Shown piece after piece: positions 1 through 64,000 of a DNA stretch of 64,000 bases. The position numbers and the translations under genes were made by a program. The notes beneath the pieces were generated by a model. That model did not search any database and was not told where the DNA came from. It saw only the letters and a list, made by a program, of their open reading frames with translations. This stretch comes from Candidatus Poseidoniaceae archaeon (GTDB lineage: Archaea; Thermoplasmatota; Poseidoniia; Poseidoniales; Poseidoniaceae), in assembly GCA_943789275.1 (NCBI GenBank), contig CALSTM010000003.1, positions 596,053-660,052 of the forward strand, written 5' to 3'. Each line of letters begins with the position of its first letter. Within the stretch, counting starts at the first letter, position 1.

Positions 1-591
1 GGCAAGGACGGTAACGCTCTCACCGGTGTTAAAGGCGTAACTCGTGTCTTTGGTACAGCTACCGTGGTAATGGTCAAGGACGATCTCCAAGTCATCAAGG
101 GTATTGGCCCATTCATTGAAGAAAAGCTCAATGCGCTCGGAATCTACACTTACCTACAAGTCTCGAAGATGACCTCAAAACTTGAAACAGACGTCAACGA
201 GGCCATCGAGTTCTTCCCTGGCCGTGTCAAGCGAGACCAATGGGTCAACCAGGCGAAGATTTTGCTCGGTGAGGACGTGAAACTCGATGAGAAGGCACTC
301 AAGCAAGCCGAAGACCTCGAACGAATCTCCAAGAAGGCTGAGTCAATTGACTTCGCTACGCTTGGTGTTGCAAGCGCTTCCGAGAAGGACTCGCTGCAGA
401 CAATCAAAGGGATTGGTCCGTTTATTGAAGAGAAGTTGAATGCGCTTGGTATTTACACCTTCGAACAAGTTGGAAACATGACGCCTGATATTGAAGAACA
501 GGTCAACAAGGCCATCGAGTTCTTCCCAGGCCGTGTCAAGCGAGACCAATGGGCGAAGCAGGCTCGTGAATTGCACAGTAACAAAAAGTGA
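1..591 (+). CDS. C-terminal fragment of a protein ending in two tandem HhH-like domains (IKGIGPFIEEKLNALGIYT...FFPGRVKRDQW). The gene starts upstream of the window and is probably the cytoplasmic tail of a third giant-adhesin paralog.
   Basis: Frame 1 is open from base 1 with no stop before the listed GTG at 64. There are two ~58-aa internal repeats. The segment is about 85% identical at protein level to the C-terminal ~95 aa of the giant ORF that ends at 13092. Confidence 0.6.
   Translation, partial: GKDGNALTGVKGVTRVFGTATVVMVKDDLQVIKGIGPFIEEKLNALGIYTYLQVSKMTSKLETDVNEAIEFFPGRVKRDQWVNQAKILLGEDVKLDEKALKQAEDLERISKKAESIDFATLGVASASEKDSLQTIKGIGPFIEEKLNALGIYTFEQVGNMTPDIEEQVNKAIEFFPGRVKRDQWAKQARELHSNKK
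88..570 (+). repeat. Tandem duplication of a ~58-aa HhH-like domain, with copies at about 88-260 and about 397-570.
   Basis: The protein repeat IKGIGPFIEEKLNALGIYT(Y/F)xQVxxMTxxxExxVNxAIEFFPGRVKRDQW occurs twice within the ORF. Confidence 0.7.
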
Positions 592-860
592 TGCTCTCAT
601 TTCTGATTGTCATTTGGTGCGTTTTTGAGCCAACGGTGCATCGACTCAAGAAAAAATCTGACGTCGCGGGAATGGAAAACCAGTTCTCCAGAACGGTGGG
701 TTTTTGACACCTCACTACGGCAGTTCCTTAGAAAGGTTCTATTCTTTCCGACGTCAGCAAACATCATGGGCGTCGTGTTAAACGAGCGTAATGGCTGCAT
801 TTGGCGATTGGATGTTGGTCTTGTTCAGATGGTCGAGACTGATGTTTCTTTTGAAGGAAG

Positions 861-1550
861 GTGATATGTATGGGTGGATTAAAAGCGAGCGGTGATATGC
901 GGTATTTTCAGATACGTATTCTGCATGAGCAAGCCCAGCATTTACCAGGGAATATCCTTACGAAGTTCTTCAGCAAAGTGGAAATGGTTACTGGAACTGG
1001 GGTTGTGGACTCCATCCCAACATGTATTCTCAGGGTAGAGCATGATGGCGTTGACATTAGGAAACTCAAAGATCAACTCAAGGGGAGTTTAATCATCGAT
1101 AAAATCCTCCAAGAAGGGGATGATTATGCCTACTTGAAAGCGAAAACTCCTGGACCGATTCAACTCATTATTGGGGCTGAAGAGGAAGCATGGATTATGC
1201 CACCATCGTATCTCTCCAGAGAAAGTGGTTTCTTTATGACCATACACGGCACGCCGAAAGGGCTGAAGAGAATCAAAGACAAATTAGAGGCATTGATTCC
1301 TGAAAAAATGGATATGCGAATTTCAAAACTGATTATCGGCGATTGGATGTCTGCTCCAAAACTGCCAAATAAGCGTTATTTAGCTATTAAAACTGCAGTT
1401 GATATGGGTTATTACAGCACTCCTCGAAGGTGCAATCAAAGCGATATTGCAGAAGTTTTGGGTGTTAAACAAGGAACCGTTGCAGAACATTTACACTTCG
1501 CTGAAAGCATAATCATCAATTCTTGGTCCGAGCAAACATCGAGTTCATAG
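861..1550 (+). CDS. Bat-type (bacterio-opsin-activator-like) HTH_10 DNA-binding transcription regulator.
   Basis: The C-terminal motif LPNKRYLAIKTAVDMGYYSTPRRCNQSDIAEVLGVKQGTVAEHLHFAESII matches the HTH_10 signature (LTxRQRExLxxAxxxGYFDxPRxxxxxELAxxLGISxSTxxxHLRxAE). The listed start is GTG, and an ATG lies 9 nt downstream. Confidence 0.6.
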   Translation: MICMGGLKASGDMRYFQIRILHEQAQHLPGNILTKFFSKVEMVTGTGVVDSIPTCILRVEHDGVDIRKLKDQLKGSLIIDKILQEGDDYAYLKAKTPGPIQLIIGAEEEAWIMPPSYLSRESGFFMTIHGTPKGLKRIKDKLEALIPEKMDMRISKLIIGDWMSAPKLPNKRYLAIKTAVDMGYYSTPRRCNQSDIAEVLGVKQGTVAEHLHFAESIIINSWSEQTSSS

Positions 1551-2156
1551 CCCTCGGATTGAGATAATCGTTGCCAATATGAAAAGTAAACTTCCTAAAA
1601 CAGTAAATGCTTTTTTGAGGAACTTCGGCTCGTCTGTTTTCGATTTTATCTTCTCGCCAAGATTCGACCAAACCAACATGGCGAGAATCCCGCCGCTTGT
1701 TGTAATGCTGGTGATGGTCAAGATGCCAACTACACCTCCGCCGAAATCATCCAAAAATTTCGTCATCAACATGAACACCATGGCCCATTCCTTGCCATTT
1801 ACATATTGCATCAAGACGCCGGTTTTGAATCCTAATTTAGGGACCACTTCAGGAAAATTTTGTATTTTTTCCGAACGTCCAAGATACAAAATACCGAAGG
1901 CGATTAAAAACATGAATAACGAACCAATGATGTCCATTACGGTGCGGACTGTTCCGTCTTCATCAAAAGAATCAACAGCCATACCGCAGATGAAATGTAT
2001 GGAACTGAAGCCCAAAGCCATTCCAGCAATCAGCGGTAAATTACTTTTTTTTCCATGCACAACTGCATGAACTGTACAGGTAATGTTGTTCGGTCCAGGC
2101 GTAATCAATCCGGCGAGAAGTAATGCCAGTAAGTATGCTAACGAATCCCACGGCAT
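1545..2156 (-). CDS. LysE/RhtB-family amino-acid exporter.
   Basis: A ~200-aa polytopic membrane protein with the LysE-type motif AGLITPGPNN near the N-terminus. The internal ATG at 2156 gives the typical family length, whereas the ORF-track start at 2375 adds a non-hydrophobic 73-aa extension. Confidence 0.7.
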   Translation of the reverse strand: MPWDSLAYLLALLLAGLITPGPNNITCTVHAVVHGKKSNLPLIAGMALGFSSIHFICGMAVDSFDEDGTVRTVMDIIGSLFMFLIAFGILYLGRSEKIQNFPEVVPKLGFKTGVLMQYVNGKEWAMVFMLMTKFLDDFGGGVVGILTITSITTSGGILAMLVWSNLGEKIKSKTDEPKFLKKAFTVLGSLLFILATIISIRGL

Positions 2157-2399
2157 GCTGATGGCAATGAAATACACGGTATAGTTATTTTGTTGTGTTG
2201 CCGATTTAATGATTGGTCTGTTCGTTTTTCGGTTTCTTTGAGATTGACTAAACCGTCGTAGATTCAGCTCTTCTTGAACGGGGTTGAAGAGCCACTTGTG
2301 CGAAATTATAGGGTCAACTATGATAGTCAGTTCGTCGTTGGTTGGCGCATGAATGATGCCGATGGTATAGGTCACAGCCGTGTATTTGGACTAAAATCC

Positions 2400-2870
2400 A
2401 TGAAATCACTCCTTCTTGCCGTGTTAATGGTCTCCATGTCCCTTTCTGTGGGCCTTGTGGAACTGAACAAAGCCCCTTGGCTTGTTGAAGACGGTGAAAG
2501 CGAACTTGAAGAGTTAAACAATCCCATGCACACAACCGCACCTTCGATTTCCTATTCCTCAAGCACACTCGCTCTTTCCAACAACACCGCTATGACGCCA
2601 GTGACAGCGACGAATTCAGGTGGTACGGTTGGAGTTCCGGTGGCAATAGAACTCAGTACCATCGATGAATGGCTGTCTTTAGCCCTTGATTCTGATGGAT
2701 ACAGGCATGTTTCCGCTGCCGACACCACCAGTAGTGATCTCATGTATGCGACCGACACCAGTGGGGCTTGGGTCAACATAACCGTTGATGCTCCAGGACA
2801 GGTCGGGGAATACAACTCAATCGCTGTTGATTCTGAAGACGTCGTGCATATTGCCTACTTCAGCCTATAA
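2400..2870 (+). CDS. N-terminal signal-peptide-bearing segment of giant surface protein 1. It is separated from the body by an apparent +1 frameshift at about 2865-2870.
   Basis: MKSLLLAVLMVSMSLSVGLVELN is an N-terminal signal-like hydrophobic segment. The segment ends with the repeat ...IAVDSEDVVHIAYFSL followed by a stop. The same repeat unit (..K..DLKYATC..) continues in frame +1 from about 2866. The upstream ORF-track start (2274) is TTG and lacks a signal peptide. Confidence 0.5.
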   Translation: MKSLLLAVLMVSMSLSVGLVELNKAPWLVEDGESELEELNNPMHTTAPSISYSSSTLALSNNTAMTPVTATNSGGTVGVPVAIELSTIDEWLSLALDSDGYRHVSAADTTSSDLMYATDTSGAWVNITVDAPGQVGEYNSIAVDSEDVVHIAYFSL

Positions 2871-5800
2871 GGATGATACGAACGCACTTACTCAAGACCT
2901 CAAGTACGCTACGTGCGCATCATCATGCGCATCAGCATCTTCATGGTCAAACATCACCCTTGACGCCACTGGTTTTGTAGGCGAGAGAACCTCCATCGCA
3001 GTTGATTCAAATGATGGAGTGCATATTTCCTACACCGATAATACCAACAATGCACTGAAGTATACCATGTGCTCCTCATCTTGTGGTACAGCATCTTCAT
3101 GGTCGAATGTTTCTGTTGACGATATAGGAACCGGTGATACTAAACCAACTGATATCGCGATTGATTCAAACGATGCAGTACACATTGCCTACCATTGGCA
3201 AGGAATCAGTAATCTCAACATACGATATGCCACGTGTACTACCTCGTGTGCATCGGCATCCTCATGGACAAACACATCAGGTATTAGCCTCAGCAACATA
3301 CACGATGTGGCACTCGCAATTGATTCAAACGACGCACTGCACATTGCTGGCTATGATTATGACAATAAGGATATCATTTACCTCGCATGTACCTCTTCAT
3401 GTACTTCTACCTCTTCATGGTCAAATATTAGCGCTGTTACCACTGGCGAAGTTGGTGCACGATTATCGATTGCAGTTGATTCTACGAATAACCCACACAT
3501 ATCCTATCAGGCTGGTGCGTGGGCCGTACATGTTGGTCTGCCCCTTGGATACGCCACTTGCACTTCATCGTGTCTAACTGCCTCAAGCTTTTGGACTCAC
3601 GGTACTGTTCATAGCGGCTCCGCCGTTTACACCTATGGTACATCAATTGCAGTCAATCATAACAACGATAGCGTACATATCGTCCATGGCAATTTGTTTT
3701 CCAAATTTTACTACCTCGGCTCAGACACTGCTCCATATACCGTAAGTCCCGACCTTCCAAGTGGTTTGAGTTTGGATTGGAGCAGCGGAAAAATTTCTGG
3801 GACACCGAGAGAACTCTCCACCTCCACGATCTACACCATTACCGCAAGAAATGCACATGGTTCGGATACCGCAACACTGACCATTTCGGTCAACGCACCA
3901 CCTTCGCTGTCCTACGATTTGGGTACAGGAAACAGCACTTCAGTCTATTCCAACAAACAGGTTGCTGCAGGATACCAACACACCTGCGCCATTCTTGACA
4001 ATGGTTCTGTGATGTGCTGGGGAGAGAATGGCCACGGACAGTTAGGCAATGGTGGAACAGGCGACGAACACATACCCGTTTGGGTTGATCTTGGCACGGA
4101 TAGGACCGCCGTTGCGATCACTGCTGGATACAGACACACCTGCGCCATTCTTGACAACGGTTCAGTTTCCTGTTGGGGACAGGGAATTTTTGGGCAATTA
4201 GGTAATGGAGGAACATCACAACAAACCTCACCAACGCTCACCAGCAGCCTTGGAACCGGCCGTACGGCCGTAGCGATCACTGCTGGATACAGTCACACCT
4301 GCGTCATTCTTGACAACGGTTCAGTTTCCTGTTGGGGAATCGGAAATAAAGGACACTTGGGTAACGGAGGTACATCACAACAAAACTCACCAACGCTCAC
4401 CAGCAGCCTTGGTACCGGCCGTACGGCCGTAGCGATTTCTGCTGGACAATATCACTCCTGCGCCATTCTTGACAGCGGTTCAGTTTCCTGTTGGGGGTAT
4501 GGAATTGAGGGACAATTGGGTAACGGAGGTACATCACAACAAAACTCACCAACACTCACCAGCAGCCTTGGAACCGGTCGTACGGCCGTAGCGATTTCTG
4601 CTGGAGGCATCCACACCTGTGCCATACTTGACAACGGTTCAGTCTCATGTTGGGGGGAGGGAAGTAAAGGACGATTGGGTAACGGAGGTACATCACAACA
4701 AAACTCACCAACGCTCACCAACAGCCTTGGAACCGGTCGTACGGCCGTAGCGATTTCTGGTGGAGCCAAACACACCTGCGCCATTCTTGACAGCGGTTCA
4801 GTCTCATGTTGGGGAGATGGAGCCATTGGCATACTGGGTGACGGGGGGACATCAGATCAACACTCACCAACGCTCACCAGCAGCCTTGGAACTGGCCGAA
4901 CGGCAGTTGCGCTTGAGAATGGACACGCCCACACCTGTGCCATTCTTGACGACGCTTCCATGAAGTGTTGGGGAAATGACAACAACAAGCAGTTAGGCAA
5001 TGGAGCCACAGGCAGCACCGGCGACCCACCCGTTTTGGTATCAGGCAGCCATACGTGGGACTCCACGATGATTTCAGGTTCATCAAGTACAGTTTACCTT
5101 GTACAGAATGCGCTTATGAGTTCACTTTCTCCAACGTTAGACGCTGGCTTCGGTGCACCCACTTCATGCAACCAAACAGGGCTACCTTCTGGCCTTTTAC
5201 TTAGCACCACATGCGTGCTCTCAGGAACACCGACAACGTTGGGCAGTACAACGCTGACAATTACCCCCTCGAATGCAGAAGGTAATGGTTCTGCAGCCAT
5301 TTTTATCGTCAATGTGAATGCTTCAGGTGGTTCAATCACCATCAACACAACCTCCACCGAAGGTGGCGTAGGCAGTGCCATCTCAGACATCACCATGTCG
5401 TATACACACACCGCCAGCATTCCAAATTGGGTCTCAGGTGTGACCAACAGCACAATTAATCCAGCCCCCTCAATTCCAGCCGGCGGGGGTTCAAAACTTT
5501 CAATCGATTCTGGTCTAAACGGAGACATCGCAGCTGTGTATTCAGTGGAGCGAACCGGCGCGACCTCAGCCAATCTCTCCTTGCTCTACAAGTGGAACGG
5601 GGCATGGACAGAGAGTACCATTGACAGCAGTGTCGATACGGAGGTTCCATCGGTTGCTATCGACCGACAGGGAGCACTTCACATCGGGTATGTCGATAAG
5701 GACAATGCCAAGTTGAAGTACGCCACCAATGCATCTGGGTCTTGGGTCGTTGAAACGTTGGGTGATGCAGCGACTCACCAATTTGCACAAACGGCAATTT

Positions 5801-8800
5801 CAGTGCATCCGGTCACAAATGCAATTCATATCATGGCCGTGAACGGATCGACCATCCCAACCGCAGGATTGAATCATCACACAAACGAAACAGGTACCTG
5901 GCTCTACTCAACCATTTCTGACCCATCAGAGGAAGAGGGATTCGGGGTTAATTTCGATATTGACTCAGATGGTAACCTGCATGTTGTTTTCCGAAGAGAA
6001 GCCAACAGTGTCACGACCCCTCACTATGACCACTTGATAATGGCCAGTCGAATAAACGGTGTTTGGCAAAACCAGACCATTGCAATCAATCTGATTAACG
6101 GTGCGTATGGACATCACTTTGACATGGCCATTGATTCACAAGATCAAATACACGTAACATATCAAGGTAACCTCAATCAAGGAAAATGGATTTGGCATGG
6201 CGTATTATCAAGTGTTAACCCAAGCAGTAGCTGGGTTTTAACTCAATTATCTACCTCAGGATTTTACCCAGCTTTGGCCGTCGATTCAAACGACAATGTG
6301 CACCTTTCTTATCACGGTGGTGCGGGCTGTCCAAGGATCAGTGGTACCAAACATACACCTCTGGAACGTGGAGTTCGACGAATCGAAACAAGCGCCACCG
6401 CCGGCAACATTCATGGGGGTTACTTCAATGAAATGACCACAGATTCCAATGATGATGTCTTTATATTTGCTTATGGGCAAGTGGTTTCCACTTGCAAAAG
6501 TTGTGACATTCGAATAACCAGAATTCAAGGTTTAGGACCAAGTCTTGCGACGAATCCGATTTTCGAGGTATCACCACCACTCCCAGACGGACTGAACATG
6601 AACTGGCACAACGGTACCATTTCTGGAACACCGACTGAAACCCACGCGAACACTACACACACCGTCACAGTGACTGCCTTTGGCGCAACCACAACTGAAA
6701 CATTCACACTTATGGTCATTGAAGCAGCCGATATTTCCTACGCAGGTTCACCGTTTACGTTCACCAAGAACACCGAAGTCGTTGGAGAAACACCAACCAA
6801 CGCTGGTGGAGCAGTCATCACATGGGCAATTCACCCGCCAGCATCTTCGCTACCAAACGGTCTCTTGTTTGGCCCATCCAACGGAACCATCTACGGTACA
6901 CCGACCACTGTGGTCTCTTCCGCCGTTACGTTCACCGTTTGGGCGAACAATTCGGCTGACAGCAATTCGACAACCATTTCGATCACCGTTCAAGACGAAG
7001 CTCCTGACATTTCGTATGCAGGTTCACCGTTTACGTTCACCAAGAACACGGAAGTTGTTGGAGAAACACCAACCAACGCTGGTGGTGCGGTAAGCACATG
7101 GGCAATTCACCCGCCAGCATCTTCGCTACCAAACGGTCTCTTGTTTGGCACATCCAACGGAACCATCTACGGAACACCGACCACTGTGGTCTCTTCAGCC
7201 GTTACGTTCACGGTTTGGGCGAACAATTCTGCCGATGATATTTCGACAACCATTTCGATTACTGTTCAAGATGAAGATGCTGACATTTCGTACGCAGGTT
7301 CACCGTTCACATTCACCAAGAACAGTCTTGTGAGCGGTGCAACGCCAACTAACGTTGGTGGCGCACCAGATGCATGGGCTATTGATCCAGAAATCTCTAC
7401 CACGATTCCAGGACTCTCGTTCAACACCGCAACGGGTGCTATCACCGGTACGCCAACAGGAGTACATTCGGCCACTATGTTCACCGTTTGGGCCAACAAT
7501 TCCGCAGGTGATATTTCGACAACCATTTCGATCACCGTTCAAGATGAAGATGCTGACATTTCGTACGCAGGTTCACCGTTCACGTTCACCAAGAACAGTC
7601 TTGTGAGCGGTGCAACGCCAACTAACGTTGGTGGCGCACCAGATGCATGGGCTATTGATCCAGAAATCTCTACCACGATTCCAGGACTCTCGTTCAACAC
7701 CGCAACGGGTGCTATCACCGGTACGCCAACAGGAGTACATTCGGCCACTATGTTCACCGTTTGGGCCAACAATTCCGCAGGTGATATTTCGACAACCATT
7801 TCGATCACCGTTCAAGATGAAGATGCTGACATTTCGTACGCAGGTTCACCGTTCACATTCACCAAGAACAGTCTTGTGAGCGGTGCAACGCCAACTAACG
7901 TTGGTGGCGCACCAGATGCATGGGCTATTGATCCAGAAATCTCTACCACGATTCCAGGACTCTCGTTCAACACCGCAACGGGTGCTATCACCGGTACGCC
8001 AACAGGAGTACATTCGGCCACTATGTTCACCGTTTGGGCCAACAATTCCGCAGGTGATATTTCGACAACCATTTCGATCACCGTTCAAGATGAAGATGCT
8101 GACATTTCGTACGCAGGTTCACCGTTCACATTCACCAAGAACAGTCTTGTGAGCGGTGCAACGCCAACTAACGTTGGTGGCGCACCAGATGCATGGGCTA
8201 TTGATCCAGAAATCTCTACCACGATTCCAGGACTCTCGTTCAACACTGCAACGGGTGCTATCACCGGTACGCCAACAGGAGTACATTCGGCCACTATGTT
8301 CACCGTTTGGGCCAACAATTCCGCAGGTGATATTTCGACAACCATTTCGATCACCGTTCAAGATGAAGATGCTGACATTTCGTACGCAGGTTCACCGTTC
8401 ACATTCACCAAGAACAGTCTTGTGAGCGGTGCAACGCCAACTAACGTTGGTGGCGCACCAGATGCATGGGCTATTGATCCAGAAATCTCTACCACGATTC
8501 CAGGACTCTCGTTCAACACCGCAACGGGTGCTATCACCGGTACGCCAACAGGAGTACATTCGGCCACTATGTTCACCGTTTGGGCCAACAATTCCGCAGG
8601 TGATATTTCGACAACCATTTCGATCACTGTGAACGACATTGCACCAGTTTTCACATATTCATCCCTCGAAGTGACATTAACCAATAATTCGGCGGTATCG
8701 CTCTTGCCAATCAGCACGGGCGGGGCGGTCACATCGTGGGAGTACGTAGGAACTGAACCACTCGGTTTGAACTTCGAAGGCGGAAATGGAACCATTTGGG

Positions 8801-11800
8801 GCACACCAACCGTTGTTCAATCGAAAACTCAATACTTGATTTGGGGGAACAATTCAGGTGGACAGCTTTTGGTTTACATGAACATCACCATTTCTGATGT
8901 GCCTGTTTCCTTGAGTTACACCTCTGACAATTACAACCTCACGCGTGCTGTCACAATGACAACGCCAATCAGTCCAGTTTACACTGGTATTGTTGATGCG
9001 TGGGGCATTGAACCTTCACCTACATTGGCGGGTCTCTCTTGGGATTCATCCACAGGTGTGATTTCAGGTACGCCAAACATCAACATGACCCGAACAGAAT
9101 ACACCGTTTGGGCAAACAATACCGGTGGTAACGTGTCTCATAAGTTCAACATCACCATCAACGAACCGATTGTGACCTTGGTCTACACTCCTGCGAGCGA
9201 AACCTTTGTTCGAGGTACGACAATCACCAACTGGCTCCCAACGGTGACCGGTGGAAACGTCGAAACTTGGGGCATTGAACCTTCAATTACGGGAACTGGT
9301 CTTTCGTTTGTCAACGGAGTGATTTCGGGTACACCGACCATCAACATGACCCAAGCCGATTACATCGTATGGGCCAACACGACCGGTGGCGAGACCAACT
9401 TTACCATCAGCATTACCATCAATGAACCGATTGTGACCTTGGTCTACACTCCTGCGAGCGAAACCTTTGTTCGAGGTACGACAATCACCAACTGGCTCCC
9501 AACGGTGACCGGTGGAAACGTCGAAACTTGGGGCATTGAACCTTCAATTACGGGAACTGGTCTTTCGTTTGTCAACGGAGTGATTTCGGGTACACCGACC
9601 ATCAACATGACCCAAGCCGATTACATCGTATGGGCCAACACAACCGGTGGCGAGACCAACTTTACCATCACCATCACCATCAATGAACCGATTGTGACCT
9701 TGGTCTACACTCCTGCGAGCGAAACCTTTGTTCGAGGTACGACAATCACCAACTGGCTCCCAACGGTGACCGGTGGAAACGTCGAAACTTGGGGCATTGA
9801 ACCTTCAATTACGGGAACTGGTCTTTCGTTTGTCAACGGAGTGATTTCGGGTACACCGACCATCAACATGACCCAAGCCGATTACATCGTATGGGCCAAC
9901 ACAACCGGTGGCGAGACCAACTTTACCATCACCATCACCATCAACGAACCTGGAGTCATCCTTGAGTACAATCCAGAAAATGTAATCGTCACAATTGGTG
10001 ACCCAATGACTGCGTTGACCCCAATTGTCAGCAACGGGAGCGTTGAGATATGGAGCATTTATCCCGAACTTGATAATGGATTGAACTTTGCAAACGGAAT
10101 CATCTCAGGAACGCCAACAAGCATTCAATCAAAACAAACCTACAAGATTTGGGCTAACAACACAGGCGGCAATACATATCACGATGTCAACATCACAATC
10201 CTTGACATCGTTCCTGAAATTTCCTACAGTCTCGTAAGCATTGACCTTACTAATGATACGACAAGCAGTGAGTTGCCTCTCTCCCCGAGTAACCTCGGCG
10301 GTCCAGTGGTGTCATGGTCGATTACGCCAGACCTCAGCCTTGGCTTGTCGTTTGACCCTGCAACCGGCGTCATCAGTGGAACACCCACTGAAGTCACAGC
10401 ACTTCGAGTCTACACCGTTACTGCAACAAATACAGGTGGAACGAGCACGACAGAGATTGAAATCACCGTTCTTGACCAAGTTCCGATGATTGCATACGTG
10501 CCTTCGGATGAAGTTCTGCTCTTGAACGAGAGTGTCCTGAACATGGTACCTGAATCCACGGGTGGAGCAATCACGGGCTGGTCAATCACACCTGAGCCAT
10601 CTGCTGGTTTGTTCTTTGACGCATCGACCGGTGTTTTCAGCGGTACGCCTACGGAGACAATGATTCGAACCCTGTACGAGATTACAGCAACAAATGATGT
10701 GGGAAGCATGACCGTTTCGGTTAACATCACCGTTGAAGATTTGAATTACAACCTCTCGCTTGGTCCGATTTATTTGCTCATTAATGAGGAAATGTTGAGT
10801 TTAGAACCGACATCAACCCTCTCTGATGCTGTCTATGAAGTCAGCCCAGATCTGCCTGATGGTCTCTTCCTTGGAGAAAGCAATGGAACCATTTGGGGCA
10901 CACCAACGGTTGGAATGCCTCTGACAAATTTCACCATCTATGCCAACAGCAGTTTGTTCAATGATGTGCTTGAAATCCAAATCGGAGTCCTAGAAGATTC
11001 AGATTCGGATGGAATGCCGAACCAACTGCCGCTTGGTTACAATCCACTCGGCGGTCTTACCGAAGACTTGGACGATGACGGTGACGGCTTCACTGATGCC
11101 GAGGAAAGCGAATGCGTTTCAGACGCATTGGATGCAGATTCAGCGCCAACCGACCTCGATGGCGATTCCATCTGCGACGCATTGGATGATGACGTCGACG
11201 GCGATGGCTTGTTGAATGATGTTGAAACAAACACCTCAACCTACGTGGATGAGAACGATACTGGAACCGACTCAATGAACGCTGACACCGACGGTGACGG
11301 CGTTTGCGATGGACCTCAAGTGCCAGCTAACGGCGGCTGCACCGCAGGACCAGATGTGTTCCCACTCGACCCTGCAGGCTCCGTTGACAGCGATGGTGAC
11401 GGCATGCCGGACACTTTGAACGGTGAATCCACCAGTTCACCACCTCTGGTCGAAGACCTCGATGACGACAACGACGCTTGGTCTGACGAGATGGAAGCAG
11501 CATGTGGAACGGACAGCGTCGATTCGAACAGTGTTCCTAGCGATGAAGACGCCGACGAAATCTGTGACAGCCTTGACACGAACCTGGACCTGCCGTTCAA
11601 CCTCACATACCCAACCGATACATTGACTGTAACATTAGGTGAAGAGATTTCAATCCTGCTTCCAAACCTCACCGGTTTGGGTGAAGTGTCTTCTTGGGAG
11701 ATTGAAGGTGAATTGCCCGAGGGATTGACCTTTGGCTGGAGTCCAGCAAGGGATGCTGCTCTTGACGGAAGTATACGTGGTACACCAACTGCAGTAATGT

Positions 11801-13092
11801 CTGCGACCGTCTTTACCATCTGGGCGAACAACTCTGCATACAGTCAATCGTTTGAACTTACGATTACTGTTCTCGAAGACCTCGTTCTTCCAAATGATGA
11901 TGGTGATGCTGGTGTTGATGAGGATGATGAGGACACCCCGCTGCTCCTCACTTGGGGTTACATCTGTTGCCCGTTGCTTCTTCTGCTTCTGCTGTCCGTC
12001 TTTATGTTGTTCTTCATCGGTGAAAAACAAGTCGTTATCGATGCTGAACCTTCAAACACTTTTGTAAAACCAGTTAGCAAAAGAGGCACAGGTACTCAAG
12101 AAGATCCTTTCGTATTGAAATCAATTGGAGGTCTCAAACCCGGTGGAAAAGCGAACAGCCATGAACGAATTACATTCGTCGGCTTGACAGTAGAGAGTAT
12201 TGAAATAATCGATTTGGAGCAAAAGAACAATGGAAATAAATTTTCCATGTTCATGCTCAAGCCAGCCTCCAGTGAAACGGGTGTTCGAATGCTTGGTATC
12301 GACGAGAATGTAGACACCACCATTGGCATGAGATTCGATGACAGTAAAGAAGAATCTTCCGTTAAGGGCGATGAATATTCAGCGTTGTTGAAAATTGGCA
12401 AATCCAGTGTTTACTTTTCTTGGACGGTGACGGTTAAACCGAGCAAGGTCAACAAAGTGAAGCCTAGAGAACCAATAGTGACGATTAAATCGACACAATC
12501 CATGTCCAAATCGGGTTCAATGAGTTCTTCTGAACCAAAGTCGTCCGTGGAGGAGAAGGCTGCAAAGGATGCTGAAGCTAAGGCTGCAAAGGATGCCAAA
12601 GCGCAAGCAGATGCGGATACTAAGGCGGCAAAGGAAGCCAAAGCGCAAGCAGATGCGGATGCTAAGGCGGCAAAGGAAGCCAAAGCGCAAGCAGATGCGG
12701 ATGCTAAGGCGGCGAAGGAACTCAAAGCACAAGCGGATTCAGAAGCCAAAGCAGTTAAAGAAGCCAGAGCCAAAGTCGACGAAGATGCTGCAGCTGTTGC
12801 CAAAAAGGCAGAAGAATTGGAACGTATCGCAAAGCGGGCTAAAAGTATTGATTTCGCTACGCTCGGTGTGGCTAACATCGGTGAAAAAGATGACCTGCAA
12901 GCCATCAAGGGCGTTGGTCCGTTCATCGGAGAAAAGTTGAATGCACTCGGCATCTTTACGTTTGAGCAAGTCGGAAACATGACGCCTGAAATTGAAGAAC
13001 AGGTCAACAAAGCGATTGAATTTTTCCCTGGCCGCGTTAAGCGAGACCAGTGGGCGAAGCAAGCAAGGCAACTTCATCATGATAAAAAGTGA
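2785..13092 (+). CDS. Body of giant secreted, membrane-anchored adhesin-like protein 1 (3435-aa ORF, ~3,600 aa with the N-terminal segment). It contains beta-propeller-like repeats, RCC1-like repeats, tandem Ig-like (He_PIG or cadherin-like) domains, TSP3-like Ca-binding repeats, a single TM helix, and a cytoplasmic tail with AK-rich repeats and an HhH-like domain.
   Basis: A single 10.3-kb ORF. The RCC1 signature HTCAILDNGSVSCWGxGxxGQLGNGG occurs seven times. LPxGLxFxxxxGxIxGTPT Ig-like units number more than 20. The acidic repeats include DxDxDGxxD (DTDGDGVCD). The hydrophobic helix is LLLTWGYICCPLLLLLLLSVFMLFFIG. The C-terminus is IKGVGPFIGEKLNALGIFTFEQV...FFPGRVKRDQW. Confidence 0.85.
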   Translation: MMLQDRSGNTTQSLLILKTSCILPTSAYKDDTNALTQDLKYATCASSCASASSWSNITLDATGFVGERTSIAVDSNDGVHISYTDNTNNALKYTMCSSSCGTASSWSNVSVDDIGTGDTKPTDIAIDSNDAVHIAYHWQGISNLNIRYATCTTSCASASSWTNTSGISLSNIHDVALAIDSNDALHIAGYDYDNKDIIYLACTSSCTSTSSWSNISAVTTGEVGARLSIAVDSTNNPHISYQAGAWAVHVGLPLGYATCTSSCLTASSFWTHGTVHSGSAVYTYGTSIAVNHNNDSVHIVHGNLFSKFYYLGSDTAPYTVSPDLPSGLSLDWSSGKISGTPRELSTSTIYTITARNAHGSDTATLTISVNAPPSLSYDLGTGNSTSVYSNKQVAAGYQHTCAILDNGSVMCWGENGHGQLGNGGTGDEHIPVWVDLGTDRTAVAITAGYRHTCAILDNGSVSCWGQGIFGQLGNGGTSQQTSPTLTSSLGTGRTAVAITAGYSHTCVILDNGSVSCWGIGNKGHLGNGGTSQQNSPTLTSSLGTGRTAVAISAGQYHSCAILDSGSVSCWGYGIEGQLGNGGTSQQNSPTLTSSLGTGRTAVAISAGGIHTCAILDNGSVSCWGEGSKGRLGNGGTSQQNSPTLTNSLGTGRTAVAISGGAKHTCAILDSGSVSCWGDGAIGILGDGGTSDQHSPTLTSSLGTGRTAVALENGHAHTCAILDDASMKCWGNDNNKQLGNGATGSTGDPPVLVSGSHTWDSTMISGSSSTVYLVQNALMSSLSPTLDAGFGAPTSCNQTGLPSGLLLSTTCVLSGTPTTLGSTTLTITPSNAEGNGSAAIFIVNVNASGGSITINTTSTEGGVGSAISDITMSYTHTASIPNWVSGVTNSTINPAPSIPAGGGSKLSIDSGLNGDIAAVYSVERTGATSANLSLLYKWNGAWTESTIDSSVDTEVPSVAIDRQGALHIGYVDKDNAKLKYATNASGSWVVETLGDAATHQFAQTAISVHPVTNAIHIMAVNGSTIPTAGLNHHTNETGTWLYSTISDPSEEEGFGVNFDIDSDGNLHVVFRREANSVTTPHYDHLIMASRINGVWQNQTIAINLINGAYGHHFDMAIDSQDQIHVTYQGNLNQGKWIWHGVLSSVNPSSSWVLTQLSTSGFYPALAVDSNDNVHLSYHGGAGCPRISGTKHTPLERGVRRIETSATAGNIHGGYFNEMTTDSNDDVFIFAYGQVVSTCKSCDIRITRIQGLGPSLATNPIFEVSPPLPDGLNMNWHNGTISGTPTETHANTTHTVTVTAFGATTTETFTLMVIEAADISYAGSPFTFTKNTEVVGETPTNAGGAVITWAIHPPASSLPNGLLFGPSNGTIYGTPTTVVSSAVTFTVWANNSADSNSTTISITVQDEAPDISYAGSPFTFTKNTEVVGETPTNAGGAVSTWAIHPPASSLPNGLLFGTSNGTIYGTPTTVVSSAVTFTVWANNSADDISTTISITVQDEDADISYAGSPFTFTKNSLVSGATPTNVGGAPDAWAIDPEISTTIPGLSFNTATGAITGTPTGVHSATMFTVWANNSAGDISTTISITVQDEDADISYAGSPFTFTKNSLVSGATPTNVGGAPDAWAIDPEISTTIPGLSFNTATGAITGTPTGVHSATMFTVWANNSAGDISTTISITVQDEDADISYAGSPFTFTKNSLVSGATPTNVGGAPDAWAIDPEISTTIPGLSFNTATGAITGTPTGVHSATMFTVWANNSAGDISTTISITVQDEDADISYAGSPFTFTKNSLVSGATPTNVGGAPDAWAIDPEISTTIPGLSFNTATGAITGTPTGVHSATMFTVWANNSAGDISTTISITVQDEDADISYAGSPFTFTKNSLVSGATPTNVGGAPDAWAIDPEISTTIPGLSFNTATGAITGTPTGVHSATMFTVWANNSAGDISTTISITVNDIAPVFTYSSLEVTLTNNSAVSLLPISTGGAVTSWEYVGTEPLGLNFEGGNGTIWGTPTVVQSKTQYLIWGNNSGGQLLVYMNITISDVPVSLSYTSDNYNLTRAVTMTTPISPVYTGIVDAWGIEPSPTLAGLSWDSSTGVISGTPNINMTRTEYTVWANNTGGNVSHKFNITINEPIVTLVYTPASETFVRGTTITNWLPTVTGGNVETWGIEPSITGTGLSFVNGVISGTPTINMTQADYIVWANTTGGETNFTISITINEPIVTLVYTPASETFVRGTTITNWLPTVTGGNVETWGIEPSITGTGLSFVNGVISGTPTINMTQADYIVWANTTGGETNFTITITINEPIVTLVYTPASETFVRGTTITNWLPTVTGGNVETWGIEPSITGTGLSFVNGVISGTPTINMTQADYIVWANTTGGETNFTITITINEPGVILEYNPENVIVTIGDPMTALTPIVSNGSVEIWSIYPELDNGLNFANGIISGTPTSIQSKQTYKIWANNTGGNTYHDVNITILDIVPEISYSLVSIDLTNDTTSSELPLSPSNLGGPVVSWSITPDLSLGLSFDPATGVISGTPTEVTALRVYTVTATNTGGTSTTEIEITVLDQVPMIAYVPSDEVLLLNESVLNMVPESTGGAITGWSITPEPSAGLFFDASTGVFSGTPTETMIRTLYEITATNDVGSMTVSVNITVEDLNYNLSLGPIYLLINEEMLSLEPTSTLSDAVYEVSPDLPDGLFLGESNGTIWGTPTVGMPLTNFTIYANSSLFNDVLEIQIGVLEDSDSDGMPNQLPLGYNPLGGLTEDLDDDGDGFTDAEESECVSDALDADSAPTDLDGDSICDALDDDVDGDGLLNDVETNTSTYVDENDTGTDSMNADTDGDGVCDGPQVPANGGCTAGPDVFPLDPAGSVDSDGDGMPDTLNGESTSSPPLVEDLDDDNDAWSDEMEAACGTDSVDSNSVPSDEDADEICDSLDTNLDLPFNLTYPTDTLTVTLGEEISILLPNLTGLGEVSSWEIEGELPEGLTFGWSPARDAALDGSIRGTPTAVMSATVFTIWANNSAYSQSFELTITVLEDLVLPNDDGDAGVDEDDEDTPLLLTWGYICCPLLLLLLLSVFMLFFIGEKQVVIDAEPSNTFVKPVSKRGTGTQEDPFVLKSIGGLKPGGKANSHERITFVGLTVESIEIIDLEQKNNGNKFSMFMLKPASSETGVRMLGIDENVDTTIGMRFDDSKEESSVKGDEYSALLKIGKSSVYFSWTVTVKPSKVNKVKPREPIVTIKSTQSMSKSGSMSSSEPKSSVEEKAAKDAEAKAAKDAKAQADADTKAAKEAKAQADADAKAAKEAKAQADADAKAAKELKAQADSEAKAVKEARAKVDEDAAAVAKKAEELERIAKRAKSIDFATLGVANIGEKDDLQAIKGVGPFIGEKLNALGIFTFEQVGNMTPEIEEQVNKAIEFFPGRVKRDQWAKQARQLHHDKK
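3960..5010 (+). repeat. Seven RCC1-like (beta-propeller blade) repeats of about 150 bp each, encoded within giant gene 1.
   Basis: Recurring xHTCAILDxGSVxCWGxxxxGQLGNGGTSQQNSPTLTSSLGTGRTAVAIxAG. Several copies share long identical nucleotide runs (for example acggttcagtttcctgttgggg). Confidence 0.75.
6724..8635 (+). repeat. Seven tandem 273-bp (91-aa) Ig-like domain repeats. The last five (7271-8635) are nearly identical at nucleotide level.
   Basis: The protein unit DADISYAGSPFTFTKNSLVSGATPTNVGGAPDAWAIDPEISTTIPGLSFNTATGAITGTPTGVHSATMFTVWANNSAGDISTTISITVQDE occurs five times. Spurious antisense and alternate-frame ORFs recur with an exact 273-nt period (7266, 7539, 7812, 8085, 8358) and identical translations. 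Confidence 0.9.
9163..9945 (+). repeat. Three near-identical tandem repeats of about 261 bp (87 aa), each encoding an Ig-like domain.
   Basis: EPIVTLVYTPASETFVRGTTITNWLPTVTGGNVETWGIEPSITGTGLSFVNGVISGTPTINMTQADYIVWANTTGGETNFTI(S/T)ITIN occurs three times. The nucleotide copies are visibly identical. Confidence 0.85.
12590..12720 (+). repeat. About three tandem copies of a 60-bp repeat encoding the Ala/Lys-rich unit AKEAKAQADADAKAAK in the cytoplasmic tail of giant protein 1.
   Basis: The string gcaaaggaagccaaagcgcaagcagatgcggatgctaaggcggca repeats three times with a 60-nt period. Confidence 0.8.
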
Positions 13093-13177
13093 TTTGAGTT
13101 CTTTTTCAAGGGTTCCAATCGATTCATCCGTTGATGTAAGGCATAACTCATTTAAGTGAGTTTTTCGACCTGCACTC

Positions 13178-13501
13178 ATGAGAGGGGACGCCGTAGGTAT
13201 GCCTCTCTTTCAATCGGGCCACTCTGCTGTGTTGAACAGAAAGTCCATCAAGTCAATTTGGCTTGCAGTTTTGATGGTTTCAATGTCGCTTTCTGTTGGC
13301 ATCGTTGAATTGAACCGGACACCGTTGGTAGATGCCATTGGTGTAGCAAGTGTTGGAGCAGGCTGTGCGTTTATCACTCGGGCCAGCGGCGAGGCAATCT
13401 ATGTCGATCCGGTCAACGGTTCGGATGCTTGGGACGGCACCTGGTCGTGTCCAAAAGCAACACTTTCCGATGCTCTGAACGACTCCATTTCAGAACGATG
13501 A
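13178..13501 (+). CDS. N-terminal signal-peptide segment of giant locus 2. It ends at a stop and continues in frame +1.
   Basis: The signal peptide ...KSIWLAVLMVSMSLSVGIVELN matches that of gene 1. YVDPVNGSDAWDGTWSCPKATLSDALNDS is the usual N-terminal lead-in of right-handed beta-helix proteins. The continuation (ND)EIVLYSGRYHENVTVDG lies in the next frame from about 13479. Confidence 0.5.
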   Translation: MRGDAVGMPLFQSGHSAVLNRKSIKSIWLAVLMVSMSLSVGIVELNRTPLVDAIGVASVGAGCAFITRASGEAIYVDPVNGSDAWDGTWSCPKATLSDALNDSISER

Positions 13502-16500
13502 AATCGTACTGTACAGCGGGCGGTATCACGAAAACGTCACTGTTGATGGCAAGGACAACCTTCTGATTCGTGCAGCCGATGGAGCCCGTGTTGTCTTTGA
13601 CGGTACTCGAAGCATTACTGAAGATTTAGGTGGTGTTTGGGGTGCAGCCGACAGCGATGGAATCCAAGAAGTCACTTTGCCTGTTGATGGCTGGCAACTG
13701 TTCCTTGCCTACGAAGAACAAGTTCCTGCTCGATGGCCAAATGCCCAATTCTCTGATGAAACGGTCTTCAATCGTTCGTACTGGGCTGAAGGCACATTGA
13801 CCGGTTCAAACAATGCCTACACGCAAGGCTGGTTGACAGATGCTGGTCCTGAAACAGGTGTTCACACAGGCCTCAATGAAACAATTAACGCCACAGGCCT
13901 CGACCCTGAAGGGGCTATTGCGGTGATGAACCTCGGTTCGTTCCGCTCCAACAGCCGTGTCATCACCGATTGGAATTCGGCCAACGGGACGTTTGCATAC
14001 GATGGCACTGGCGTAGGTTGGAAAACCAAGCATCACGCTTACTTCCTTGAGGGCAAGCGAGAACTCATCGATGTCGATGGTGAATGGTGGTTCAACAATG
14101 CAATCAACCGCCTGCATTACAAAACGCCAAGCGGGCAGAATGCAAACAATTTGGATTTGCGTGTCAAGGTACAACCGTTTGCGATGAGCGTTGAAAACTC
14201 CGACGGCGTGACCATCCAAGGCCTCGATTTCTTTGGAACGACGGTCAACTTCAACGAATGCGATGGATGCAGTTTCACCAATTCGACCCTCGAATATCCA
14301 AGCACCTCAAAGCGTGGATTGGGTATTGCCGGCGAATCAGAAGATGACCGTTGGATGACACGTTTCTATCGTTCAACCAACTCGTTTGTCGACAACATTT
14401 CCATCACCAACACCGACGGTGGCGCTCTTGAATTCCAAGGGTCTGCGGGTCAGTCGCACAACAACACGGTGAACAATTCCTACTTCCACGCCATCGACTG
14501 GTCAGCTGCCGACCAGAAAGGACTGATGGTCACAATTTACGAGGGAGGCCGAGACATGTACTTCACCAACAACACCGTTCACTTGACCGGGGCTTCATCC
14601 GTACTCTCCATTGGTGATGCGCCCAAGGTGTTCTACAACGAAGTCTGGGATGTTGGGCATTTGCAAACTGATGGCGCTGTTGTTCAGATCATGCAAGGTG
14701 AGGCCCCAGGTGCTGAAGTTGCTCACAACTGGATTCATGACATCATCAAGTACGGTGCCCGGTTTGATGCACCCATTGGAGAAGCGGGAGAAGGCCGGAA
14801 TGGAACCATGCATCACAATGTCATTTGGAATGTAACGGGCGGTTTGATGGTTAAGGGGGACTATCACGACGTCCACAACAACACGGTGTTCAATTCCTCA
14901 GATGGCAAAAATGACATCATTGCCCTCACCGATGGCGAGATCAACAACAAAAATTCGACGTTTCACCGCAATGCGGTGGATAAGATGGCCGACCATCGCT
15001 CAGGCTCATGGTCGCTTTATCCACTTCCCGCTGGGACGTATTGGAACAACTGGAACGGCTACGTCAACACCACGGATACGGTTTGGAATCAACTGGTTGA
15101 CCCTGCCAATTACGATTTCAGACCGAAGACCAACTCCCATCTTGACAACATGAGTGCGGGTGCATACGATGCTGGTGTGAGCAATCCGTGGACGGCCGGT
15201 ATTTCTTGGACATACACGACGCCCGATGCACCGGTCGAAGGGTGTATGCTCGATTATGCTGACAACTACGATGCAGACGCCACGCTATCAGACGGCTCGT
15301 GCTCCTTCGCATCGTATACGCCACCGGCCACGCTCGACCTCCGTCTCCATCTTGACCCAACCAACAGCAGTTCCTACAGCGGCAGCGGCACCAACGTCGC
15401 TGACCTTTCTGGGTTCAACAACTACGGAACCGTCGCCGCCGCTGGACCGACATGGGACGGCGATTTCACACGCTTCTCCTACGATGGGGCGTGCACTGGC
15501 TCGACCCCGAACCTGGTTTGCGATGAGATCGAAGTTTCTGACTCAACGAGCTTGCGCCCGGGCGGAAACGACTGGTCGGTATCAGTTTGGTTCAACGCCT
15601 CAACGCACCAACACAGCGTGATACTCGGCGCCTTCGACGACGGAGGGGCAGCAGTGGATGTTGGATGGGCCATCCGAATGAGAGCATCAGGTGGCATCTA
15701 TGCAAATGTGGGAACCACTTCCAACAATTCGGCCGCATGGACGTCAGAAGCATCCATCGATACGGACCGCTGGTATCACGTGGTCTTGGTTGCAGACCCG
15801 GGAAATACCCTCAGACTCTATGTTGATGGGCAAAACGTCGGAAGCGGTTCCTTGTCTGGAAGTGGAGCCCTGCGCAATGTAAGCAACAGCCTCTTCATCG
15901 CCTCCTACAACGGCGGTGAATATTCTCAGACCTTTGATGGACAAGTTGGTTCCGTCATGGCCTTTGCCGATGCACTCAACGCCACCACCATCAATCAAAT
16001 CTACAATGCAAGCAAGGGTGTGTACAGCAACACGACCACCCTGTCCTTCCCTCAATCTTCACCGACCTTGCTCCTCGGTCAAACATACAGTTTCCCCATG
16101 ACTGTCGCCAACGGTGAGATCACGACGTCCTATTCGCTCACGGGAACCTTGCCAAGCGGCATGAATTTCGAATCGAGCAACGGTACGATTTGGGGAACGC
16201 CAACGGCGGCTATGTCAACCACGAGCTACACCGTGACGGCCAACAACTCAGCCGGCACCTACTCGACCTCGTTCTCGTTGACATCGCAACATGCGGCACC
16301 GTACGATTTGGCCTACGCGCCAGAGAACATGACCCTTGAGAAGGGTACGGCCATGACGACCAACACGCCGAGTGTGAGCGGGGGCGCCATCACATCTTGG
16401 GAAATCAACCCCTCCGTGCCAACTGGACTTTCCTTTAGCACCTCAACCGGTGCCATCAGTGGTACGCCTTACGTGTTGCAAACAACAGCAACCACGTACA

Positions 16501-19500
16501 CGATATGGGCCAACAATTCAGGCGGAAATGCTTCAGCACAGGTCAACATCACCATCAACGATGAAGTGCCGATTATTTCCTATTCGTATGATGACATTAC
16601 CGGTACCAAGAGCGTGGCCATCAGCCCCCATTCTGGTCCAACTACGAGCGGTGGGACCATCACCTCATGGGAGATTTCACCATCACCAGGTTCTGCGTTC
16701 CACTTTAATTCCGCAAATGGCTACATCAGCGGAACTCCGGGGATTCTTCTGGCTAGAACCCAATACACCATTTGGGCCAACAATTCAGGTGGTTCGTCCG
16801 TTGCCTATGTCAACGTGACCATCAACGATGCAGCGCCGAACGCGTTGGGTTATTCTCCAGAAAATATGACACTCGAGAAGGATACAGCGATGACGCCGAA
16901 CCTTCCTTCGGTCAGTGGTGGAACCATCACGTCATGGGAAATCAGTCCTTCTCTGCCGAGCGGTCTGACATGGGGGGCCTCGGATGGGAAAATCAGTGGA
17001 ACACCCGCCGTTCTGCAAACGACGACGGTTACGTACACGATTTGGGCCAACAACTCAGGTGGTTCAGATTCCGCTCAAGTGAACATCACCATCAACGACC
17101 AACTCGCATCTGCAACCTATCCTTCAACCGTTGAAGTATCCAACGACCGAGCGATGACGACGGTCTCGCCGACCGTCACCGGTGGAGCGGTCATCTCGTG
17201 GGTCATCGTGCCTTCACTCTCCTCAGGCCTCAATTTCGGTAGTAGCAACGGAAGCATCTGGGGCACGCCAACAGGATTGTTGGAGAACGCCACCTACACC
17301 GTCTATGCGAACAACAGCGGCGGTTCAACCAGCATTACCTTCACGCTCGGGCTCAACTGGACGCTGACGCCAAGTGCCGAGGGTGCCTTCATCACCCGCA
17401 ACAGTTCCATTGCCAGCGACATCACGTGGGAATGGGATTACGATCCGCTTGAAGCTCAGAACCTTTCATTGGTGACTGGAGAATGGAACACCTGTGCCCT
17501 TGATAGCAATCAAAACGTGTTTTGTTGGGGACGAAACGGCAACGGTCAAATCGGCAACGGACAAACTGGAACGTCTGGTTGCGGTACATCAGGCCACAAG
17601 TGCAAGGACATTCCAACAGCAACGAACGATTTGGGCTCGGACGTGATCTCCCTTGCCTTTGGCCACCAGCATGCATGTGGCTTGCTTGACACTGGTGCCG
17701 TGAAGTGTTGGGGCCGAAACAATGCAGGGCAACTTGGAACCAGCGGTGGAGACAAGGATACGCCTCAAACCATCAATCTCGGGTCAGGGCGAACCGCTAC
17801 GAGCATCTACGCCGGTGGCCACTACACCTGCGCCATCCTCGATGACGCCTCCGTCAAGTGCTGGGGGGAGAATGGGAACGGTCAACTCGGTATTGGTTCA
17901 AACTCGAACGCCAACACACCGACCACCATTAACACCCTCGGGTCAGGTCGCACGGCTATTTCTTTAGCAACCGCCATGAGTGCAGTCTGTGCCCTCCTCG
18001 ATGACGGTTCAGTCAAGTGTTGGGGAGCCTCCGCAAATGGCCAGTTAGGCAATGGGGGTACCAGTTCAAATCTGAAGAGTCCACCTGCATCTGCAATTAA
18101 CCTCGGAACCGGCCGTACTGCAAAAGCCATCACAGGTGGCGAATCCCATTTCTGCGCCATCCTCGATGACGATTCCATCAAGTGTTGGGGCAATGGATTC
18201 AATGGGAAACTAGGAACCGGGACAACTTCCCACAGATCAACACCAACCTCAACCAGCGGAAGTTTCGCTACAGGTCGCTATGCGGTCGCCATTGACGCTG
18301 GCTACGATCACACCTGTGCCATTCTCGATAACGGCCAACTCACATGCTGGGGTTCTGATTCTGATGGCCAACTGGGTAACGGCGCTACCACGGGTACGAA
18401 ATCATCGATTCAATCCACAACCGTCACTCTTGGGTCGGGACGAACGGCCATTTCGCTTTCTGCAGGTGGAGAGCACACCTGTGCGCAACTGGACAATGGA
18501 CAACTCAAGTGCTGGGGGAATCGAGCAGACGGTCAAGTTGGCGACAACGGGAATTTCAACAATCCGTCCGATCGCACGAGCCCTTCCTCCGTATCCAACA
18601 ACAACCACGGCGGATATACCTATCTCAATACGGGCGTCATGCCTTCTTCCGCTGTTACTGGCGCTACCTGCGAGATCTCGCCTTCCCTCCCAACCGGCCT
18701 CAGTTTGACCGCCGGCACCTGCACCATCACCGGCACACCGACCGCTACAGCCAGCAACGCCACCTACACCATTTGGGCCAACGTTTCCGGCACATCGTAC
18801 AGCGGTCAAATCTGGCTTGAAGTCGGTTTGAATGCACCGGACATTTCCTATTCGTCTTCGACCTATACCTACACCAAGGACATAGAAATTTTCACGCTCA
18901 ACCCAACCAACGTCGGTGGCGAAGTGACAACTTGGGCCATCAACGCAACGTTGCCATCAGGCCTTACATTCGAGACCAGTAACGGTACAATTTGGGGCAC
19001 ACCGGACACGATTACGGCATCAACCACCTACACGGTATGGGCGAACAATTCCGCTGATTCAGATTCCTTCACCATCACGTTCACCGTAAACGATGCTACT
19101 CCGAATTTCTATTACGGCAGCGCAAGCGGTGGAGGCGCACACACACTTGTCCTCTATCTGGATCAGACCATGAATCCACTCACGCCGACCCAGGCATCCG
19201 GGGGTGGAGCGATCACTTCGTGCAGCAGTTCACCATCACTGCCTTCTGGGCTGTCGTTGAGTTCAACATGTGTCCTTTCAGGAACACCTGATGCAACCGC
19301 TACCGGGGCCTTCTACACCATCACAGGAACCAACACAGGCGGTAGCGATACAGCATCGTTGTACATCGAAATCCGCTCCTATGGTGGAACATTGAGCGTG
19401 ACACCAAGCAACACTGAAGGCAGCGTGAACAGTTCCATCTCAGACATCACGATGTCCTATGCGCATCAAATCAGCAACTACGGTTGGACATCTGGTGTAA

Positions 19501-22500
19501 GCAACACGACCACGACCCTCAGCAATAATTTCCTAACCGCAGGTGGAACGCACCTGCTCGGCATTGATTCGGGCGATCAAGGCGAGATGGTCGTTGTCTA
19601 TGCACATAACGATACGAGTTCCGCCAGTGGCACCTACAGCTTGGCCATGATGTACCGCTGGGGCGGAACATGGACTGAAACCATTCTCGACACCGGCACA
19701 GATACGGGGTATCATCCATCGGTTGCCATCGATCGTCAGGGCGCAATCCACATCGCCTACATCGATGATCACAACGACGAACTTCGTTATGCTACCAATG
19801 CTTCAGGGTCGTGGGTCTTCACAACCTTGGGAAGTTCAACCTACGACAACGATGACGGACGTGGAACGGCGATTGTCGTTCACCCAATTACAGATGCCGT
19901 TCACATTGTGACAACGATCAACGATAACACCTATCGTGATTTACAATATCACACCAATGAAAGTGGTTCTTGGGTGAATGAGACCATCACCAATACGCTC
20001 TCGGATGAAGGTCATGACCCTGCTATGGCGATGGATGGCGACGGAAATCTCCACGTCGCTTACTATTGCGACGATGGTTGTAGCGATTTGCGTATGTCCA
20101 GCCGAATCAATGGCGTTTGGCAAAACGAAACGGTTGCGAGCACCCTTAACATTGGAAACGATCCTGACATTGCCATCGATTCACAGGGTACGATTCACAT
20201 CGTGTCACAGTACCTCAATACCAAACGTATCTATCTCCATTCCGGTACGCCAGGAAGTTGGACTGAACAAACAGGGCTCTCAGGAGGAAACGCTCACTGG
20301 CCTGTGGTATCGGTTGATTCAAATGATGCTGTCCACATCTCCTATCATTTTGGAAACACACAAAAAGATGTGATGTACATGACCAACGCTTCTGGCTCTT
20401 GGTCAACAGCGTCCATGATTGAAGGATACGGTGGCTGGGGCAGTGAAATGGTCATCGATGCCAACGATGACATCTTCATTCCGAACGTCGCTCCAGGAAT
20501 AACAGAGATCCAATTGACCACAGTCAAGGGTTCAGGACAAGGTTTGACAGCCCGTCCAACCTATGACATTGCACCGATGCTTCCTGACGGTTTGATCATG
20601 AACTGGCGTAATGGAACCATTTCGGGCACACCAACAGAAGCCCTTGCCAACACAACCTTCACCGTCACAGTCACCGCCCTCGGAACCACCACCACATCGG
20701 CCTTCACGCTCTTCATCACCGGCGCTCCCGGTGCTATCGCTTACAGCGACATCTCAGGGACAAAGGGTACGGCCATCACCCCCGTCACACCGTCCATCAC
20801 CACCAACGGCACGACCGGTAGCGTGACCTCGTGGACCATCAGTCCAACTTTGCCAAGCGGGCTTTCATTCGGTACGAGCAATGGAACGATTTGGGGTACG
20901 CCAACAGTGGTTGTTTCCGGAGCGGTGTTCACGATTTGGGCGAACAACTCGGTCGGGTCCAAGTCAACAACGGTCAACATCACTGTCAATGATGAAGCAC
21001 CTGACATCTCTTACAATCCAGACTGGTTTGTTTTGACCAAGGGCACTGTCATGTCACCAACAGCGACACCAACCAATACAGGTGGTGCGATTCCATCGGG
21101 CATTGTCGACTCTGGAAGCAGTCTTGGTAGTCACACCTCAATCGCCCTTGATTCGAATGGATACAAGCATATTTCCTACTATCATGCCACCAATAAGGAC
21201 CTCATGTATGCAACCGATAAGAGCGGTTCTTGGGTCACCACTTCGATTGATACATCTGGAATTGTTGGCCATTACACCTCCATCGCCATTGATTCCAATG
21301 ATGATGTTCACATTTCCTACTATGATTCCACCAATGGCGACCTCAAGTATGCAACCGATAAGAGCGGTTCATGGGTCACTACTTCGATTGACACCTCTGG
21401 AATTGTTGGCCATTACACTTCCATCGCCATTGATTCCAATGACGACGTGCACATTTCCTACTATGACACCACCAATGGCGACCTCAAGTATGCAACCAAT
21501 AAGAGCGGTTCTTGGGTCACCACTTCGATCGATACATCTGGGACTTCGATTTTTAGCTCTTACACCTCCATTGGCATTGATTCCAATGATGATGTTCACA
21601 TTTCCTACTATGATTACACCAATGGCGACCTCAAGTATGCGACCGATAAGAGCGGTTCTTGGGTCACCACTTCGATTGATACATCTGGAATTGTTGGCCA
21701 TGACACCTCCATCGCCATTGATTCCAATGATGATGTTCACATTTCCTACTATGATTACACCAATGGCGACCTCAAGTATGCAACCGATAAGAGCGGTTCT
21801 TGGGTCACCACTTCGATCGATACATCTGGAAATGTTGGCGCTTACACCTCCATCGCCATTGATTCCAATGATGATGTGCACATTTCCCACCAAGATTTCG
21901 GGAATGGCGACCTCAAGTATGCAACCGATAAGAGCGGTTCTTGGGTCACCACTTCGATCGATACCTCTGGAAATGTTGGCGCTTACACCTCCATCGCCAT
22001 TGATTCCAACGATGATGTGCACATTTCTTACTATCACATCACCAATACCGAACTCAAGTATATCGGTCTTGATTCTTCTTCGAATGTGCTTGGCTATTCG
22101 GTCAGTCCAGCCCTACCTGCAGGATTGAGTTTGGATTTGGGTACGGGTGAAATTTCAGGCACACCAACTGCGCTTTCAACCAACACGACATACACGATAA
22201 CGGTACGCAACTCTGGCGGTACTAACACAACGACGATCACAATCGAGGTTCTCGACCAGTTGCCGACCATTGCTTACTCGCCAGAGAACTTGACGCTGAC
22301 CAACAACACGGCCAGCACCGATTTGCCGCTGACTGCAACGGTCACGGGTTCGGGGACGATCACCTCTTGGGCGATCAACGCAACCTTGCCTGCTGGCCTC
22401 AACTTCGGAACCAGCAACGGTACGATTTGGGGCATTCCGACCGTGCTCCAAACAACGGCAACAACCTACACGGTTTGGGCCAACAACAGCGGTGGTTCCT

Positions 22501-23309
22501 CCTCAGCTACGGTGACCATCACGATCAACGACGAGGCACCAGGTCCATTCGAGTACAACCCAGAGAACAACACGCTGACGAACAACACCTACGTGCATCT
22601 TGAGCCTGACTTCATCAACATGACAACGGGCAACGGCAGTTCTTGGTCCACCGCACCAGCGGGTTATCAATTGACGAGAACTGATTGGCCGAATGAACCG
22701 TGCCTCAATCATACCTACAATGGCACAACTTATGTCTCATATAATTCCAAATTGCACGGTTACGGTATTGCCAACAACACGTTATGGCTCATCAACAATA
22801 CCATCCAAGGTGTCGGTTGTTACACGTACTCTAAATGGCCCTCAGGCACTGGTTACTCGGAAGGTCTTAGCCAAATGTACGGGACATCGCTGTATTTCAT
22901 TGGTAAAGATGGTTCGGATCGAAAGTTGTACGGCTACGGTATGGAAAATGAAACCGTTTGGGTGGAGAGTACTGCGGAACCCCATGTATGGAGCATGCTG
23001 GTTGACGATGTCATGTACTTTTATGGCGAAACGGGTAACAGCGGGTATGAACTCCACGGTCACAACCTGAGCAACGGCACCACTTGGATGCTGGACGATA
23101 TTTACTCTGGCTCAGGAAGTATCACTGGGCCGGCTCTAGGACAGAATTGGCCGGTCTTGGTGGGATCGACATTTGTGTTTGTGGCAGTCTTCAGTAACGG
23201 TAGTACCTACAGTCGTGAGACATGGGCGCACAACATCAGCAACGGGACATCTTGGCGCCTCTCAATCGTATATGATGCATACCACAGCTGGCGCTCAGGT
23301 GATTGGTGA
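13479..23309 (+). CDS. Main segment of giant locus 2. It contains a pectin-lyase-like right-handed beta-helix, a LamG/ConA-like lectin domain, Ig-like domains, RCC1-like repeats, YATDKSGSWVTTSIDTSG...IAIDSNDDVHISYYD propeller-like repeats, and kelch-like repeats.
   Basis: The open frame extends upstream of the listed TTG (13677) to a stop at about 13476. It shows PbH1-like beta-helix rungs (NNTVxxS..., NxIHDIIKYGARFD). The LamG-like block is WSVSVWFNASTHQHSVILGAFDDGG...RLYVDGQNVGSGS. RCC1 repeats lie at about 17470-18560. Seven tandem 135-bp repeats lie at about 21100-22080. Confidence 0.75.
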   Translation, partial: TTPFQNDEIVLYSGRYHENVTVDGKDNLLIRAADGARVVFDGTRSITEDLGGVWGAADSDGIQEVTLPVDGWQLFLAYEEQVPARWPNAQFSDETVFNRSYWAEGTLTGSNNAYTQGWLTDAGPETGVHTGLNETINATGLDPEGAIAVMNLGSFRSNSRVITDWNSANGTFAYDGTGVGWKTKHHAYFLEGKRELIDVDGEWWFNNAINRLHYKTPSGQNANNLDLRVKVQPFAMSVENSDGVTIQGLDFFGTTVNFNECDGCSFTNSTLEYPSTSKRGLGIAGESEDDRWMTRFYRSTNSFVDNISITNTDGGALEFQGSAGQSHNNTVNNSYFHAIDWSAADQKGLMVTIYEGGRDMYFTNNTVHLTGASSVLSIGDAPKVFYNEVWDVGHLQTDGAVVQIMQGEAPGAEVAHNWIHDIIKYGARFDAPIGEAGEGRNGTMHHNVIWNVTGGLMVKGDYHDVHNNTVFNSSDGKNDIIALTDGEINNKNSTFHRNAVDKMADHRSGSWSLYPLPAGTYWNNWNGYVNTTDTVWNQLVDPANYDFRPKTNSHLDNMSAGAYDAGVSNPWTAGISWTYTTPDAPVEGCMLDYADNYDADATLSDGSCSFASYTPPATLDLRLHLDPTNSSSYSGSGTNVADLSGFNNYGTVAAAGPTWDGDFTRFSYDGACTGSTPNLVCDEIEVSDSTSLRPGGNDWSVSVWFNASTHQHSVILGAFDDGGAAVDVGWAIRMRASGGIYANVGTTSNNSAAWTSEASIDTDRWYHVVLVADPGNTLRLYVDGQNVGSGSLSGSGALRNVSNSLFIASYNGGEYSQTFDGQVGSVMAFADALNATTINQIYNASKGVYSNTTTLSFPQSSPTLLLGQTYSFPMTVANGEITTSYSLTGTLPSGMNFESSNGTIWGTPTAAMSTTSYTVTANNSAGTYSTSFSLTSQHAAPYDLAYAPENMTLEKGTAMTTNTPSVSGGAITSWEINPSVPTGLSFSTSTGAISGTPYVLQTTATTYTIWANNSGGNASAQVNITINDEVPIISYSYDDITGTKSVAISPHSGPTTSGGTITSWEISPSPGSAFHFNSANGYISGTPGILLARTQYTIWANNSGGSSVAYVNVTINDAAPNALGYSPENMTLEKDTAMTPNLPSVSGGTITSWEISPSLPSGLTWGASDGKISGTPAVLQTTTVTYTIWANNSGGSDSAQVNITINDQLASATYPSTVEVSNDRAMTTVSPTVTGGAVISWVIVPSLSSGLNFGSSNGSIWGTPTGLLENATYTVYANNSGGSTSITFTLGLNWTLTPSAEGAFITRNSSIASDITWEWDYDPLEAQNLSLVTGEWNTCALDSNQNVFCWGRNGNGQIGNGQTGTSGCGTSGHKCKDIPTATNDLGSDVISLAFGHQHACGLLDTGAVKCWGRNNAGQLGTSGGDKDTPQTINLGSGRTATSIYAGGHYTCAILDDASVKCWGENGNGQLGIGSNSNANTPTTINTLGSGRTAISLATAMSAVCALLDDGSVKCWGASANGQLGNGGTSSNLKSPPASAINLGTGRTAKAITGGESHFCAILDDDSIKCWGNGFNGKLGTGTTSHRSTPTSTSGSFATGRYAVAIDAGYDHTCAILDNGQLTCWGSDSDGQLGNGATTGTKSSIQSTTVTLGSGRTAISLSAGGEHTCAQLDNGQLKCWGNRADGQVGDNGNFNNPSDRTSPSSVSNNNHGGYTYLNTGVMPSSAVTGATCEISPSLPTGLSLTAGTCTITGTPTATASNATYTIWANVSGTSYSGQIWLEVGLNAPDISYSSSTYTYTKDIEIFTLNPTNVGGEVTTWAINATLPSGLTFETSNGTIWGTPDTITASTTYTVWANNSADSDSFTITFTVNDATPNFYYGSASGGGAHTLVLYLDQTMNPLTPTQASGGGAITSCSSSPSLPSGLSLSSTCVLSGTPDATATGAFYTITGTNTGGSDTASLYIEIRSYGGTLSVTPSNTEGSVNSSISDITMSYAHQISNYGWTSGVSNTTTTLSNNFLTAGGTHLLGIDSGDQGEMVVVYAHNDTSSASGTYSLAMMYRWGGTWTETILDTGTDTGYHPSVAIDRQGAIHIAYIDDHNDELRYATNASGSWVFTTLGSSTYDNDDGRGTAIVVHPITDAVHIVTTINDNTYRDLQYHTNESGSWVNETITNTLSDEGHDPAMAMDGDGNLHVAYYCDDGCSDLRMSSRINGVWQNETVASTLNIGNDPDIAIDSQGTIHIVSQYLNTKRIYLHSGTPGSWTEQTGLSGGNAHWPVVSVDSNDAVHISYHFGNTQKDVMYMTNASGSWSTASMIEGYGGWGSEMVIDANDDIFIPNVAPGITEIQLTTVKGSGQGLTARPTYDIAPMLPDGLIMNWRNGTISGTPTEALANTTFTVTVTALGTTTTSAFTLFITGAPGAIAYSDISGTKGTAITPVTPSITTNGTTGSVTSWTISPTLPSGLSFGTSNGTIWGTPTVVVSGAVFTIWANNSVGSKSTTVNITVNDEAPDISYNPDWFVLTKGTVMSPTATPTNTGGAIPSGIVDSGSSLGSHTSIALDSNGYKHISYYHATNKDLMYATDKSGSWVTTSIDTSGIVGHYTSIAIDSNDDVHISYYDSTNGDLKYATDKSGSWVTTSIDTSGIVGHYTSIAIDSNDDVHISYYDTTNGDLKYATNKSGSWVTTSIDTSGTSIFSSYTSIGIDSNDDVHISYYDYTNGDLKYATDKSGSWVTTSIDTSGIVGHDTSIAIDSNDDVHISYYDYTNGDLKYATDKSGSWVTTSIDTSGNVGAYTSIAIDSNDDVHISHQDFGNGDLKYATDKSGSWVTTSIDTSGNVGAYTSIAIDSNDDVHISYYHITNTELKYIGLDSSSNVLGYSVSPALPAGLSLDLGTGEISGTPTALSTNTTYTITVRNSGGTNTTTITIEVLDQLPTIAYSPENLTLTNNTASTDLPLTATVTGSGTITSWAINATLPAGLNFGTSNGTIWGIPTVLQTTATTYTVWANNSGGSSSATVTITINDEAPGPFEYNPENNTLTNNTYVHLEPDFINMTTGNGSSWSTAPAGYQLTRTDWPNEPCLNHTYNGTTYVSYNSKLHGYGIANNTLWLINNTIQGVGCYTYSKWPSGTGYSEGLSQMYGTSLYFIGKDGSDRKLYGYGMENETVWVESTAEPHVWSMLVDDVMYFYGETGNSGYELHGHNLSNGTTWMLDDIYSGSGSITGPALGQNWPVLVGSTFVFVAVFSNGSTYSRETWAHNISNGTSWRLSIVYDAYHSWRSGDW
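21100..22080 (+). repeat. About seven tandem 135-bp (45-aa) repeats, YATDKSGSWVTTSIDTSGxVGxYTSIAIDSNDDVHISYYDxTNGDLK. The units are BNR- or propeller-like.
   Basis: The periodicity is visible in both the protein and the nucleotide sequence. Several copies are nearly identical. Confidence 0.8.
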
Positions 23310-23508
23310 TGTGGCTTACTTTGGTCAACAAACATCTTCTGGAATTTTCTCGCTCTATGCTTACAATGCTTCAAATGCGACGCTATGGATGGTTTCAGGG
23401 AGTAATGCTAATCGTGGTGTTGCTGTAACTATTGACGGTGTATTGTATGGTAGTCGTGGTCTACAGTTCTCTTCCAGGTGGCTCTACACTCTGGGCGCAC
23501 AACCCTAA
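23173..23508 (+). CDS. Short frame-shifted fragment of giant locus 2 carrying kelch-like LYAYNASNATLWMVSG repeats.
   Basis: It continues the xLWAHNxSNGTxW repeat family seen at the end of the preceding ORF and the start of the following one. Confidence 0.35.
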   Translation: MCLWQSSVTVVPTVVRHGRTTSATGHLGASQSYMMHTTAGAQVIGDVAYFGQQTSSGIFSLYAYNASNATLWMVSGSNANRGVAVTIDGVLYGSRGLQFSSRWLYTLGAQP

Positions 23509-25891
23509 CAACGGAACCTCGTGGGTAATTGCTCCAAACATTGCTCCAGGAATTAATCAGGCTTTTGAGATAGCCGGAACGCTGTATTACAGGGGCGGTT
23601 TATCTTCCAGCCAAGAAGTATGGGCGTATGAGCCGACCAATACGACGGCATGGAAGGTCACGGACATCACGCTCCCTCAATCCGGCCTCTTCTTTGCCCT
23701 TGGTGACCTCATTTACTTTACAGGCAGCAACGCCACGACCAGTGGTGTTTGGGCGCACAGCACTTCCAACCATTCGACCTGGTTTGTGAGCAATCCATTC
23801 TCAAGCAACGCCGCCACCGCGGTTGCTGTTGTGAACGGTACGCTTTACTTGGGTAATTCTGGAATGGCTGCTCATCAGCCAACCTCCATCAACTACCGGA
23901 CGAACACGGGTGGACCCGTCACCTCGTGGGCGATCAACGCCAGCCTGCCGAGTGGCCTTTCCTTCAGCACGACCAACGGCAGCATCTACGGCACGCCGAC
24001 CGAGCTGTGGACACAAACGTCTTACATGGTCTGGGCCAACAACAGCGGTGGCTCAACCGTGGCCTACCTCAACATCACCGTGGTTGACGAGTTACCAACG
24101 CTTTCGTATTCTCCAGAGAACTTGACACTGACCAAGAATCAGACAAGCACCGATTTGCCACTGACTGCAACGGTCACGGGTTCGGGGACGATCACGTCCT
24201 GGGCCATCAGCCCAGTACTGCCTAGCGGTTTGTCCTTTGGAACGAGCAACGGAACGATTTGGGGCACTCCGACGGTCTTGCAGACCAGTCCAGTGACCTA
24301 CACCGTTTGGGCGAACAACAGCGGAGGTTCATCCTCAGCCACGGTCAACATCACTGTCAACGACGAAGCGCCTGACATCTCTTACAATCCAGACTGGTTT
24401 GTTCTTACCAACAATACGGCCATGTCTCCGATTGCAACACCGACGAATTCTGGTGGTGCGATTCCGTCAACCGTCATCGATTCAACTGGCAATGTTGGAG
24501 AAGATACTTCCATCGCCATTGATTCAAATGGAAACAGGCACATTTCCTACTACGACGAAACTGGTTCCGACCTCAAGTATGCGACGGATAAAACTGGTTC
24601 TTGGGTCACCGTTTCCGTTGACACAACAGGGTTTGTGGGAACTGACTCTTCTATCGCCATCGATTCCAACGATGCAGTCCACATTTCCTACTATGATTAC
24701 ACCAATAGCGACCTCAAGTACGCCACTTGTTCAAGCGGTTGCACAATCGCAAGCAATTGGGACGATGTCTCCGTTGACACAACAGGGTTTGTGGGAACTG
24801 ACTCTTCTATCGCCATCGATTCCAACGATGCAGTCCACATTTCCTACTATGATTACACCAATAGCGACCTCAAGTACGCCACCTGTTCAAGTGGTTGCAC
24901 AACCGCAAGCAACTGGGACGATGTTTCCGTTGAAACAACAGGTGTCGTGGGATCTTTCACTTCTATCGCCATCGATTCCAATGATGCAGTCCACATTTCC
25001 TACTATGATTCCACCAATAGGGATCTCGAGTACGCCACCTGTTCAAGTGGTTGCACAACCGCAAGCAATTGGATCACTACTTCGGTTGAAACGACAGGTG
25101 TTGTGGGATATTACACTTCAATCGCCATCGATTCAACCGATGCAGTCCACATTTCCTACTTCGATAATACCAATGATGACCTCAAGTACGCCACATGTTC
25201 AAGCGGTTGCACAACAGCAAGCAATTGGGTCGATGTCTCCGTTGACATAACAGGTCATGTGGGACGTTACACTTCCATCTCCATCGATTCTAACGATAAT
25301 GCCCACATTTCCTACTATGATACCACCAATAGCGATCTCAAGTACGCCACCTGTTCAAGCGGTTGTACAACCGCAAGCAATTGGGACAAGGTCTCCGTTG
25401 ACACATCAGGTAGTGTGGGATATTACACTTCAATCGCCATCGATTCCAGCGATACTATCCACATTTCCTACTTCGATAATACCAATGACGACCTCAAGTA
25501 CGTCGTTCTCGATTCTTCTTCGAATATGTATGGCTATTCCATCAGTCCAGACCTGCCTGCTGGATTGAGTTTGAACTTTACAAGTGGCGAAATCTCAGGA
25601 ACGCCAACTGCACTATCAACCAACACGACCTATACTATTACAGTGAGAAACAGTGGTGGTGTGAACACGACCACGATCACAATCGAGGTTCTCGACCAGT
25701 TGCCGACCATTGCTTACTCGCCAGAGAACTTGACACTGACCAAGAATCAGACCAGCACCGATTTGCCGCTGACTGCAACGCGTCATGGGTTCGGGGACAA
25801 TCACGTCCTGGGCCATCAGCCCAGCTTTGCCAAGCGGTCTTATCCTTTGGAACGAGCAACGGAACGATTTGGGGAACGCCGACATCATTGA
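23432..25891 (+). CDS. Frame-shifted fragment of giant locus 2 containing kelch-like repeats, Ig-like domains and YATCSSGCTTASNW...IAIDSNDAVHISYYD repeats.
   Basis: The ORF ends by running out of frame inside an Ig-like unit. Comparing 25781-25800 with its intact upstream copy at 24161-24180 shows 1-nt insertions. Confidence 0.55.
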   Translation: MTVYCMVVVVYSSLPGGSTLWAHNPNNGTSWVIAPNIAPGINQAFEIAGTLYYRGGLSSSQEVWAYEPTNTTAWKVTDITLPQSGLFFALGDLIYFTGSNATTSGVWAHSTSNHSTWFVSNPFSSNAATAVAVVNGTLYLGNSGMAAHQPTSINYRTNTGGPVTSWAINASLPSGLSFSTTNGSIYGTPTELWTQTSYMVWANNSGGSTVAYLNITVVDELPTLSYSPENLTLTKNQTSTDLPLTATVTGSGTITSWAISPVLPSGLSFGTSNGTIWGTPTVLQTSPVTYTVWANNSGGSSSATVNITVNDEAPDISYNPDWFVLTNNTAMSPIATPTNSGGAIPSTVIDSTGNVGEDTSIAIDSNGNRHISYYDETGSDLKYATDKTGSWVTVSVDTTGFVGTDSSIAIDSNDAVHISYYDYTNSDLKYATCSSGCTIASNWDDVSVDTTGFVGTDSSIAIDSNDAVHISYYDYTNSDLKYATCSSGCTTASNWDDVSVETTGVVGSFTSIAIDSNDAVHISYYDSTNRDLEYATCSSGCTTASNWITTSVETTGVVGYYTSIAIDSTDAVHISYFDNTNDDLKYATCSSGCTTASNWVDVSVDITGHVGRYTSISIDSNDNAHISYYDTTNSDLKYATCSSGCTTASNWDKVSVDTSGSVGYYTSIAIDSSDTIHISYFDNTNDDLKYVVLDSSSNMYGYSISPDLPAGLSLNFTSGEISGTPTALSTNTTYTITVRNSGGVNTTTITIEVLDQLPTIAYSPENLTLTKNQTSTDLPLTATRHGFGDNHVLGHQPSFAKRSYPLERATERFGERRHH

Positions 25892-25942
25892 TGACGCTCA
25901 AGACGTTCACAATTTCGGCGAGCAATAGCGGCGGTTCAGTCA

Positions 25943-27331
25943 ATGCAACCGTTAACATCACTGTCAATGATGAAGCCCCTGATATCGTATTCTCCAGACT
26001 GGTTTGTTCTCACCAACAATACGGCCATGTCGCCAACGGCTACACCAACCAATTCAGGTGGTGCAATCCCGTCTGGAATTATTGCTGAACCGTCGCAAGT
26101 TGGCTCTCAGTATTCCGAGGGGAGATACAATTCTATTGCCGTTGATTCGAATGGCGTCGCACATGTTGTTTATTTTGGCAACTATAATTCACAAACGTTG
26201 TATTACGCAACCAATGCCAACGGTTCATGGGTTACGACTGTGCTCAAGAATCAGAATGGTATAACCAACGGAGCATCAATTGTCATTGACTCTAACGATA
26301 CCATCCACATCAGTTATTCACACAGGTTTAGCCAATACAGTATGGGGAATAACCTCTATTACTCGACTTGTTCTTCATCTTGTTCATCTGCATCATCATG
26401 GAGTGGTGGTTTGGTCGTCGGAGGTGGGTATTACAACGATATTGCGATCGATACCAACGGTACATTGCACATCTCTCACTGGACAGGTTCCTCGCTCCAG
26501 CATTCGACCTGTTCCTCTTCTTGTTCAACAGCATCGTCTTGGACCACAACCTCGGTTACTTCGGTGACCCAACAGATGAGGATTTCAATGACAACCGATT
26601 CCAACAACAGTATACACATCCTTTACTCAGAGGGCTACCCAACAAGAGACCTCAACTATGCGACCTGCTCTTCTGGATGCACATCGTCATCATCGTGGTC
26701 TACAGTTGAGCTCAATGCTTCCAGCACTTCCACTTTTATAGGGGATCAATCCATTGCTGTTGATTCAAACAACGGTATTCACATAACATATCAATTCAAT
26801 ACTAACCTGACCTATGCGACCTGTTCTTCTTCATGTACATCAGCATCATCATGGACCAATACCACGGTTCCCCCTGTCAAGGCTTTATACGGCCTCGGGG
26901 AAATCGCCATTGATTCCAACGACCATCTCTACATCTCGTATGCAAAGGGTTCTTCCAATGCAGCATCTAAACTAACCTATGCGACCTGTTCTTCTTCATG
27001 TACATCAGCATCGTCGTGGACCAACACCACGTTTGACACAAATGGCGGTAATCAACGGTCAATGGCTCTTGATTCCAACGACCGTGTGCACATCTCCTAT
27101 CACTCAGGTAGTACGGATAAATCCCTTAGGTACCTCGCAGTTGAACCATCATCGATTGTTTATGCTTACTCCATCAGTCCAGCCTTGCCTGCAGGGTTAA
27201 GTTTGGAAATCAGCACAGGTGAGATCTCAGGAACGCCGACTGAGTTGTCGACCAATACAACATACACGATTACGGTACGCAATGCGGGGTGGCACAAATA
27301 CGACGACCATCACCATCGAAGTCAACGATGA
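25943..27331 (+). CDS. Frame-shifted fragment of giant locus 2 with YATCSSSC...IAVDSNNGIHITY propeller-like repeats and an Ig-like domain.
   Basis: The same repeat family continues. The end runs out of frame at ...TYTITVRNAG|WHKYDD, whereas intact copies read ...RNSGGTNTTTITIEV. Confidence 0.55.
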   Translation: MQPLTSLSMMKPLISYSPDWFVLTNNTAMSPTATPTNSGGAIPSGIIAEPSQVGSQYSEGRYNSIAVDSNGVAHVVYFGNYNSQTLYYATNANGSWVTTVLKNQNGITNGASIVIDSNDTIHISYSHRFSQYSMGNNLYYSTCSSSCSSASSWSGGLVVGGGYYNDIAIDTNGTLHISHWTGSSLQHSTCSSSCSTASSWTTTSVTSVTQQMRISMTTDSNNSIHILYSEGYPTRDLNYATCSSGCTSSSSWSTVELNASSTSTFIGDQSIAVDSNNGIHITYQFNTNLTYATCSSSCTSASSWTNTTVPPVKALYGLGEIAIDSNDHLYISYAKGSSNAASKLTYATCSSSCTSASSWTNTTFDTNGGNQRSMALDSNDRVHISYHSGSTDKSLRYLAVEPSSIVYAYSISPALPAGLSLEISTGEISGTPTELSTNTTYTITVRNAGWHKYDDHHHRSQR

Positions 27332-27458
27332 GGTCCCGACAATAGCGTACTCGCCGAACGATTTGGACCATGACCAATAACACGGCAAGCAGCGACCTTC
27401 CGCTCTCGCCGACCATCACAGGTTCGGTGAAATCACGTCGTGGGCCATCAACGCCATC

Positions 27459-30400
27459 TTGCCAGCGGTCTGTACCTTCGAGACCAGCAACGGTACCATT
27501 TGGGGAACACCGACCGAACTGTGGACGCAAACGGCCTACATGGTCTGGGCCAACAACAGCGGTGGGTCCGCCGTCGCCTACCTCAACATCACCGTAGTTG
27601 ACGAACTACCAACGATTGCTTACTCGCCGAACGATTTGGATTTGACCAACAACACGGCAAGCAGTGACCTTCCGCTCTCGCCGACCGTGACAGGTTCTGG
27701 TGAATTTACGTCGTGGGCCATTAACGCAAGTCTTCCGAGCGGACTTACCTTCGAGACCAGCAACGGAACCATTTGGGGAACACCGACCGAACTGTGGACG
27801 CAAACGGCCTACATGGTCTGGGCCAACAACAGCGGTGGGTCCGCCGTCGCCTACCTCAACATCACCGTAGTTGACGAACTACCAACGATTGCTTACTCGC
27901 CGAACGATTTGGATTTGACCAACAACACTGCTTCGAGCGATCTTCCACTTTCGCCGACCGTGACAGGTTCTGGTGAATTTACGTCGTGGGCCATTAACGC
28001 AAGTCTTCCGAGCGGACTTACCTTCGAGACCAGCAACGGAACCATTTGGGGCACACCGACCGAACTGTGGACGCAAACGGCCTACATGGTCTGGGCCAAC
28101 AACAGCGGTGGCTCAAGCGAGGCCTACCTCAACATCACCGTAGTTGACGAACTACCAACGATTGCTTACTCGCCAAACGACTTGGATTTGACCAACAACA
28201 CGGCAAGCAGTGACCTTCCACTCTCGCCGACCGTGACTGGTTCTGGTGAATTTACGTCGTGGGCCATTAACGCAAGTCTTCCGAGCGGTTTGACTTTCGG
28301 TACGAGCAACGGAACAATTTGGGGCACACCGACCGAACTGTGGACGCAAACGGCCTACATGGTCTGGGCCAACAACAGCGGTGGCTCAAGCGAGGCCTAC
28401 CTCAACATCACGGTCAACGATCAAATGCCAACGCTTTCGTATTCACCTGCCAACCTCACGCTCTACAAGAACACCGCCAGCAGTGATTTGCCGTTGAACG
28501 CCACGCTGACCGGTCCTGGAGAGATCACTTCGTGGACCATCGCACCCGGTTTGCCGAACGGTTTGACCTTTGAGACAAGCAACGGAACGATATGGGGCAT
28601 TCCAACACAGCGTATGACCACCACACAGTTCACGGTCTGGGCCAACAACAGCGGTGGGTCCGCCGTCGCTTACCTCAACATCACGGTGCTCCACGAAGCA
28701 CCGATGTTCAGCTATTCATCCTACAACTTGACGCTGGTCAACAACACGGCCATGACTGCAATGGGTGCGCCGATTACGGGTGGCGACGTCACATCGTGGG
28801 AAGTTGAACCGGCTTGGCCAACAGGTCTCTATTTAGGGTCCTTATATGGAACAATTTGGGGAACGCCAACCGTGGTTCAAAACATGACCATGTACCAGAT
28901 TTGGGGCAACAATTCAGGTGGCTCTCACTCTGTCTTCATCAACATCACCGTCGATGACCGAGCACCTTCGTTCACCTACAACCCAGAAAACCTCACCCTG
29001 ACCAACAACACGGTCAGCACTGACCTACCGCTTGTACCAACGGTTTCGAATACTGGAGATGCTCCAACAGGTTGGGTCTTGATGGGCACCTTGCCTGCAG
29101 GTCTCAACTTTGGCACCAACAACGGAACCATTTGGGGTACGCCAACCGAGCTATGGACGACCACAAATTACACCGTATACGGGAACAACACCGGCGGTTC
29201 GTTCAATGTGAGCATCAACATTACGGTCAACGATCAGATGCCAACGCTTTCGTATTCTCCAGAGAATTTGACATTCTACAATGATACTGCCAGCAGCGAC
29301 CTTCCACTTTCGCCGACCATCACCGGTTCAGGCGAGTTTGTATCATGGGCCATCAGTCCATCAGAGCCAAGCGGTCTTTCCTTTGATACTTCGAACGGAA
29401 CGCTCAGTGGAACGCCAACTGAACTGCTGACACGTACAATGTTCACGATTACGGCGACCAACACCGGTGGAACAGCAACAGCGTACATCAACATCACAAT
29501 TGTTGACCAAGTGCCGACGATTGCGTACTCGCCAAACGACTTGAGCATGACCAACAATACGGCGAGCAGTGACCTACCGCTTTCGCCAACCATCACTGGT
29601 TCAGGTGAGGTTGTGTCTTGGAGCATCAGTCCATCAGTGCCAAGTGGTTTGGCCTTTGATACTTCAAACGGAACGCTCAGCGGCACGCCGACTGAATTGC
29701 AGACACGGACAATGTACACCATCACAGCAACAAACACCGGTGGGACAGCAACAGCGTACATCAACATCACAATTGTTGACGAAGTGCCGACGATTGCGTA
29801 CTCGCCAAACGACTTGAACATGACCAACAACACGGCAAGCATTGACCTTCCACTTTTGCCGACCATCACCGGTTCAGGCGAGTTCGTATCGTGGGCCATC
29901 AGCCCATCAGAGCCAAGCGGTCTTTCCTTTGATACTTCGAACGGAACGCTCAGCGGAACGCCGACTGAATTGCTGACACGGACAATGTACACCATCACAG
30001 CAACAAACACCGGTGGAACGGCAACAGCCTACATCAACATCACAATCGTTGACGAAGTTCCGACGATTGTCTACTCACCAAACGATTTGAACATGACCAA
30101 CAACACTGCCTCGCTCGATCTTCCGCTCTCGCCAACAGTGACCGGTTCTGGCGAGTTCGTGTCCTGGGCCATCAGCCCTTCAGTGCCAAGCGGTTTGGCC
30201 TTCAGCACCTCAACAGGTGTGCTCAGTGGAACGCCGACAGAATTGCTGACACGTAGTATGTTCACGATTACGGCGACCAACACTGGTGGCTCAAGTATCG
30301 CCTACATCAACATCACCATTGTTGACGAGGTGCCGACCATTGCTTACTCGCCAAACGACTTGAGCATGACCAACAATACGGGGAGCAGTGACCTTCCACT

Positions 30401-30521
30401 TTTGCCGACCATCACCGGTTCAGGTGAGTTGTGTCTTGGGCCATCAGTCCAGCAGTGCCAAGCGGTCTTGCGTTTGACACCTCGACAGGTGTGCTCAGTG
30501 GAACGCCGACTGAATTGCTGA
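27459..30521 (+). CDS. Frame-shifted fragment of giant locus 2 consisting almost entirely of tandem 91-aa Ig-like (He_PIG-like) domains.
   Basis: The listed start is TTG inside a repeat. There are more than 10 consecutive LPTIAYSPNDLxxTNNTASSDLPLSPTxTGSGExxSWAIxxSxPSGLxFxTSNGTxxGTPTEL units. The end runs out of frame within a unit (TGSGELCLGPSVQQC...). Confidence 0.55.
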   Translation: MPAVCTFETSNGTIWGTPTELWTQTAYMVWANNSGGSAVAYLNITVVDELPTIAYSPNDLDLTNNTASSDLPLSPTVTGSGEFTSWAINASLPSGLTFETSNGTIWGTPTELWTQTAYMVWANNSGGSAVAYLNITVVDELPTIAYSPNDLDLTNNTASSDLPLSPTVTGSGEFTSWAINASLPSGLTFETSNGTIWGTPTELWTQTAYMVWANNSGGSSEAYLNITVVDELPTIAYSPNDLDLTNNTASSDLPLSPTVTGSGEFTSWAINASLPSGLTFGTSNGTIWGTPTELWTQTAYMVWANNSGGSSEAYLNITVNDQMPTLSYSPANLTLYKNTASSDLPLNATLTGPGEITSWTIAPGLPNGLTFETSNGTIWGIPTQRMTTTQFTVWANNSGGSAVAYLNITVLHEAPMFSYSSYNLTLVNNTAMTAMGAPITGGDVTSWEVEPAWPTGLYLGSLYGTIWGTPTVVQNMTMYQIWGNNSGGSHSVFINITVDDRAPSFTYNPENLTLTNNTVSTDLPLVPTVSNTGDAPTGWVLMGTLPAGLNFGTNNGTIWGTPTELWTTTNYTVYGNNTGGSFNVSINITVNDQMPTLSYSPENLTFYNDTASSDLPLSPTITGSGEFVSWAISPSEPSGLSFDTSNGTLSGTPTELLTRTMFTITATNTGGTATAYINITIVDQVPTIAYSPNDLSMTNNTASSDLPLSPTITGSGEVVSWSISPSVPSGLAFDTSNGTLSGTPTELQTRTMYTITATNTGGTATAYINITIVDEVPTIAYSPNDLNMTNNTASIDLPLLPTITGSGEFVSWAISPSEPSGLSFDTSNGTLSGTPTELLTRTMYTITATNTGGTATAYINITIVDEVPTIVYSPNDLNMTNNTASLDLPLSPTVTGSGEFVSWAISPSVPSGLAFSTSTGVLSGTPTELLTRSMFTITATNTGGSSIAYINITIVDEVPTIAYSPNDLSMTNNTGSSDLPLLPTITGSGELCLGPSVQQCQAVLRLTPRQVCSVERRLNC
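27480..28410 (+). repeat. About 3.4 near-identical tandem 273-bp Ig-like-domain repeats within giant locus 2.
   Basis: Spurious antisense ORFs recur at 27606, 27879 and 28152 (period 273) with nearly identical translations. The protein unit TSNGTIWGTPTELWTQTAYMVWANNSGGSAVAYLNITVVDELPTIAYSPNDLDLTNNTASSDLPLSPTVTGSGEFTSWAINASLPSGLTFE occurs three times. Confidence 0.85.
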
Positions 30522-30870
30522 CACGTAGCATGTTCACGATTACCGCAACCAACACCGGTGGAACGGCAACAGCGTACATCAACATCACAATCGTTGACGA
30601 ACTTCCAACGATTGCATACTCGCCGAACGATTTGATTATGACCAACAATACTGTTTCGAGTGATCTTCCGCTTTCGCCGACCATCACCGGCTCTGGCGAG
30701 ATTGTATCGTGGGCCATCAGCCCATCAGAGCCAAGCGGTCTTTCCTTTGATACTTCGAACGGAACGCTCAGCGGAACGCCGACTGAATTGCTGACACGTA
30801 CAATGTACACCATCACAGCAACAAACACAGGTGGGACAGCAACAGCGTACATCAACATCACCGTTCTTGA
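29230..30870 (+). repeat. About six tandem 273-bp Ig-like-domain repeats at roughly 90% identity. They span the frameshift at about 30430-30520.
   Basis: VPTIAYSPNDLxMTNNTASxDLPLxPTITGSGExVSWxISPSxPSGLxFDTSNGTLSGTPTELxTRTMxTITATNTGGTATAYINITIVDE recurs six times. Confidence 0.8.
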
Positions 30871-33121
30871 CATCATCCCAGAAATCTCCTATTCTCCGCC
30901 AGAAATGGTCCTTACAAACAACACTTCGATGGCCTATTGGTCTCCACTCAATGTCGGTGGGCCCGCTCTTTCATGGAGTATTTCTCCAGAACTTTCTCCA
31001 GGACTGTTGTTCGATTCCTCCAACGGTACAATTTCGGGACTACCAACCGAGGTTGCCCCACTGCTCAACTATACAGTCTCAGCGACCAACAGTGGAGGCA
31101 CTTCCGAGTTTAGCATCAACATCACCGTCGTTGGAAACGTTCCTCTCATTGAATATGTGCCGAGTGACATTGTTTTACTCAACAATTCGAGCATACTTGA
31201 TTTGTTACCGCTTTCTACCGGTGGAGCTGTGTTGGAATGGTCAATTACTCCGGAACTGCCGCTCGGCCTTACGTTTGACAACACATCTGGTCGCATGAAC
31301 GGTACGCCTGTTGAAGTGAGCAGCCAAACTCAGTATTCAGTGACGGTCATCAACGATGACGGATTTTTGACTGTTATGGTCAACATCACCGTTGAAGACC
31401 TTGTTTATGAGACCGCTCAAGGCGTTTTCAATGCCCTCAATAAATCGATGATTGAATCAATCGAGCCGCTTTCTTTCATCAGCGATTCAGTGTACGAGAT
31501 TCACCCTGCTCTTCCAACGGGTCTTTCGATTGGACCGTTGAACGGTACCATTTGGGGAGTTCCGAGTGAAGTCATGGAACTGAAGAGTTACACTGTGTAT
31601 TCGAATTCAAGTTTGTTCAATGACACCTTCATCATAATGCTGCGAGTTCTTGAAGACTCAGACAACGATTCCTTACCAGACGCTCTGCCTGTTGGATATG
31701 ATTTGATCGGAGAACTCATTGAAGATTTAGATGATGATGACGACGGTTATTCTGATTTGCTTGAAGACGAGTGTTTGAGCGATTCGCTTGACGATAATTC
31801 GATGCCCGGCGACCTTGACGGTGATTCCATTTGTGACCCGCTGGACAACGACGTTGACGGTGACGGACTGTTCAACCTCTTGGAAGATAGCAGTGGGAAC
31901 TACACATCAATCATTGATACGGGGACGAACCCACTGCTTGCAGATACTGATGGTGACGGCGTTTGTGATGGCCCACTCATCCCTGCGAACGGAGGCTGCA
32001 CAATGGGACCTGATGCCTTCCCGAATGACCCTTCAGCATTTGCCGATACCGATGGAGATGGTATGCCCGACGAAATGTTTGGAAATTCAACCAGTGAACC
32101 ACCGTTGATACTTGATTTGGATGATGATAATGATTTGTGGACCGACCTCCAGGAAGAGGAGTGCGGAACTGACCATCTTGACCAATACAGTGTACCTGAA
32201 GATGCAGACGGTGACGGAATCTGTAACAACCTCGATGAGCGAATGGATCTTTCTTTCAATCTCACCTATCCGATTACCAACCGAACACTCCTCTTGGATG
32301 AAGAGATGGAGCCTTTGCTTCCGAACATCACTGGAATTGGGGAAATTGAGACTTGGGAAATTGTTGGGGAATTACCTGATGGTTTGACCTTTGGATGGAG
32401 TCCAGCTCGAGACGCCCTTCTGGACGGAAGCATCCGAGGTACACCTACTGAACTGATGAACGCCACTGATTTCGTCATTTGGGCGAACAATTCGGGGTAC
32501 AGTCGATCGTTCATGATTACACTTGAAGTTTCATATGAATACTATCCAGAGGATAACAATGCGACACCGCAGGTATTGGGCTACATCTTGTGCCCGCTCT
32601 TTTTGTTGGTTTTGGTTGCCGTGGCTATGCTACTTGTTCCAAAGAAAAAAGTTGTCTTCAGAGATGCTCAGCCACAAAACACGTCCTCTCGTCCGAAGTT
32701 CAAGAGCGGTGCTGGAACTCGGGAGGACCCGTTCATTATCCAGACGCTTACCGGCGTTGAAGCCAGAACGTTTGTGCTTAGCAAGGAATCAATCACGACA
32801 AATGAAGTCTCACCTTCGAGCGTGTTTGACATTCGGGATGAAAACGAGGTCGAGAACGATGGCCGATTTAAAATCCTCAATCACCACAATGAATCTTCTT
32901 CTGTGGAAGAGGAATGGTCACCGGTTTCAAGACTCAACTCTGACCAAGAAGGTGTTCTCATCTACCAATTGGCTTTTGATGACCGTGACTCTGCTACGGT
33001 TCGTGAAAGTTCTTACACGACTTTGTTCAAGGTAGGGAACGAATCCGTGTATTTCCAATGGACGGTCAAGATGAAACCGAAGAAGAACCCGAGGAAGAAG
33101 TCGGGCAAGAAATCAAAGTGA
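30431..33121 (+). CDS. C-terminal segment of giant locus 2. It contains Ig-like domains, acidic TSP3-like Ca-binding repeats, a single TM helix, and a basic cytoplasmic tail homologous to the tail of giant protein 1.
   Basis: The acidic block DSDNDSLPD...DTDGDGVCDGPLIPANGGC...DADGDGICNNLD parallels the corresponding block of gene 1. The TM helix is LGYILCPLFLLVLVAVAMLLV. The tail shares GxGTxEDPF..., ...SVYFxWTVxxKP and the basic C-terminus KKNPRKKSGKKSK with gene 1. This locus has no terminal HhH-like domain. Confidence 0.65.
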   Translation: MSWAISPAVPSGLAFDTSTGVLSGTPTELLTRSMFTITATNTGGTATAYINITIVDELPTIAYSPNDLIMTNNTVSSDLPLSPTITGSGEIVSWAISPSEPSGLSFDTSNGTLSGTPTELLTRTMYTITATNTGGTATAYINITVLDIIPEISYSPPEMVLTNNTSMAYWSPLNVGGPALSWSISPELSPGLLFDSSNGTISGLPTEVAPLLNYTVSATNSGGTSEFSINITVVGNVPLIEYVPSDIVLLNNSSILDLLPLSTGGAVLEWSITPELPLGLTFDNTSGRMNGTPVEVSSQTQYSVTVINDDGFLTVMVNITVEDLVYETAQGVFNALNKSMIESIEPLSFISDSVYEIHPALPTGLSIGPLNGTIWGVPSEVMELKSYTVYSNSSLFNDTFIIMLRVLEDSDNDSLPDALPVGYDLIGELIEDLDDDDDGYSDLLEDECLSDSLDDNSMPGDLDGDSICDPLDNDVDGDGLFNLLEDSSGNYTSIIDTGTNPLLADTDGDGVCDGPLIPANGGCTMGPDAFPNDPSAFADTDGDGMPDEMFGNSTSEPPLILDLDDDNDLWTDLQEEECGTDHLDQYSVPEDADGDGICNNLDERMDLSFNLTYPITNRTLLLDEEMEPLLPNITGIGEIETWEIVGELPDGLTFGWSPARDALLDGSIRGTPTELMNATDFVIWANNSGYSRSFMITLEVSYEYYPEDNNATPQVLGYILCPLFLLVLVAVAMLLVPKKKVVFRDAQPQNTSSRPKFKSGAGTREDPFIIQTLTGVEARTFVLSKESITTNEVSPSSVFDIRDENEVENDGRFKILNHHNESSSVEEEWSPVSRLNSDQEGVLIYQLAFDDRDSATVRESSYTTLFKVGNESVYFQWTVKMKPKKNPRKKSGKKSK

Positions 33122-33130
33122 GGGGTCCCC

Positions 33131-34270
33131 TCAGTATTCGTGGTAACCATCCAATTCTTCATTGGCGAACTCAACCAGCATCTCACCAAGTCCTTGGTCG
33201 GCAAATTTCTTCATTTCAGTGACGATCTTAGCCAAAGCAATACAGATTCCAATCGAGCTGAGTGATCCTAGGGACAGCGCCCATCCGTACCAAGGAAGCG
33301 CTCCATATGTCCTGAACAGTGGGACGACGATAATGAGCGACAAGACCAGCAAAACCACACCTATTCCAGCGACAACGATTCCACCCTTCTTCAGGTGACC
33401 AGCCAAATCTTGACTCGCTTCCGAATCATGATTTTCGACTATTTCTTCTATTTCGACCAACCAATCTCTGTCAAGAGGAGTCGGGTTGTTCTTATCCTGA
33501 TTCTGTTTTTTACAGATGGTAAAGAACTCGTCGATTTGAGCGTCTGTACACGAATACAGTTTCATTTTTCTTGCTAATGCCTCAACAGATGGATGTGCAA
33601 AATGCAACTCACCCCAGACGTTTTTTGCCGATTCAAAATGTACCGGTTCATCCGAATAAGGGATGTCGGATTTTTCATCTGGATTCACTGGCTGGGTGGG
33701 ATTCAATATTTCTTTCACACCACCAATGACAAACAGTCCGGCAATCAAAGTGCTGAACAGAGCAACGAATACAGGTGGTATGAACGGGGCAAAGTTTCCT
33801 TGATCAGTATCGATATTGTTCGGATCTTCGGAATCATATGCAATTTCTCTGGTAGAGTTCTTTGGATAATCGACTTCCCATACTCGGGATTCAAAATGAG
33901 AAACTTTTTCATATCCCGATGCGGAATACGTCTGCTCATCGACGACATAACGTAGAAGGTAGTTGACGTAATAATCGGTACAAGTGGAACTGCTCTCGGC
34001 ATCGCCACATTCGTATTCTTGCGTCTCAATTTCAAGTTGTACAACTCTGGCATCGACGGTCTCCCACGATTGAGCTTCCAATTCATCGGTAAAATCACCG
34101 AGAACAATGAACGGCCAAATACATCCAAGAAGAAATACGACGATTCCGGCGACAAGAAGAGCACCTGGTGAGGACTGATTGGGGCCGCTGAGTTGTACTT
34201 CCATGAACATCAATCCTTGCCGTACTACTTTACCGTAGTCCCGATATCCTTCAAAGGACGCATCTTCCAT
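33131..34270 (-). CDS. Membrane protein of unknown function with the topology TM, soluble domain, two TM helices (DUF3592-like).
   Basis: A 379-aa ORF with hydrophobic helices near residues 35-60, 170-190 and 300-350. It is convergent with giant locus 2. Confidence 0.45.
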   Translation of the reverse strand: MEDASFEGYRDYGKVVRQGLMFMEVQLSGPNQSSPGALLVAGIVVFLLGCIWPFIVLGDFTDELEAQSWETVDARVVQLEIETQEYECGDAESSSTCTDYYVNYLLRYVVDEQTYSASGYEKVSHFESRVWEVDYPKNSTREIAYDSEDPNNIDTDQGNFAPFIPPVFVALFSTLIAGLFVIGGVKEILNPTQPVNPDEKSDIPYSDEPVHFESAKNVWGELHFAHPSVEALARKMKLYSCTDAQIDEFFTICKKQNQDKNNPTPLDRDWLVEIEEIVENHDSEASQDLAGHLKKGGIVVAGIGVVLLVLSLIIVVPLFRTYGALPWYGWALSLGSLSSIGICIALAKIVTEMKKFADQGLGEMLVEFANEELDGYHEY

Positions 34271-34906
34271 CTACCGCCGGGTGAGGACAAACACCGAAAG
34301 GCTGCAACGGCTAAGGTCACGTTGTTCTTCTTCTAAGAGGTCGCTCCATTGAACCCGCTGTACGTGAAAATGTTCTGAAAACAAAGTTTCGACTTCTGAA
34401 TCAGGCAACGCAAAGGGTGGGCCTTGCATCTCTGATTGTGGATAATCAAACGTCACCATGAGGCCCTTACTGCCTTTGGAAGTGAGGTTACACAGTTGTT
34501 CAACATAGGCTTGACGCATGGACGAGGGGAGGGCAACGAGTGCTGCTCGGTCGTACCAAGCATCAAACGGTGCTTCATCCGGTTGGACTTCAAAGAAGTC
34601 AGCATGGTAAAGGTGAATGTTTTCTGTTGAGTATTTTGTGCCGGTTGGCTTCTGGTCAACACTTGCAGTCGTTGAGGCATCTTCAAAAAAATGCTTGACC
34701 GCTTTCTCGACCAGTTCAATCCCGACAACGGCGTGACCTTGTTCATGCAACCAATGCATGTCAAGGGATTTACCGCATAATGGAACGAGCACTTTTGCGC
34801 CGTTGGCAAGATCAAGTGAAGACCAATGATCTTCTAAGGTCGGGTTCGCTTCAAGCCGATGAAAACCAATGCGGTTCTCATCCCATCGCTGGTGCCATAT
34901 GGACAT
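34271..34906 (-). CDS. tpm: Thiopurine S-methyltransferase family SAM-dependent methyltransferase.
   Basis: MSIWHQRWDENRIGFH...VLVPLCGKSLDMHWL...GHAVVGIELVEKAV closely matches the Tpm N-terminal signature (WxxRWxxxxIGFHQ...VLVPLCGKSxDMxWL). Confidence 0.85.
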   Translation of the reverse strand: MSIWHQRWDENRIGFHRLEANPTLEDHWSSLDLANGAKVLVPLCGKSLDMHWLHEQGHAVVGIELVEKAVKHFFEDASTTASVDQKPTGTKYSTENIHLYHADFFEVQPDEAPFDAWYDRAALVALPSSMRQAYVEQLCNLTSKGSKGLMVTFDYPQSEMQGPPFALPDSEVETLFSEHFHVQRVQWSDLLEEEQRDLSRCSLSVFVLTRR

Positions 34907-34910
34907 TCAA

Positions 34911-35777
34911 TCACTGGCCAGTGAAGTTGGCAACACGCTTTTCGACGTAGGCAGCAATTCCTTCTTTGGCGTCAGTACTGTTGAACAAAGACGCTTGCAA
35001 CTCACGCTCGAGAGCCAAGTGGTATTCGAATGGAATCTCTGGGCCGGTTTGGCATGAACGCTTGATGTTTCCAACAGCCTTGACTGCCTTGTTTGGTAGA
35101 GTGAATTGACTGCACCAGTCGAGAATGTCTCGACGGAAATCTTCTGCAGAGCCTTCCCAAATGTGGTTGATGAGGTTGCAGCCGTGTGCGTCCTCAAACG
35201 ACATGAGTTCGCCGGTGACCATCATTTCAAGAGCCATTGCCTTACCGATGAGGCGAGTCAAACGAGCAGTTCCACCGGTTCCAGCAAGAACACCAAGGTT
35301 AATTTCTGGAAGTCCGACTTTGCCTGCGTTCTTTCGAGCGATTCGAATGTCTGCAGCCATAGCGATTTCAAGACCGCCACCTACAGCGTGACCGTTGATA
35401 GCACAAACGACGAGCTTCGAAGTTTGCTCAAGTCGAGAAAGAGTTTCATTGGCGTGAAGACAGAAGTTGTACTTGAAACCTGGAGTGACGCTGTTCAACA
35501 TTTGAATGGATGCGCCGGCAGAAAAGAAGGATGCGCCGTTGCCGGTCAAGACAATGCAAGTGACATCGTCATCGAACCGAGCCTTGACAATTGCCGTGTC
35601 AATATCGCACATCATGGCGTGGGTGTAGGTGTTTGGAGAGCGGTCGTTTGCTCCTTCTAAAGGAGCACCTGCTGAGTCCGAGGTGAGTTCAATTACCGCA
35701 ATTCCGTTGGTGGTAACACCGTAGTTGACAAGACGGTTAGGCATAGGTTCGAGTTTGAGTCCATAGAGGTCGCTCAT
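34911..35777 (-). CDS. Enoyl-CoA hydratase/isomerase (crotonase) family protein.
   Basis: IAVIELTSD...FFSAGASI...INGHAVGGGLEIAMAADIRIA...GLPEINLGVLAGTGGTARL is the crotonase fold signature. The internal ATG at 35777 is chosen, and the ORF track extends to 35810. Confidence 0.8.
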   Translation of the reverse strand: MSDLYGLKLEPMPNRLVNYGVTTNGIAVIELTSDSAGAPLEGANDRSPNTYTHAMMCDIDTAIVKARFDDDVTCIVLTGNGASFFSAGASIQMLNSVTPGFKYNFCLHANETLSRLEQTSKLVVCAINGHAVGGGLEIAMAADIRIARKNAGKVGLPEINLGVLAGTGGTARLTRLIGKAMALEMMVTGELMSFEDAHGCNLINHIWEGSAEDFRRDILDWCSQFTLPNKAVKAVGNIKRSCQTGPEIPFEYHLALERELQASLFNSTDAKEGIAAYVEKRVANFTGQ

Positions 35778-35821
35778 ACATCGACCCACAAGGATTCGCA
35801 TTAAGAACAAATCGCTTTGAA

Positions 35822-37084
35822 TTACTGCGCATCGGTATCGGTTTCAGTATCTTTGGAAAACGAGAGTTTCGCCCCTTGTTTACGAACTTCAGTCCACTGC
35901 TCACCAATGGCAAGTGCTTCAGGTGATTGCTCCCAGACATCTCGTTTGAGGGCTTTACGGAACGGCATTCGACGAACTCCTCGACCGTGAGCCTTGGCGT
36001 CTTTTTCGAGCATGAACGGATTGACGATTCGATAGAGAAGAGATTTGAGCAGCGTTGGGCGGAACAGTTTTCCAATCCAAACTAAGCCGTCCCCACGCTT
36101 CTTCTGGTCTTTCATCCATGCTTTGCACATTCGCTTGAACATACGGTCACCAACACGATTCATCAACCATCGGTTGGCTACACTGGTACGTACATACGGC
36201 ATGAGGTGCTCTCTGACATCCGCTTCATAGTCGCCTTTACCGAGAATGTCATTCGCGGCTAGAACGCCCGACCAGACTGCCATTCTCATGCCGAAGCCCC
36301 ACATGAAATCCTGTAGGCCGCCTGATTCACCAACGTAGTATCGACCGTCTTGCTTGTAATTCCTGTTGATGGTGAAGTCACCTTTACCACCAACTCGCTT
36401 GATGGGTTTACGGTTCAAGTTTGGATAATGTGCTTCGTACCAGGCAATCGTTTCGTTGAGGAACCGTTCACTTTTCTTCTGTTTGCGCCACAAGCACGTA
36501 CAGATCAAGCCAACGCCATCGATGATGATGAGGTAGGAATAGGAACCAGGTGCCAATTTGTCGTTGAGTTGGAAGCCAATATGGTTTGGATGGTCGGTAT
36601 GAAAGATTTCCCCATAGGCAACTGCAGAGGTGCCCTTTGGCCCACAAGCGATAATGGTGCAGTCTTCTTCTTTGACCCTTGACTTGTAATGGATTTGAAC
36701 ACCGGCAGCCAAGGCTTGTCGCTTGAAACCTTGGTCGATGGTATGGTCGGATGTTCCTCGTTCAATGATTCGATAAGCAGTTCCTGGGGTGGTGGCTTGT
36801 GTAATGACATCGTCAGGGTGAATAAGGTCGACCACATCAAATTCTGTTGCTTTGAATTCCGATAAGTCGAAGCCCCATTCTTTCAACTGCTCAAAGAAAT
36901 CAACGCCCATACTCCAGTTTTCCAAGGCTTGGAAATCGCCGTCAAAGCGAGCACCAGAATCGGAGCGAATGTCGTGGACATGGACTTCCTTACCGCCCTT
37001 GGCCAACACCGTGGCAGCAGCAAGACCCGAGAGTCCTGCGCCCATGATGTGGATGGCCTCTTCGCTGCCCATGACACCTCCCAT
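35822..37084 (-). CDS. FAD-dependent oxidoreductase (geranylgeranyl-reductase-like or FAD-monooxygenase family).
   Basis: The N-terminal dinucleotide-binding motif HIMGAGLSGLAAATVLAKGGKEVHVHD (GxGxxG) is present. The ORF is 420 aa. Confidence 0.6.
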   Translation of the reverse strand: MGGVMGSEEAIHIMGAGLSGLAAATVLAKGGKEVHVHDIRSDSGARFDGDFQALENWSMGVDFFEQLKEWGFDLSEFKATEFDVVDLIHPDDVITQATTPGTAYRIIERGTSDHTIDQGFKRQALAAGVQIHYKSRVKEEDCTIIACGPKGTSAVAYGEIFHTDHPNHIGFQLNDKLAPGSYSYLIIIDGVGLICTCLWRKQKKSERFLNETIAWYEAHYPNLNRKPIKRVGGKGDFTINRNYKQDGRYYVGESGGLQDFMWGFGMRMAVWSGVLAANDILGKGDYEADVREHLMPYVRTSVANRWLMNRVGDRMFKRMCKAWMKDQKKRGDGLVWIGKLFRPTLLKSLLYRIVNPFMLEKDAKAHGRGVRRMPFRKALKRDVWEQSPEALAIGEQWTEVRKQGAKLSFSKDTETDTDAQ

Positions 37085-37101
37085 ACAGGCGTGAGGTTTG
37101 A

Positions 37102-37551
37102 ATGATGCGTTCCACTCGTGCGTCCATGCCGGGGTTCATTCTCATCGAAGAAGCGCTTGAATCGCTCGATGAAAATGCACTCAAAGCCAAGTTGCCAACC
37201 GAAGGTTGTGGAGCAATCGTCTCTTTTTTGGGAATTACCCGAGGAAAGGAGGGTGATGCGGATGTCTTGCGTCTCGAATTTGACGCATGGCAAAACCAGT
37301 TGTCGCCCGTTTTACACGGATTAGCCGAACAAGCCATCGAAAACTTCGGAGTTTTGGCTGTGGCAATGGCTCACAGGGTTGGCTCGGTTGGACCGTCTGA
37401 CTCCATCGTATCGATTCATGTTGGCAGCCCGCATCGGAAAGAAGCATTCCAAGCGTGTGAATGGCTCATCGACGAACTCAAGAAGCAGGCGCCTCTGTGG
37501 AAGAAAGAGGTCACCAGTGATGGTGAGTCTTGGAAGGCCGGTCTCGGTTAG
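37102..37551 (+). CDS. moaE: Molybdopterin synthase catalytic subunit MoaE.
   Basis: GAIVSFLGITRG...VLRLEFDAW...HRVGSVGPSDSIVSIHVGSPHRKEAFQACEWLIDELKKQAPLWKKE matches conserved MoaE blocks. Confidence 0.8.
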   Translation: MMRSTRASMPGFILIEEALESLDENALKAKLPTEGCGAIVSFLGITRGKEGDADVLRLEFDAWQNQLSPVLHGLAEQAIENFGVLAVAMAHRVGSVGPSDSIVSIHVGSPHRKEAFQACEWLIDELKKQAPLWKKEVTSDGESWKAGLG

Positions 37552-37562
37552 GAGTTGACACC

Positions 37563-38012
37563 ATGGAAAGAGAAATCGAAGGAATTGTAGAAATCGGTGC
37601 GAAAGCCGTTGTTGAACGCCGTGCCTCGGCAACAGGCCTCCTCAAACTAAGTGCTGAATCGGCACAAGCGATTCAAACAAAATCAGTCAAGAAAGGCGAT
37701 GTTTTGGAAGCCTCCACCATTGCTGCAATCCAAGCGGTGAAAGACACGCCACGCATTGTTCCGCATTGTCACCCAATCCCTCTGGAAGGATGTAAGGTCC
37801 AATGGGCGTGGGAAGGGAACGCACTGCGTTGTACCGTTCATGTCTCAGCCCATTACAAGACTGGCATCGAAATGGAGGCGCTTACAGGAGTAAGTGCAGG
37901 CCTCTTGTGTGCGCTGGACATGGTCAAATCCATTGAGAAAGACGAGAACGGTCAGTATCCCGGAACTTCCATTTCAGACATCGTTGTCCTTGAGAAGTTC
38001 AAAGGTCAGTAA
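37563..38012 (+). CDS. moaC: Cyclic pyranopterin monophosphate synthase accessory protein MoaC.
   Basis: KKGDVLEASTIAAIQAVKDTPRIVPHCHPIPLEG...TGIEMEALTGVSAGLLCALDMVKSIEKD matches MoaC (KGDVxxxAxIAGIxAAKxTxxLIPLCHPL...TGVEMEALTAxSVAALTIYDMCKAV). The ATG at 37563 avoids overlap with moaE. Confidence 0.85.
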   Translation: MEREIEGIVEIGAKAVVERRASATGLLKLSAESAQAIQTKSVKKGDVLEASTIAAIQAVKDTPRIVPHCHPIPLEGCKVQWAWEGNALRCTVHVSAHYKTGIEMEALTGVSAGLLCALDMVKSIEKDENGQYPGTSISDIVVLEKFKGQ

Positions 38013-39709
38013 TTCTCAGAAAGAACTTCTTTCGCGCACTGCAGTATGCGTTCGTTTTCTTTTTGTGAACGAATGGCGAATCGAACGGCCTTATTGGTGA
38101 GGGATACACCCATGTTTTGAGCATCCCGAATGAACACACCTTTGCCTTTACACGCTTCGATAAACGAGGCTGAAGTATGGTGTGTATGCTCGGGTAAGAA
38201 CGTCAAGATGAAATTAGCAACACCGGGTAGAACGGTAAACTTCTCTTCGTTCAACAAGCGGCTGAGCTCTTCCCTTTGCTGGTGAATGATGTTGTATTGC
38301 TGTCGGTAATATTCAGGGTTACGCAGTGCTGCAACCGCTGCGAGTTGTCCCGGTAGGCTAACGGCCCATGGCGGAATGAACCGCCGTAGTTCGTTCATCT
38401 TTTGACCGACCGCATAGGCTACACGCAGTCCTGACAGCGCGTAGCATTTGCTCATGCTTTTGCAGACGATGAGGCTTGGCGTGGTCGCAACCATCGATTC
38501 TAGCGATTGTGCTTCCGGTATGTAGTCGATGTAGGTCTCATCAACCCAAATCATCTTGCAACGGGTAGGGGATTCACTTTCATCTTGGATTCGGCGTACA
38601 ATCTCACTCATTTCTTCGCTGTAAACGCCCGTCGGACTGTTGGGATTGACAAAAATCACGGCATCGTGGAGGCGCGATTGTTCGACCAAATCATCAGCAT
38701 TGATCTGAAAACCGTCTTCTTGGTGAAGAACAAAGTTCGTCATATGGCAACCAATGACATGGGTGAGGATGTGACTGTATTCACCGTACATCGGCGAGAG
38801 TACCATCACGTTCGAATCTTGATTGAGCAATTGCGGCAGGAACGAGAACATCAACGAGGAGGAACCCGATGATACGGCAACATGCTTGGCGTTCACGCCA
38901 CGGACATCAGCAACCGTTTCAATCAGTTCTTCACATTGCGTCGGAGGAGATTCTTGGCAACATCGTTCAAGTTGTTCCCGCAAAACATCGAGTGCTTCGG
39001 GACAAGGTGGGAACGGGCTATCGAGCACGTCGGCAACCACCAAGGAATCACGAATTTCAAAATCGAACTTCGAAGTATCCCATGACTTGCCGCCGTGGTA
39101 GCAAACATCATCATCATCTTCTAAATTGATGTCAGCATCGATGCGTAGGGCGTGTTCCTTCATCACTTTTATGGGGTTTAGGTACATTGGATAATACAAC
39201 GTTTGACCGTGCAGAACTCCGTGTTCATCAAAGACAGTCATGCCGTTTTTCCGGTACAACTCTGCAACTTCGGAATGTCCCATAGCGACGATATCTGTGC
39301 CGTCTCTTTCCAGGATAAATTCGAGCGCATACCGCATCAATCGGAATGAAATGTTCTGTCCTCGGAAAGCCGGATTTACGGTGAGAGCTCGAACTTCAAA
39401 GGTCGTGTTAAGTCGATGTTCGCATTCAGCATAGACCGTTTGTTCAAGAGTTTCTTTTGAGAAATAAGTGGTTATTCGGAACGGTTTTTCTTGAGGTGGA
39501 TTGAGGCTGATGTATCCTGCGAGGACTCCGTTTTCCACGCAAGCGATAAAGTGACGTCCAGGGTCTTCGATTTTTTGTTCGGAATTGGCATCGTATTGTT
39601 GCAATTCGTTGGCATACACTTCATGACGAAGTCGAGAGATGCCGTTCCAAATCTGTACAACTTCTTTGTCATCGGGGAGCGGGTAATCAAAGTGCAAGAA
39701 ATCTGCCAT
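38006..39709 (-). CDS. Fusion protein: N-terminal GNAT-type N-acetyltransferase fused to a C-terminal class I/II PLP-dependent aminotransferase (HisC/CobD-like).
   Basis: The N-terminal ~200 aa has a GNAT-like core (VRALTVNPAFRGQNISFRLMRYALEFI). The C-terminus has aminotransferase blocks (VFVNPNSPTG..., WVDETYIDY, and a lysine block KSMSKCYALSGLRVAYAVG). Confidence 0.65.
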   Translation of the reverse strand: MADFLHFDYPLPDDKEVVQIWNGISRLRHEVYANELQQYDANSEQKIEDPGRHFIACVENGVLAGYISLNPPQEKPFRITTYFSKETLEQTVYAECEHRLNTTFEVRALTVNPAFRGQNISFRLMRYALEFILERDGTDIVAMGHSEVAELYRKNGMTVFDEHGVLHGQTLYYPMYLNPIKVMKEHALRIDADINLEDDDDVCYHGGKSWDTSKFDFEIRDSLVVADVLDSPFPPCPEALDVLREQLERCCQESPPTQCEELIETVADVRGVNAKHVAVSSGSSSLMFSFLPQLLNQDSNVMVLSPMYGEYSHILTHVIGCHMTNFVLHQEDGFQINADDLVEQSRLHDAVIFVNPNSPTGVYSEEMSEIVRRIQDESESPTRCKMIWVDETYIDYIPEAQSLESMVATTPSLIVCKSMSKCYALSGLRVAYAVGQKMNELRRFIPPWAVSLPGQLAAVAALRNPEYYRQQYNIIHQQREELSRLLNEEKFTVLPGVANFILTFLPEHTHHTSASFIEACKGKGVFIRDAQNMGVSLTNKAVRFAIRSQKENERILQCAKEVLSENY

Positions 39710-39805
39710 GGGGGGGTTATTGCTTCGGATGTCTTCAAGAGTTTGCCGGACATTTGCAAAATTTTGAATCGTAAAGTCATTATTGGTTGGCAGGCAGGGA
39801 CAACC

Positions 39806-41374
39806 ATGCGAGCAAAGGCTATGATGTTGGTTCTCCTTGTTTCGACGATGTCGATGGCAGGCTGCTTTGGTGCCGAAGATTCCGTTGTGGAAGTTGAAAT
39901 GGAACCTGAAATGGACAAGAGGGTTTTCGTTACCGACGGCACAGGTATGGCCGTTAATGAGATGCCTCTTGAGATGGATTTCGTGTTCAGCGATGTTGGG
40001 GAAACCGGTAAGGAACCGAGCATTGGCATCACTTCAAGCGGATGTATGTTCTTTATCGCCATGGAAAAACCAATGCGCTCTTGCGACCATGGAGAGAGTT
40101 GGGAAAACACAGCCGACATTACACAAGCTCCGTTCACCAGCGACCCGTATGGATGGGTCGACCCGGTAACTGACCGGATTTTCAACATCCACATGATGGG
40201 GCTTGCAACGACTTGGATTGGCTGGTCCGATGACGATGGAGAATCCTGGTTGGGTAACCCATACGACAGCGGTCCAGTGCCTCTCAACGATCACATCAAA
40301 TTAGGTTCCGGGCCATGGACCGATTCGGGTTACGGCGGATTAGGACAACTGAGTCCGCTTTACTCTGAAGCGGTGTATTTCTGTTACAACAAGTTGGCTG
40401 GGATTTTCTGCTACACCAGTTACGATGGAGGTGCCACTTTCCCAACTGGAGGCCAGATTTACGGACTTGCAACCAGTAATGGAGGTCTGCATGGAGCCAT
40501 TACCACCGCTCCTGATGGAACGGTCTATGTGACTCCAAGAGTTGCAACTCCAACCATCATTTACTCGAAGGATAACGGTCTTACTTGGGATACTCGAGAA
40601 ATGGGACAGGACGCATCGACTCCAAACCCGCGTAAAAATTCCGAAGTTGCAACCGACTCTGAATCCAACGCATATCACGTGTGGACAGGAGGCGACCAAG
40701 GGATTTACATGGCTCGAAGTACCGATTCAGGGGATACTTGGGATTCAGAAAGTATTCGCATCAGTCCAGCAGGCGTCATCTCGACAACGTTCCCTCAAAC
40801 AGATGCTGGTGACCCAGGAAGAATTGCGATAACATACCTTGGAAGTGAAAACGTTTCCTTGCTCAATACAACGGACATTGACGGAAATAATTGGAACGGA
40901 AACGGTCATTACGCACCGAGCGGGGTGCACTACCATCTTTACGTCACGTACAGTCTCAATGCACTGGATGAAAACCCAACATTCCACACCTATCGAGTTT
41001 CTGACGACCCCGTTCAAATTGGAAGTATGTGCCTAAACAGTGGCGATTGCCGTACCGATGAGGGGGGCTCAAACCGAAACTTGCTCGACTTCAACGACCT
41101 CACCATCGATCTTGAAGGAAGAGTCTACATTGCTTTCGCAGACGGTTGCATCGATGCTTGCGCTACTGGAAACAATTCGCAACCTCAAGATTCCCGTGCT
41201 GGTCGTGGCTCAGTCTACTTCATGGCCAACGGGCCAAGCCTCTATGTAGCCAACGGTGAGCTGACTTCTCCAGTTCAATCAGCAGAGATGCTTAACACCT
41301 CAACGCTCCCTCAGCTCTGTGAAGCAGAGCAGTGTCGCTACGAAGACCAAGAAGTGGTCATGAGCGACGAATAA
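39806..41374 (+). CDS. Secreted lipoprotein-like BNR/Asp-box repeat protein with a sialidase-type beta-propeller fold.
   Basis: The signal or lipobox-like N-terminus is MRAKAMMLVLLVSTMSMAGCFG. Repeated SxDxGxTW Asp-box motifs are present (SDDDGESW, SYDGGATF, SKDNGLTWD, STDSGDTWD). The ATG at 39806 avoids the ORF-track extension that would overlap the divergent upstream gene. Confidence 0.65.
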   Translation: MRAKAMMLVLLVSTMSMAGCFGAEDSVVEVEMEPEMDKRVFVTDGTGMAVNEMPLEMDFVFSDVGETGKEPSIGITSSGCMFFIAMEKPMRSCDHGESWENTADITQAPFTSDPYGWVDPVTDRIFNIHMMGLATTWIGWSDDDGESWLGNPYDSGPVPLNDHIKLGSGPWTDSGYGGLGQLSPLYSEAVYFCYNKLAGIFCYTSYDGGATFPTGGQIYGLATSNGGLHGAITTAPDGTVYVTPRVATPTIIYSKDNGLTWDTREMGQDASTPNPRKNSEVATDSESNAYHVWTGGDQGIYMARSTDSGDTWDSESIRISPAGVISTTFPQTDAGDPGRIAITYLGSENVSLLNTTDIDGNNWNGNGHYAPSGVHYHLYVTYSLNALDENPTFHTYRVSDDPVQIGSMCLNSGDCRTDEGGSNRNLLDFNDLTIDLEGRVYIAFADGCIDACATGNNSQPQDSRAGRGSVYFMANGPSLYVANGELTSPVQSAEMLNTSTLPQLCEAEQCRYEDQEVVMSDE

Positions 41375-41424
41375 CCAACCTTAATGTCATCAACGACTAA
41401 TAACTTCTCAGTCAAGGGCACATT

Positions 41425-42069
41425 ATGTTCAGCCAGTTTCATTTGACGAAACCTACCCAGTGGCATCTCGCACTTTCACACGATGATTCCACCGTTCTTG
41501 AGCGGGCCATCGGCATTTTCTTCTTTGCTGGATTAACTGCATTATGTGCTCAACTCGCCCTCCCTACCAGTTGGACGCCGGTGCCTTACACGTTCCAGAC
41601 GTTTTCCATTATGGCAGCAGGTGTTTACCTGCGAAGGAACGACGCATTCCTCTCCGGTGCTGTTTACCTCATTGCTGGGGCTGTTGGTGCTCCAGTGTTC
41701 GCCGGTGGAGCCAGTGGTTTGTTTTCCGGTTCACAACTCATTGCTTCGGGAGGATATCTCCTTGCCTTCCCAGTTGCTTCTGCCTTGATTGCAGAAGGTT
41801 TAGATCGTTCACGAAAAGCAGGAGTTGCAGACATCAAGGCGCAAATTCTCTGCTGGACTCTTGCTATGATTCCGGTCTACATCTTCGGAACTTTGTGGTT
41901 AGCCGAAGCGTATGGTGTGGACATGGCCCAAGCCTTTGTCTGGGGCACTGAACCGTTCCTGCTTTGGGATTTTGGCAAGATTGTTCTTCTTGCCTTCGTG
42001 ACGACCAAGGTATGGTCTTACGAATCTTTTGAAGAAGCTTCAGATGATGAAGTTGGCTCGATTGAGTGA
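41425..42069 (+). CDS. bioY: BioY-family biotin transporter (ECF-type S component).
   Basis: A ~200-aa, 5-6 TM protein. ALCAQLALP...VPYTFQTFSIMAAGVYL...GAVGAPVFAGGASG...SGGYLLAFPVASALIA matches the BioY consensus. Confidence 0.8.
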   Translation: MFSQFHLTKPTQWHLALSHDDSTVLERAIGIFFFAGLTALCAQLALPTSWTPVPYTFQTFSIMAAGVYLRRNDAFLSGAVYLIAGAVGAPVFAGGASGLFSGSQLIASGGYLLAFPVASALIAEGLDRSRKAGVADIKAQILCWTLAMIPVYIFGTLWLAEAYGVDMAQAFVWGTEPFLLWDFGKIVLLAFVTTKVWSYESFEEASDDEVGSIE

Positions 42070-42129
42070 ACAGATGACCCGTCAATTCAAACCGTTTCAT
42101 TCATGGATGGGGCGCGCCCGTCGTGATTC

Positions 42130-43083
42130 ATGGGCAGTGTAGGCGACCTTTACCACCACTTCTTAGAAGCCGTAGACCAAGCGGCAATTTCCAGTGCAGC
42201 ATGGCGCGGTCTTGGTGAAAAAGAAAAGGCTGATGAAGCCGCTGTTGAAGCCATGCGCCGTACCTTTGACCGCGTACCTTTTGACGGACGCGTCGCCATT
42301 GGTGAAGGCGAACGGGACGAAGCGCCCATGCTCTACATTGGGGAAGAAATCGGCAGCATGGTTGGCGTTGCTGGCGCTCCTCAGATTGACATCGCCGTTG
42401 ATCCGCTTGAATGCACCAACAACTGTGCTTCCAATTCTCCGAACTCGATTGCAGTACTTGCTGCAGCACCTCGTGGAACGCTTCTTCACGCCCCTGATTG
42501 TTACATGGACAAGATTGCCGGTGGCCCGGAACTCGTCGGTCACATCAGCCTTGACGGTGGGGTTGCTTACAATCTTGAACAAACTGCTGCGGCTTTGGAC
42601 AAAGCAGTCTCCGATGTTCGAGTTGTTGCACTTGACCGTGAGCGTCATTCGCAATTGTTCAAAGAAATCCGTGCCAGCGGTGCTCAATTGGAACTGATGG
42701 GAGATGGAGATGTCTCTGGCGCAATTTGGGCGGCTCGCTCAGACGGTCCATTCGATTTACTCATGGGGATTGGTGCTGCGCCAGAGGGCGTCATATCAGC
42801 CGCCGCCATTCGTGGCTTGGGGGGCGTCTTTGAAGGGCGTCTTGTTTTCCGCTCCGATGAAGAAGAAGCCCGTGCCGGAAACATGGTTGGTGACGATTTG
42901 ACACGGCTATGGGAAGCGCACGACTTGTGCAAGAGTGAAAACGCCATCTTTGCCGCATCCGGTGTATGCGATGGATATCTACCGGCTGCAATACTTGGCA
43001 AGACTCACACGACAACTTTTGGTGAAGTCATCGATGTCGAGTCTGGAACTGTTCGACGAATCGAGACCACTCGTAAAGTGTGA
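42130..43083 (+). CDS. glpX: Class II fructose-1,6-bisphosphatase (GlpX family).
   Basis: RVAIGEGERDEAPMLYIGEEIG...DIAVDPLECT...LLHAPDCYMDKIAGGP...GDGDVSGAI...MGIGAAPEGVISAAAIRGLGG aligns strongly with E. coli GlpX. Confidence 0.88.
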   Translation: MGSVGDLYHHFLEAVDQAAISSAAWRGLGEKEKADEAAVEAMRRTFDRVPFDGRVAIGEGERDEAPMLYIGEEIGSMVGVAGAPQIDIAVDPLECTNNCASNSPNSIAVLAAAPRGTLLHAPDCYMDKIAGGPELVGHISLDGGVAYNLEQTAAALDKAVSDVRVVALDRERHSQLFKEIRASGAQLELMGDGDVSGAIWAARSDGPFDLLMGIGAAPEGVISAAAIRGLGGVFEGRLVFRSDEEEARAGNMVGDDLTRLWEAHDLCKSENAIFAASGVCDGYLPAAILGKTHTTTFGEVIDVESGTVRRIETTRKV

Positions 43084-43285
43084 TTCAGTTCTTCTCAACT
43101 GCGTTCAACTTGCCTGTCCCGGCAAGGAATGTTAAGCGTATACCACTCCGCTACACTATGCAGCATCTCATGACCTCTCGCGATGGACGAAATTTAGACG
43201 TTCTGCTTGGAGGTAATCCAAACGCTTCAATGGCTCTTGTTTGCCACCACGGCACCCCCAGCGTAAGAGTTCAGGTGCAACCGTT

Positions 43286-43525
43286 CTATTTCTGAGGCAC
43301 AGCATTCGGGTTTGCTTCAACGTTGTTGATCGGGGTGTCAACAGATTGGAGGTTGTAGAGTACCAATCCGAGTATGCCGCAAACTACCGGAGCAAAGAGC
43401 AACGGAACAAGGGCGGTCAATGCTTGGGTAACGGCAATCAGAGAGATGCCCAGTAATCCCAAGATGTATCCTACGATGTTGGTCGCAGAAAATAGTTTTC
43501 GTGTGTCTGACATAATTTTGTCCAT
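43286..43525 (-). CDS. Small hypothetical membrane protein of about 80 aa with two TM helices.
   Basis: Hydrophobic helices NIVGYILGLLGISLIAV and LVPLLFAPVVCGILGLVLY. The start is uncertain, and the ORF track extends to 43720. Confidence 0.3.
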   Translation of the reverse strand: MDKIMSDTRKLFSATNIVGYILGLLGISLIAVTQALTALVPLLFAPVVCGILGLVLYNLQSVDTPINNVEANPNAVPQK

Positions 43526-43744
43526 GCATTGTACATCGTAAAGGGGGTATATGAGGTCCTGTATTTTGAACGTGCCAAAATTGGAAGGTCTTTGAGCTTG
43601 GTTTATATTCGGTTTATTCCAGTCCAGTGCGGCGTTTTTGATGGTTTTGTACGTGCCTTCACTGCAACGGTTTACCACCAAACCATTACGATTCATTGGT
43701 TTTTGTTTCGTGAACTTCAAGTGCGTGGCTCCCTACAACCCATC

Positions 43745-44371
43745 ATGGCGGTTCAGCAAGTTCGCATCGAAGTTCGGTTGCCGGAAGGCCATTGGGCGGG
43801 GGATGTAACGCGCAGCCACCCTTCAGCAGTCTTGCGAATCGAGGAACACATGCCCTTGCAGAAGGGAAGAGGGACGGCTCGTGCTTCATGCAGTGAGGAG
43901 ATTACTGCTACGGTATCGGAACATTCTGGTATCGAAGAAGTCCGCAGTTTTGGGAAACAGAGTTTTGTGGTGGACATTATTGCAGGAGGTGGAGGTTTTC
44001 TCAAACCACTTCTCAAAGTCGGCGTAATCCCACATACACCGTTCGAGGTTCGGGACGGTTGGGTCGAATGGACCATTTCATGCGCTCGTGAAAAAGTGCG
44101 AGATTTGCTTTCTGGCTTTGATGATGAAGACATTCCCTACCAACTGGTTTCGACGCGTGGAGTCACCAATCGATTGCTCACACCTCGTCAACGCTATGTG
44201 TTTGATACGGCCATGAAGGAAGGGTACTACGATGTGCCACGACGTATCACATTGACCGAGTTAGCCGTTGTCCTTGACGTTGCGAAATCCACTTTGTCTG
44301 CACAACTCCATCTCATCGAATCAACGGTACATCACGCCTTTGCTGATGATATCCGTCGGCGTAGCCCCTAA
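43745..44371 (+). CDS. Bat-type HTH_10 transcription regulator with an N-terminal sensor-like domain.
   Basis: The C-terminus LTPRQRYVFDTAMKEGYYDVPRRITLTELAVVLDVAKSTLSAQLHLIEST is a canonical HTH_10 motif. An internal ATG at 43745 is chosen over the ORF-track start at 43529. Confidence 0.6.
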   Translation: MAVQQVRIEVRLPEGHWAGDVTRSHPSAVLRIEEHMPLQKGRGTARASCSEEITATVSEHSGIEEVRSFGKQSFVVDIIAGGGGFLKPLLKVGVIPHTPFEVRDGWVEWTISCAREKVRDLLSGFDDEDIPYQLVSTRGVTNRLLTPRQRYVFDTAMKEGYYDVPRRITLTELAVVLDVAKSTLSAQLHLIESTVHHAFADDIRRRSP

Positions 44372-44429
44372 CATGTTCGTACGAACATGTTCGCAAAGGC
44401 AATAAGGTGGACCCACCCATCCTCTCACC

Positions 44430-45590
44430 ATGGACAACCTACCGAATACATGGGAAGACTGGATTTCAAACTTTACCGAATGGCAAGACCGCGTCGGATT
44501 TGACCGCGATTGGATGGGTGACTTTGACCTCTCCATTCAGTTCGACTGGGACCGTGCTGGTGACCTCATCGAATACGGCGACTATGCAGGACGCCCAAAG
44601 TGGGAACGTTCGCTCCAAGTTCCTCAGCAAAGCATGCGCGACGCTCTTGTCAGTATGATTACCGTTCAGGGCGACACAGAATTCGCTTCCGTTGAACAAC
44701 AACGTCACCTTCTCGCCTCCGCACCAACGGACTACGACCGCTATGCAGCTGCCAGGATCATGGCCGAAGAACAACGCCATGGATGGCAAATGGCTTACCT
44801 TTTGATGACCTACTTTGGACAACAAGGACGTCGCGAGGCACAAAAACTCCTCGAGCGCAACGCCCAAGACGGCGATCGATTGCTTGGTGCTTTCAACCGC
44901 CCAATGCCACACTGGCTCGATTTCTTCTGCTACACCATGTTTGTTGACCGTGACGGTAAGTTCCAACTTGGCATGCTCTCAACATCCGCTTTCAAGCCTC
45001 TGGCTGCGTCCATGGGACCAATGCTCAAGGAAGAGTCGTTCCACCTTGGAACCGGCTCCAACGGATTGCGCCGAGTCATCAAGGCCGGTATTATCCCGCT
45101 CGACATGCTTCAGAAATTCTTCAACAAGTGGGTTTCAACCGCACATGACTTGTTTGGTGTCGACGCATCATCTTCGGCTCACTGGTCGTATGTCTGGGGT
45201 GTTAAAGGACGCTGGGACGAGCGCAAGAAACTCGAAGCTGGTATTGAAGTGGACAAGGAAGTTCTCAATGAAGAAGCCCGAGGCCACTACCACGCAGAGA
45301 TTGTTGCTGAAGTTGCTAAACTCAATGGATACCTTCCAGAAGGCAGCACTCCGCTGATCGTTCCTCACGAAAACTTCAACCGTGACATTGGTGCATTCAA
45401 GCGTCAACGCTTCACCATCGAAGGTACGCCGTTCGAAGGCAGCGATGAAGAGTGGGACGCCTACATGGATTCGGCTCTTCCAAACGCATCGGACGAAGCA
45501 CAACTCAAAGAATTTTTCAAGCAAGAATGGGTCGCTAACAAGCCGATGTCTGCTCGTCAAATCGCATCCGGTATCGGTGCCAAAGTTTGA
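44430..45590 (+). CDS. Ferritin-like di-iron oxygenase of the PaaA/BoxB (aryl-CoA epoxidase) family.
   Basis: The di-iron ligand blocks AEEQRHGWQMAYLL and LKEESFHLGTG resemble the PaaA blocks QDEAGHGLYLYS and CKEESFHQRQG. Confidence 0.5.
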   Translation: MDNLPNTWEDWISNFTEWQDRVGFDRDWMGDFDLSIQFDWDRAGDLIEYGDYAGRPKWERSLQVPQQSMRDALVSMITVQGDTEFASVEQQRHLLASAPTDYDRYAAARIMAEEQRHGWQMAYLLMTYFGQQGRREAQKLLERNAQDGDRLLGAFNRPMPHWLDFFCYTMFVDRDGKFQLGMLSTSAFKPLAASMGPMLKEESFHLGTGSNGLRRVIKAGIIPLDMLQKFFNKWVSTAHDLFGVDASSSAHWSYVWGVKGRWDERKKLEAGIEVDKEVLNEEARGHYHAEIVAEVAKLNGYLPEGSTPLIVPHENFNRDIGAFKRQRFTIEGTPFEGSDEEWDAYMDSALPNASDEAQLKEFFKQEWVANKPMSARQIASGIGAKV

Positions 45591-45604
45591 GACCCGTACG
45601 CTCT

Positions 45605-45610
45605 GGAGGG
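45605..45610 (+). promoter_or_regulatory. Shine-Dalgarno-like ribosome-binding site GGAGGG, 5 nt upstream of the ATG at 45616.
   Basis: Read directly in the sequence (ctctggagggtaactATG). Confidence 0.4.
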
Positions 45611-45615
45611 TAACT

Positions 45616-46152
45616 ATGATTCCAGTCTCATTGTACGGTATCGACGTCGAAAAGTGCGAAGCGTTCTACGCAGCACTGCCCGGACTTGTGGCGGACACGG
45701 TCGACGATGAAAAGTACGCGAACGCTCTGTTTTCCATTGAAAGTGAAGCATCCCTTGAACACATCCGTGTCGCTGACCAATGGTCAGACAACGACCCTTT
45801 CGTTTGGCCTGAAGACATCTCGAACGAAGTAGAAATGACGCTTCGTACCGTGAACTATCCTGACGTGTCCCTGCTGGAACACCTCTTAACCCTCGACAAT
45901 GTGGACGCTGCTCGTGTTTCAACATGGATGCACTTCTCGACCAACTTGTTTCCTCTGTACACAGAGGCTGCTTGTGCCACTCTGACTCGAATGGGTGTTC
46001 CGACGCCCTATGACCCAACCGACATTGCCAGTTATGGGCTCTATGTTTCTCGCATTGAAGGCTTGAAACTTTACGCACCTGCGGCTGGTCTGCCTGAAAT
46101 CGGCTTACCCCGTTCACGCATGCTCCAACTCGGATTGGAGCGGTTTTCATGA
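45616..46152 (+). CDS. Hypothetical protein of 178 aa immediately downstream of the PaaA-like oxygenase. It is a possible partner subunit.
   Basis: The ATG at 45616 is preceded by GGAGGG at 45605-45610. The ORF-track start at 45382 would overlap the upstream CDS. Confidence 0.45.
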   Translation: MIPVSLYGIDVEKCEAFYAALPGLVADTVDDEKYANALFSIESEASLEHIRVADQWSDNDPFVWPEDISNEVEMTLRTVNYPDVSLLEHLLTLDNVDAARVSTWMHFSTNLFPLYTEAACATLTRMGVPTPYDPTDIASYGLYVSRIEGLKLYAPAAGLPEIGLPRSRMLQLGLERFS

Positions 46153-47069
46153 AGAACCTCTTGGTTCACATGAAATTAATATTTGTCGTCATCGTTTGGG
46201 GTTTTGGCTGGCCTGCTGGTCGTGTGATTGCACAAGACATTGCCCCGTTTGCAGCCTCATGGATTCGTTACGTCGTCGCTGTCGCTTTGTTTGTGATTTA
46301 CCTCAAACTCTCCAGTCAGTGGATGATTCCTACTCGAGGTGAATGGAAAAGAATTGCTTGGATCGGTTTTTTTGCAACCTGTCTGTATCAGGCCTTCTTC
46401 ATGGTTGGAATGAAATACACCGCAGCCGGCGACGCATCTTTGATGATTACCTTCAATCCCTTTTTCACTGCCGTTCTTGCCATTTTCTTCCTCAATGAAG
46501 CGATGCACTGGCGACTCGGTGCGGGTATTGCTCTGGGTCTAGCAGGTGTAACCGTTCTCTTTCTCTACTCACCAAACGTCGACATTCCGTTCTATGAACG
46601 GGCACTTGGTGATGTTCTCATCGCAGGTGCTGCCTTTGCGTGGGCTTGCAACTCCATCCAAATGAAAATTGCAATGACAGAACCGGCCGTAGATTCGGAC
46701 CGTTGTCTCTCTCCGTTGCAGCTCACCGTCTGGTCCTCTGTGATTGGCCTGGTGATGTTGACTCCAATCGCAGCAGTTGAAACTGCAGTTATGGGGATTC
46801 CTGAACCGTCGTTTGATGGTTGGGTTGCCATTCTATTCCTTGCCATCTTCTCGACCGTTGTTTCGTACGTTTGGTTTGCTGACGGTATACTTACCATCGG
46901 GGCAGGTAAAAGTGCCTTGTACGTCTATCTTGTACCCATCTTCGGCATTTACAGCGGCTATTTACTGCTTGACGAGAAACTCGGTGCTTCGCTTCTGGTT
47001 GCCTTCGTGTTGATTGTCGGCGGTGTTGCGCTTGCCCAAAGCAAGCAACACGCTGTCAAGGAAGCATGA
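46149..47069 (+). CDS. EamA/DMT-family (drug/metabolite) transporter.
   Basis: A 306-aa protein with 10 predicted TM helices in the two-EamA-domain pattern. Its start overlaps the previous stop by 4 nt (ATGA). Confidence 0.75.
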   Translation: MKNLLVHMKLIFVVIVWGFGWPAGRVIAQDIAPFAASWIRYVVAVALFVIYLKLSSQWMIPTRGEWKRIAWIGFFATCLYQAFFMVGMKYTAAGDASLMITFNPFFTAVLAIFFLNEAMHWRLGAGIALGLAGVTVLFLYSPNVDIPFYERALGDVLIAGAAFAWACNSIQMKIAMTEPAVDSDRCLSPLQLTVWSSVIGLVMLTPIAAVETAVMGIPEPSFDGWVAILFLAIFSTVVSYVWFADGILTIGAGKSALYVYLVPIFGIYSGYLLLDEKLGASLLVAFVLIVGGVALAQSKQHAVKEA

Positions 47070-47094
47070 TGAAGTCCGGCCTGTTGGGTCACGC

Positions 47095-47982
47095 ATGGAG
47101 ATTCGTTGCGTAGCGGTTATCGGCGCAGGAACAATGGGTGCTGGAATTGCACAAGTTTGTGCTCAAAGCGGTTGGAAAACGAACCTGTTTGACGCCTTTC
47201 CGGAAGGGTTGGAGCGAGGTATGGCTCGAATTGATGCATTTTGGGACAAGGGAATCGCTCGAGGTAAGACGACTCTTGAGCAAAAGGAGTCGTGGAGTGC
47301 GAACCTCCACGCTGTATCGAACATGGCTGAGGCAGTAGCGCAGGCAGACATGATCATCGAAGCAGTTCCAGAAATACCGGACTTGAAACACTCCATTTTT
47401 GCCGAATTGGACAAACTTGCTCAACCTCATGCCATACTTGGTACAAACACTTCATCGCTCTCCATTGCAGATATTGCGGCAGCGACTTCTCGCCCTGAAA
47501 GCGTCATTGGTATGCATTTCTTTAATCCAGTTCCAATCATGAAGTTGCTCGAACTCGTTCGACATGATTCGACCAGTGAACATACAGTTGCAGTTGCTCA
47601 AGCAGCCGGTGCTGCAATGGGTAAAACGACAATTCTTGTCAAAGACATCCCAGGGTTTGCGACCAGTCGACTTGGCGTTGTTCTTGGAAACGAAGCCATC
47701 CGTATGCTGGCCGATGGTGTTGCGAGTGCCAAAGACATTGACACTGCAATGGTACTCGGCTACAAACATCCAATGGGACCGTTGGCCCTAACCGATTTGG
47801 TTGGTCTTGATGTGCGCCGTGATATTCTCAAGAATTTACAAACCTCGTTCAACGATGATGCCTATGCACCCCATCCGATGTTGGAAAAACTCGTCGCCTC
47901 AGGCCGTTTGGGTAAGAAATCCGGTAAGGGGATCTACGATTGGTCCACCGGCGAGGCAGTTGAGACTGAGCTACCTGAATGA
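47095..47982 (+). CDS. 3-hydroxyacyl-CoA (3-hydroxybutyryl-CoA) dehydrogenase.
   Basis: The N-terminus VAVIGAGTMGAGIAQV carries the NAD-binding motif. Also present are ...EAVPEIPDLKHSIF...TNTSSLSI...GMHFFNPVP...ELV... and the C-terminal dimerisation block YKHPMGPLALTDLVGLDV. Confidence 0.88.
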   Translation: MEIRCVAVIGAGTMGAGIAQVCAQSGWKTNLFDAFPEGLERGMARIDAFWDKGIARGKTTLEQKESWSANLHAVSNMAEAVAQADMIIEAVPEIPDLKHSIFAELDKLAQPHAILGTNTSSLSIADIAAATSRPESVIGMHFFNPVPIMKLLELVRHDSTSEHTVAVAQAAGAAMGKTTILVKDIPGFATSRLGVVLGNEAIRMLADGVASAKDIDTAMVLGYKHPMGPLALTDLVGLDVRRDILKNLQTSFNDDAYAPHPMLEKLVASGRLGKKSGKGIYDWSTGEAVETELPE

Positions 47983-48803
47983 TTCAGTTCATAGCCGCAG
48001 TGTTTGCAATGTTTTGCGTTTGAGTCGTGGCCTTCTTTGGAACACTGCATGCAAGCACGAGTGCTGAAATCTCCAGCCTTGATGAGTTCGGTTGAGATAA
48101 TTCCTGTCGGGACGATGATGAGGCTGTATCCCATGATCATAATGAATATCGCCAGCACTTTGCCAACTGGAGTCAACGGGACGGTATCTCCGTATCCGGT
48201 ACTCGTCAAGGTTACAATCGCCCAATAGACGCTTTGGGGAATGGAAGTGAATCCGTTTTCAGGCCCTTCAAACAGGTACATGCCGGCACCGGTAATAAAA
48301 CTGAGAATGGTGACCGTGGTCAAGAAGACAATAATTCTTGAACGTGATTCGAGAATTGCAGCACCGAGTATCGATGCTTCGCCGACGTATCGGGTGAGTT
48401 TGAACACTCGAAAAACTCGGAGCAGACGCAGTGCACGGATGATGAGAAGGCTTTGAGCTCCGGGGATGAAAAAGCTCAGGTAGGTTGGAAGAATTGCCAA
48501 AAGGTCCACTATTCCGAAGAACGAGGTTGCGTACTCTATCGAATGGCGAGTGATGTAGAGGCGCGTGAAGTATTCAATGGTGAACAAGATGGTGAAAAAC
48601 CATTCAGCAAAAACCAATTCTGTGTGGTACTGTGAATTGATGCTGTCCACACTTTCAAGCGAGACCGCGATAATCGAGCCAATAATGGATACGAGTAATG
48701 CTGCATCAAAGTAGGTGCCGTACTTGGTATCGGCTTCAAATATGATTTCGTGCATTTTTTCCCGAAACGATTTTTCTTCTACCGTTTCAGACACGAACTT
48801 CAC
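47934..48803 (-). CDS. Voltage-gated K+ channel (6-TM Kv/KvAP-like) with a C-terminal Cys4 zinc-ribbon.
   Basis: The S4 arginine ladder is LRALRLLRVFRVFKLTRY. The selectivity filter is TLTSTGYGDTVP. The C-terminus is CMQCSKEGHDSNAKHCKHCGYEL. Confidence 0.85.
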   Translation of the reverse strand: MKFVSETVEEKSFREKMHEIIFEADTKYGTYFDAALLVSIIGSIIAVSLESVDSINSQYHTELVFAEWFFTILFTIEYFTRLYITRHSIEYATSFFGIVDLLAILPTYLSFFIPGAQSLLIIRALRLLRVFRVFKLTRYVGEASILGAAILESRSRIIVFLTTVTILSFITGAGMYLFEGPENGFTSIPQSVYWAIVTLTSTGYGDTVPLTPVGKVLAIFIMIMGYSLIIVPTGIISTELIKAGDFSTRACMQCSKEGHDSNAKHCKHCGYELNHSGSSVSTASPVDQS

Positions 48804-49588
48804 TCCTTGTGAAACACTGGCTTACGCTTGTCAAGAAAGGCAGTCACGCCTTCTTTGAACGCTTCAGTCGTTCCTGCTGCCTCGATGAGGGTGCGTTCAT
48901 GGTTGAGGTGGGATTCGAAATCCTGTGACGATTGGACATGAAGTAAATGCTTGGTTGCTTCTTTGGTGTGTTCGCCCCATTGACTCCATCGAGCAGCCAT
49001 AGAACACGCTGCGTCAACGAGTCTGTCTGCATCAACAAGAGCATCTGCTGCACCAACGGCTACGCATTGCTCTGCATTCCAAATTTCGTTTTCCAAAAAG
49101 AACCGTCGTGAGACCTGTTCGCCGACCAGCCGAGGAAGGAGCCATGTTGTCCCACCATCCGGTGAAAGTCCCATGCCAGCATAGGATGCAGCCATTTTCG
49201 CTTGAGGCGAGGCGATACGAGCGTCACACGCTAGAGCCAGTCCAAGGCCACCACCTGCACTTGCACCGTTGAGGGCTGCAATGGTGATGGTTGGTGATTG
49301 CCGCATTCGTATCAGCAGTGGGTGAAGGATTCCTGTAAGGTCACGAATCAACTGAGGCGCTTCTTTGTCTTCAATCGATTGAGCGAAGGCATTGATGTCA
49401 GCACCTGCAGAGAAGAACTTCCCTTCTCCAGTAAGGACCAACGCTCGGACGTTTGGGTGAGTGAGTCCAGCATCGATGGCTTGGACGATGTGCGGTAAGA
49501 ATTCACGAGAAAACGACTGCGTTGCCGATGGACCAGAGAATTGAATGAGACGAATGCCGTTTTCCAAATCGGTAGATTCTATTGCCAT
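48800..49588 (-). CDS. Enoyl-CoA hydratase/isomerase (crotonase) family protein.
   Basis: VLTGEGKFFSAGADI...ALNGASAGGGLGLALACDARIA is the crotonase signature. Confidence 0.8.
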   Translation of the reverse strand: MAIESTDLENGIRLIQFSGPSATQSFSREFLPHIVQAIDAGLTHPNVRALVLTGEGKFFSAGADINAFAQSIEDKEAPQLIRDLTGILHPLLIRMRQSPTITIAALNGASAGGGLGLALACDARIASPQAKMAASYAGMGLSPDGGTTWLLPRLVGEQVSRRFFLENEIWNAEQCVAVGAADALVDADRLVDAACSMAARWSQWGEHTKEATKHLLHVQSSQDFESHLNHERTLIEAAGTTEAFKEGVTAFLDKRKPVFHKE

Positions 49589-49597
49589 TGTGATCCC

Positions 49598-51034
49598 TCA
49601 AAGTTTGACGTTGACGTTCTTCACCTTGGTGTAGAATCGCAATGCATCTTTGCTTTGCTCTATCCCGATGCCGGATTGTTTCCAACCGGTAAATGCAGTT
49701 TGTGGGAAGGTAATTGGGTACTCGTTAATGGAGACCATGCCGCTTTCCAAATCACGAGCCATCGAATGAGCACGGCTCAAGTTCTGCGTCCAGATGCCGT
49801 TGAGAAGGCCAAACGGTGAGTCGTTCGCAAGGGCGAGTGCTTCAGCATCATCGCTGAATGAAGTGACGGAGAGAACTGGGCCAAACAATTCCTCATTGAA
49901 CAGAAGATTGGAACTGTCAACACCGGTGATAACGGTTGCTTCCATGAAAGCGCCTTCACCTTCGATGATGTTTCCACCGCATACCACTTCTCCACCCATG
50001 GCGAGTCCTGCTTGTAATTTTTCCATGACTTCAGCACGGTGATTTTCGTGAACCAAACTGCCAATTCGTACGCCTTCAGACATACCAGGGCCGACTTTCC
50101 ACTTGGCGACTTCAGCCACGACTGCTTCGACCAACTGGTCATGAACATCTTCGTGAACAATGAGTCGAGAACCAGCCCAGCACATTTGTCCAGCGTTCAT
50201 GAATATGCCAAAGCAGATGGCTTTAGCAGCGTAGCGAAGGTTGGCGTCAGCAAACACGAGGTTTGCTCCTTTTCCACCGAGTTCAAGAGTCACTGGAGTG
50301 AGGTTTTCACTGGCCTTGGCCATGACCGTTTGACCGGTTGGTACACCGCCCGTAAGGACGATTCCGTCCACACCCTTGTGGCCTGCTAAAGCGTCTCCAA
50401 TCAGTCCACCGGAGCCGGTGATCACTTGGAGAACGCCGGTTGGAAGGCCGACTTCTGCTTCTTCCATGGCCTTGGCCCATGCCAAGAGTGACAGCGGAGT
50501 CCACGATGCGGGTTTGGCAATCACGGTGCATCCTGCTGCCAGTGCAGGTGCAATGGAACGGATGGCCAGTTGAAGTGGAAAGTTCCACGGAACGATGTGA
50601 ACGGTAACGCCGAGCGGTTGTCGCAGGGTGTAGTTGAGACGGTTACCCGGAACAGGAATGGTACTGCCTTCGATTTTATCAGATAGACCTGCAAAGTATT
50701 CCAGTGTCCATGCACCGTAGCGAATTTCAGATAGGGCTTCACGGAACGTCTTACCGTTGTTGTTGGATTCTATGGCTGCCAGTTCCTTGGCTTTCGCATA
50801 GGTGGCTTGTGCCATTTTATTGAGGATTCGTCCACGCTGAGCAGGGTCCATTGCTTTCCATGATGGGTCTTCGAACGCTGCACGAGATGCGTCAACGCAA
50901 CGGTTGACGTCGGCGAGAGTTGCTTTGGGTGTTGTCGCCATAACTTCGCCCGTAGCAGGGTTCAGAATATCGGCCGTCGTTCCATCTTCAGCATCACACC
51001 ATACTCCAGCAATTGACATCTGTTCTGCGCTCAT
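49598..51034 (-). CDS. NAD(P)-dependent aldehyde dehydrogenase.
   Basis: The ALDH catalytic blocks ELGGKGANLVF (Glu) and FMNAGQMCWAGSRLIVHE (Cys) are present, as is a GxGxxxG-like GSGGLIGDAL motif. The ATG at 51034 is chosen, and the ORF track extends to 51100. Confidence 0.85.
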   Translation of the reverse strand: MSAEQMSIAGVWCDAEDGTTADILNPATGEVMATTPKATLADVNRCVDASRAAFEDPSWKAMDPAQRGRILNKMAQATYAKAKELAAIESNNNGKTFREALSEIRYGAWTLEYFAGLSDKIEGSTIPVPGNRLNYTLRQPLGVTVHIVPWNFPLQLAIRSIAPALAAGCTVIAKPASWTPLSLLAWAKAMEEAEVGLPTGVLQVITGSGGLIGDALAGHKGVDGIVLTGGVPTGQTVMAKASENLTPVTLELGGKGANLVFADANLRYAAKAICFGIFMNAGQMCWAGSRLIVHEDVHDQLVEAVVAEVAKWKVGPGMSEGVRIGSLVHENHRAEVMEKLQAGLAMGGEVVCGGNIIEGEGAFMEATVITGVDSSNLLFNEELFGPVLSVTSFSDDAEALALANDSPFGLLNGIWTQNLSRAHSMARDLESGMVSINEYPITFPQTAFTGWKQSGIGIEQSKDALRFYTKVKNVNVKL

Positions 51035-51125
51035 GAACTGCCCAAGTGCTGTCCCCTCAAAGGCATTCGCTTTGGCAAGACAAGCACAAAGGATGCTCAA
51101 GCAACGGTAAAGGGCGAAAAGACTC

Positions 51126-51818
51126 TTGAAGCAGATTCATTGTGCTTTGTCCATGGCTCGAAATGTAAGTTTGGCTGATGCTGCTGCTCGAACCATTGCT
51201 GACCGAGCACCGAGATTGTTGGTTGTGGCAGGAGCAACCGGAACAGGGAAATCCACTGCCTCGGTTCAATTGGCGGCTGAGAACAACTTCGCACGGCTTC
51301 TTTCAACCGATGCAATACGAGAAATTATGCGTTCTTGCGATGAAGAGCGCAGCCAGTCAGCCCTCCACCGTTCATCCTTTTCACGTGGTGATTCAGGTGA
51401 GCCTGTCCTTGATTGGATGGAAACATGCAAAGCTGTGGAAACTGGAATCATCGCTACGATTGATCGAGCTCGTCGTGAAGGCATCGACTTGATTATCGAA
51501 GGCGTACATATCAATCCAAGTGAACGCTTACTGCGCAGTTGGCGCGAGGCCGGTGGAATTGCAATTGGCCTTGTTATGGCCGTCGGTGAGGAAGACCGTC
51601 ATCGTTCGATGATTCGTTCCCGAGAAGCCCATTCGTTTCGACGTGCAGACCGTTACTTGGCAGCCTTCCCTCGAATTCGCGCCATACAAGACGGGTTAAT
51701 CGAGCGAGCTAAAATTGCATCTTGGCCAATCGTTGATTTATCCCGCGTCAGTAAAGATACTGAACGCATCAAGCACCTCATGGACCTTGCTTGGAACGAA
51801 CACACGCAGCGTCGTTAG
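51126..51818 (+). CDS. P-loop kinase resembling archaeal 2-phosphoglycerate kinase.
   Basis: Walker A motif VAGATGTGKSTASVQLA followed by STDAIREIMR, which is characteristic of the 2-PGK family. Confidence 0.5.
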   Translation: MKQIHCALSMARNVSLADAAARTIADRAPRLLVVAGATGTGKSTASVQLAAENNFARLLSTDAIREIMRSCDEERSQSALHRSSFSRGDSGEPVLDWMETCKAVETGIIATIDRARREGIDLIIEGVHINPSERLLRSWREAGGIAIGLVMAVGEEDRHRSMIRSREAHSFRRADRYLAAFPRIRAIQDGLIERAKIASWPIVDLSRVSKDTERIKHLMDLAWNEHTQRR

Positions 51819-52264
51819 GCGTGCGTGATGTCAAACGCCAACTGTACAGTCATCATTACTGAACCGTCAGATATGCCGAGTTCCGCTTCAAAGTGAAGTG
51901 TGCTCGCTGAAGTTTCGTTGACCTGCATTCCGATGAGTTTGATTTCAATACCCCTCAACTCGCCATGATAGAGCATGTCGTTGTGGACGCTTTGGAATGC
52001 CGTTTCTCCGGCTTCAAGCGGTTCCAGACCACCGTCAATCCACAACTGTGTTCGTGCTTCAGTAAGTTCCGGAACGGCATCGGCCACTTCCAGCGAGGTC
52101 ACCAGCACTCCGTCGGAAGCCGTGTCATGGGGCATGGTAAGCCCAGCAACTTTGACGCCAAAGATGGCCATCGACAGCAGCGACATCAGCAAGACCACAC
52201 CGGTTGCCAGCAGCATTTGTGCAGCATCTCTGTCTTCTGTTGAGCGATCATGGAGCGTGCGCAT
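51815..52264 (-). CDS. Type-IV-pilin-like (class III signal peptide) protein, possibly a minor pilin or FlaF/FlaG-like.
   Basis: The N-terminus ...EDRDAA|QMLLATGVVLLMSLLSMAIFGV has a charged region, then Ala-Gln, then a ~20-aa hydrophobic helix. It lies in a tight operon with the secretion ATPase and membrane platform genes. Confidence 0.4.
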   Translation of the reverse strand: MRTLHDRSTEDRDAAQMLLATGVVLLMSLLSMAIFGVKVAGLTMPHDTASDGVLVTSLEVADAVPELTEARTQLWIDGGLEPLEAGETAFQSVHNDMLYHGELRGIEIKLIGMQVNETSASTLHFEAELGISDGSVMMTVQLAFDITHA

Positions 52265-52710
52265 CAGGCACCACCTCCACGGTTCCAGACGTCAAGCGTA
52301 ACCGTCCATGCGTGTTCATCGATGGACAGCAAGTGGTGAACAGTTACCGTTTCACCGGCGGGTGTCCCCGTATTCCCGTACGGAGCAGAAGTGCCGCTGT
52401 TCTGTGCTAACCAGCAGTTGGATTCTTTTCCTGCGACGATGTAATCCTGGAGCAGTTGGCACGCTTCGTCCAATTCTCCGTTTTCGAGTAATTCACTCAA
52501 GCGATTCTCACCCGAGATTTCTGCTTCAAGTCCAATACCGTATCGAAAGGCATCATCTCCAGCGATTTCCAGCGCTGCATCATGAGCGACCGAGGGTGCA
52601 TCCGGCACTTGAATTCGAATCAAGAAGGTTGCCGACATGAAAAACAGCCAAAACAGCGTCAACATCTCGAGGATGTGGATTTGCGCTTCTTCGTTTTGAC
52701 GCATTCTCAA
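52264..52710 (-). CDS. Type-IV-pilin-like (class III signal peptide) protein.
   Basis: The N-terminus ...RQNEEA|QIHILEMLTLFWLFFMSATFLI shares the same architecture. Its start abuts the stop of the upstream TadC-like gene. Confidence 0.4.
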   Translation of the reverse strand: MRMRQNEEAQIHILEMLTLFWLFFMSATFLIRIQVPDAPSVAHDAALEIAGDDAFRYGIGLEAEISGENRLSELLENGELDEACQLLQDYIVAGKESNCWLAQNSGTSAPYGNTGTPAGETVTVHHLLSIDEHAWTVTLDVWNRGGGA

Positions 52711-54345
52711 TCACCCGAAGAACAGCGGCGAAGGAACGAACGTACCCGTAGACGGATTGAGACCTGGCACTTCGGTGATACCGATAAGGTTCGGTGTGAA
52801 CGCTAAGAAGTTGAACACGACAATGGACACGAGAATCATCATTCCCGAGTGCTTGAATCCAGTTGAGAATCGACCGGTTGACATGAGGCCCGCCATTGTA
52901 CCGTTACCGACCGCCTGCATGGTGACACCGTAATAGAACACCGTCAGGAAAAACAACGGGTCAATGTTACGAATCGTCATGTTACCGATGGTTTGACCTC
53001 CACTGTCACCACCGTCTTCACCGCTGGAGTTCGAACCGGCAATGGCAGGAATAAAGACCACAGCAAGTGTAACAATAACCCCGAGGAAAACGAAGTATGA
53101 TGTCCAAATAACCGCAATATACGAACCGATTGCACGCTTTCGTTCTCCTTCTAAGAACTTCAATTCTCGAGAGTCGTTTGCCGCAGTGACAAGGATATCC
53201 GAAATCTTACCACCTGCGCGGTCTGCTTCAGCAATAAGAGCAATCGCACGTTGAACCAGAGGCGTTCCTACACGGTCAGCAAATTGTTTGATGACATCAC
53301 TGAACTTGATACCCCAACTGAGTTGGTCGGACATTTTCTTGACTTCGTCATTTAACGCTCCGTATTCGGAGGTCGCCAGCGTTTGAATTGCAACGGTCAT
53401 CGAAAGACCACCCTTCCAGTATTCTGCCAAGTCACGAAGGAAATCGGGGAACTTTTCTTCGACTTCGTTCTTTGCGTTCTCGACCCGTTCCCAGTAGTAG
53501 GACGCAGGATACAAGAGGAAAAAGAACGTCATCCCGAAGAAGTTGAGGAAAATGAACGGCCGTATGGATTTGGGCCCGAGATTGACTTCAGGGCCAAGCC
53601 AGTACGATTTGTTGTTCATGTTCGATGGAATGCCATCGTAGTAGTGGACAGTGACATCAAACGTCATTTCTGATATTCGCTTCCCTTCTTCTTGGGAAAA
53701 GGCAACAAGTTCGTATCGTTTTTCCGCAGGAATATGATCAAGGGTGATGCCACAACCGTCGTTATCGGGATTGTTATCGGTATCTGTAGTGCCTTGGTGG
53801 GTTGCAAGGACTTCACCGCTTTGGGAGCGAATAGCGATGATGTAGTCGGTTGGTGTATCTGCATCAACGCTGCAATTGAGCCAAAGAGGCTGGAGTACGA
53901 CGATACCGGCAATCTGGTCCGAGTTTACGCCAGGGACGTCGAAGTTCTTGCCTTGTTTGGAAAATGTTCTCCATTCTTCGTTTGCCCATACCACACGGTC
54001 AGGTTCATCCTGAAGAATCGAACACGATTGATTTGCGGAGTAATCCGGTTTAATGTTCGTGTTGAACTTATCTCCCATTGAATTGCCTTGAGAATCTTCA
54101 GCGGTCATACCACAGTACAGGTTGGTGAACATTGGCTCACCGTTTGCAGTTGGAATGAATCCCGAATTGGTGGCCCAAACAGCTCCAGTGACCAAGCCTA
54201 AGAAGATGGAAACGAAAAGAATGGCATACAGTTTTGTGAGGGTGGAGTCGTCCTTCGGTAGGTCAAGTTTGACGATAATTTTATTCTTCTTTTTTGCCAA
54301 CTTCTCACCTCCTCTCACATTTCTTGTTCTTTGCTGCTTGTCCAA
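52711..54345 (-). CDS. TadC/FlaJ-like type IV pilus or archaellum assembly membrane protein (T2SSF domain) with a large N-terminal extracytoplasmic insertion.
   Basis: The C-terminal T2SSF-like block is WKGGLSMTVAIQTLATSEYGAL...LVQRAIALIAEADRAGGKISDIL, flanked by TM helices. The N-terminus has one TM followed by a ~230-aa hydrophilic domain. Confidence 0.7.
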   Translation of the reverse strand: MDKQQRTRNVRGGEKLAKKKNKIIVKLDLPKDDSTLTKLYAILFVSIFLGLVTGAVWATNSGFIPTANGEPMFTNLYCGMTAEDSQGNSMGDKFNTNIKPDYSANQSCSILQDEPDRVVWANEEWRTFSKQGKNFDVPGVNSDQIAGIVVLQPLWLNCSVDADTPTDYIIAIRSQSGEVLATHQGTTDTDNNPDNDGCGITLDHIPAEKRYELVAFSQEEGKRISEMTFDVTVHYYDGIPSNMNNKSYWLGPEVNLGPKSIRPFIFLNFFGMTFFFLLYPASYYWERVENAKNEVEEKFPDFLRDLAEYWKGGLSMTVAIQTLATSEYGALNDEVKKMSDQLSWGIKFSDVIKQFADRVGTPLVQRAIALIAEADRAGGKISDILVTAANDSRELKFLEGERKRAIGSYIAVIWTSYFVFLGVIVTLAVVFIPAIAGSNSSGEDGGDSGGQTIGNMTIRNIDPLFFLTVFYYGVTMQAVGNGTMAGLMSTGRFSTGFKHSGMMILVSIVVFNFLAFTPNLIGITEVPGLNPSTGTFVPSPLFFG

Positions 54346-55334
54346 ACCAATATGGCGTAAGCAATGTGAATCATTGGTACAAACCCGAGGACAATACCAT
54401 AGAGCATACCTTCAGACATTTGAGCACCGCTACCGGAGACCCAGAACATGATGACCAGCATGACAATCAGGAACAGCGGCATAGCCACAGCGACGACAAT
54501 GTACGATTCTGCCAGAAGCGCAATCGATTCAAGGAACATCTGAAGGCGTGTTCGGTTTTCACGCATGTAGTGCTCTGCACGGTTAAGGAAATACAATTTC
54601 AGTTGACCACCAGCAGTCAATGTACCAACCATGCCTTGGAAGAACTCCGTTAACCAAACGGATGCGGCTCGATCGACGCTCATTTTCATGGCCGTGATGA
54701 GGTCATAGCCAAGCAAGGTAACATCTCTGTACACCATGGCAGCGTCGTCTGCGACGTCACCGTAGATGTCTTTGTTCATGGCAAGAGAGCGGAAAATCTT
54801 GGAAGGTGTTGCGTTTGCCGCAGACATTGCAGCGGTATAGGATGCAGCGTAAGGAAGGTACTTCTCAATCATAGCACCTCGTCGTGCAGCCTCTCGGGCT
54901 GCTCCACCCTTGTTGTACTTGAAAGCGCCATAGGGAATAATCAATCCACCAAGAGCAATGATGAGTGTTTTGAGGATTGGTGGGAAGACTTGGTATGCAA
55001 ATCCATCGCAACCGTTTCCTGGTTTGTTCGGGTCAACCAAATCTTGATTCCAGTACTCCCACTCGAAACAGTAGTCGATGGTCGCAGGGTCTTGGATGCT
55101 CTCCCAATAGGCAATGACGCCGATATCTGGGATGAAAAACAGCGAGACGAACCCCCATGAAACCAGCGTAATGGCAATGGTTGTCATGATTGCAGTAGCA
55201 AGATAGACTTCTGGCATAATCGGCATAGCGCCTTTGACCAGGCTCTTTGCGAGCTCTTTGTCGCCACGAGCACGCTTACGCAAGAATCGACCGAGAAAAC
55301 GGTTGCAAATCCTTTGCCACGTGGTTAAGTCCAT
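54315..55334 (-). CDS. TadB/FlaJ-like pilus assembly membrane protein (T2SSF domain).
   Basis: Typical T2SSF topology with a cytoplasmic helical domain (...KYLPYAASYTAAMSAANATPSKIFRSLAMNKDIYGDVADDAAMVYRDVTLLGYDLITAMK...) between TM helices. It overlaps the downstream gene by 31 nt. Confidence 0.7.
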   Translation of the reverse strand: MDLTTWQRICNRFLGRFLRKRARGDKELAKSLVKGAMPIMPEVYLATAIMTTIAITLVSWGFVSLFFIPDIGVIAYWESIQDPATIDYCFEWEYWNQDLVDPNKPGNGCDGFAYQVFPPILKTLIIALGGLIIPYGAFKYNKGGAAREAARRGAMIEKYLPYAASYTAAMSAANATPSKIFRSLAMNKDIYGDVADDAAMVYRDVTLLGYDLITAMKMSVDRAASVWLTEFFQGMVGTLTAGGQLKLYFLNRAEHYMRENRTRLQMFLESIALLAESYIVVAVAMPLFLIVMLVIMFWVSGSGAQMSEGMLYGIVLGFVPMIHIAYAILVWTSSKEQEM

Positions 55335-55353
55335 CGAATCACTCCACTTTTGT

Positions 55354-56880
55354 TCAACGAAGGCCGTCGACCCGCTCTAAGATTTCAGTTGGCCGGACAT
55401 AATACTCGGTGACGATTTGCGACACTTGGTCTGCCTTACGAATATCGTTCAAAACCATCCATTCAAGGATACGCTTTCGAGTACGCAATTCTCGTCGCAT
55501 ATCATCTTGTGAATAATTGAGTTTCACCATGATTTTCTCAAGAACATAGGATTTACCGCTAAAGATGAAATCATCACTGGTGACGTCCCAACGGAACACT
55601 TCGTTGGTGATGATTTCCAGAGAGTTCGGGTCGATACCGACAATCTCAACCAGTTGCTTCGTACGTCGAACACGCTTTCCATTGATACGGGTTTGAATCT
55701 GAATGCAACACGCTTCCAAAGCAGGCAGAAGAACACGCGGGATGTCAATCGGTTTGTTCTCTAACCGGTGGACAAGGGACGGTACGGAGTCGGCGTGGAC
55801 CGTTGAATATGCGCAGTGACCCGTCGCCATGGCTTGGAACAGAACGTAGGCTTCAGCACCACGAATCTCCCCGACAATGATGTATTCTGGCCGCTCACGA
55901 AGAGCCGCTTTGAGCAACTCGAACTCCCCAATGACACCGTCGGTCGATTCTCCACCGAAACCTTGCCGAGTAAGACCTGGCACCCAGTTTGGTTGAGGGA
56001 TATTGACTTCACGGGTTGATTCGATTGAGACGATTTTCATTTGCCAAGGAATGAAAATACACATGGCGTTGAGCGTCGTTGTCTTCCCGGAAGCAGTACC
56101 GCCGACAAACAGCATTGGAACTTCATTTTGGAATCCGATCCAAAGATAAGCGACCATTAACGACGACATGGTTCTGAACGCCACGATATCAGCAGGTGAG
56201 AACGGGTCGTCTTTGAATCGTCGAATACAGAAGGCTGAACCACGGGTTGAGATTTCGTGCCCAAGTTTCATGACAATTCGAGAACCATCCATCAGCGTAG
56301 CATCCAGCAATGGGTCGGCAACTGAAATGTGCTTGCCACAACGTTGGGCGAGTTTGATAACATAGGATTCCAATTCGTGGTCTGTGTTCCAAACGCAGGT
56401 TGTTTCAACCGATTCGAATTTCCGATGGTAGGCAAAGATCGGAACTCCAGTGCCGTCCATAGAAATATCTTCGACGTTAATGTCATTCATGAGGACATCC
56501 ATTTGCCCGTAACCAATCAGGTCTCGGCGCAAATAATAGAAAATCTTGGATTTCGACTTTTTATTTATTTTCATGCTATAGGCTTTGATGACTTTATCCA
56601 TAGCCGTTCGAATGTAGGCTTCCGGATTTGCATCGATTTCTTCGATGTTGGCCGTAAGGGAGCGAATGAAGATGTCGAGGATTTCATCTCGGTATTCTTG
56701 TTCTCTTTTGGTCATCGGTGGCTCGATGATTTGGTAGATGATGTTGAGCGTTTGCTTGTCACGAACGATGCGCGCAAAGGCGTGCGGTGGCATGACTGGG
56801 TACTTGTCGAGCTCGTCGTATTGGGCGCGTTGTTTGGCTCGCTGACGCTTGCCACCACCTTTGTTTTGTTTTCTTGCCAT
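55354..56880 (-). CDS. FlaI/TadA/VirB11-family type IV pilus or archaellum assembly ATPase.
   Basis: Walker A motif GGTASGKTTTLNA. Asp or His box ...EYIIVGEIRGAEAYVLFQAMATGH... The C-terminal zinc-less FlaI-like domain is ~500 aa. Confidence 0.9.
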   Translation of the reverse strand: MARKQNKGGGKRQRAKQRAQYDELDKYPVMPPHAFARIVRDKQTLNIIYQIIEPPMTKREQEYRDEILDIFIRSLTANIEEIDANPEAYIRTAMDKVIKAYSMKINKKSKSKIFYYLRRDLIGYGQMDVLMNDINVEDISMDGTGVPIFAYHRKFESVETTCVWNTDHELESYVIKLAQRCGKHISVADPLLDATLMDGSRIVMKLGHEISTRGSAFCIRRFKDDPFSPADIVAFRTMSSLMVAYLWIGFQNEVPMLFVGGTASGKTTTLNAMCIFIPWQMKIVSIESTREVNIPQPNWVPGLTRQGFGGESTDGVIGEFELLKAALRERPEYIIVGEIRGAEAYVLFQAMATGHCAYSTVHADSVPSLVHRLENKPIDIPRVLLPALEACCIQIQTRINGKRVRRTKQLVEIVGIDPNSLEIITNEVFRWDVTSDDFIFSGKSYVLEKIMVKLNYSQDDMRRELRTRKRILEWMVLNDIRKADQVSQIVTEYYVRPTEILERVDGLR

Positions 56881-57010
56881 ACGCGCACCCTCTGCCGAAG
56901 CATTTTGTCACACGCTATGGCCGACTATAACTCTTGGGTGAAAACAACCCCAAAAACCGTTACCTGCGAGCAGAATATTTTCTCCACAATCTCCGTTTTG
57001 ACGGCAGAGT

Positions 57011-57568
57011 TTATTCCTCGTTTTCAAACGCAGAAAGCCACTGTTCACAGGCGGCTTGAAACTGGTCGAGTTCAACGTTGTTATCAATCAAATAATTTGA
57101 TTCAGCAATGATTTGTTCAAGGCCCCATCCACGCTCTCGTGCATCACGAATCTCAAACGATTCTCGGTCACCGTCTTCCGAACGACCTCGGTTCTGAATC
57201 CGAGTAAATCGTGTATCGGGTGAAGCATCAACAGCCAAGGAAGAGAAGTTATTCCCCCAGCGTTGTTCAAAAACGATGCGTTCGGCCGTTCCTCGCATGC
57301 CCTCGATAAGGACAATTGAGTGGTTCTTCAAGTGTGCATCAACAGCGTCTGCCAGTCGCACTGCGAGTACATCTTCACCGTGTTCGGCACGTAACTGTGC
57401 TGCGATTTCACCAAAAATTCCTGGAGATTCTTCCAATTCTAACCGTCGAACTTCAGCACGAACCATGTCACCCATCGACAACACTGGGATGCCGTGTGAA
57501 TGCAGTACATTGGCGAACTCACCTTTGCCTGAGCCCGGCATACCGCACACTGCAACGACTCGGGCCAT
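57011..57568 (-). CDS. UPF0200-family archaeal P-loop nucleotide kinase (adenylate or dephospho-CoA-kinase-like).
   Basis: MARVVAVCGMPGSGKGEFA...VLSMGDMVR...IVLIEGMRG...RFTRIQNRGRSED...RDARERGWGLEQIIAESNYLIDN aligns with the archaeal UPF0200 family (MKIIGITGMPGSGKST...GIRG...RGRSDD...ERELSWG). The ATG at 57568 is chosen. Confidence 0.75.
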   Translation of the reverse strand: MARVVAVCGMPGSGKGEFANVLHSHGIPVLSMGDMVRAEVRRLELEESPGIFGEIAAQLRAEHGEDVLAVRLADAVDAHLKNHSIVLIEGMRGTAERIVFEQRWGNNFSSLAVDASPDTRFTRIQNRGRSEDGDRESFEIRDARERGWGLEQIIAESNYLIDNNVELDQFQAACEQWLSAFENEE

Positions 57569-57630
57569 GCTTGAACGGCGCAGCCGAATGCTCATCAAGA
57601 TACCTCCTTTCAGTAGCCAAAGTTTGCGTT

Positions 57631-59331
57631 TCAGTTTGAGAACTCCGCCTTGCCCCAACGTCGGTCCATCAACTTCCAAAGCAGTGCAGAGGCAAGAATC
57701 AAACCAACCGAGATAGCAATCATGCCTTTGTAACCTTGCTCAACCATGCTCTGGTCGTACATGGAAGCAGTCGCAGCCAGACCGTCTTGCGATGCTCGCT
57801 CCCACCAGTTCCCGTACAGTGACACGTCGCCTTGAGTGAACGACAGCAGGAACAACAGCAACAGCGGGACAACGGTTCCAATCCAAAACCAAATCATAAT
57901 CGATGCATCAAAAATGGCCTTGTTCGGACGTAAACCCATCAAGAAAGCCGTCAGAGCAACGATGTAAACGGAGTTCGCAAACATGACGATGATGCTGGTT
58001 GGAAGCGCACCCCATTCGTCCAATCGCCACGCCATGAGGACAATGAAAATCAGTGAGATCCATGATGTTGCAAGGAAGTAAACCACCACTTTTGCTCGAA
58101 TCAGTTGCGGGACACGGAGAGGGAGTCCGTTCATGAATTCCGGTGAGTCAAGTATGGTCAGCCATGAGTAGAAGTTGAATCCAAAGAAGCCGAGGAAAGG
58201 GGCATACGAAAGTAAATTGATTGGTATTGGGGCTTCTGCAAAGTCAACCAGCCACGCCATTCCAAGCAGAACAAGCAACGGAATGGCGTATGAAACGGTC
58301 ATTTTCTTGAGCGACCCCGAACGGAACAGGTCAACGAATTCTTTCGCCACGATGAGTCGAATCTCACCGCGCCCAAGGAAGCCCAATCGATTGTAAATCG
58401 GGAGAAACAATTCTTTTCGCTCGACAACTGATACGTCGAAGTCATCGATGATGAGGGTGGATGAAAGCCAACCCAATCCGACACTCCCGGCCAAGGCCAG
58501 TAAAGCAGTGAAAGGGTTCTGTGAATTCTGTACGCCGAGTCCCCAGAGCATCGAACCAATGTCGAATTTACCTAAGCCAATCGCGATTCCAAGTACAACG
58601 ATAAGTGCAGGTCCGACGATGGTGTACGGTCGTCCTCGCATCCACAGTGCTGAGGCAAAAAAGGCGATGGCAAGGCCTTGTGCAAGGGTGATAATCATCG
58701 CTAACCAAGTCCATGGCAGGCTTGACCATTCCAGTGGAGTCTTGATGTTCGCCGCCGATTCAAGCAGTATGCCAAGTGCCATTCCGGTGACCACAGGAGT
58801 GAGGATGAGCATGACATAGAAGCACAAGTCTTTGACAAAATAAGCAAAGTGAGCAACCGAATTCGGCAAGGGCTGCAGCGCTGGAGCTGCAAGGAGGTAA
58901 TTCTTGGTTCCTGCCCGGTGAACGATGGCGTCATGACCCATGAAAGCGAACGTACCCATTCCAAGACTGAACATCAACAAGGGGAGGTGGAGCGCAAATC
59001 GGAGTTCATCCCAAGTGAACGTTTTCGATTCCAAGTCGCTCACTTGGGCGGTCGAATCCCCAACTAAAAACTGCAAACCAATGGTCGTCACAGCGGTAAC
59101 CAACGTCAGTAGAAGCGGAAACAACACGATTTGTCGTTTTTTAGCGAACTCAATGCTTTTTCGTCCTTCCTCTTTGAACATCACTCGAAAGGTGGCAGAA
59201 AAGGCGTTCCAACCTCGCAACGGCTCGTGCAAGTGTTGCTGATGTGAACTGGTGCCAAGCGGCTCTTGCAGCGAATGTCCATCGCCAACCACTTCTTCCC
59301 AATCACGTGAGACAACGCTTACTCCTGGCAC
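57631..59331 (-). CDS. Large polytopic ABC-2-type transporter permease.
   Basis: A 566-aa protein with at least 12 hydrophobic helices. It has a GTG start and is separated by only 2 nt from the stop of the upstream ABC ATPase. Confidence 0.6.
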   Translation of the reverse strand: MPGVSVVSRDWEEVVGDGHSLQEPLGTSSHQQHLHEPLRGWNAFSATFRVMFKEEGRKSIEFAKKRQIVLFPLLLTLVTAVTTIGLQFLVGDSTAQVSDLESKTFTWDELRFALHLPLLMFSLGMGTFAFMGHDAIVHRAGTKNYLLAAPALQPLPNSVAHFAYFVKDLCFYVMLILTPVVTGMALGILLESAANIKTPLEWSSLPWTWLAMIITLAQGLAIAFFASALWMRGRPYTIVGPALIVVLGIAIGLGKFDIGSMLWGLGVQNSQNPFTALLALAGSVGLGWLSSTLIIDDFDVSVVERKELFLPIYNRLGFLGRGEIRLIVAKEFVDLFRSGSLKKMTVSYAIPLLVLLGMAWLVDFAEAPIPINLLSYAPFLGFFGFNFYSWLTILDSPEFMNGLPLRVPQLIRAKVVVYFLATSWISLIFIVLMAWRLDEWGALPTSIIVMFANSVYIVALTAFLMGLRPNKAIFDASIMIWFWIGTVVPLLLLFLLSFTQGDVSLYGNWWERASQDGLAATASMYDQSMVEQGYKGMIAISVGLILASALLWKLMDRRWGKAEFSN

Positions 59332-59333
59332 GG

Positions 59334-60125
59334 TTACTCCTCCTCAGTTTCTCCGTCCTTGACACCTTCGTTACTCAGCCGCTCAACATCTTCGATTGAG
59401 CGTCCAACCAAGCGGATGAAGACATCTTCCAACGTCTCTTCATCCGATGTTTTGAGTCCTTTAACGGTGCCAGCGGCGAGGACTTTGCCGTTGTTGATAA
59501 TCGCCATTCGGTTGCACATGCGCTCCGCCATTTCCAGAACGTGTGAACAGAGAAAAATCGTTCCACCGTTTTTCACATGTTCAAGGAGCCATTGGCGGCA
59601 TTTTCGCTGATAAATTGGGTCAAGGTTGGCAAACGGTTCATCGAGGAACAGGAGTTTCGGTTTGTGAATAAACGCAGCAGCAAGCATGACTTTTTGACGT
59701 TGACCTTTGGACAAATCTTTGCACATTGTGTCTCGCTTCTCATCCAGTCCAAACCAGTCAATCCAGTGCTCAACATTGTCATCGATACGGTCAACACTGC
59801 GGAGTTTTGCCACGAACTCAAGGAATTCTACAGGGGTAAGGAAGGACGGTGGTGATTCTGATTCAGGGACAATTCCGATGTTGGCTTTGACCTTCTGGGG
59901 GTCGGACACTGCATTGACTCCCAAAACTTCGATTCGACCTTTACTGGGTCGTAATTGGCCGGTGAGGAGTTTGATGAAGGTGGATTTCCCGGCACCGTTG
60001 GGGCCAAAAACACCGAAGAATTCACCGGCGTGAACTTCGACGTTCAGCGGATGAAGAGCAATGAAGTCACCGTATTTTTTGGCCATGTCTATTGCCTTAA
60101 CGAGCGGTGCGGTCGATTCAACCAT
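59334..60125 (-). CDS. ABC transporter ATP-binding protein.
   Basis: Walker A GPNGAGKSTFIKLL, ABC signature LSKGQRQKV, Walker B LLFLDEPFANLD and the H-loop CSHVLE are all present. The ATG at 60125 is chosen. Confidence 0.88.
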   Translation of the reverse strand: MVESTAPLVKAIDMAKKYGDFIALHPLNVEVHAGEFFGVFGPNGAGKSTFIKLLTGQLRPSKGRIEVLGVNAVSDPQKVKANIGIVPESESPPSFLTPVEFLEFVAKLRSVDRIDDNVEHWIDWFGLDEKRDTMCKDLSKGQRQKVMLAAAFIHKPKLLFLDEPFANLDPIYQRKCRQWLLEHVKNGGTIFLCSHVLEMAERMCNRMAIINNGKVLAAGTVKGLKTSDEETLEDVFIRLVGRSIEDVERLSNEGVKDGETEEE

Positions 60126-60212
60126 ACACTGTGTAAACGGTCGTGGTCTTTGAGTTCTTGGTTGACAGTTCATGAACGGTGAAATGATGAACTGAAACCG
60201 TTTGGCACAACC

Positions 60213-61055
60213 ATGAGCGCACCACAGTCGGATGTATTGTCCATCGAAATCCTTCCAGTAAACGACGAAGCAGACCTCGGTTCAATTGCTTGGGTCACCA
60301 TTAATCGACCCGATAAACTCAATGCACTCAACGCAGATGTCATGTCGAGCATCAAAGCAATGGTTGCGTGGGTGGAAGCAACAGATTCGGTTCGTGTCGT
60401 CGTACTCACTGGCGCTCAACCGAACGAACCTGCGGAAGGAAAGCGGGCCAAACCGAATGCATTTGTTGCCGGTGCCGACATCACCGAATTCGTTGGTAAG
60501 AAGAGCGATGATATCCGAGTAATGTTCACTGACAATGCTGTCGAAGCACTTTGGAATCTCAGTAAACCAACCATAGCCATGGTCGATGGGTTTGCATTGG
60601 GCGGTGGCTGTGAAGTTGCTTGCTCGTGTGATGTTCGTATTGCCAGCGACCGTTCACGGTTCGGGACCCCTGAAATCAACCTTGGACTGATTCCAGGCTA
60701 CGGTGCTACGCAGCGTTTGGTCGGATTGGTTGGCTACGGTAAAACCATGGAAATGATCATGACCGGAGAGATGGTTCATGCTGAGGAAGCACACAGAATT
60801 GGCTTAGCCAACCACGTATGCACTCCTGAAGAACTCCATGCGTTCACCCTCAAGATGGCCCAAACCATCGGTAGCAAATCCTCCAACACACTCCGGGTTG
60901 GAAAGGCAACCATTCGAGCAGCGCTCGATGTTGGTTTGACTGAGGGAGTTGCCATCGAGGCTGAAGCTTTCGCCAGCCTTTTTGATTCGAAGGACAAAGA
61001 GATTGGCGTGAACGCCTTTCTCAATCGGACAACCCCCGAATGGGAACATCAGTGA
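60213..61055 (+). CDS. Enoyl-CoA hydratase/isomerase (crotonase) family protein.
   Basis: VTINRPDKLNAL...VVLTGAQ...FVAGADITEF...MVDGFALGGGCEVACSCDVRIA...GTPEINLGLIPGYGATQRL is the crotonase signature. Confidence 0.85.
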   Translation: MSAPQSDVLSIEILPVNDEADLGSIAWVTINRPDKLNALNADVMSSIKAMVAWVEATDSVRVVVLTGAQPNEPAEGKRAKPNAFVAGADITEFVGKKSDDIRVMFTDNAVEALWNLSKPTIAMVDGFALGGGCEVACSCDVRIASDRSRFGTPEINLGLIPGYGATQRLVGLVGYGKTMEMIMTGEMVHAEEAHRIGLANHVCTPEELHAFTLKMAQTIGSKSSNTLRVGKATIRAALDVGLTEGVAIEAEAFASLFDSKDKEIGVNAFLNRTTPEWEHQ

Positions 61056-61097
61056 GCGTAGGTCGCTACCCTTGACGGTGGCTTTCGCCACCCTTAC

Positions 61098-61505
61098 CTA
61101 CCGGCTTCTGTAACCGTTTTCACGAGCAAACTCGCGGAAGTGCGGCATGTGTGCAGCATTCTTGTTCACGAAGGCGCGAGGCATGACACCGTCCCAGCGG
61201 CCAAACGTTTCGTTCCAAACGCGGTTGCAGACAGTGGATTGCAGTTCGCGAAGCAGGCGAAGGTTCGTTGCGTTCTTGGCAGCCTCGTTTGCACAGCAAG
61301 GACCCTTTGCAAGAGCAGCAGCGGCAGCAGCTGACTTTTGCTCTCGCTCGAGTAGCTTTGCAGCAACCCATGCCAGGCGAATTTCTTCTGCGCGATCGCT
61401 GTTAGCTGTCGCTGGACCCTTGTTGTTCCTTCGTGCGGTGGACTTACGGCCAGTTCGACGGTTCTTACCGTTGTGGTGGGGCTTAATCTTTCGGTTCGTT
61501 CTCAT
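61098..61505 (-). CDS. Hypothetical highly basic protein of 135 aa, possibly nucleic-acid-binding.
   Basis: The N-terminus MRTNRKIKPHHNGKNRRTGRKSTARRNNKGP is Arg/Lys-rich. There is a conserved-looking C-terminus GRWDGVMPRAFVNKNAAHMPHFREFARENGY. An overlapping + strand ORF looks less protein-like. Confidence 0.3.
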   Translation of the reverse strand: MRTNRKIKPHHNGKNRRTGRKSTARRNNKGPATANSDRAEEIRLAWVAAKLLEREQKSAAAAAALAKGPCCANEAAKNATNLRLLRELQSTVCNRVWNETFGRWDGVMPRAFVNKNAAHMPHFREFARENGYRSR

Positions 61506-61706
61506 GTATATATCTCTCCAATTTGCTTATGGCTTTGCCATGGCTTAGCCACGACATTGCGATTTCAGCGTTTTGGAGATTATTCGTTCATGTTTTCACC
61601 AGAAAGTAAGGCTGAGTATTACCCTGCCGTTCCTACAACTTAGAGTTGTGTCCACACTTTATCAATGAGTTGCGGGATGTCCCGTTTTTGAGCGTTTTAG
61701 GCGGAT

Positions 61707-62429
61707 TTAGAAGCCTATGACAATTTCCCAAGCGATAGCGAAAATCGCTACATCAGCACACGCATGAGCGATCCATGCAACCCAAATGCTACGGTATTCA
61801 AGGTACAGCCATGAAAAAATTGAACCTCCAATGAATACCCCCAAGGATGCAAGCAAAGCACCTACAGGGTCGAGGAAGACAAACAATGCAATCGAGTGGT
61901 GAAGGGTAAATATTGCTGATGAAATGAACGTTGAACGCCATTTCCCATCAACGAATTGTTCGACTTTGGAGGTGATAAACCATCGGAATACATATTCTTC
62001 AAGAACGGAATTAATGAACACCCAGAACACGATTGCTGCAGCCAACTTCCAAGGCGTGGTGAGTCCAACAGGATCGAGTATGGAGATCAGAACCTCAGGT
62101 TGCAACATCTGTTCTCCGAGCAGAAAATAAGCCAACCACACGACGATCATCATACCAGCGCCGAGCAACAGGGACATGCCCCAACCACCTTTTTTTGCTG
62201 GTGACCAAGAGAACGCTTGCTTTTCGATTTTCAAATGCCAAAATCCAGGAAGTCCGAACATCCAGAGTTTTGTGAAGATAAAAACGAACACAGAGAGAAT
62301 TCCTGCCTTGAATACATATCCGGTTGTGACTGAAATGCTTGGGGCTATGCTTACGAGAATTAATCCAAGTAAAGCCGTATTACGAGCACTTTTACCCGCA
62401 TTTTCCGGCAATGTGGTTTCACTCAACAT
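61707..62429 (-). CDS. CPBP-family (CAAX/Abi-type) intramembrane metalloprotease.
   Basis: Motif 1 NSVLEEYVFRWFI (EExxxR), motif 2 FTLHHS (FxxxH), and the C-terminal His block IAHACADV are present in a 6-7 TM protein. Confidence 0.78.
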   Translation of the reverse strand: MLSETTLPENAGKSARNTALLGLILVSIAPSISVTTGYVFKAGILSVFVFIFTKLWMFGLPGFWHLKIEKQAFSWSPAKKGGWGMSLLLGAGMMIVVWLAYFLLGEQMLQPEVLISILDPVGLTTPWKLAAAIVFWVFINSVLEEYVFRWFITSKVEQFVDGKWRSTFISSAIFTLHHSIALFVFLDPVGALLASLGVFIGGSIFSWLYLEYRSIWVAWIAHACADVAIFAIAWEIVIGF

Positions 62430-62487
62430 GACGCTTCAAACTGCTACATGACTCAAAGTCACTTCAATGTTGACCCGTACAAGCGGC

Positions 62488-63438
62488 TCAATCATCCATC
62501 TCTTTCTTCAACTGAGCCAGTGCACTGCTTGCATCGGGCAGAGGAAGGGCGGGAAGAGGGAGTGCTGCACCATCCGAACCAATCAATGCGGGCAGAGGCA
62601 GTCCATCCGGTCCGAGCAGAGGCGGTAGGGTTGGTTCTTCCTTTTTCTTGACCTGTTGGAATCCATCGTCCAACGGTGTACGAAGTTTGAGAATACGACC
62701 TTCATCGATACGAACAAACGTGGCACCGTAAATGTGCCCTGGCGTTGGATGTTCGGGTGAATCGAGAACAGAATGTCCGTGGCCCGGCGTTTGCAAGAGT
62801 TTGACGAGGTCTTCACCCGCAGTTTGCTCTTCCCACATGCGTGCTGTTGATGCACGAATGTCTGCCAATTGGCCTCTGCGTCGCATTTCAATCTTCTTTC
62901 GAATCTCGTCATGCTTGATTTTGCGTTGTGAAATAGCCATTTCGATATCAGCGTTTTCAACCGATTCGGGACTGACTTCGACGACGAATTCGTCTGCAAC
63001 GTGGACGTCTTCCATTTCCAACGTTACTTCGACCAAATTTTCTTCGGAAGTATCGGCTTGAGCGACCAGAGTTGCCGCGATCAATTCTTCTTGCTTGGAT
63101 TGAGCGGATTGAATTTTAGCCATTTTTCGTTCACGTAATGTGGCCCCGTCAAGTTCCTTTTCGGTAACGGGCTCAGGAATATCTGAATCGATTTCTTGCT
63201 CTTCAACTGATGGCTCAGGTTCTGAAGAGTTCGATGGAGCGGCTTTTCGAGCAGGTCGAGCAGCCTGTTTGGGTGCTCCCATCGTAATCCATGAAAAGGT
63301 GAGAATGAGGATTGCTGCAATGCACATCCACTTGAAATTCGAAGTGAGTGAGCCAGCAAAAAGAAGGTAGAAGGCAGCGATACTGAGGGCTGCAAGGCCA
63401 GTGACAGTACGTCCGAATCCCATGTCCCTCACTTCCAT
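62488..63438 (-). CDS. Hypothetical membrane protein with two N-terminal TM helices, an acidic linker and a C-terminal Pro/Leu-rich region.
   Basis: A 316-aa ORF. The TM helices are LAALSIAAFYLLFAGSL and MCIAAILILTFSWITM. No family is recognised. Confidence 0.4.
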   Translation of the reverse strand: MEVRDMGFGRTVTGLAALSIAAFYLLFAGSLTSNFKWMCIAAILILTFSWITMGAPKQAARPARKAAPSNSSEPEPSVEEQEIDSDIPEPVTEKELDGATLRERKMAKIQSAQSKQEELIAATLVAQADTSEENLVEVTLEMEDVHVADEFVVEVSPESVENADIEMAISQRKIKHDEIRKKIEMRRRGQLADIRASTARMWEEQTAGEDLVKLLQTPGHGHSVLDSPEHPTPGHIYGATFVRIDEGRILKLRTPLDDGFQQVKKKEEPTLPPLLGPDGLPLPALIGSDGAALPLPALPLPDASSALAQLKKEMDD

Positions 63439-63456
63439 CCAATTGGTTTTAACTTA

Positions 63457-64000
63457 TCATGCTGATGGCAATTGCCGCAGTAAGTCATTCAATGCCTTTG
63501 TTCGGTGACTGAAGACTTGTTTCTCATTCAACGGAATGGCTCCAAAGGTCTTTCCATGGGTACTTTTTTCTCCATAGTTCCCCGGTTGGAGAGGTTCTCC
63601 CAGAGCATCAAGGTCATACGGCGTGAAGATGGGGTCAAATCCGAATCCTTCACCTTCACTGCTTTCAAGTGCAATCCACCCCGGGCAACTTCCGTTGCCG
63701 TATAGGATTTCACCGTTGTTCCACAGTGCGGCAACCGCTTGGAATTCAGCGGAGCGTAACTGTGCCGATTGCACCGTGTCTTCACTGTTCAAGTGTTCAA
63801 GCAATTTCAGGATTCCAGAGCATCCAATGGTCTTCAATGCGTAGGCCGAAATGACGCCGGGAAAACCGTTCAGTGCATCAACAAACAATCCCGCATCTTC
63901 GACCATGAGTAAATCCTTAGAATCCTTACCGCCCGGAAGATGCGCAAGAGCTTGCGATATTTTCGACTTGGCCACTTCTTCGAGGGTGTCTGCTTGGGGT
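63457..64000 (-). CDS. Ham1/RdgB-family non-canonical purine NTP pyrophosphatase (ITPase). The 5' end is truncated by the window boundary.
   Basis: EDAGLFVDALNGFPGVISAY...FGFDPIFTPY...GKTFGAIPLNEKQVFSHRTKAL matches Ham1 blocks (DSGLxVDALNGxPGVYSAR..., GFGYDPIF, KNxISHR). The reading frame stays open beyond 63975 to the window end. Confidence 0.8.
   Translation of the reverse strand, partial: PQADTLEEVAKSKISQALAHLPGGKDSKDLLMVEDAGLFVDALNGFPGVISAYALKTIGCSGILKLLEHLNSEDTVQSAQLRSAEFQAVAALWNNGEILYGNGSCPGWIALESSEGEGFGFDPIFTPYDLDALGEPLQPGNYGEKSTHGKTFGAIPLNEKQVFSHRTKALNDLLRQLPSA

Follow-up and report, generated by a model that had tools for sequence, protein, structure and literature searches.

BoxB, a bacterial epoxidase of the benzoyl-CoA ring, is a di-iron enzyme whose pocket binds benzoyl-CoA; in this pocket, Gln116 forms a hydrogen bond with benzoyl-CoA, and the roles of the remaining pocket residues have also been described (PMC5489048). 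BoxB is monomeric, requires no structural subunit and contacts BoxA only transiently, while BoxC is reportedly required to relieve BoxB product inhibition (PMC4498308). PaaA, the catalytic subunit of phenylacetyl-CoA epoxidase (PaaABCE; 3PW1, 4IIT; TIGR02156), belongs to the same PF05138 family and has a di-iron four-helix core, but it needs the structural subunit PaaC. In archaea, SSO1313 from Sulfolobus solfataricus (4MUD) is a di-iron protein of the PaaA/BoxB superfamily with unknown function; it is labelled 'ring oxidation complex / phenylacetic acid degradation-related protein'.

Here, we analysed a stretch of 64,000 nt (the window, whose numbering is used throughout) from Candidatus Poseidoniaceae archaeon, contig CALSTM010000003.1 (GCA_943789275.1), positions 596,053 to 660,052. 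The original prediction described a scattered set of acyl-CoA genes in an archaeon, including a PaaA/BoxB-like oxygenase, and likened it to an aromatic-CoA epoxide pathway. The host is an archaeon of Marine Group II (MGII), Ca. Poseidoniaceae, and the six genes named in that prediction were all found where it placed them or within start-codon choice, with very strong family matches. The layout is indeed scattered, with the acyl-CoA genes interspersed with unrelated ones (glpX, MoaE/MoaC, BioY, an EamA transporter, an ion channel, pilus/T2SS-like genes and an ABC ATPase). We propose, tentatively and with a little less than even confidence, that the region is an ancestral, loosely organised MGII acyl-CoA neighbourhood centred on a short, single-subunit BoxB-type di-iron oxygenase acting on an aromatic acyl-CoA.

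A short BoxB-family oxygenase

The central element of the region is a 386-aa short BoxB-like di-iron oxygenase (44430..45590, + strand). Against the NCBIfam profile for BoxB (TIGR03225), it scored 222 bits (E 1e-65; equivalog cutoff 499), and against PaaA_PaaC (PF05138), it scored 59 bits, above the cutoff of 28.5. BoxB (3PER) was its top PDB sequence match (E 2e-52) and also the top Foldseek match of its AF2 model (pLDDT 94.6), with a TMq of 0.86, whereas R2-like or desaturase-type ferritin folds reached just 0.3-0.4. PaaA is far more distant (37.5 bits versus a 280-bit cutoff; TMq ~0.5), and it depends on PaaC, whereas the MGII oxygenase resembles monomeric BoxB. SSO1313 matched residues 60-216 (E 2e-19), but this protein is only 235 aa long, consists of the four-helix core alone (TMq 0.49) and belongs to another subfamily.

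The MGII oxygenase shares with BoxB the ferritin-like di-iron fold and the single-subunit architecture, and the core (residues 44-266) is ~50% identical. Nevertheless, it is ~90 residues shorter. Missing relative to canonical BoxB are ~60 N-terminal residues and two insertions, one of 19 residues following helix residue 217 and one of 20-40 residues around residue 270. The MGII gene also differs in its archaeal host and in having no neighbouring boxA, boxC or benzoate-CoA ligase gene. Because BoxB is monomeric and its contact with BoxA is transient (PMC4498308), a stand-alone oxygenase gene is mechanistically plausible.

The MGII oxygenase has the full set of six BoxB iron ligands (E84, E114, H117, D173, E202 and H205). 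The benzoyl-CoA pocket retains five of seven BoxB residues, namely Q80, T83, S87, F155 and F165, which correspond to Gln116, Thr119, Ser123, Phe193 and Phe203 in BoxB. The two changes, F206 to Y168 and T210 to V172 (BoxB to MGII oxygenase), are invariant in MGII, where the protein is 84-95% identical across >100 clusters. In the phylogeny, the enzyme belongs to the BoxB family but falls outside the canonical BoxB clade. The predicted PaaA/BoxB-type oxygenase was confirmed: BoxB is by far the best match by sequence and fold, with the ligands intact and the pocket largely intact, and the protein is a true BoxB-family enzyme, yet a member of a distinct short subfamily (~350-390 aa). The MGII gene already carries the boxB label in databases. 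Profile assignment agreed at the level of families, but every enzyme of the set scored under its NCBIfam equivalog cutoff, with both BoxB and PaaA included.

MiaE and desaturase identities were considered and rejected. The oxygenase classifies with BoxB/PaaA by sequence, fold and ligands, and thus the prediction is not overturned by membership in a different ferritin-like family.

In the proposed reaction, the oxygenase would bind an aromatic acyl-CoA thioester, either benzoyl-CoA itself or a closely related compound that may carry ring substituents. The ring would then be epoxidised or hydroxylated with the use of O2 and two electrons, the latter supplied by a donor whose gene is not adjacent to that of the oxygenase.

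The genomic contexts of bacterial homologues are diverse. One of them, 63% identical to the oxygenase, is preceded by CoA-transferase and MaoC genes and followed by NuoE-like and NuoF-like genes. The other bacterial short forms stand by themselves among unrelated genes (HSP20, MgtE or TetR), and Lon, CMD/AhpD-like or glyoxalase genes also occur in their vicinity. No short-form homologue was linked to BoxA/BoxC in any lineage examined.

The probable oxygenase operon and its candidate operator

Downstream of the oxygenase, the + strand encodes a conserved 178-aa protein with an HhH-GPD DNA-glycosylase-like fold (45616..46152), an EamA/DMT-family transporter (46149..47069; PF00892, E 1e-39) and an Hbd-type 3-hydroxyacyl-CoA dehydrogenase (47095..47982; 3HCDH_N, E 4e-61; 3HCDH, E 1e-31). 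From the oxygenase to the dehydrogenase, the genes are separated by a 25-bp gap, an overlap of the EamA start with the small-ORF stop (ATGA) and another 25-bp gap; these genes likely form one operon, of which the dehydrogenase is the last gene. The small ORF, originally predicted to encode a partner of the oxygenase, is a real gene: it has a GGAGG ribosome-binding site and 192 database homologues, and its product is ~69% identical in 76 of the 80 related loci, versus ~40% in 24 loci for the antisense ORF. However, its product has this glycosylase-like fold and is no recognised oxygenase subunit. The EamA transporter showed weak NCBIfam matches to carboxylate, amino-acid and amine transporters. 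The best NCBIfam match of the dehydrogenase was PRK09260 (324 bits; cutoff 429), and its PaaH score was 245 bits (cutoff 669).

Direct reading of the sequence upstream of the oxygenase revealed two tandem CGAACATGTTCG palindromes (44368..44393), the sole two sites in the window with one mismatch or less. The exact 12-mer occurs 67 times in 80 related loci, in every case (67/67) ahead of the oxygenase start at a distance of 20-80 bp, and is absent from the rest of the 1.11 Mb of these loci. Neither in the window nor in the 80 related loci was it found before the ALDH/crotonase pair or the hydratases. This conserved double palindrome is a new result and a candidate operator dedicated to the oxygenase promoter. 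The palindromes abut the upstream side of a BRE/TATA-like element, CAAAGGCAATAAGGT (44394..44408, + strand), which is conserved in nearly all 80 loci. Based on archaeal promoter geometry, we infer that this region is the promoter. Within it, ATAAGG is located at -28..-23 from the oxygenase ATG, which implies a leaderless or very short-leader mRNA. A regulator of the HTH_10 family (43746..44371, + strand; PF04967, E 1e-13; start codon read in the sequence) lies directly upstream of the oxygenase in 77 of the 80 loci and is a candidate binder of the operator. Thus, our model would have a leaderless operon comprising the oxygenase, the glycosylase-like protein, the EamA transporter and the Hbd-type dehydrogenase, controlled through the dedicated double palindromic operator, which the neighbouring HTH_10 protein probably recognises.

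The oxygenase could instead be a housekeeping or stress ferritin-like di-iron protein (for oxidative-damage control, or a cofactor/nucleoside-modifying hydroxylase) tied to the glycosylase-like protein and the transporter and not to acyl-CoA metabolism, which we regard as unlikely. Co-transcription with the HhH-GPD-like protein is consistent with such a function, as are the HSP20, Lon, CMD/AhpD-like or glyoxalase genes near the bacterial short forms and the high expression of the MGII boxB-like gene reported in the Red Sea (PMC5069720). The very high identity across MGII and the core-gene status also suit housekeeping at least as well as niche catabolism, which we count against our own proposal. 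Nevertheless, the conserved pocket residues are specific to the BoxB benzoyl-CoA site, the fold matches BoxB far better than the R2-like or desaturase-type ferritins, and a dedicated operator with its regulator is an arrangement more usual for inducible functions.

Crotonases, aldehyde dehydrogenase and the pathway question

According to our preferred reading of an aromatic acyl-CoA neighbourhood, the steps downstream of the oxygenase would involve an ALDH and PaaG-type crotonase pair, Glu/Glu hydratases and the dehydrogenase. Among the three predicted crotonases, only the one at 48800..49588 (- strand; ECH_1, E 5e-45) has an isomerase-type active site, whereas the other two are ordinary Glu/Glu hydratases. 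Neither of the two hydratase glutamates is present, whereas the Asp of the G-L-x-P-D motif typical of PaaG is retained in GLSPDGG; these residues indicate a PaaG-type isomerase, not a hydratase. Its top NCBIfam match was 'oxepin-CoA hydrolase, alternative type' (NF046063; 176 bits, cutoff 300), with 152 bits against the PaaG profile (cutoff 345). Its best PDB matches include PaaG of T. thermophilus and E. coli, but also DspI-type and generic hydratase/isomerases. The co-directional ALDH (49598..51034, or to 51100 by start-codon choice, - strand; Aldedh, E 6e-159) lies 10 bp upstream of this crotonase, an adjacency reminiscent of the gene order that has been reported for split substitutes of PaaZ. 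The ring-opening role predicted for this ALDH was not supported: it is a generic class 1/2 NAD(P)+ enzyme whose PDB matches are spread across many ALDH specificities and whose best NCBIfam match, BADH (447 bits; cutoff 668), left every equivalog cutoff unreached. The ALDH-to-ECH order is kept through a block inversion in four loci. Of the hydratases, that at 60213..61055 (+ strand; ECH_1, E 2e-54) is a short-chain enoyl-CoA hydratase, or crotonase proper, with both catalytic glutamates (PRK05809, 231 bits; cutoff 394, NCBIfam), and that at 34911..35777 (or to 35810 by start-codon choice, - strand; ECH_1, E 6e-44) also has the Glu/Glu pair and is 92% identical across loci.

These assignments bear on a second explanation, which we take seriously without favouring it, namely that the neighbours are ordinary beta-oxidation or amino-acid-catabolism enzymes, that the BoxB-like oxygenase is unrelated to them, with a non-aromatic or not CoA-linked substrate, and that their co-location is conserved synteny. 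The ECH, HADH and ALDH enzymes scored under every pathway-specific NCBIfam cutoff, with generic best matches; the ALDH fits many specificities equally well, and two ECHs are classical hydratases. PaaG-type enzymes double as delta3,delta2-enoyl-CoA isomerases, an activity that unsaturated fatty acids require, and lipid degradation is well known in MGII. Beta-oxidation is likewise a recognised MGII trait (PMC9723583). The confinement of the operator to the oxygenase promoter and the lack of a consistent CoA-pathway context around the bacterial homologues point in the same direction. On the other hand, the oxygenase conserves the residues with which BoxB orients both the thioester and the ring of benzoyl-CoA, it shares an operon with the 3-hydroxyacyl-CoA dehydrogenase, and one bacterial homologue adjoins CoA-transferase and MaoC genes. 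Additionally, in an MGIIb MAG, the counterpart of the 34911..35777 hydratase gene is located directly upstream of the BoxB-like gene on the same strand (PMC9723583, supplementary file 4).

The window contains no BoxA, BoxC, PaaB/C/D/E, PaaZ or any MaoC domain, aryl-CoA ligase or thiolase, and BoxA, BoxC, PaaZ/MaoC, aryl-CoA ligase and thiolase were absent from all of the ~95 related loci. Since the partners by which the bacterial pathway is recognised are not there, aromatic-ring breakdown by this MGII region is only plausible. The originally predicted aromatic-CoA epoxide pathway is thus only partly supported, by the BoxB-like enzyme, the PaaG-type crotonase and gene proximity, but not by the generic ALDH, hydratases and dehydrogenase; what the region shows is a BoxB-like enzyme, not a complete pathway. 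It is very improbable that a complete equivalent of the bacterial Box or Paa pathway exists with the absent subunits encoded elsewhere in the genome. Only the general logic of oxygenase, isomerase, hydratase, dehydrogenase and ALDH, all present, speaks for it, against which stand the missing BoxA, BoxC, PaaBCDE and PaaZ in the window and all related loci examined, the oxygenase scores under both equivalog cutoffs and the short forms without BoxA/BoxC linkage.

Conservation of the neighbourhood

The acyl-CoA genes stay near each other throughout Poseidoniales, in both MGII families, despite rearrangements; the MGIIa data come from the related loci analysed here, and those for MGIIb come from PMC9723583 (supplementary file 4). 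Synteny inside one archaeal order is weak evidence for a shared function. The gene of the hydratase at 34911..35777 follows that of an orphan FAD/NAD(P)-binding protein (35822..37084, - strand) within one operon; this protein is recognised only by its N-terminal dinucleotide-binding motif. Where named, the best 120 of its 723 homologues are from MGII/Thermoplasmatota. More speculatively, this flavoprotein might serve as an electron donor or provide an extra redox step.

The oxygenase of the BoxB family

The gene at 44430-45590 (+), which codes for a 386-aa protein, was proposed in the original prediction to encode a PaaA/BoxB-type di-iron oxygenase. Its product matches the Pfam family PaaA_PaaC at 59 bits (cutoff 28.5), and its top NCBIfam model is BoxB TIGR03225 (222 bits, E 1e-65; equivalog cutoff 499 bits), with which it aligns over positions 63-441 of 471. 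With the PaaA model TIGR02156 the score was 37.5 bits for a cutoff of 280, and the protein thus fails the PaaA equivalog test. The closest solved structure is A. evansii BoxB 3PER (E 2e-52), with approximately 50% identity over residues 44-266. Since the chain numbering in the 3PER alignment is the published numbering, residues could be mapped directly.

The ligand identities of BoxB and the roles of the residues that position benzoyl-CoA have been described (PMC5489048). All six di-iron ligands, Glu120, Glu150, His153, Asp211, Glu240 and His243, are kept in the oxygenase, as E84, E114, H117, D173, E202 and H205, and they are invariant in our alignment of Marine Group II (MGII, Poseidoniales) sequences. 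Five of the seven residues of the benzoyl-CoA pocket are identical (Gln116, Thr119, Ser123, Phe193 and Phe203), and the other two are substituted (Phe206 by Tyr168 and Thr210 by Val172). The second-shell states of the pocket, including these substitutions, are invariant across the 13 aligned MGII sequences.

An AlphaFold2 model of the oxygenase, built from a 31-sequence alignment (mean pLDDT 94.6), was compared with known structures using Foldseek. The top matches were all BoxB chains (3Q1G and 3PM5; E ~2e-22, TMq 0.84-0.87), followed by Sulfolobus SSO1313 (4MUD) and PaaA, with TMq values of ~0.5, while the R2-like oxidases and desaturases reached ~0.3-0.4. A different ferritin-like identity, such as MiaE or a desaturase, would have argued against the original prediction; BoxB came first by profile, by PDB sequence and by fold. 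The 44430-45590 product is therefore a true member of the BoxB family of di-iron oxygenases; its metal site is intact and its benzoyl-CoA pocket mostly preserved, although its equivalog score and its placement outside the canonical BoxB clade (see below) set it apart from the characterised enzyme.

A short BoxB subfamily and its bacterial relatives

Compared with canonical BoxB, the oxygenase is missing approximately 60 residues at the N-terminus and two insertions, one of 19 residues and one of 20-40. We searched 1.84 billion representatives exhaustively with HMMER and recovered 848 relatives. Full-length short forms (350-390 aa) were also found in a few rare bacterial clusters, assigned to an unclassified bacterium, Burkholderiales, Myxococcota and Planctomycetota. 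These other short forms score 100-234 bits with the BoxB model, in contrast to the 672-908 bits of canonical representatives. A phylogeny of the oxygenase had been suggested as a check on the original prediction. Our neighbour-joining tree (200 bootstraps) supports canonical BoxB as a clade at 92% and MGII at 100%; the MGII sequences are placed outside canonical BoxB, beside the rare bacterial short forms, on a weakly supported backbone. The oxygenase thus belongs to a distinct, short BoxB subfamily.

We examined nine gene neighbourhoods of distant short forms. None contains boxA or boxC, and no partner gene recurs consistently among them; an AMP-binding ligase lies close to the short-form gene in one of the nine. 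In a bacterial contig (L090 9001-11817, from ERZ25766727), a short BoxB-like gene, 63% identical, is followed by NuoE-like (2Fe-2S) and NuoF-like (Complex1_51K) genes and preceded by CMD, CoA-transferase III and MaoC genes. It is possible that the NuoE/NuoF-like pair is a dedicated NADH-dependent reductase for the short oxygenase subfamily. Other bacterial short forms stand alone, with TetR, HSP20, Lon or MgtE genes in their vicinity.

Two further features of the bacterial short forms were observed. MgtE, HSP20, CBS-domain and methyltransferase genes recur near them in different arrangements (L081/L091/L092, L084 and L093), which may reflect either a common origin of these contigs or a functional connection with stress or magnesium homeostasis. 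In a Myxococcota homologue of 367 aa from the short BoxB-like group (P0188), most of the iron ligands are lost (E120H, E150N, H153S, D211N and E240H); this protein is probably a non-catalytic derivative.

The probable oxygenase operon and its candidate operator

The oxygenase gene is followed on the same strand by a small ORF (45616-46152), an EamA transporter gene (46149-47069) and the dehydrogenase gene (47095-47982), with a 25-bp spacer, an overlap and a second 25-bp spacer, respectively. Based on the common strand and tight spacing, these four genes (44430-47982) probably form a single operon.

The small ORF codes for 178 aa, is preceded by a GGAGG ribosome-binding site, and its stop codon overlaps the ATG of the EamA gene. 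Its homologues, where named, come from Poseidoniaceae/MGII. Its product has no match in Pfam or NCBIfam and shows an HhH-GPD glycosylase-like fold, in which the HhH-like segment (LPEIGLPRSRMLQLGLERF) corresponds to the C-terminal end of the protein and has no residue at the usual position of the catalytic Asp. The lack of a family match and the glycosylase-like fold argue against an oxygenase subunit of the PaaB/C/D or BoxA-like kind, and the partner role that the original prediction gave to this ORF was not borne out. On the opposite strand, the antisense ORF at 45614-46150 (-) was judged to be non-coding because it is poorly conserved.

Directly upstream of the operon, at 44368-44393, we identified two tandem copies of the palindrome CGAACATGTTCG. 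The double palindrome reads cTAACATGTTCG TA CGAACATGTTCG and is followed by the BRE/TATA-like sequence CAAAGGCAATAAGGT (the whole spanning 44368-44408), which contains ATAAGG located 23-28 bp before the oxygenase ATG. The geometry of CAAAGGCAATAAGGT and ATAAGG suggests an archaeal BRE/TATA promoter with a leaderless mRNA. A search of 80 Poseidoniaceae loci (1.11 Mb) for the exact 12-mer gave 67 occurrences, all located 20-80 bp upstream of the oxygenase start, with no copy at any other place. Within the window, no further sites were found at up to one mismatch, and matches with two mismatches were at chance level. The gene immediately upstream in 77 of the 80 loci codes for an HTH_10 regulator (43746-44371 in the window). 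The double palindrome is probably the operator of this adjacent regulator.

The oxygenase operon carries its own conserved candidate operator, which the aldehyde dehydrogenase (ALDH)/crotonase pair and the hydratases do not have. A regulon shared by the oxygenase and the other acyl-CoA genes was considered and rejected, given that the palindrome is confined to the oxygenase promoter both in the window and in the 80 loci and hence provides no connection between the oxygenase and the other genes.

Neighbouring acyl-CoA enzymes and pathway partners

All six genes named in the original prediction are real and lie where it placed them, each with a Pfam match; its shorter gene coordinates start at in-frame ATG codons within the maximal ORFs. 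The three crotonases match ECH_1, at 34911-35810 (-; E 6e-44), 48800-49588 (-; E 5e-45) and 60213-61055 (+; E 2e-54). The 3-hydroxyacyl-CoA dehydrogenase (47014-47982, +) matches 3HCDH_N and 3HCDH, and the ALDH (49598-51100, -) matches Aldedh (E 6e-159).

The crotonases differ in their active sites. In an alignment with T. thermophilus PaaG, the 48800-49588 protein has neither of the hydratase glutamates, and the Asp of the PaaG motif is conserved in it (GLSPDGG / GLVPDSG), while the proteins encoded at 34911-35777 and 60213-61055 keep both catalytic glutamates. T. thermophilus and E. coli PaaG are among the top PDB matches of the 48800-49588 protein; its top NCBIfam model is the "oxepin-CoA hydrolase, alternative type" (176 bits, cutoff 300), and its PaaG equivalog score is 152 bits (cutoff 345). 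As judged from its sequence, this crotonase has a PaaG-type (isomerase) active site, unlike the other two, which with their glutamate pair are ordinary hydratases. Its gene follows that of the ALDH by 10 bp, in the same direction. The ALDH is generic, with similarly good matches to hydroxymuconic-semialdehyde, betaine-aldehyde, retinal and phenylacetaldehyde dehydrogenases, and the dehydrogenase at 47095-47982 is Hbd-like by NCBIfam. A highly transcribed MGII 3-hydroxyacyl-CoA dehydrogenase has been reported, in the form of a fused ECH/HADH protein (K15016; PMC9723583, supplementary file 4). Being a fusion, it is not the dehydrogenase of the operon.

Two other genes accompany these enzymes. 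An orphan flavoprotein of 420 aa (35822-37084, -), in which an N-terminal dinucleotide-binding motif is the only recognisable feature and allows no further family assignment, is predicted to be always co-transcribed with the 92%-conserved hydratase; among the best 120 of its 723 homologues, those with names are from MGII/Thermoplasmatota. A P-loop kinase (51126-51818, +), similar at sub-cutoff scores to 2-phosphoglycerate kinase and mevalonate-3-phosphate 5-kinase, always adjoins the ALDH/crotonase pair.

The partners that define the bacterial pathways were also searched for. The BoxA architecture, with two [4Fe-4S] clusters and an FAD/NADPH module, is absent from every ORF of the window and from the related loci. 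No BoxC, a two-domain crotonase of ~550 aa, was found: the three crotonases of the window are single-domain proteins of 262-299 aa, and the best 25 NCBIfam matches of each do not include BoxC. The 64-kb window contains no AMP-binding (aryl-CoA ligase) or thiolase domain, no acyl-CoA dehydrogenase, no MaoC domain, no Fe-S/FNR reductase and no PaaB/C/D/E genes. PaaZ, an ALDH fused to a MaoC hydratase, and any validated substitute are likewise missing, and the ALDH of the window is unfused. BoxB has been reported to be monomeric and to contact BoxA merely transiently, while its product inhibition is relieved by BoxC (PMC4498308). A stand-alone short form is plausible in view of the first two properties; the missing BoxC is a real gap, given the dependence of BoxB on it against product inhibition. 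The Box/Paa-like logic of the original prediction therefore stands in part: a BoxB-family oxygenase is present, with a PaaG-type isomerase, an ALDH, hydratases and a dehydrogenase nearby, but the pathway-defining partners are absent from the window and most of the neighbours are generic.

Host and conservation of gene order

Homologues of the di-iron protein with 84-95% identity were found in more than 100 protein clusters, named, where a name is given, Candidatus Poseidoniaceae, Poseidonia or Marine Group II. By scanning one genome per GTDB species, we obtained 507 close relatives, of which the best 80, all Poseidoniales MAGs, were used as related loci. Based on these names and relatives, the host is an archaeon, as originally supposed.

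In Poseidoniaceae, the usual gene order is hydratase (-), flavoprotein (-), MoaE, MoaC, glpX, HTH_10, BoxB-like oxygenase, small ORF, EamA, dehydrogenase, PaaG-type crotonase (-), ALDH (-) and 2-PGK-like kinase. In four loci (L059, L073, L075 and L080), the kinase, ALDH and crotonase genes have been inverted together as one block, with the ALDH and crotonase genes still co-directional. In the MGIIb (Thalassarchaeaceae) MAG annotated by Damashek et al., the flavoprotein, hydratase and BoxB-like (K15512) genes and a 186-aa ORF are adjacent on one strand, with the flavoprotein gene directly upstream of the hydratase and BoxB-like genes; another contig of this MAG has the third crotonase type, the kinase, an ALDH and a KEGG-paaG crotonase together in a 4-kb stretch (PMC9723583, supplementary file 4). 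Thus, in both MGII families, MGIIa and MGIIb, the acyl-CoA genes have remained close to the oxygenase despite rearrangements. This conservation is suggestive of a functional link between the oxygenase and the nearby acyl-CoA genes, short of proof since synteny is usually high among members of one order.

Possible role in aromatic acid turnover

MGII archaea, heterotrophs of the surface ocean, are abundant worldwide and rank among the most numerous planktonic archaea; their carbon sources, chiefly proteins and lipids, have been inferred mainly from genomes. The Box and Paa pathways, in which aromatic compounds are degraded aerobically through CoA-dependent epoxide formation, have been biochemically characterised in bacteria; we know of no demonstration of such a pathway in an archaeon. 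No functional study of the MGII BoxB-like gene was found in the literature. A Red Sea metatranscriptome study lists this MG-II gene as highly expressed (PMC5069720), and public annotations already label it "benzoyl-CoA oxygenase component B", "boxB" or "PaaI".

The best mechanistic reading of our results is that of a minimal oxygenase acting on aryl-CoA and controlled by its own dedicated operator, which we consider tentative, at somewhat less than even chances. A complete archaeal ring-cleavage pathway seems unlikely to us. We regard as similarly doubtful the broader proposal of an MGII core, specifically regulated, minimal single-subunit BoxB-type aryl-CoA epoxidase that initiates aerobic "hybrid" (CoA-dependent and epoxide-forming) ring cleavage in archaea. 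Such an enzyme would need neither BoxA nor BoxC, and the PaaG-type crotonase/ALDH pair, together with ordinary beta-oxidation enzymes, would see to ring opening and oxidation. If true, this would reveal an unrecognised role of MGII in the turnover of aromatic acids, with either phytoplankton-derived dissolved organic matter or aromatic amino acids as their source.

Should the oxygenase attack aromatic acyl-CoAs, aromatic dissolved organic matter would join the MGII diet, and the enzyme would define a minimal oxygenase independent of BoxA and BoxC. If it has a housekeeping role instead, the widespread benzoyl-CoA oxygenase/boxB label of the MGII genes would be misleading and in need of correction. 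Whatever the substrate, the conserved double palindrome and the HTH_10 protein constitute a candidate archaeal operator-regulator pair in an uncultivated lineage.

Other genes of the window

The + strand carries a run of very large ORFs with He_PIG Ig-like repeats (3435, 3210, 819, 462, 1020 and 896 aa), at 2785-13092, 13677-23309 and 23432-33121. The two largest also contain RCC1-like beta-propeller repeats, and the 3210-aa ORF contains Laminin_G_3; the He_PIG/RCC1 ORFs are presumably giant MGII surface or adhesion proteins. At 52711-56880 (-), genes for two membrane proteins with T2SSF domains and for a T2SSE/PilB-like ATPase form a type-IV-pilus or archaellum-like assembly module, a block missing from the equivalent position in the MGIIb MAG (PMC9723583). 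The ORF at 38006-39709 (-) codes for an N-terminal GNAT acetyltransferase fused to a class I/II, CobD- or HisC-like aminotransferase; since most of the related loci lack this fusion, it represents a lineage-specific insertion, and comparison with these loci identified the BNR, BioY and ion-channel genes as further insertions of this kind. The window's other ORFs are unrelated and also include MoaE/MoaC, glpX, BioY, the EamA transporter, the ion channel, an ABC ATPase, Rce1 and Ham1.

Follow-up and report, generated by a model that had tools for sequence, protein, structure and literature searches.

The closest described systems are the archaeal type IV pili of clade 2, such as the PilB3-PilC3 and PilB4-type systems of Haloferax volcanii (Makarova et al. 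2016, PMC4858521; PMC6491452). In these systems a PilB3-domain ATPase is often accompanied by two TadC-like platform genes and by pilin-like proteins of DUF families. Their pilins may be supplied in trans, and their role is adhesion rather than motility. Two TadC-like genes are found in many pilus loci of both clade 1 and clade 2 (PMC4858521, PMC6668835). An example from clade 1 is the Epd (EppA-dependent) pilus of Methanococcus maripaludis, which also has two single-domain platform genes (PMC6668835).

Two further systems are relevant. The bacterial Tad/Flp pilus (TadA/CpaF, TadB, TadC, Flp, TadV) likewise has a platform of two one-domain T2SSF proteins, and Tad and archaeal pili have common evolutionary roots (PMC6668835). 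The archaellum has a single two-domain platform protein, FlaJ, together with archaellin, FlaH and FlaF/FlaG. In Marine Group II (MGII) the archaellum operon is a separate locus, with FlaA/B-G-H-I-J and PF01917 flagellins (PMC6336850; also PMC6864105).

The window analysed here is a stretch of 64,000 nucleotides from a Poseidoniaceae (MGIIa, Marine Group II) archaeon. At positions 51815-56880 of its minus strand lie five co-directional open reading frames, in the order ATPase, T2SSF protein, T2SSF protein, S1 and S2. We consider it likely that their products are the core components of an assembly machine of the type IV pilus kind, distinct from the archaellum and belonging to the euryarchaeal clade 2, PilB3-like group; the operon is conserved throughout the Poseidoniaceae. 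Operons of this class are already known. The Poseidoniaceae system is a further member of the class, separate from the archaellum, and compared with the clade 2 pili it is reduced to five genes.

The original prediction of a minus-strand operon of five tightly coupled genes holds, both in the position of the reading frames and in the types of gene. All junctions are tight, and each has a Shine-Dalgarno-like motif upstream (GGAGGTGA, GGAGTGAT and GGGTGA). The stop codon of S1 and the start codon of S2 share one nucleotide (TGATG). The sequence 5' of the ATPase gene reads as a 130-nt intergenic region (56881..57010, minus strand). The probable promoter in it is TTATAG (56930-56925), some 50 nt 5' of the ATPase ATG, and GAGGGTG lies 7 nt before the ATG. 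A scan of this region for sigma-70 promoters is inapplicable to archaea. Six large He_PIG/RCC1 surface proteins are also encoded in the window.

The order of the five genes is kept in all 85 related loci, representing up to 144 species genomes, wherever the contig reaches far enough. Since the order recurs in this way, the arrangement is not due to chance. More distant archaeal loci (L087-L092) share the layout of an ATPase, two T2SSF proteins and an S1-like protein. Of these loci, L090 adjoins a Peptidase_A24/Arc_PepC_II gene and pilin-like genes of the DUF7289 and DUF7266 types. Such DUF7289/DUF7266-type genes are absent beside the Poseidoniaceae operon.

The first gene (55354..56880, minus strand) encodes an assembly ATPase of 508 residues with an intact Walker A motif, GGTASGKTT, read in the sequence. 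Its match to Pfam T2SSE (E=1.2e-24) scores 87 bits against a cut-off of 24.9, which places it in the PilB/FlaI family of secretion ATPases. The best NCBIfam match is FlaI, at 391.7 bits, under the equivalog cut-off of 550. Among proteins in the PDB the highest score belongs to the secretion ATPase GspE of Archaeoglobus fulgidus (2OAP, 392 bits, covering residues 25-501), followed by FlaI (265 bits) and CpaF (124 bits). The likeness to GspE extends no further than the ATPase.

The ATPase is 90-99% identical across the Poseidoniaceae. It is also 57-59% identical (604-633 bits) to the PilB3-domain (PilB3_N/PilB3_C) ATPases of L087-L092, loci without archaellum genes. PilB3_C is above threshold in the ATPases of L087 and L089; the Poseidoniaceae ATPase itself matches it below threshold, at 18.5 versus 27 bits. 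An ATPase thus heads the operon as predicted, with PilB3-domain ATPases as its nearest relatives and FlaI and CpaF much further away. Because these relatives carry PilB3 domains, which belong to clade 2, clade 1 is disfavoured. Judged from similarity, the placement in clade 2 is probable. A Tad-type ATPase is not indicated, as the TadA model TIGR03819 scores 127.5 bits against a cut-off of 373.

The platform is split between two proteins. Platform protein 1 (54315..55334, minus strand; 339 residues) has one T2SSF domain, matched by Pfam at residues 166-292, and hydropathy gives four transmembrane helices and a 44-residue external loop with two cysteines. Platform protein 2 (52711..54300, minus strand; 529 residues from TTG 54300) also has one T2SSF domain. 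Platform protein 1 corresponds to the N-terminal and platform protein 2 to the C-terminal half of FlaJ/PilC: the first aligns to positions 46-224 of 555 of an NCBIfam FlaJ model and the second to positions 223-458 of 465. As the two proteins match opposite halves of FlaJ, the split platform proposed in the original prediction is confirmed, and the two T2SSF domains expected of a type IV pilus platform are present, spread over two genes. The scores against the FlaJ models are 52.0 and 58.7 bits, against equivalog cut-offs of 400-570. The labels "TadB-like" and "TadC-like" given earlier to these proteins cannot be assigned, because models specific for TadB or TadC matched nothing; the best matches are the FlaJ halves. 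Two separate single-domain platform genes are a feature of Tad systems, yet Epd-like and clade 2 loci of archaea have it too (PMC6668835, PMC4858521). Other marks of a Tad pilus are missing: the CpaF and TadA matches are weak, TadV is lacking, and the window scan found no Flp motif, TadZ or secretin (RcpA).

A 31-nt overlap had been described between the two platform genes. It is an artefact of taking the longest reading frame (TTG 54345, 544 residues). The true start, TTG 54300, lies eight bases 3' of GGAGGTGA, and orthologues begin with MARKK... or MAKKK.... This start gives a protein of 529 residues, the same length as the 93%-identical P0001, and a gap of 14 nt replaces the overlap.

Platform protein 2 also carries a large insertion between its first and second transmembrane helices (53557..54174, minus strand; residues 43-248). 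The insertion was correctly foreseen, although its length is 206 rather than about 230 residues. It is acidic, with four conserved cysteines and three N-glycosylation sequons. From its topology it would face the outside of the cell, and it is predicted to fold as a beta jelly-roll. The cytoplasmic T2SSF bundle structurally matches PilC, EpsF and TcpE. A large external domain is not as rare a feature as first suggested, as long N-terminal regions are common in the clade, where relatives of 570-860 residues have a single C-terminal T2SSF domain after such a region. The 206-residue predicted jelly-roll itself is lineage-specific.

The last two genes encode small proteins, S1 (52264..52704, minus strand) and S2 (51815..52264, minus strand), which are candidate pilin-like subunits. 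Two proteins of about 148 residues had been expected. The pair is there, with S2 at 149 residues and S1 most likely at 146, starting at ATG 52704 as in 67 of 72 orthologues (the alternative start gives 148). S1 begins with a seven-residue leader, MRQNEEA, and continues with QIHILEMLTLFWLFFMSATFLI; a Pro/Ser linker then leads to an alpha/beta domain containing two conserved cysteines. S2 has a 15-residue leader ending in DAA, followed by QMLLATGVVLLMSLLSMAIF and an alpha/beta C-terminal part. There is no detectable similarity between the two.

The leaders of both proteins differ freely between orthologues, in sequence as in length, whereas about 24 hydrophobic residues further on are near-invariant. 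Alanine or glycine at -1 and glutamine at +1 are found in every orthologue (72/72 for S1, 75/75 for S2). Over the first 24 residues of the predicted mature protein, identity is 96% among S1 orthologues, against 69% in the remainder; for S2 the values are 97% and 59%. Judged from the sequence, this arrangement of leader, Ala/Gly-Gln site and invariant helix is pilin-type, and it suggests that a prepilin peptidase may cut the leaders. Short pilin-like proteins are also a feature of the Tad system, in which the Flp leaders are cut after glycine or alanine, with neutral or acidic residues at -2 and -3; the predicted sites of S1 and S2 are similar. The charged region said to precede the site fits less well: the Ala/Gly-Gln site and helix are present, and the region before them is short and acidic or neutral, not basic. 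Net charge lies between -3 and 0 in S1 leaders and is mixed in S2 leaders. A FlaFind-type pattern for class III signals matches neither protein.

In the Epd pilus, glutamine at +1 is required by the pilin peptidase EppA (PMC4390842), a residue which is universal at the predicted cleavage site of S1 and S2. The Epd system differs in its Lys-rich leaders, as opposed to the acidic leaders here, and in the PilB3 (clade 2) affinity of the ATPase relatives here. The Poseidoniaceae locus also lacks a gene for EppA, a pilin of the DUF361 type and a large DUF2341 adhesin.

Neither S1 nor S2 has a significant match in Pfam, NCBIfam or the PDB sequences. S1 has weak matches to DUF7262 and DUF7288, and a few S2 orthologues have weak matches to DUF7261 and Pilin_N, all under threshold. 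S1 is homologous to the proteins in the same position of L087-L089 (hhalign 97.4%). The second protein starting with glutamine has 149 residues in the Poseidoniaceae and 438-505 in distant relatives. S2 has 1292 homologous clusters; the 120 listed are all hypothetical or unnamed, none with a Pfam domain.

S1 and S2 may not be the filament subunits. They could be extracellular accessory proteins anchored by their N-termini (FlaF/FlaG-like or PilN/PilO-like), perhaps uncleaved and working with the jelly-roll, while the real pilins (of the PilA, DUF7289 or DUF7266 type) are encoded elsewhere. This is a serious possibility, but clearly the less probable one. In the AlphaFold2 model of S1 (pLDDT 79) the hydrophobic helix is only about 24 residues long and is joined by a Pro/Ser linker, modelled with low confidence, to a compact alpha/beta domain; this predicted fold is not pilin-like, and structure comparison found no pilin-like match for it. 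The acidic leaders and the failure of the FlaFind-type pattern point the same way, as does the lack of the relatives' DUF7289 and DUF7266 genes beside the operon. Within the window a major pilin (Pilin_N, PilA, archaellin) could not be recognised, and the PilB3-C3 system of Haloferax assembles pilins encoded in trans (PMC6491452). A plain membrane anchor, however, needs neither a strict Ala/Gly-Gln site nor 96-97% identity in the residues that follow a freely varying leader. The subunit and accessory readings also overlap, because a processed minor pilin can also be a basal component.

Another model is that the operon builds a short pseudopilus instead of an adhesive pilus. As in type II secretion or the Sulfolobus bindosome, it would serve export, surface display or the assembly of substrate-binding proteins, for instance for the many giant surface proteins of these cells. 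In its favour, an obvious major pilin is missing and just two small proteins look pilin-like, the external jelly-roll of platform protein 2 resembles a binding module, six large surface proteins are encoded in the same window, and NCBIfam gives weaker matches to bindosome BasE and BasF. We regard this as unlikely. The genes of the giant proteins are at least 28 kb from the operon and are not syntenic with it in related loci. A window scan for further proteins with an Ala/Gly-Gln leader found no substrate. The BasE and BasF matches are far under their cut-offs (193 versus 1000 bits and 18-29 versus 1300 bits).

In annotation the operon is usually mislabelled as flagellar; for instance, "flagellar protein FlaI/FlaJ" is the JGI name of the ATPase and of platform protein 2. 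It is very improbable that the genes are spare archaellum parts ("additional flagellar components" in KEGG/JGI annotation, mentioned in PMC6864105), as these names and the best NCBIfam match to FlaI would have it, since the FlaI and FlaJ scores (391.7 versus 550 and 52-59 versus 400-570 bits) are all sub-equivalog, the nearest ATPases carry PilB3 domains in loci without archaellum genes, archaellin, FlaH, FlaF and FlaG are absent nearby, and FlaH, FlaI and FlaJ are separately encoded in the MGII archaellum operon (PMC6336850). The absence of FlaB, FlaH and FlaC-E claimed at the outset was borne out: a Pfam and NCBIfam scan of window ORFs of at least 140 residues found no archaellin, FlaH, FlaF/G or FlaC-E family, and the flanks of related loci L001-L005 also lack archaellin, FlaH and FlaF/FlaG. 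The archaellum and this operon share a homologous ATPase and platform, and probably dependence on an A24 peptidase. The differences are the split platform and the missing archaellum families, which together with the ATPase affinities support the non-archaellum type IV pilus of the original prediction.

The clade 2 pilus-type machine would work as follows. It would be powered from the cytoplasmic side by a hexameric PilB-type ATPase, a known family mechanism that probably applies here because the best relative of solved structure is 2OAP. The ATPase would act on a heterodimeric platform, in which the two half-size T2SSF proteins correspond to a FlaJ/PilC that has undergone fission. The S1 and S2 leaders would be cut after the conserved alanine or glycine by a prepilin peptidase encoded outside the window (which has no Peptidase_A24 gene), so that the mature proteins start with glutamine and the invariant hydrophobic helix. 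ATPase and platform would then extract these helices from the membrane and build them into a filament, or into the base or tip of one. The jelly-roll of platform protein 2 would lie outside the membrane, where its probable partner is the base of the filament, the cell envelope or a ligand. The likely role of the machine is adhesion to surfaces or particles, not swimming.

There is also a small chance that the jelly-roll and tethered S1 and S2 form an extracellular module that serves as the anchor or gate of a very short pseudopilus. If so, such a pseudopilus would serve surface display, secretion or the capture of high-molecular-weight substrates. This would make the machine a functional branch, specific to the Poseidoniales, of the type IV filament family of archaea.

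The five-gene operon at 51815-56880 on the minus strand probably encodes an ATPase-driven type IV filament machine with a split platform, most likely used for attachment. Such a machine would process and assemble the two small Gln-start proteins encoded in the operon, S1 and S2, and possibly also pilins encoded elsewhere.

As first predicted, the window's open reading frames include five co-directional genes here. On the minus strand, the ATPase gene (55354-56880; 508 aa, Pfam T2SSE) is followed by those for platform protein 1, or F1 (54315-55334; 339 aa), and platform protein 2, or F2 (52711-54300; 529 aa), each with one Pfam T2SSF domain. The genes for S1 (52264-52704; 146 aa) and S2 (51815-52264; 149 aa) complete the operon. 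The platform is split over two genes, since F1 matches the N-terminal half of FlaJ (NCBIfam model positions 46-224 of 555) and F2 the C-terminal half (positions 223-458 of 465).

A Shine-Dalgarno-like motif is present at every gene junction, and the S1 stop codon overlaps the S2 start. A 130-nt gap 5' of the ATPase gene contains a TTATAG box, its putative promoter. A scan for sigma-70 promoters and terminators, uninformative for an archaeon, stayed at the level of shuffled sequence, and neither tRNAs nor Rfam families turned up when the window was scanned. S2 and a convergent 2-phosphoglycerate-kinase-like gene (51126-51818, plus strand; 110 bits to NCBIfam PRK04220, which is below the cut-off) share 4 nt at their 3' ends (51815-51818), leaving no space for a separate terminator.

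Comparison with orthologues revises some gene boundaries. The original prediction had F1 and F2 overlapping by 31 nt. This is an artefact of taking the longest F2 reading frame, which begins at 54345: F2 orthologues are 523-540 aa long and start with MARKK or MAKKK, and the matching start in the window is the TTG at 54300, eight bases past GGAGGTGA. The two genes are thus separated by 14 nt. S1 has an alternative TTG start at 52710, but its start is most likely the ATG at 52704, because this gives the length of 146 aa found in 67 of 72 orthologues. The two small proteins, first described as about 148 aa, are thus 146 aa (most likely) and 149 aa long.

Residue -1 is Ala or Gly and residue +1 is Gln in all 72 S1 and all 75 S2 orthologues. 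The first 24 mature residues are 96% identical in S1, compared with 69% for the rest of the protein; the corresponding values for S2 are 97% and 59%. At the level of sequence, this is the conservation that would be expected for pilin-like proteins. The leaders are variable, with 7 aa in 68 of the 72 S1 orthologues and 7-16 aa in S2, and their net charge ranges from -3 to 0 in S1 and from -3 to +2 in S2. Of the class III signal proposed for both, the Ala or Gly at -1, the Gln at +1 and the conserved helix are seen, whereas the leaders are acidic or mixed rather than basic. A FlaFind-type regular expression matches neither protein. In Methanococcus, Gln +1 is the residue that EppA requires for processing Epd-type pilins (PMC4390842); S1 and S2 share it.

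Neither S1 nor S2 has a significant Pfam or NCBIfam family. Matches below threshold are to DUF7262/DUF7288 for S1-like proteins, and to DUF7261 and Pilin_N for a few S2 orthologues. Profile searches of both against PDB sequences gave nothing meaningful. The two families show no similarity by hhalign and are therefore not detectable paralogues. In the predicted model of S1 (pLDDT 79), residues 5-28 are helical; a Pro/Ser linker modelled with low confidence follows, then three helices and a four-stranded sheet. Given these points, the acidic leaders and the failed FlaFind pattern, it is plausible rather than firm that S1 and S2 are processed and built into a filament. S1 and S2 might instead be accessory anchors and not filament subunits, a less probable reading that overlaps with the filament machine. 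A crude scan of the window found no further pilin-like N-termini.

The operon has relatives outside the family. A profile search with F2 among 1.84 billion representative proteins returned 2381 relatives. Contigs of the closest relatives beyond the family form a distant set of five loci (L087-L090 and L092; GC 31%-59%); L091 (GC 29%) was left out, as an ATPase gene and an S1-like protein were not seen on its contig. In each of the five, the ATPase (595-797 aa) has Pfam PilB3_N/PilB3_C domains; it is accompanied by one T2SSF protein of 287-326 aa, followed by another of 377-613 aa. An S1-like protein (145-157 aa) comes next in four. L090 also has a Peptidase_A24/Arc_PepC_II gene and DUF7289/DUF7266 pilin-like genes. 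The S1 family aligns with the S1-like proteins of L087-L089 over 137 columns (hhalign 97.4%, E = 1.4e-11), sharing the motif [AG]-Q-x-H-[IV]-[IL]-E and a C-terminal LW..R.

In those three loci, the gene after the S1-like one (5539-7056 in L087, 4559-5899 in L088, 7992-9308 in L089) encodes a protein of 438-505 aa without a Pfam match. Its N-terminus is Ala/Gly-Gln-hydrophobic like that of S2 in L087 and L089; the called start in L088 is apparently truncated. S2 has no significant similarity to the 438-aa protein of L089 beyond the N-terminus. It may be a much shortened counterpart of these proteins.

On sequence grounds, the operon would be placed in the known euryarchaeal clade 2 (PilB3-like) pilus group, because the distant PilB3 loci have the same core and their ATPases are 57-59% identical to that of the window (604-633 bits). 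Among solved structures, the best relative of the window ATPase is A. fulgidus GspE (2OAP, 392 bits), compared with 265 bits for S. acidocaldarius FlaI and 124 bits for CpaF. Haloferax PilB3, PilB4 and PilB5 are defining members of the clade 2 ATPases, and PilB3-C3 builds adhesion pili from pilins encoded elsewhere (PMC6491452). That the operon instead makes a pseudopilus for secretion or display is improbable. Two TadC-like genes occur in many loci of clades 1 and 2 (PMC4858521), and bacterial TadB/TadC also arose from this fission of the platform gene (PMC6668835). F2 relatives of about 600 aa were considered as unsplit FlaJ proteins and ruled out, as they have a single T2SSF domain; where checked, a separate first-half gene precedes them.

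The idea that the genes are spare archaellum parts is very unlikely: the ATPase scores 391.7 bits against the NCBIfam FlaI equivalog cut-off of 550, and the FlaJ models give 52-59 bits against cut-offs of 400-570. Archaellin (FlaB), FlaH, FlaF/G and peptidase A24 families are missing from the window's scanned reading frames of at least 140 aa, in agreement with the non-archaellum machine first proposed. The "motility operon" of Marine Group II (MGII) archaea, consisting of FlaA/B, G, H, I, J and PF01917 flagellins, is a separate locus (PMC6336850). "Additional" flaJ, flaI and tadC genes of MGIIa (Poseidoniaceae) genomes, mentioned in passing without analysis (PMC6864105), are probably this operon. 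JGI/IMG names for homologues of the ATPase and F2 are "flagellar protein FlaI" and "FlaJ", with one TadC; databases list the remaining genes as hypothetical proteins. Because of this annotation, KO-based flaI/flaJ counts can lump the archaellum together with a machine of the pilus type. MGII flagellar gene counts, such as the flaJ ratios in PMC6461757, may thus include the operon, and its practical point is annotation.

The operon proteins have their best homologues in Candidatus Poseidoniaceae/Poseidonia, which belong to Marine Group II. When one genome per species was scanned, F2 relatives appeared in 144 genomes; all 80 kept are Poseidoniales, including the original MG-II genome CM001443.1. 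The operon was found in every MGIIa locus examined, and the order ATPase-F1-F2-S1-S2 is held in 85 loci wherever the contig is long enough. Identity to the window proteins in these loci is 90-99% for the ATPase, 79-100% for F1, 66-95% for F2, 62-97% for S1 and 51-94% for S2. Synteny is the same in L086, from a more divergent Poseidoniales lineage (F2 of 624 aa). An ATPase and an S1 protein clustering at >=90% identity with those of L086 (MDC0056153.1, MDC0056156.1) were deposited as "Deltaproteobacteria bacterium", probably from a mis-binned archaeal contig.

Directly 5' of the operon (57011-60173, minus strand) lie genes for an ABC ATPase, a 566-aa membrane protein without a family match, and an AAA_17/18 nucleotide-kinase-like protein. 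They are syntenic with the operon in most Poseidoniaceae loci, but are not counted as parts of it because they are missing from the distant relatives.

By hydropathy, the F2 insertion spans 206 aa (residues 43-248, between TM1 and TM2), fewer than the roughly 230 aa first estimated. Four Cys are conserved in this acidic segment, which also has three sequons. Being across the membrane from the T2SSF domain and the Lys-rich N-terminus, it presumably lies outside the cell. The full-length F2 model is poor (mean pLDDT 54) and was interpreted only for the cytoplasmic bundle and the insertion, where residues ~100-220 (pLDDT 70-81) form a predicted eight-stranded beta domain. Only a few 50%-identity clusters match this part of the profile, so its sequence is lineage-specific. 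A large external domain had been thought unusual; however, a long extra region is common in the clade, as F2 relatives of 450-860 aa have one T2SSF domain after a long N-terminal region.

Elsewhere in the window, a putative surface/adhesion-protein block lies on the plus strand (2785-13092, 13677-23309 and 23432-33121). Its two giant reading frames (3435 and 3210 aa) have many He_PIG Ig-like domains and RCC1-like beta-propellers, the second also a LamG domain; four further He_PIG proteins of 462-1020 aa follow. Proteins at 861-1550 and 43529-44371 (plus strand) have a C-terminal HTH_10 DNA-binding domain, a halobacterial-type regulator fold.

In the surface ocean, Poseidoniales outnumber all other planktonic archaea; to our knowledge, they have never been cultured. 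Their attachment to particles is inferred largely from counts of "flagellar" genes. The operon leaves general knowledge of type IV filament systems unchanged, while showing a platform protein that is naturally fissioned and has an external domain. As a separate system, it would give these archaea a second candidate attachment organelle, and metaproteomes can be searched for its two conserved candidate subunits.
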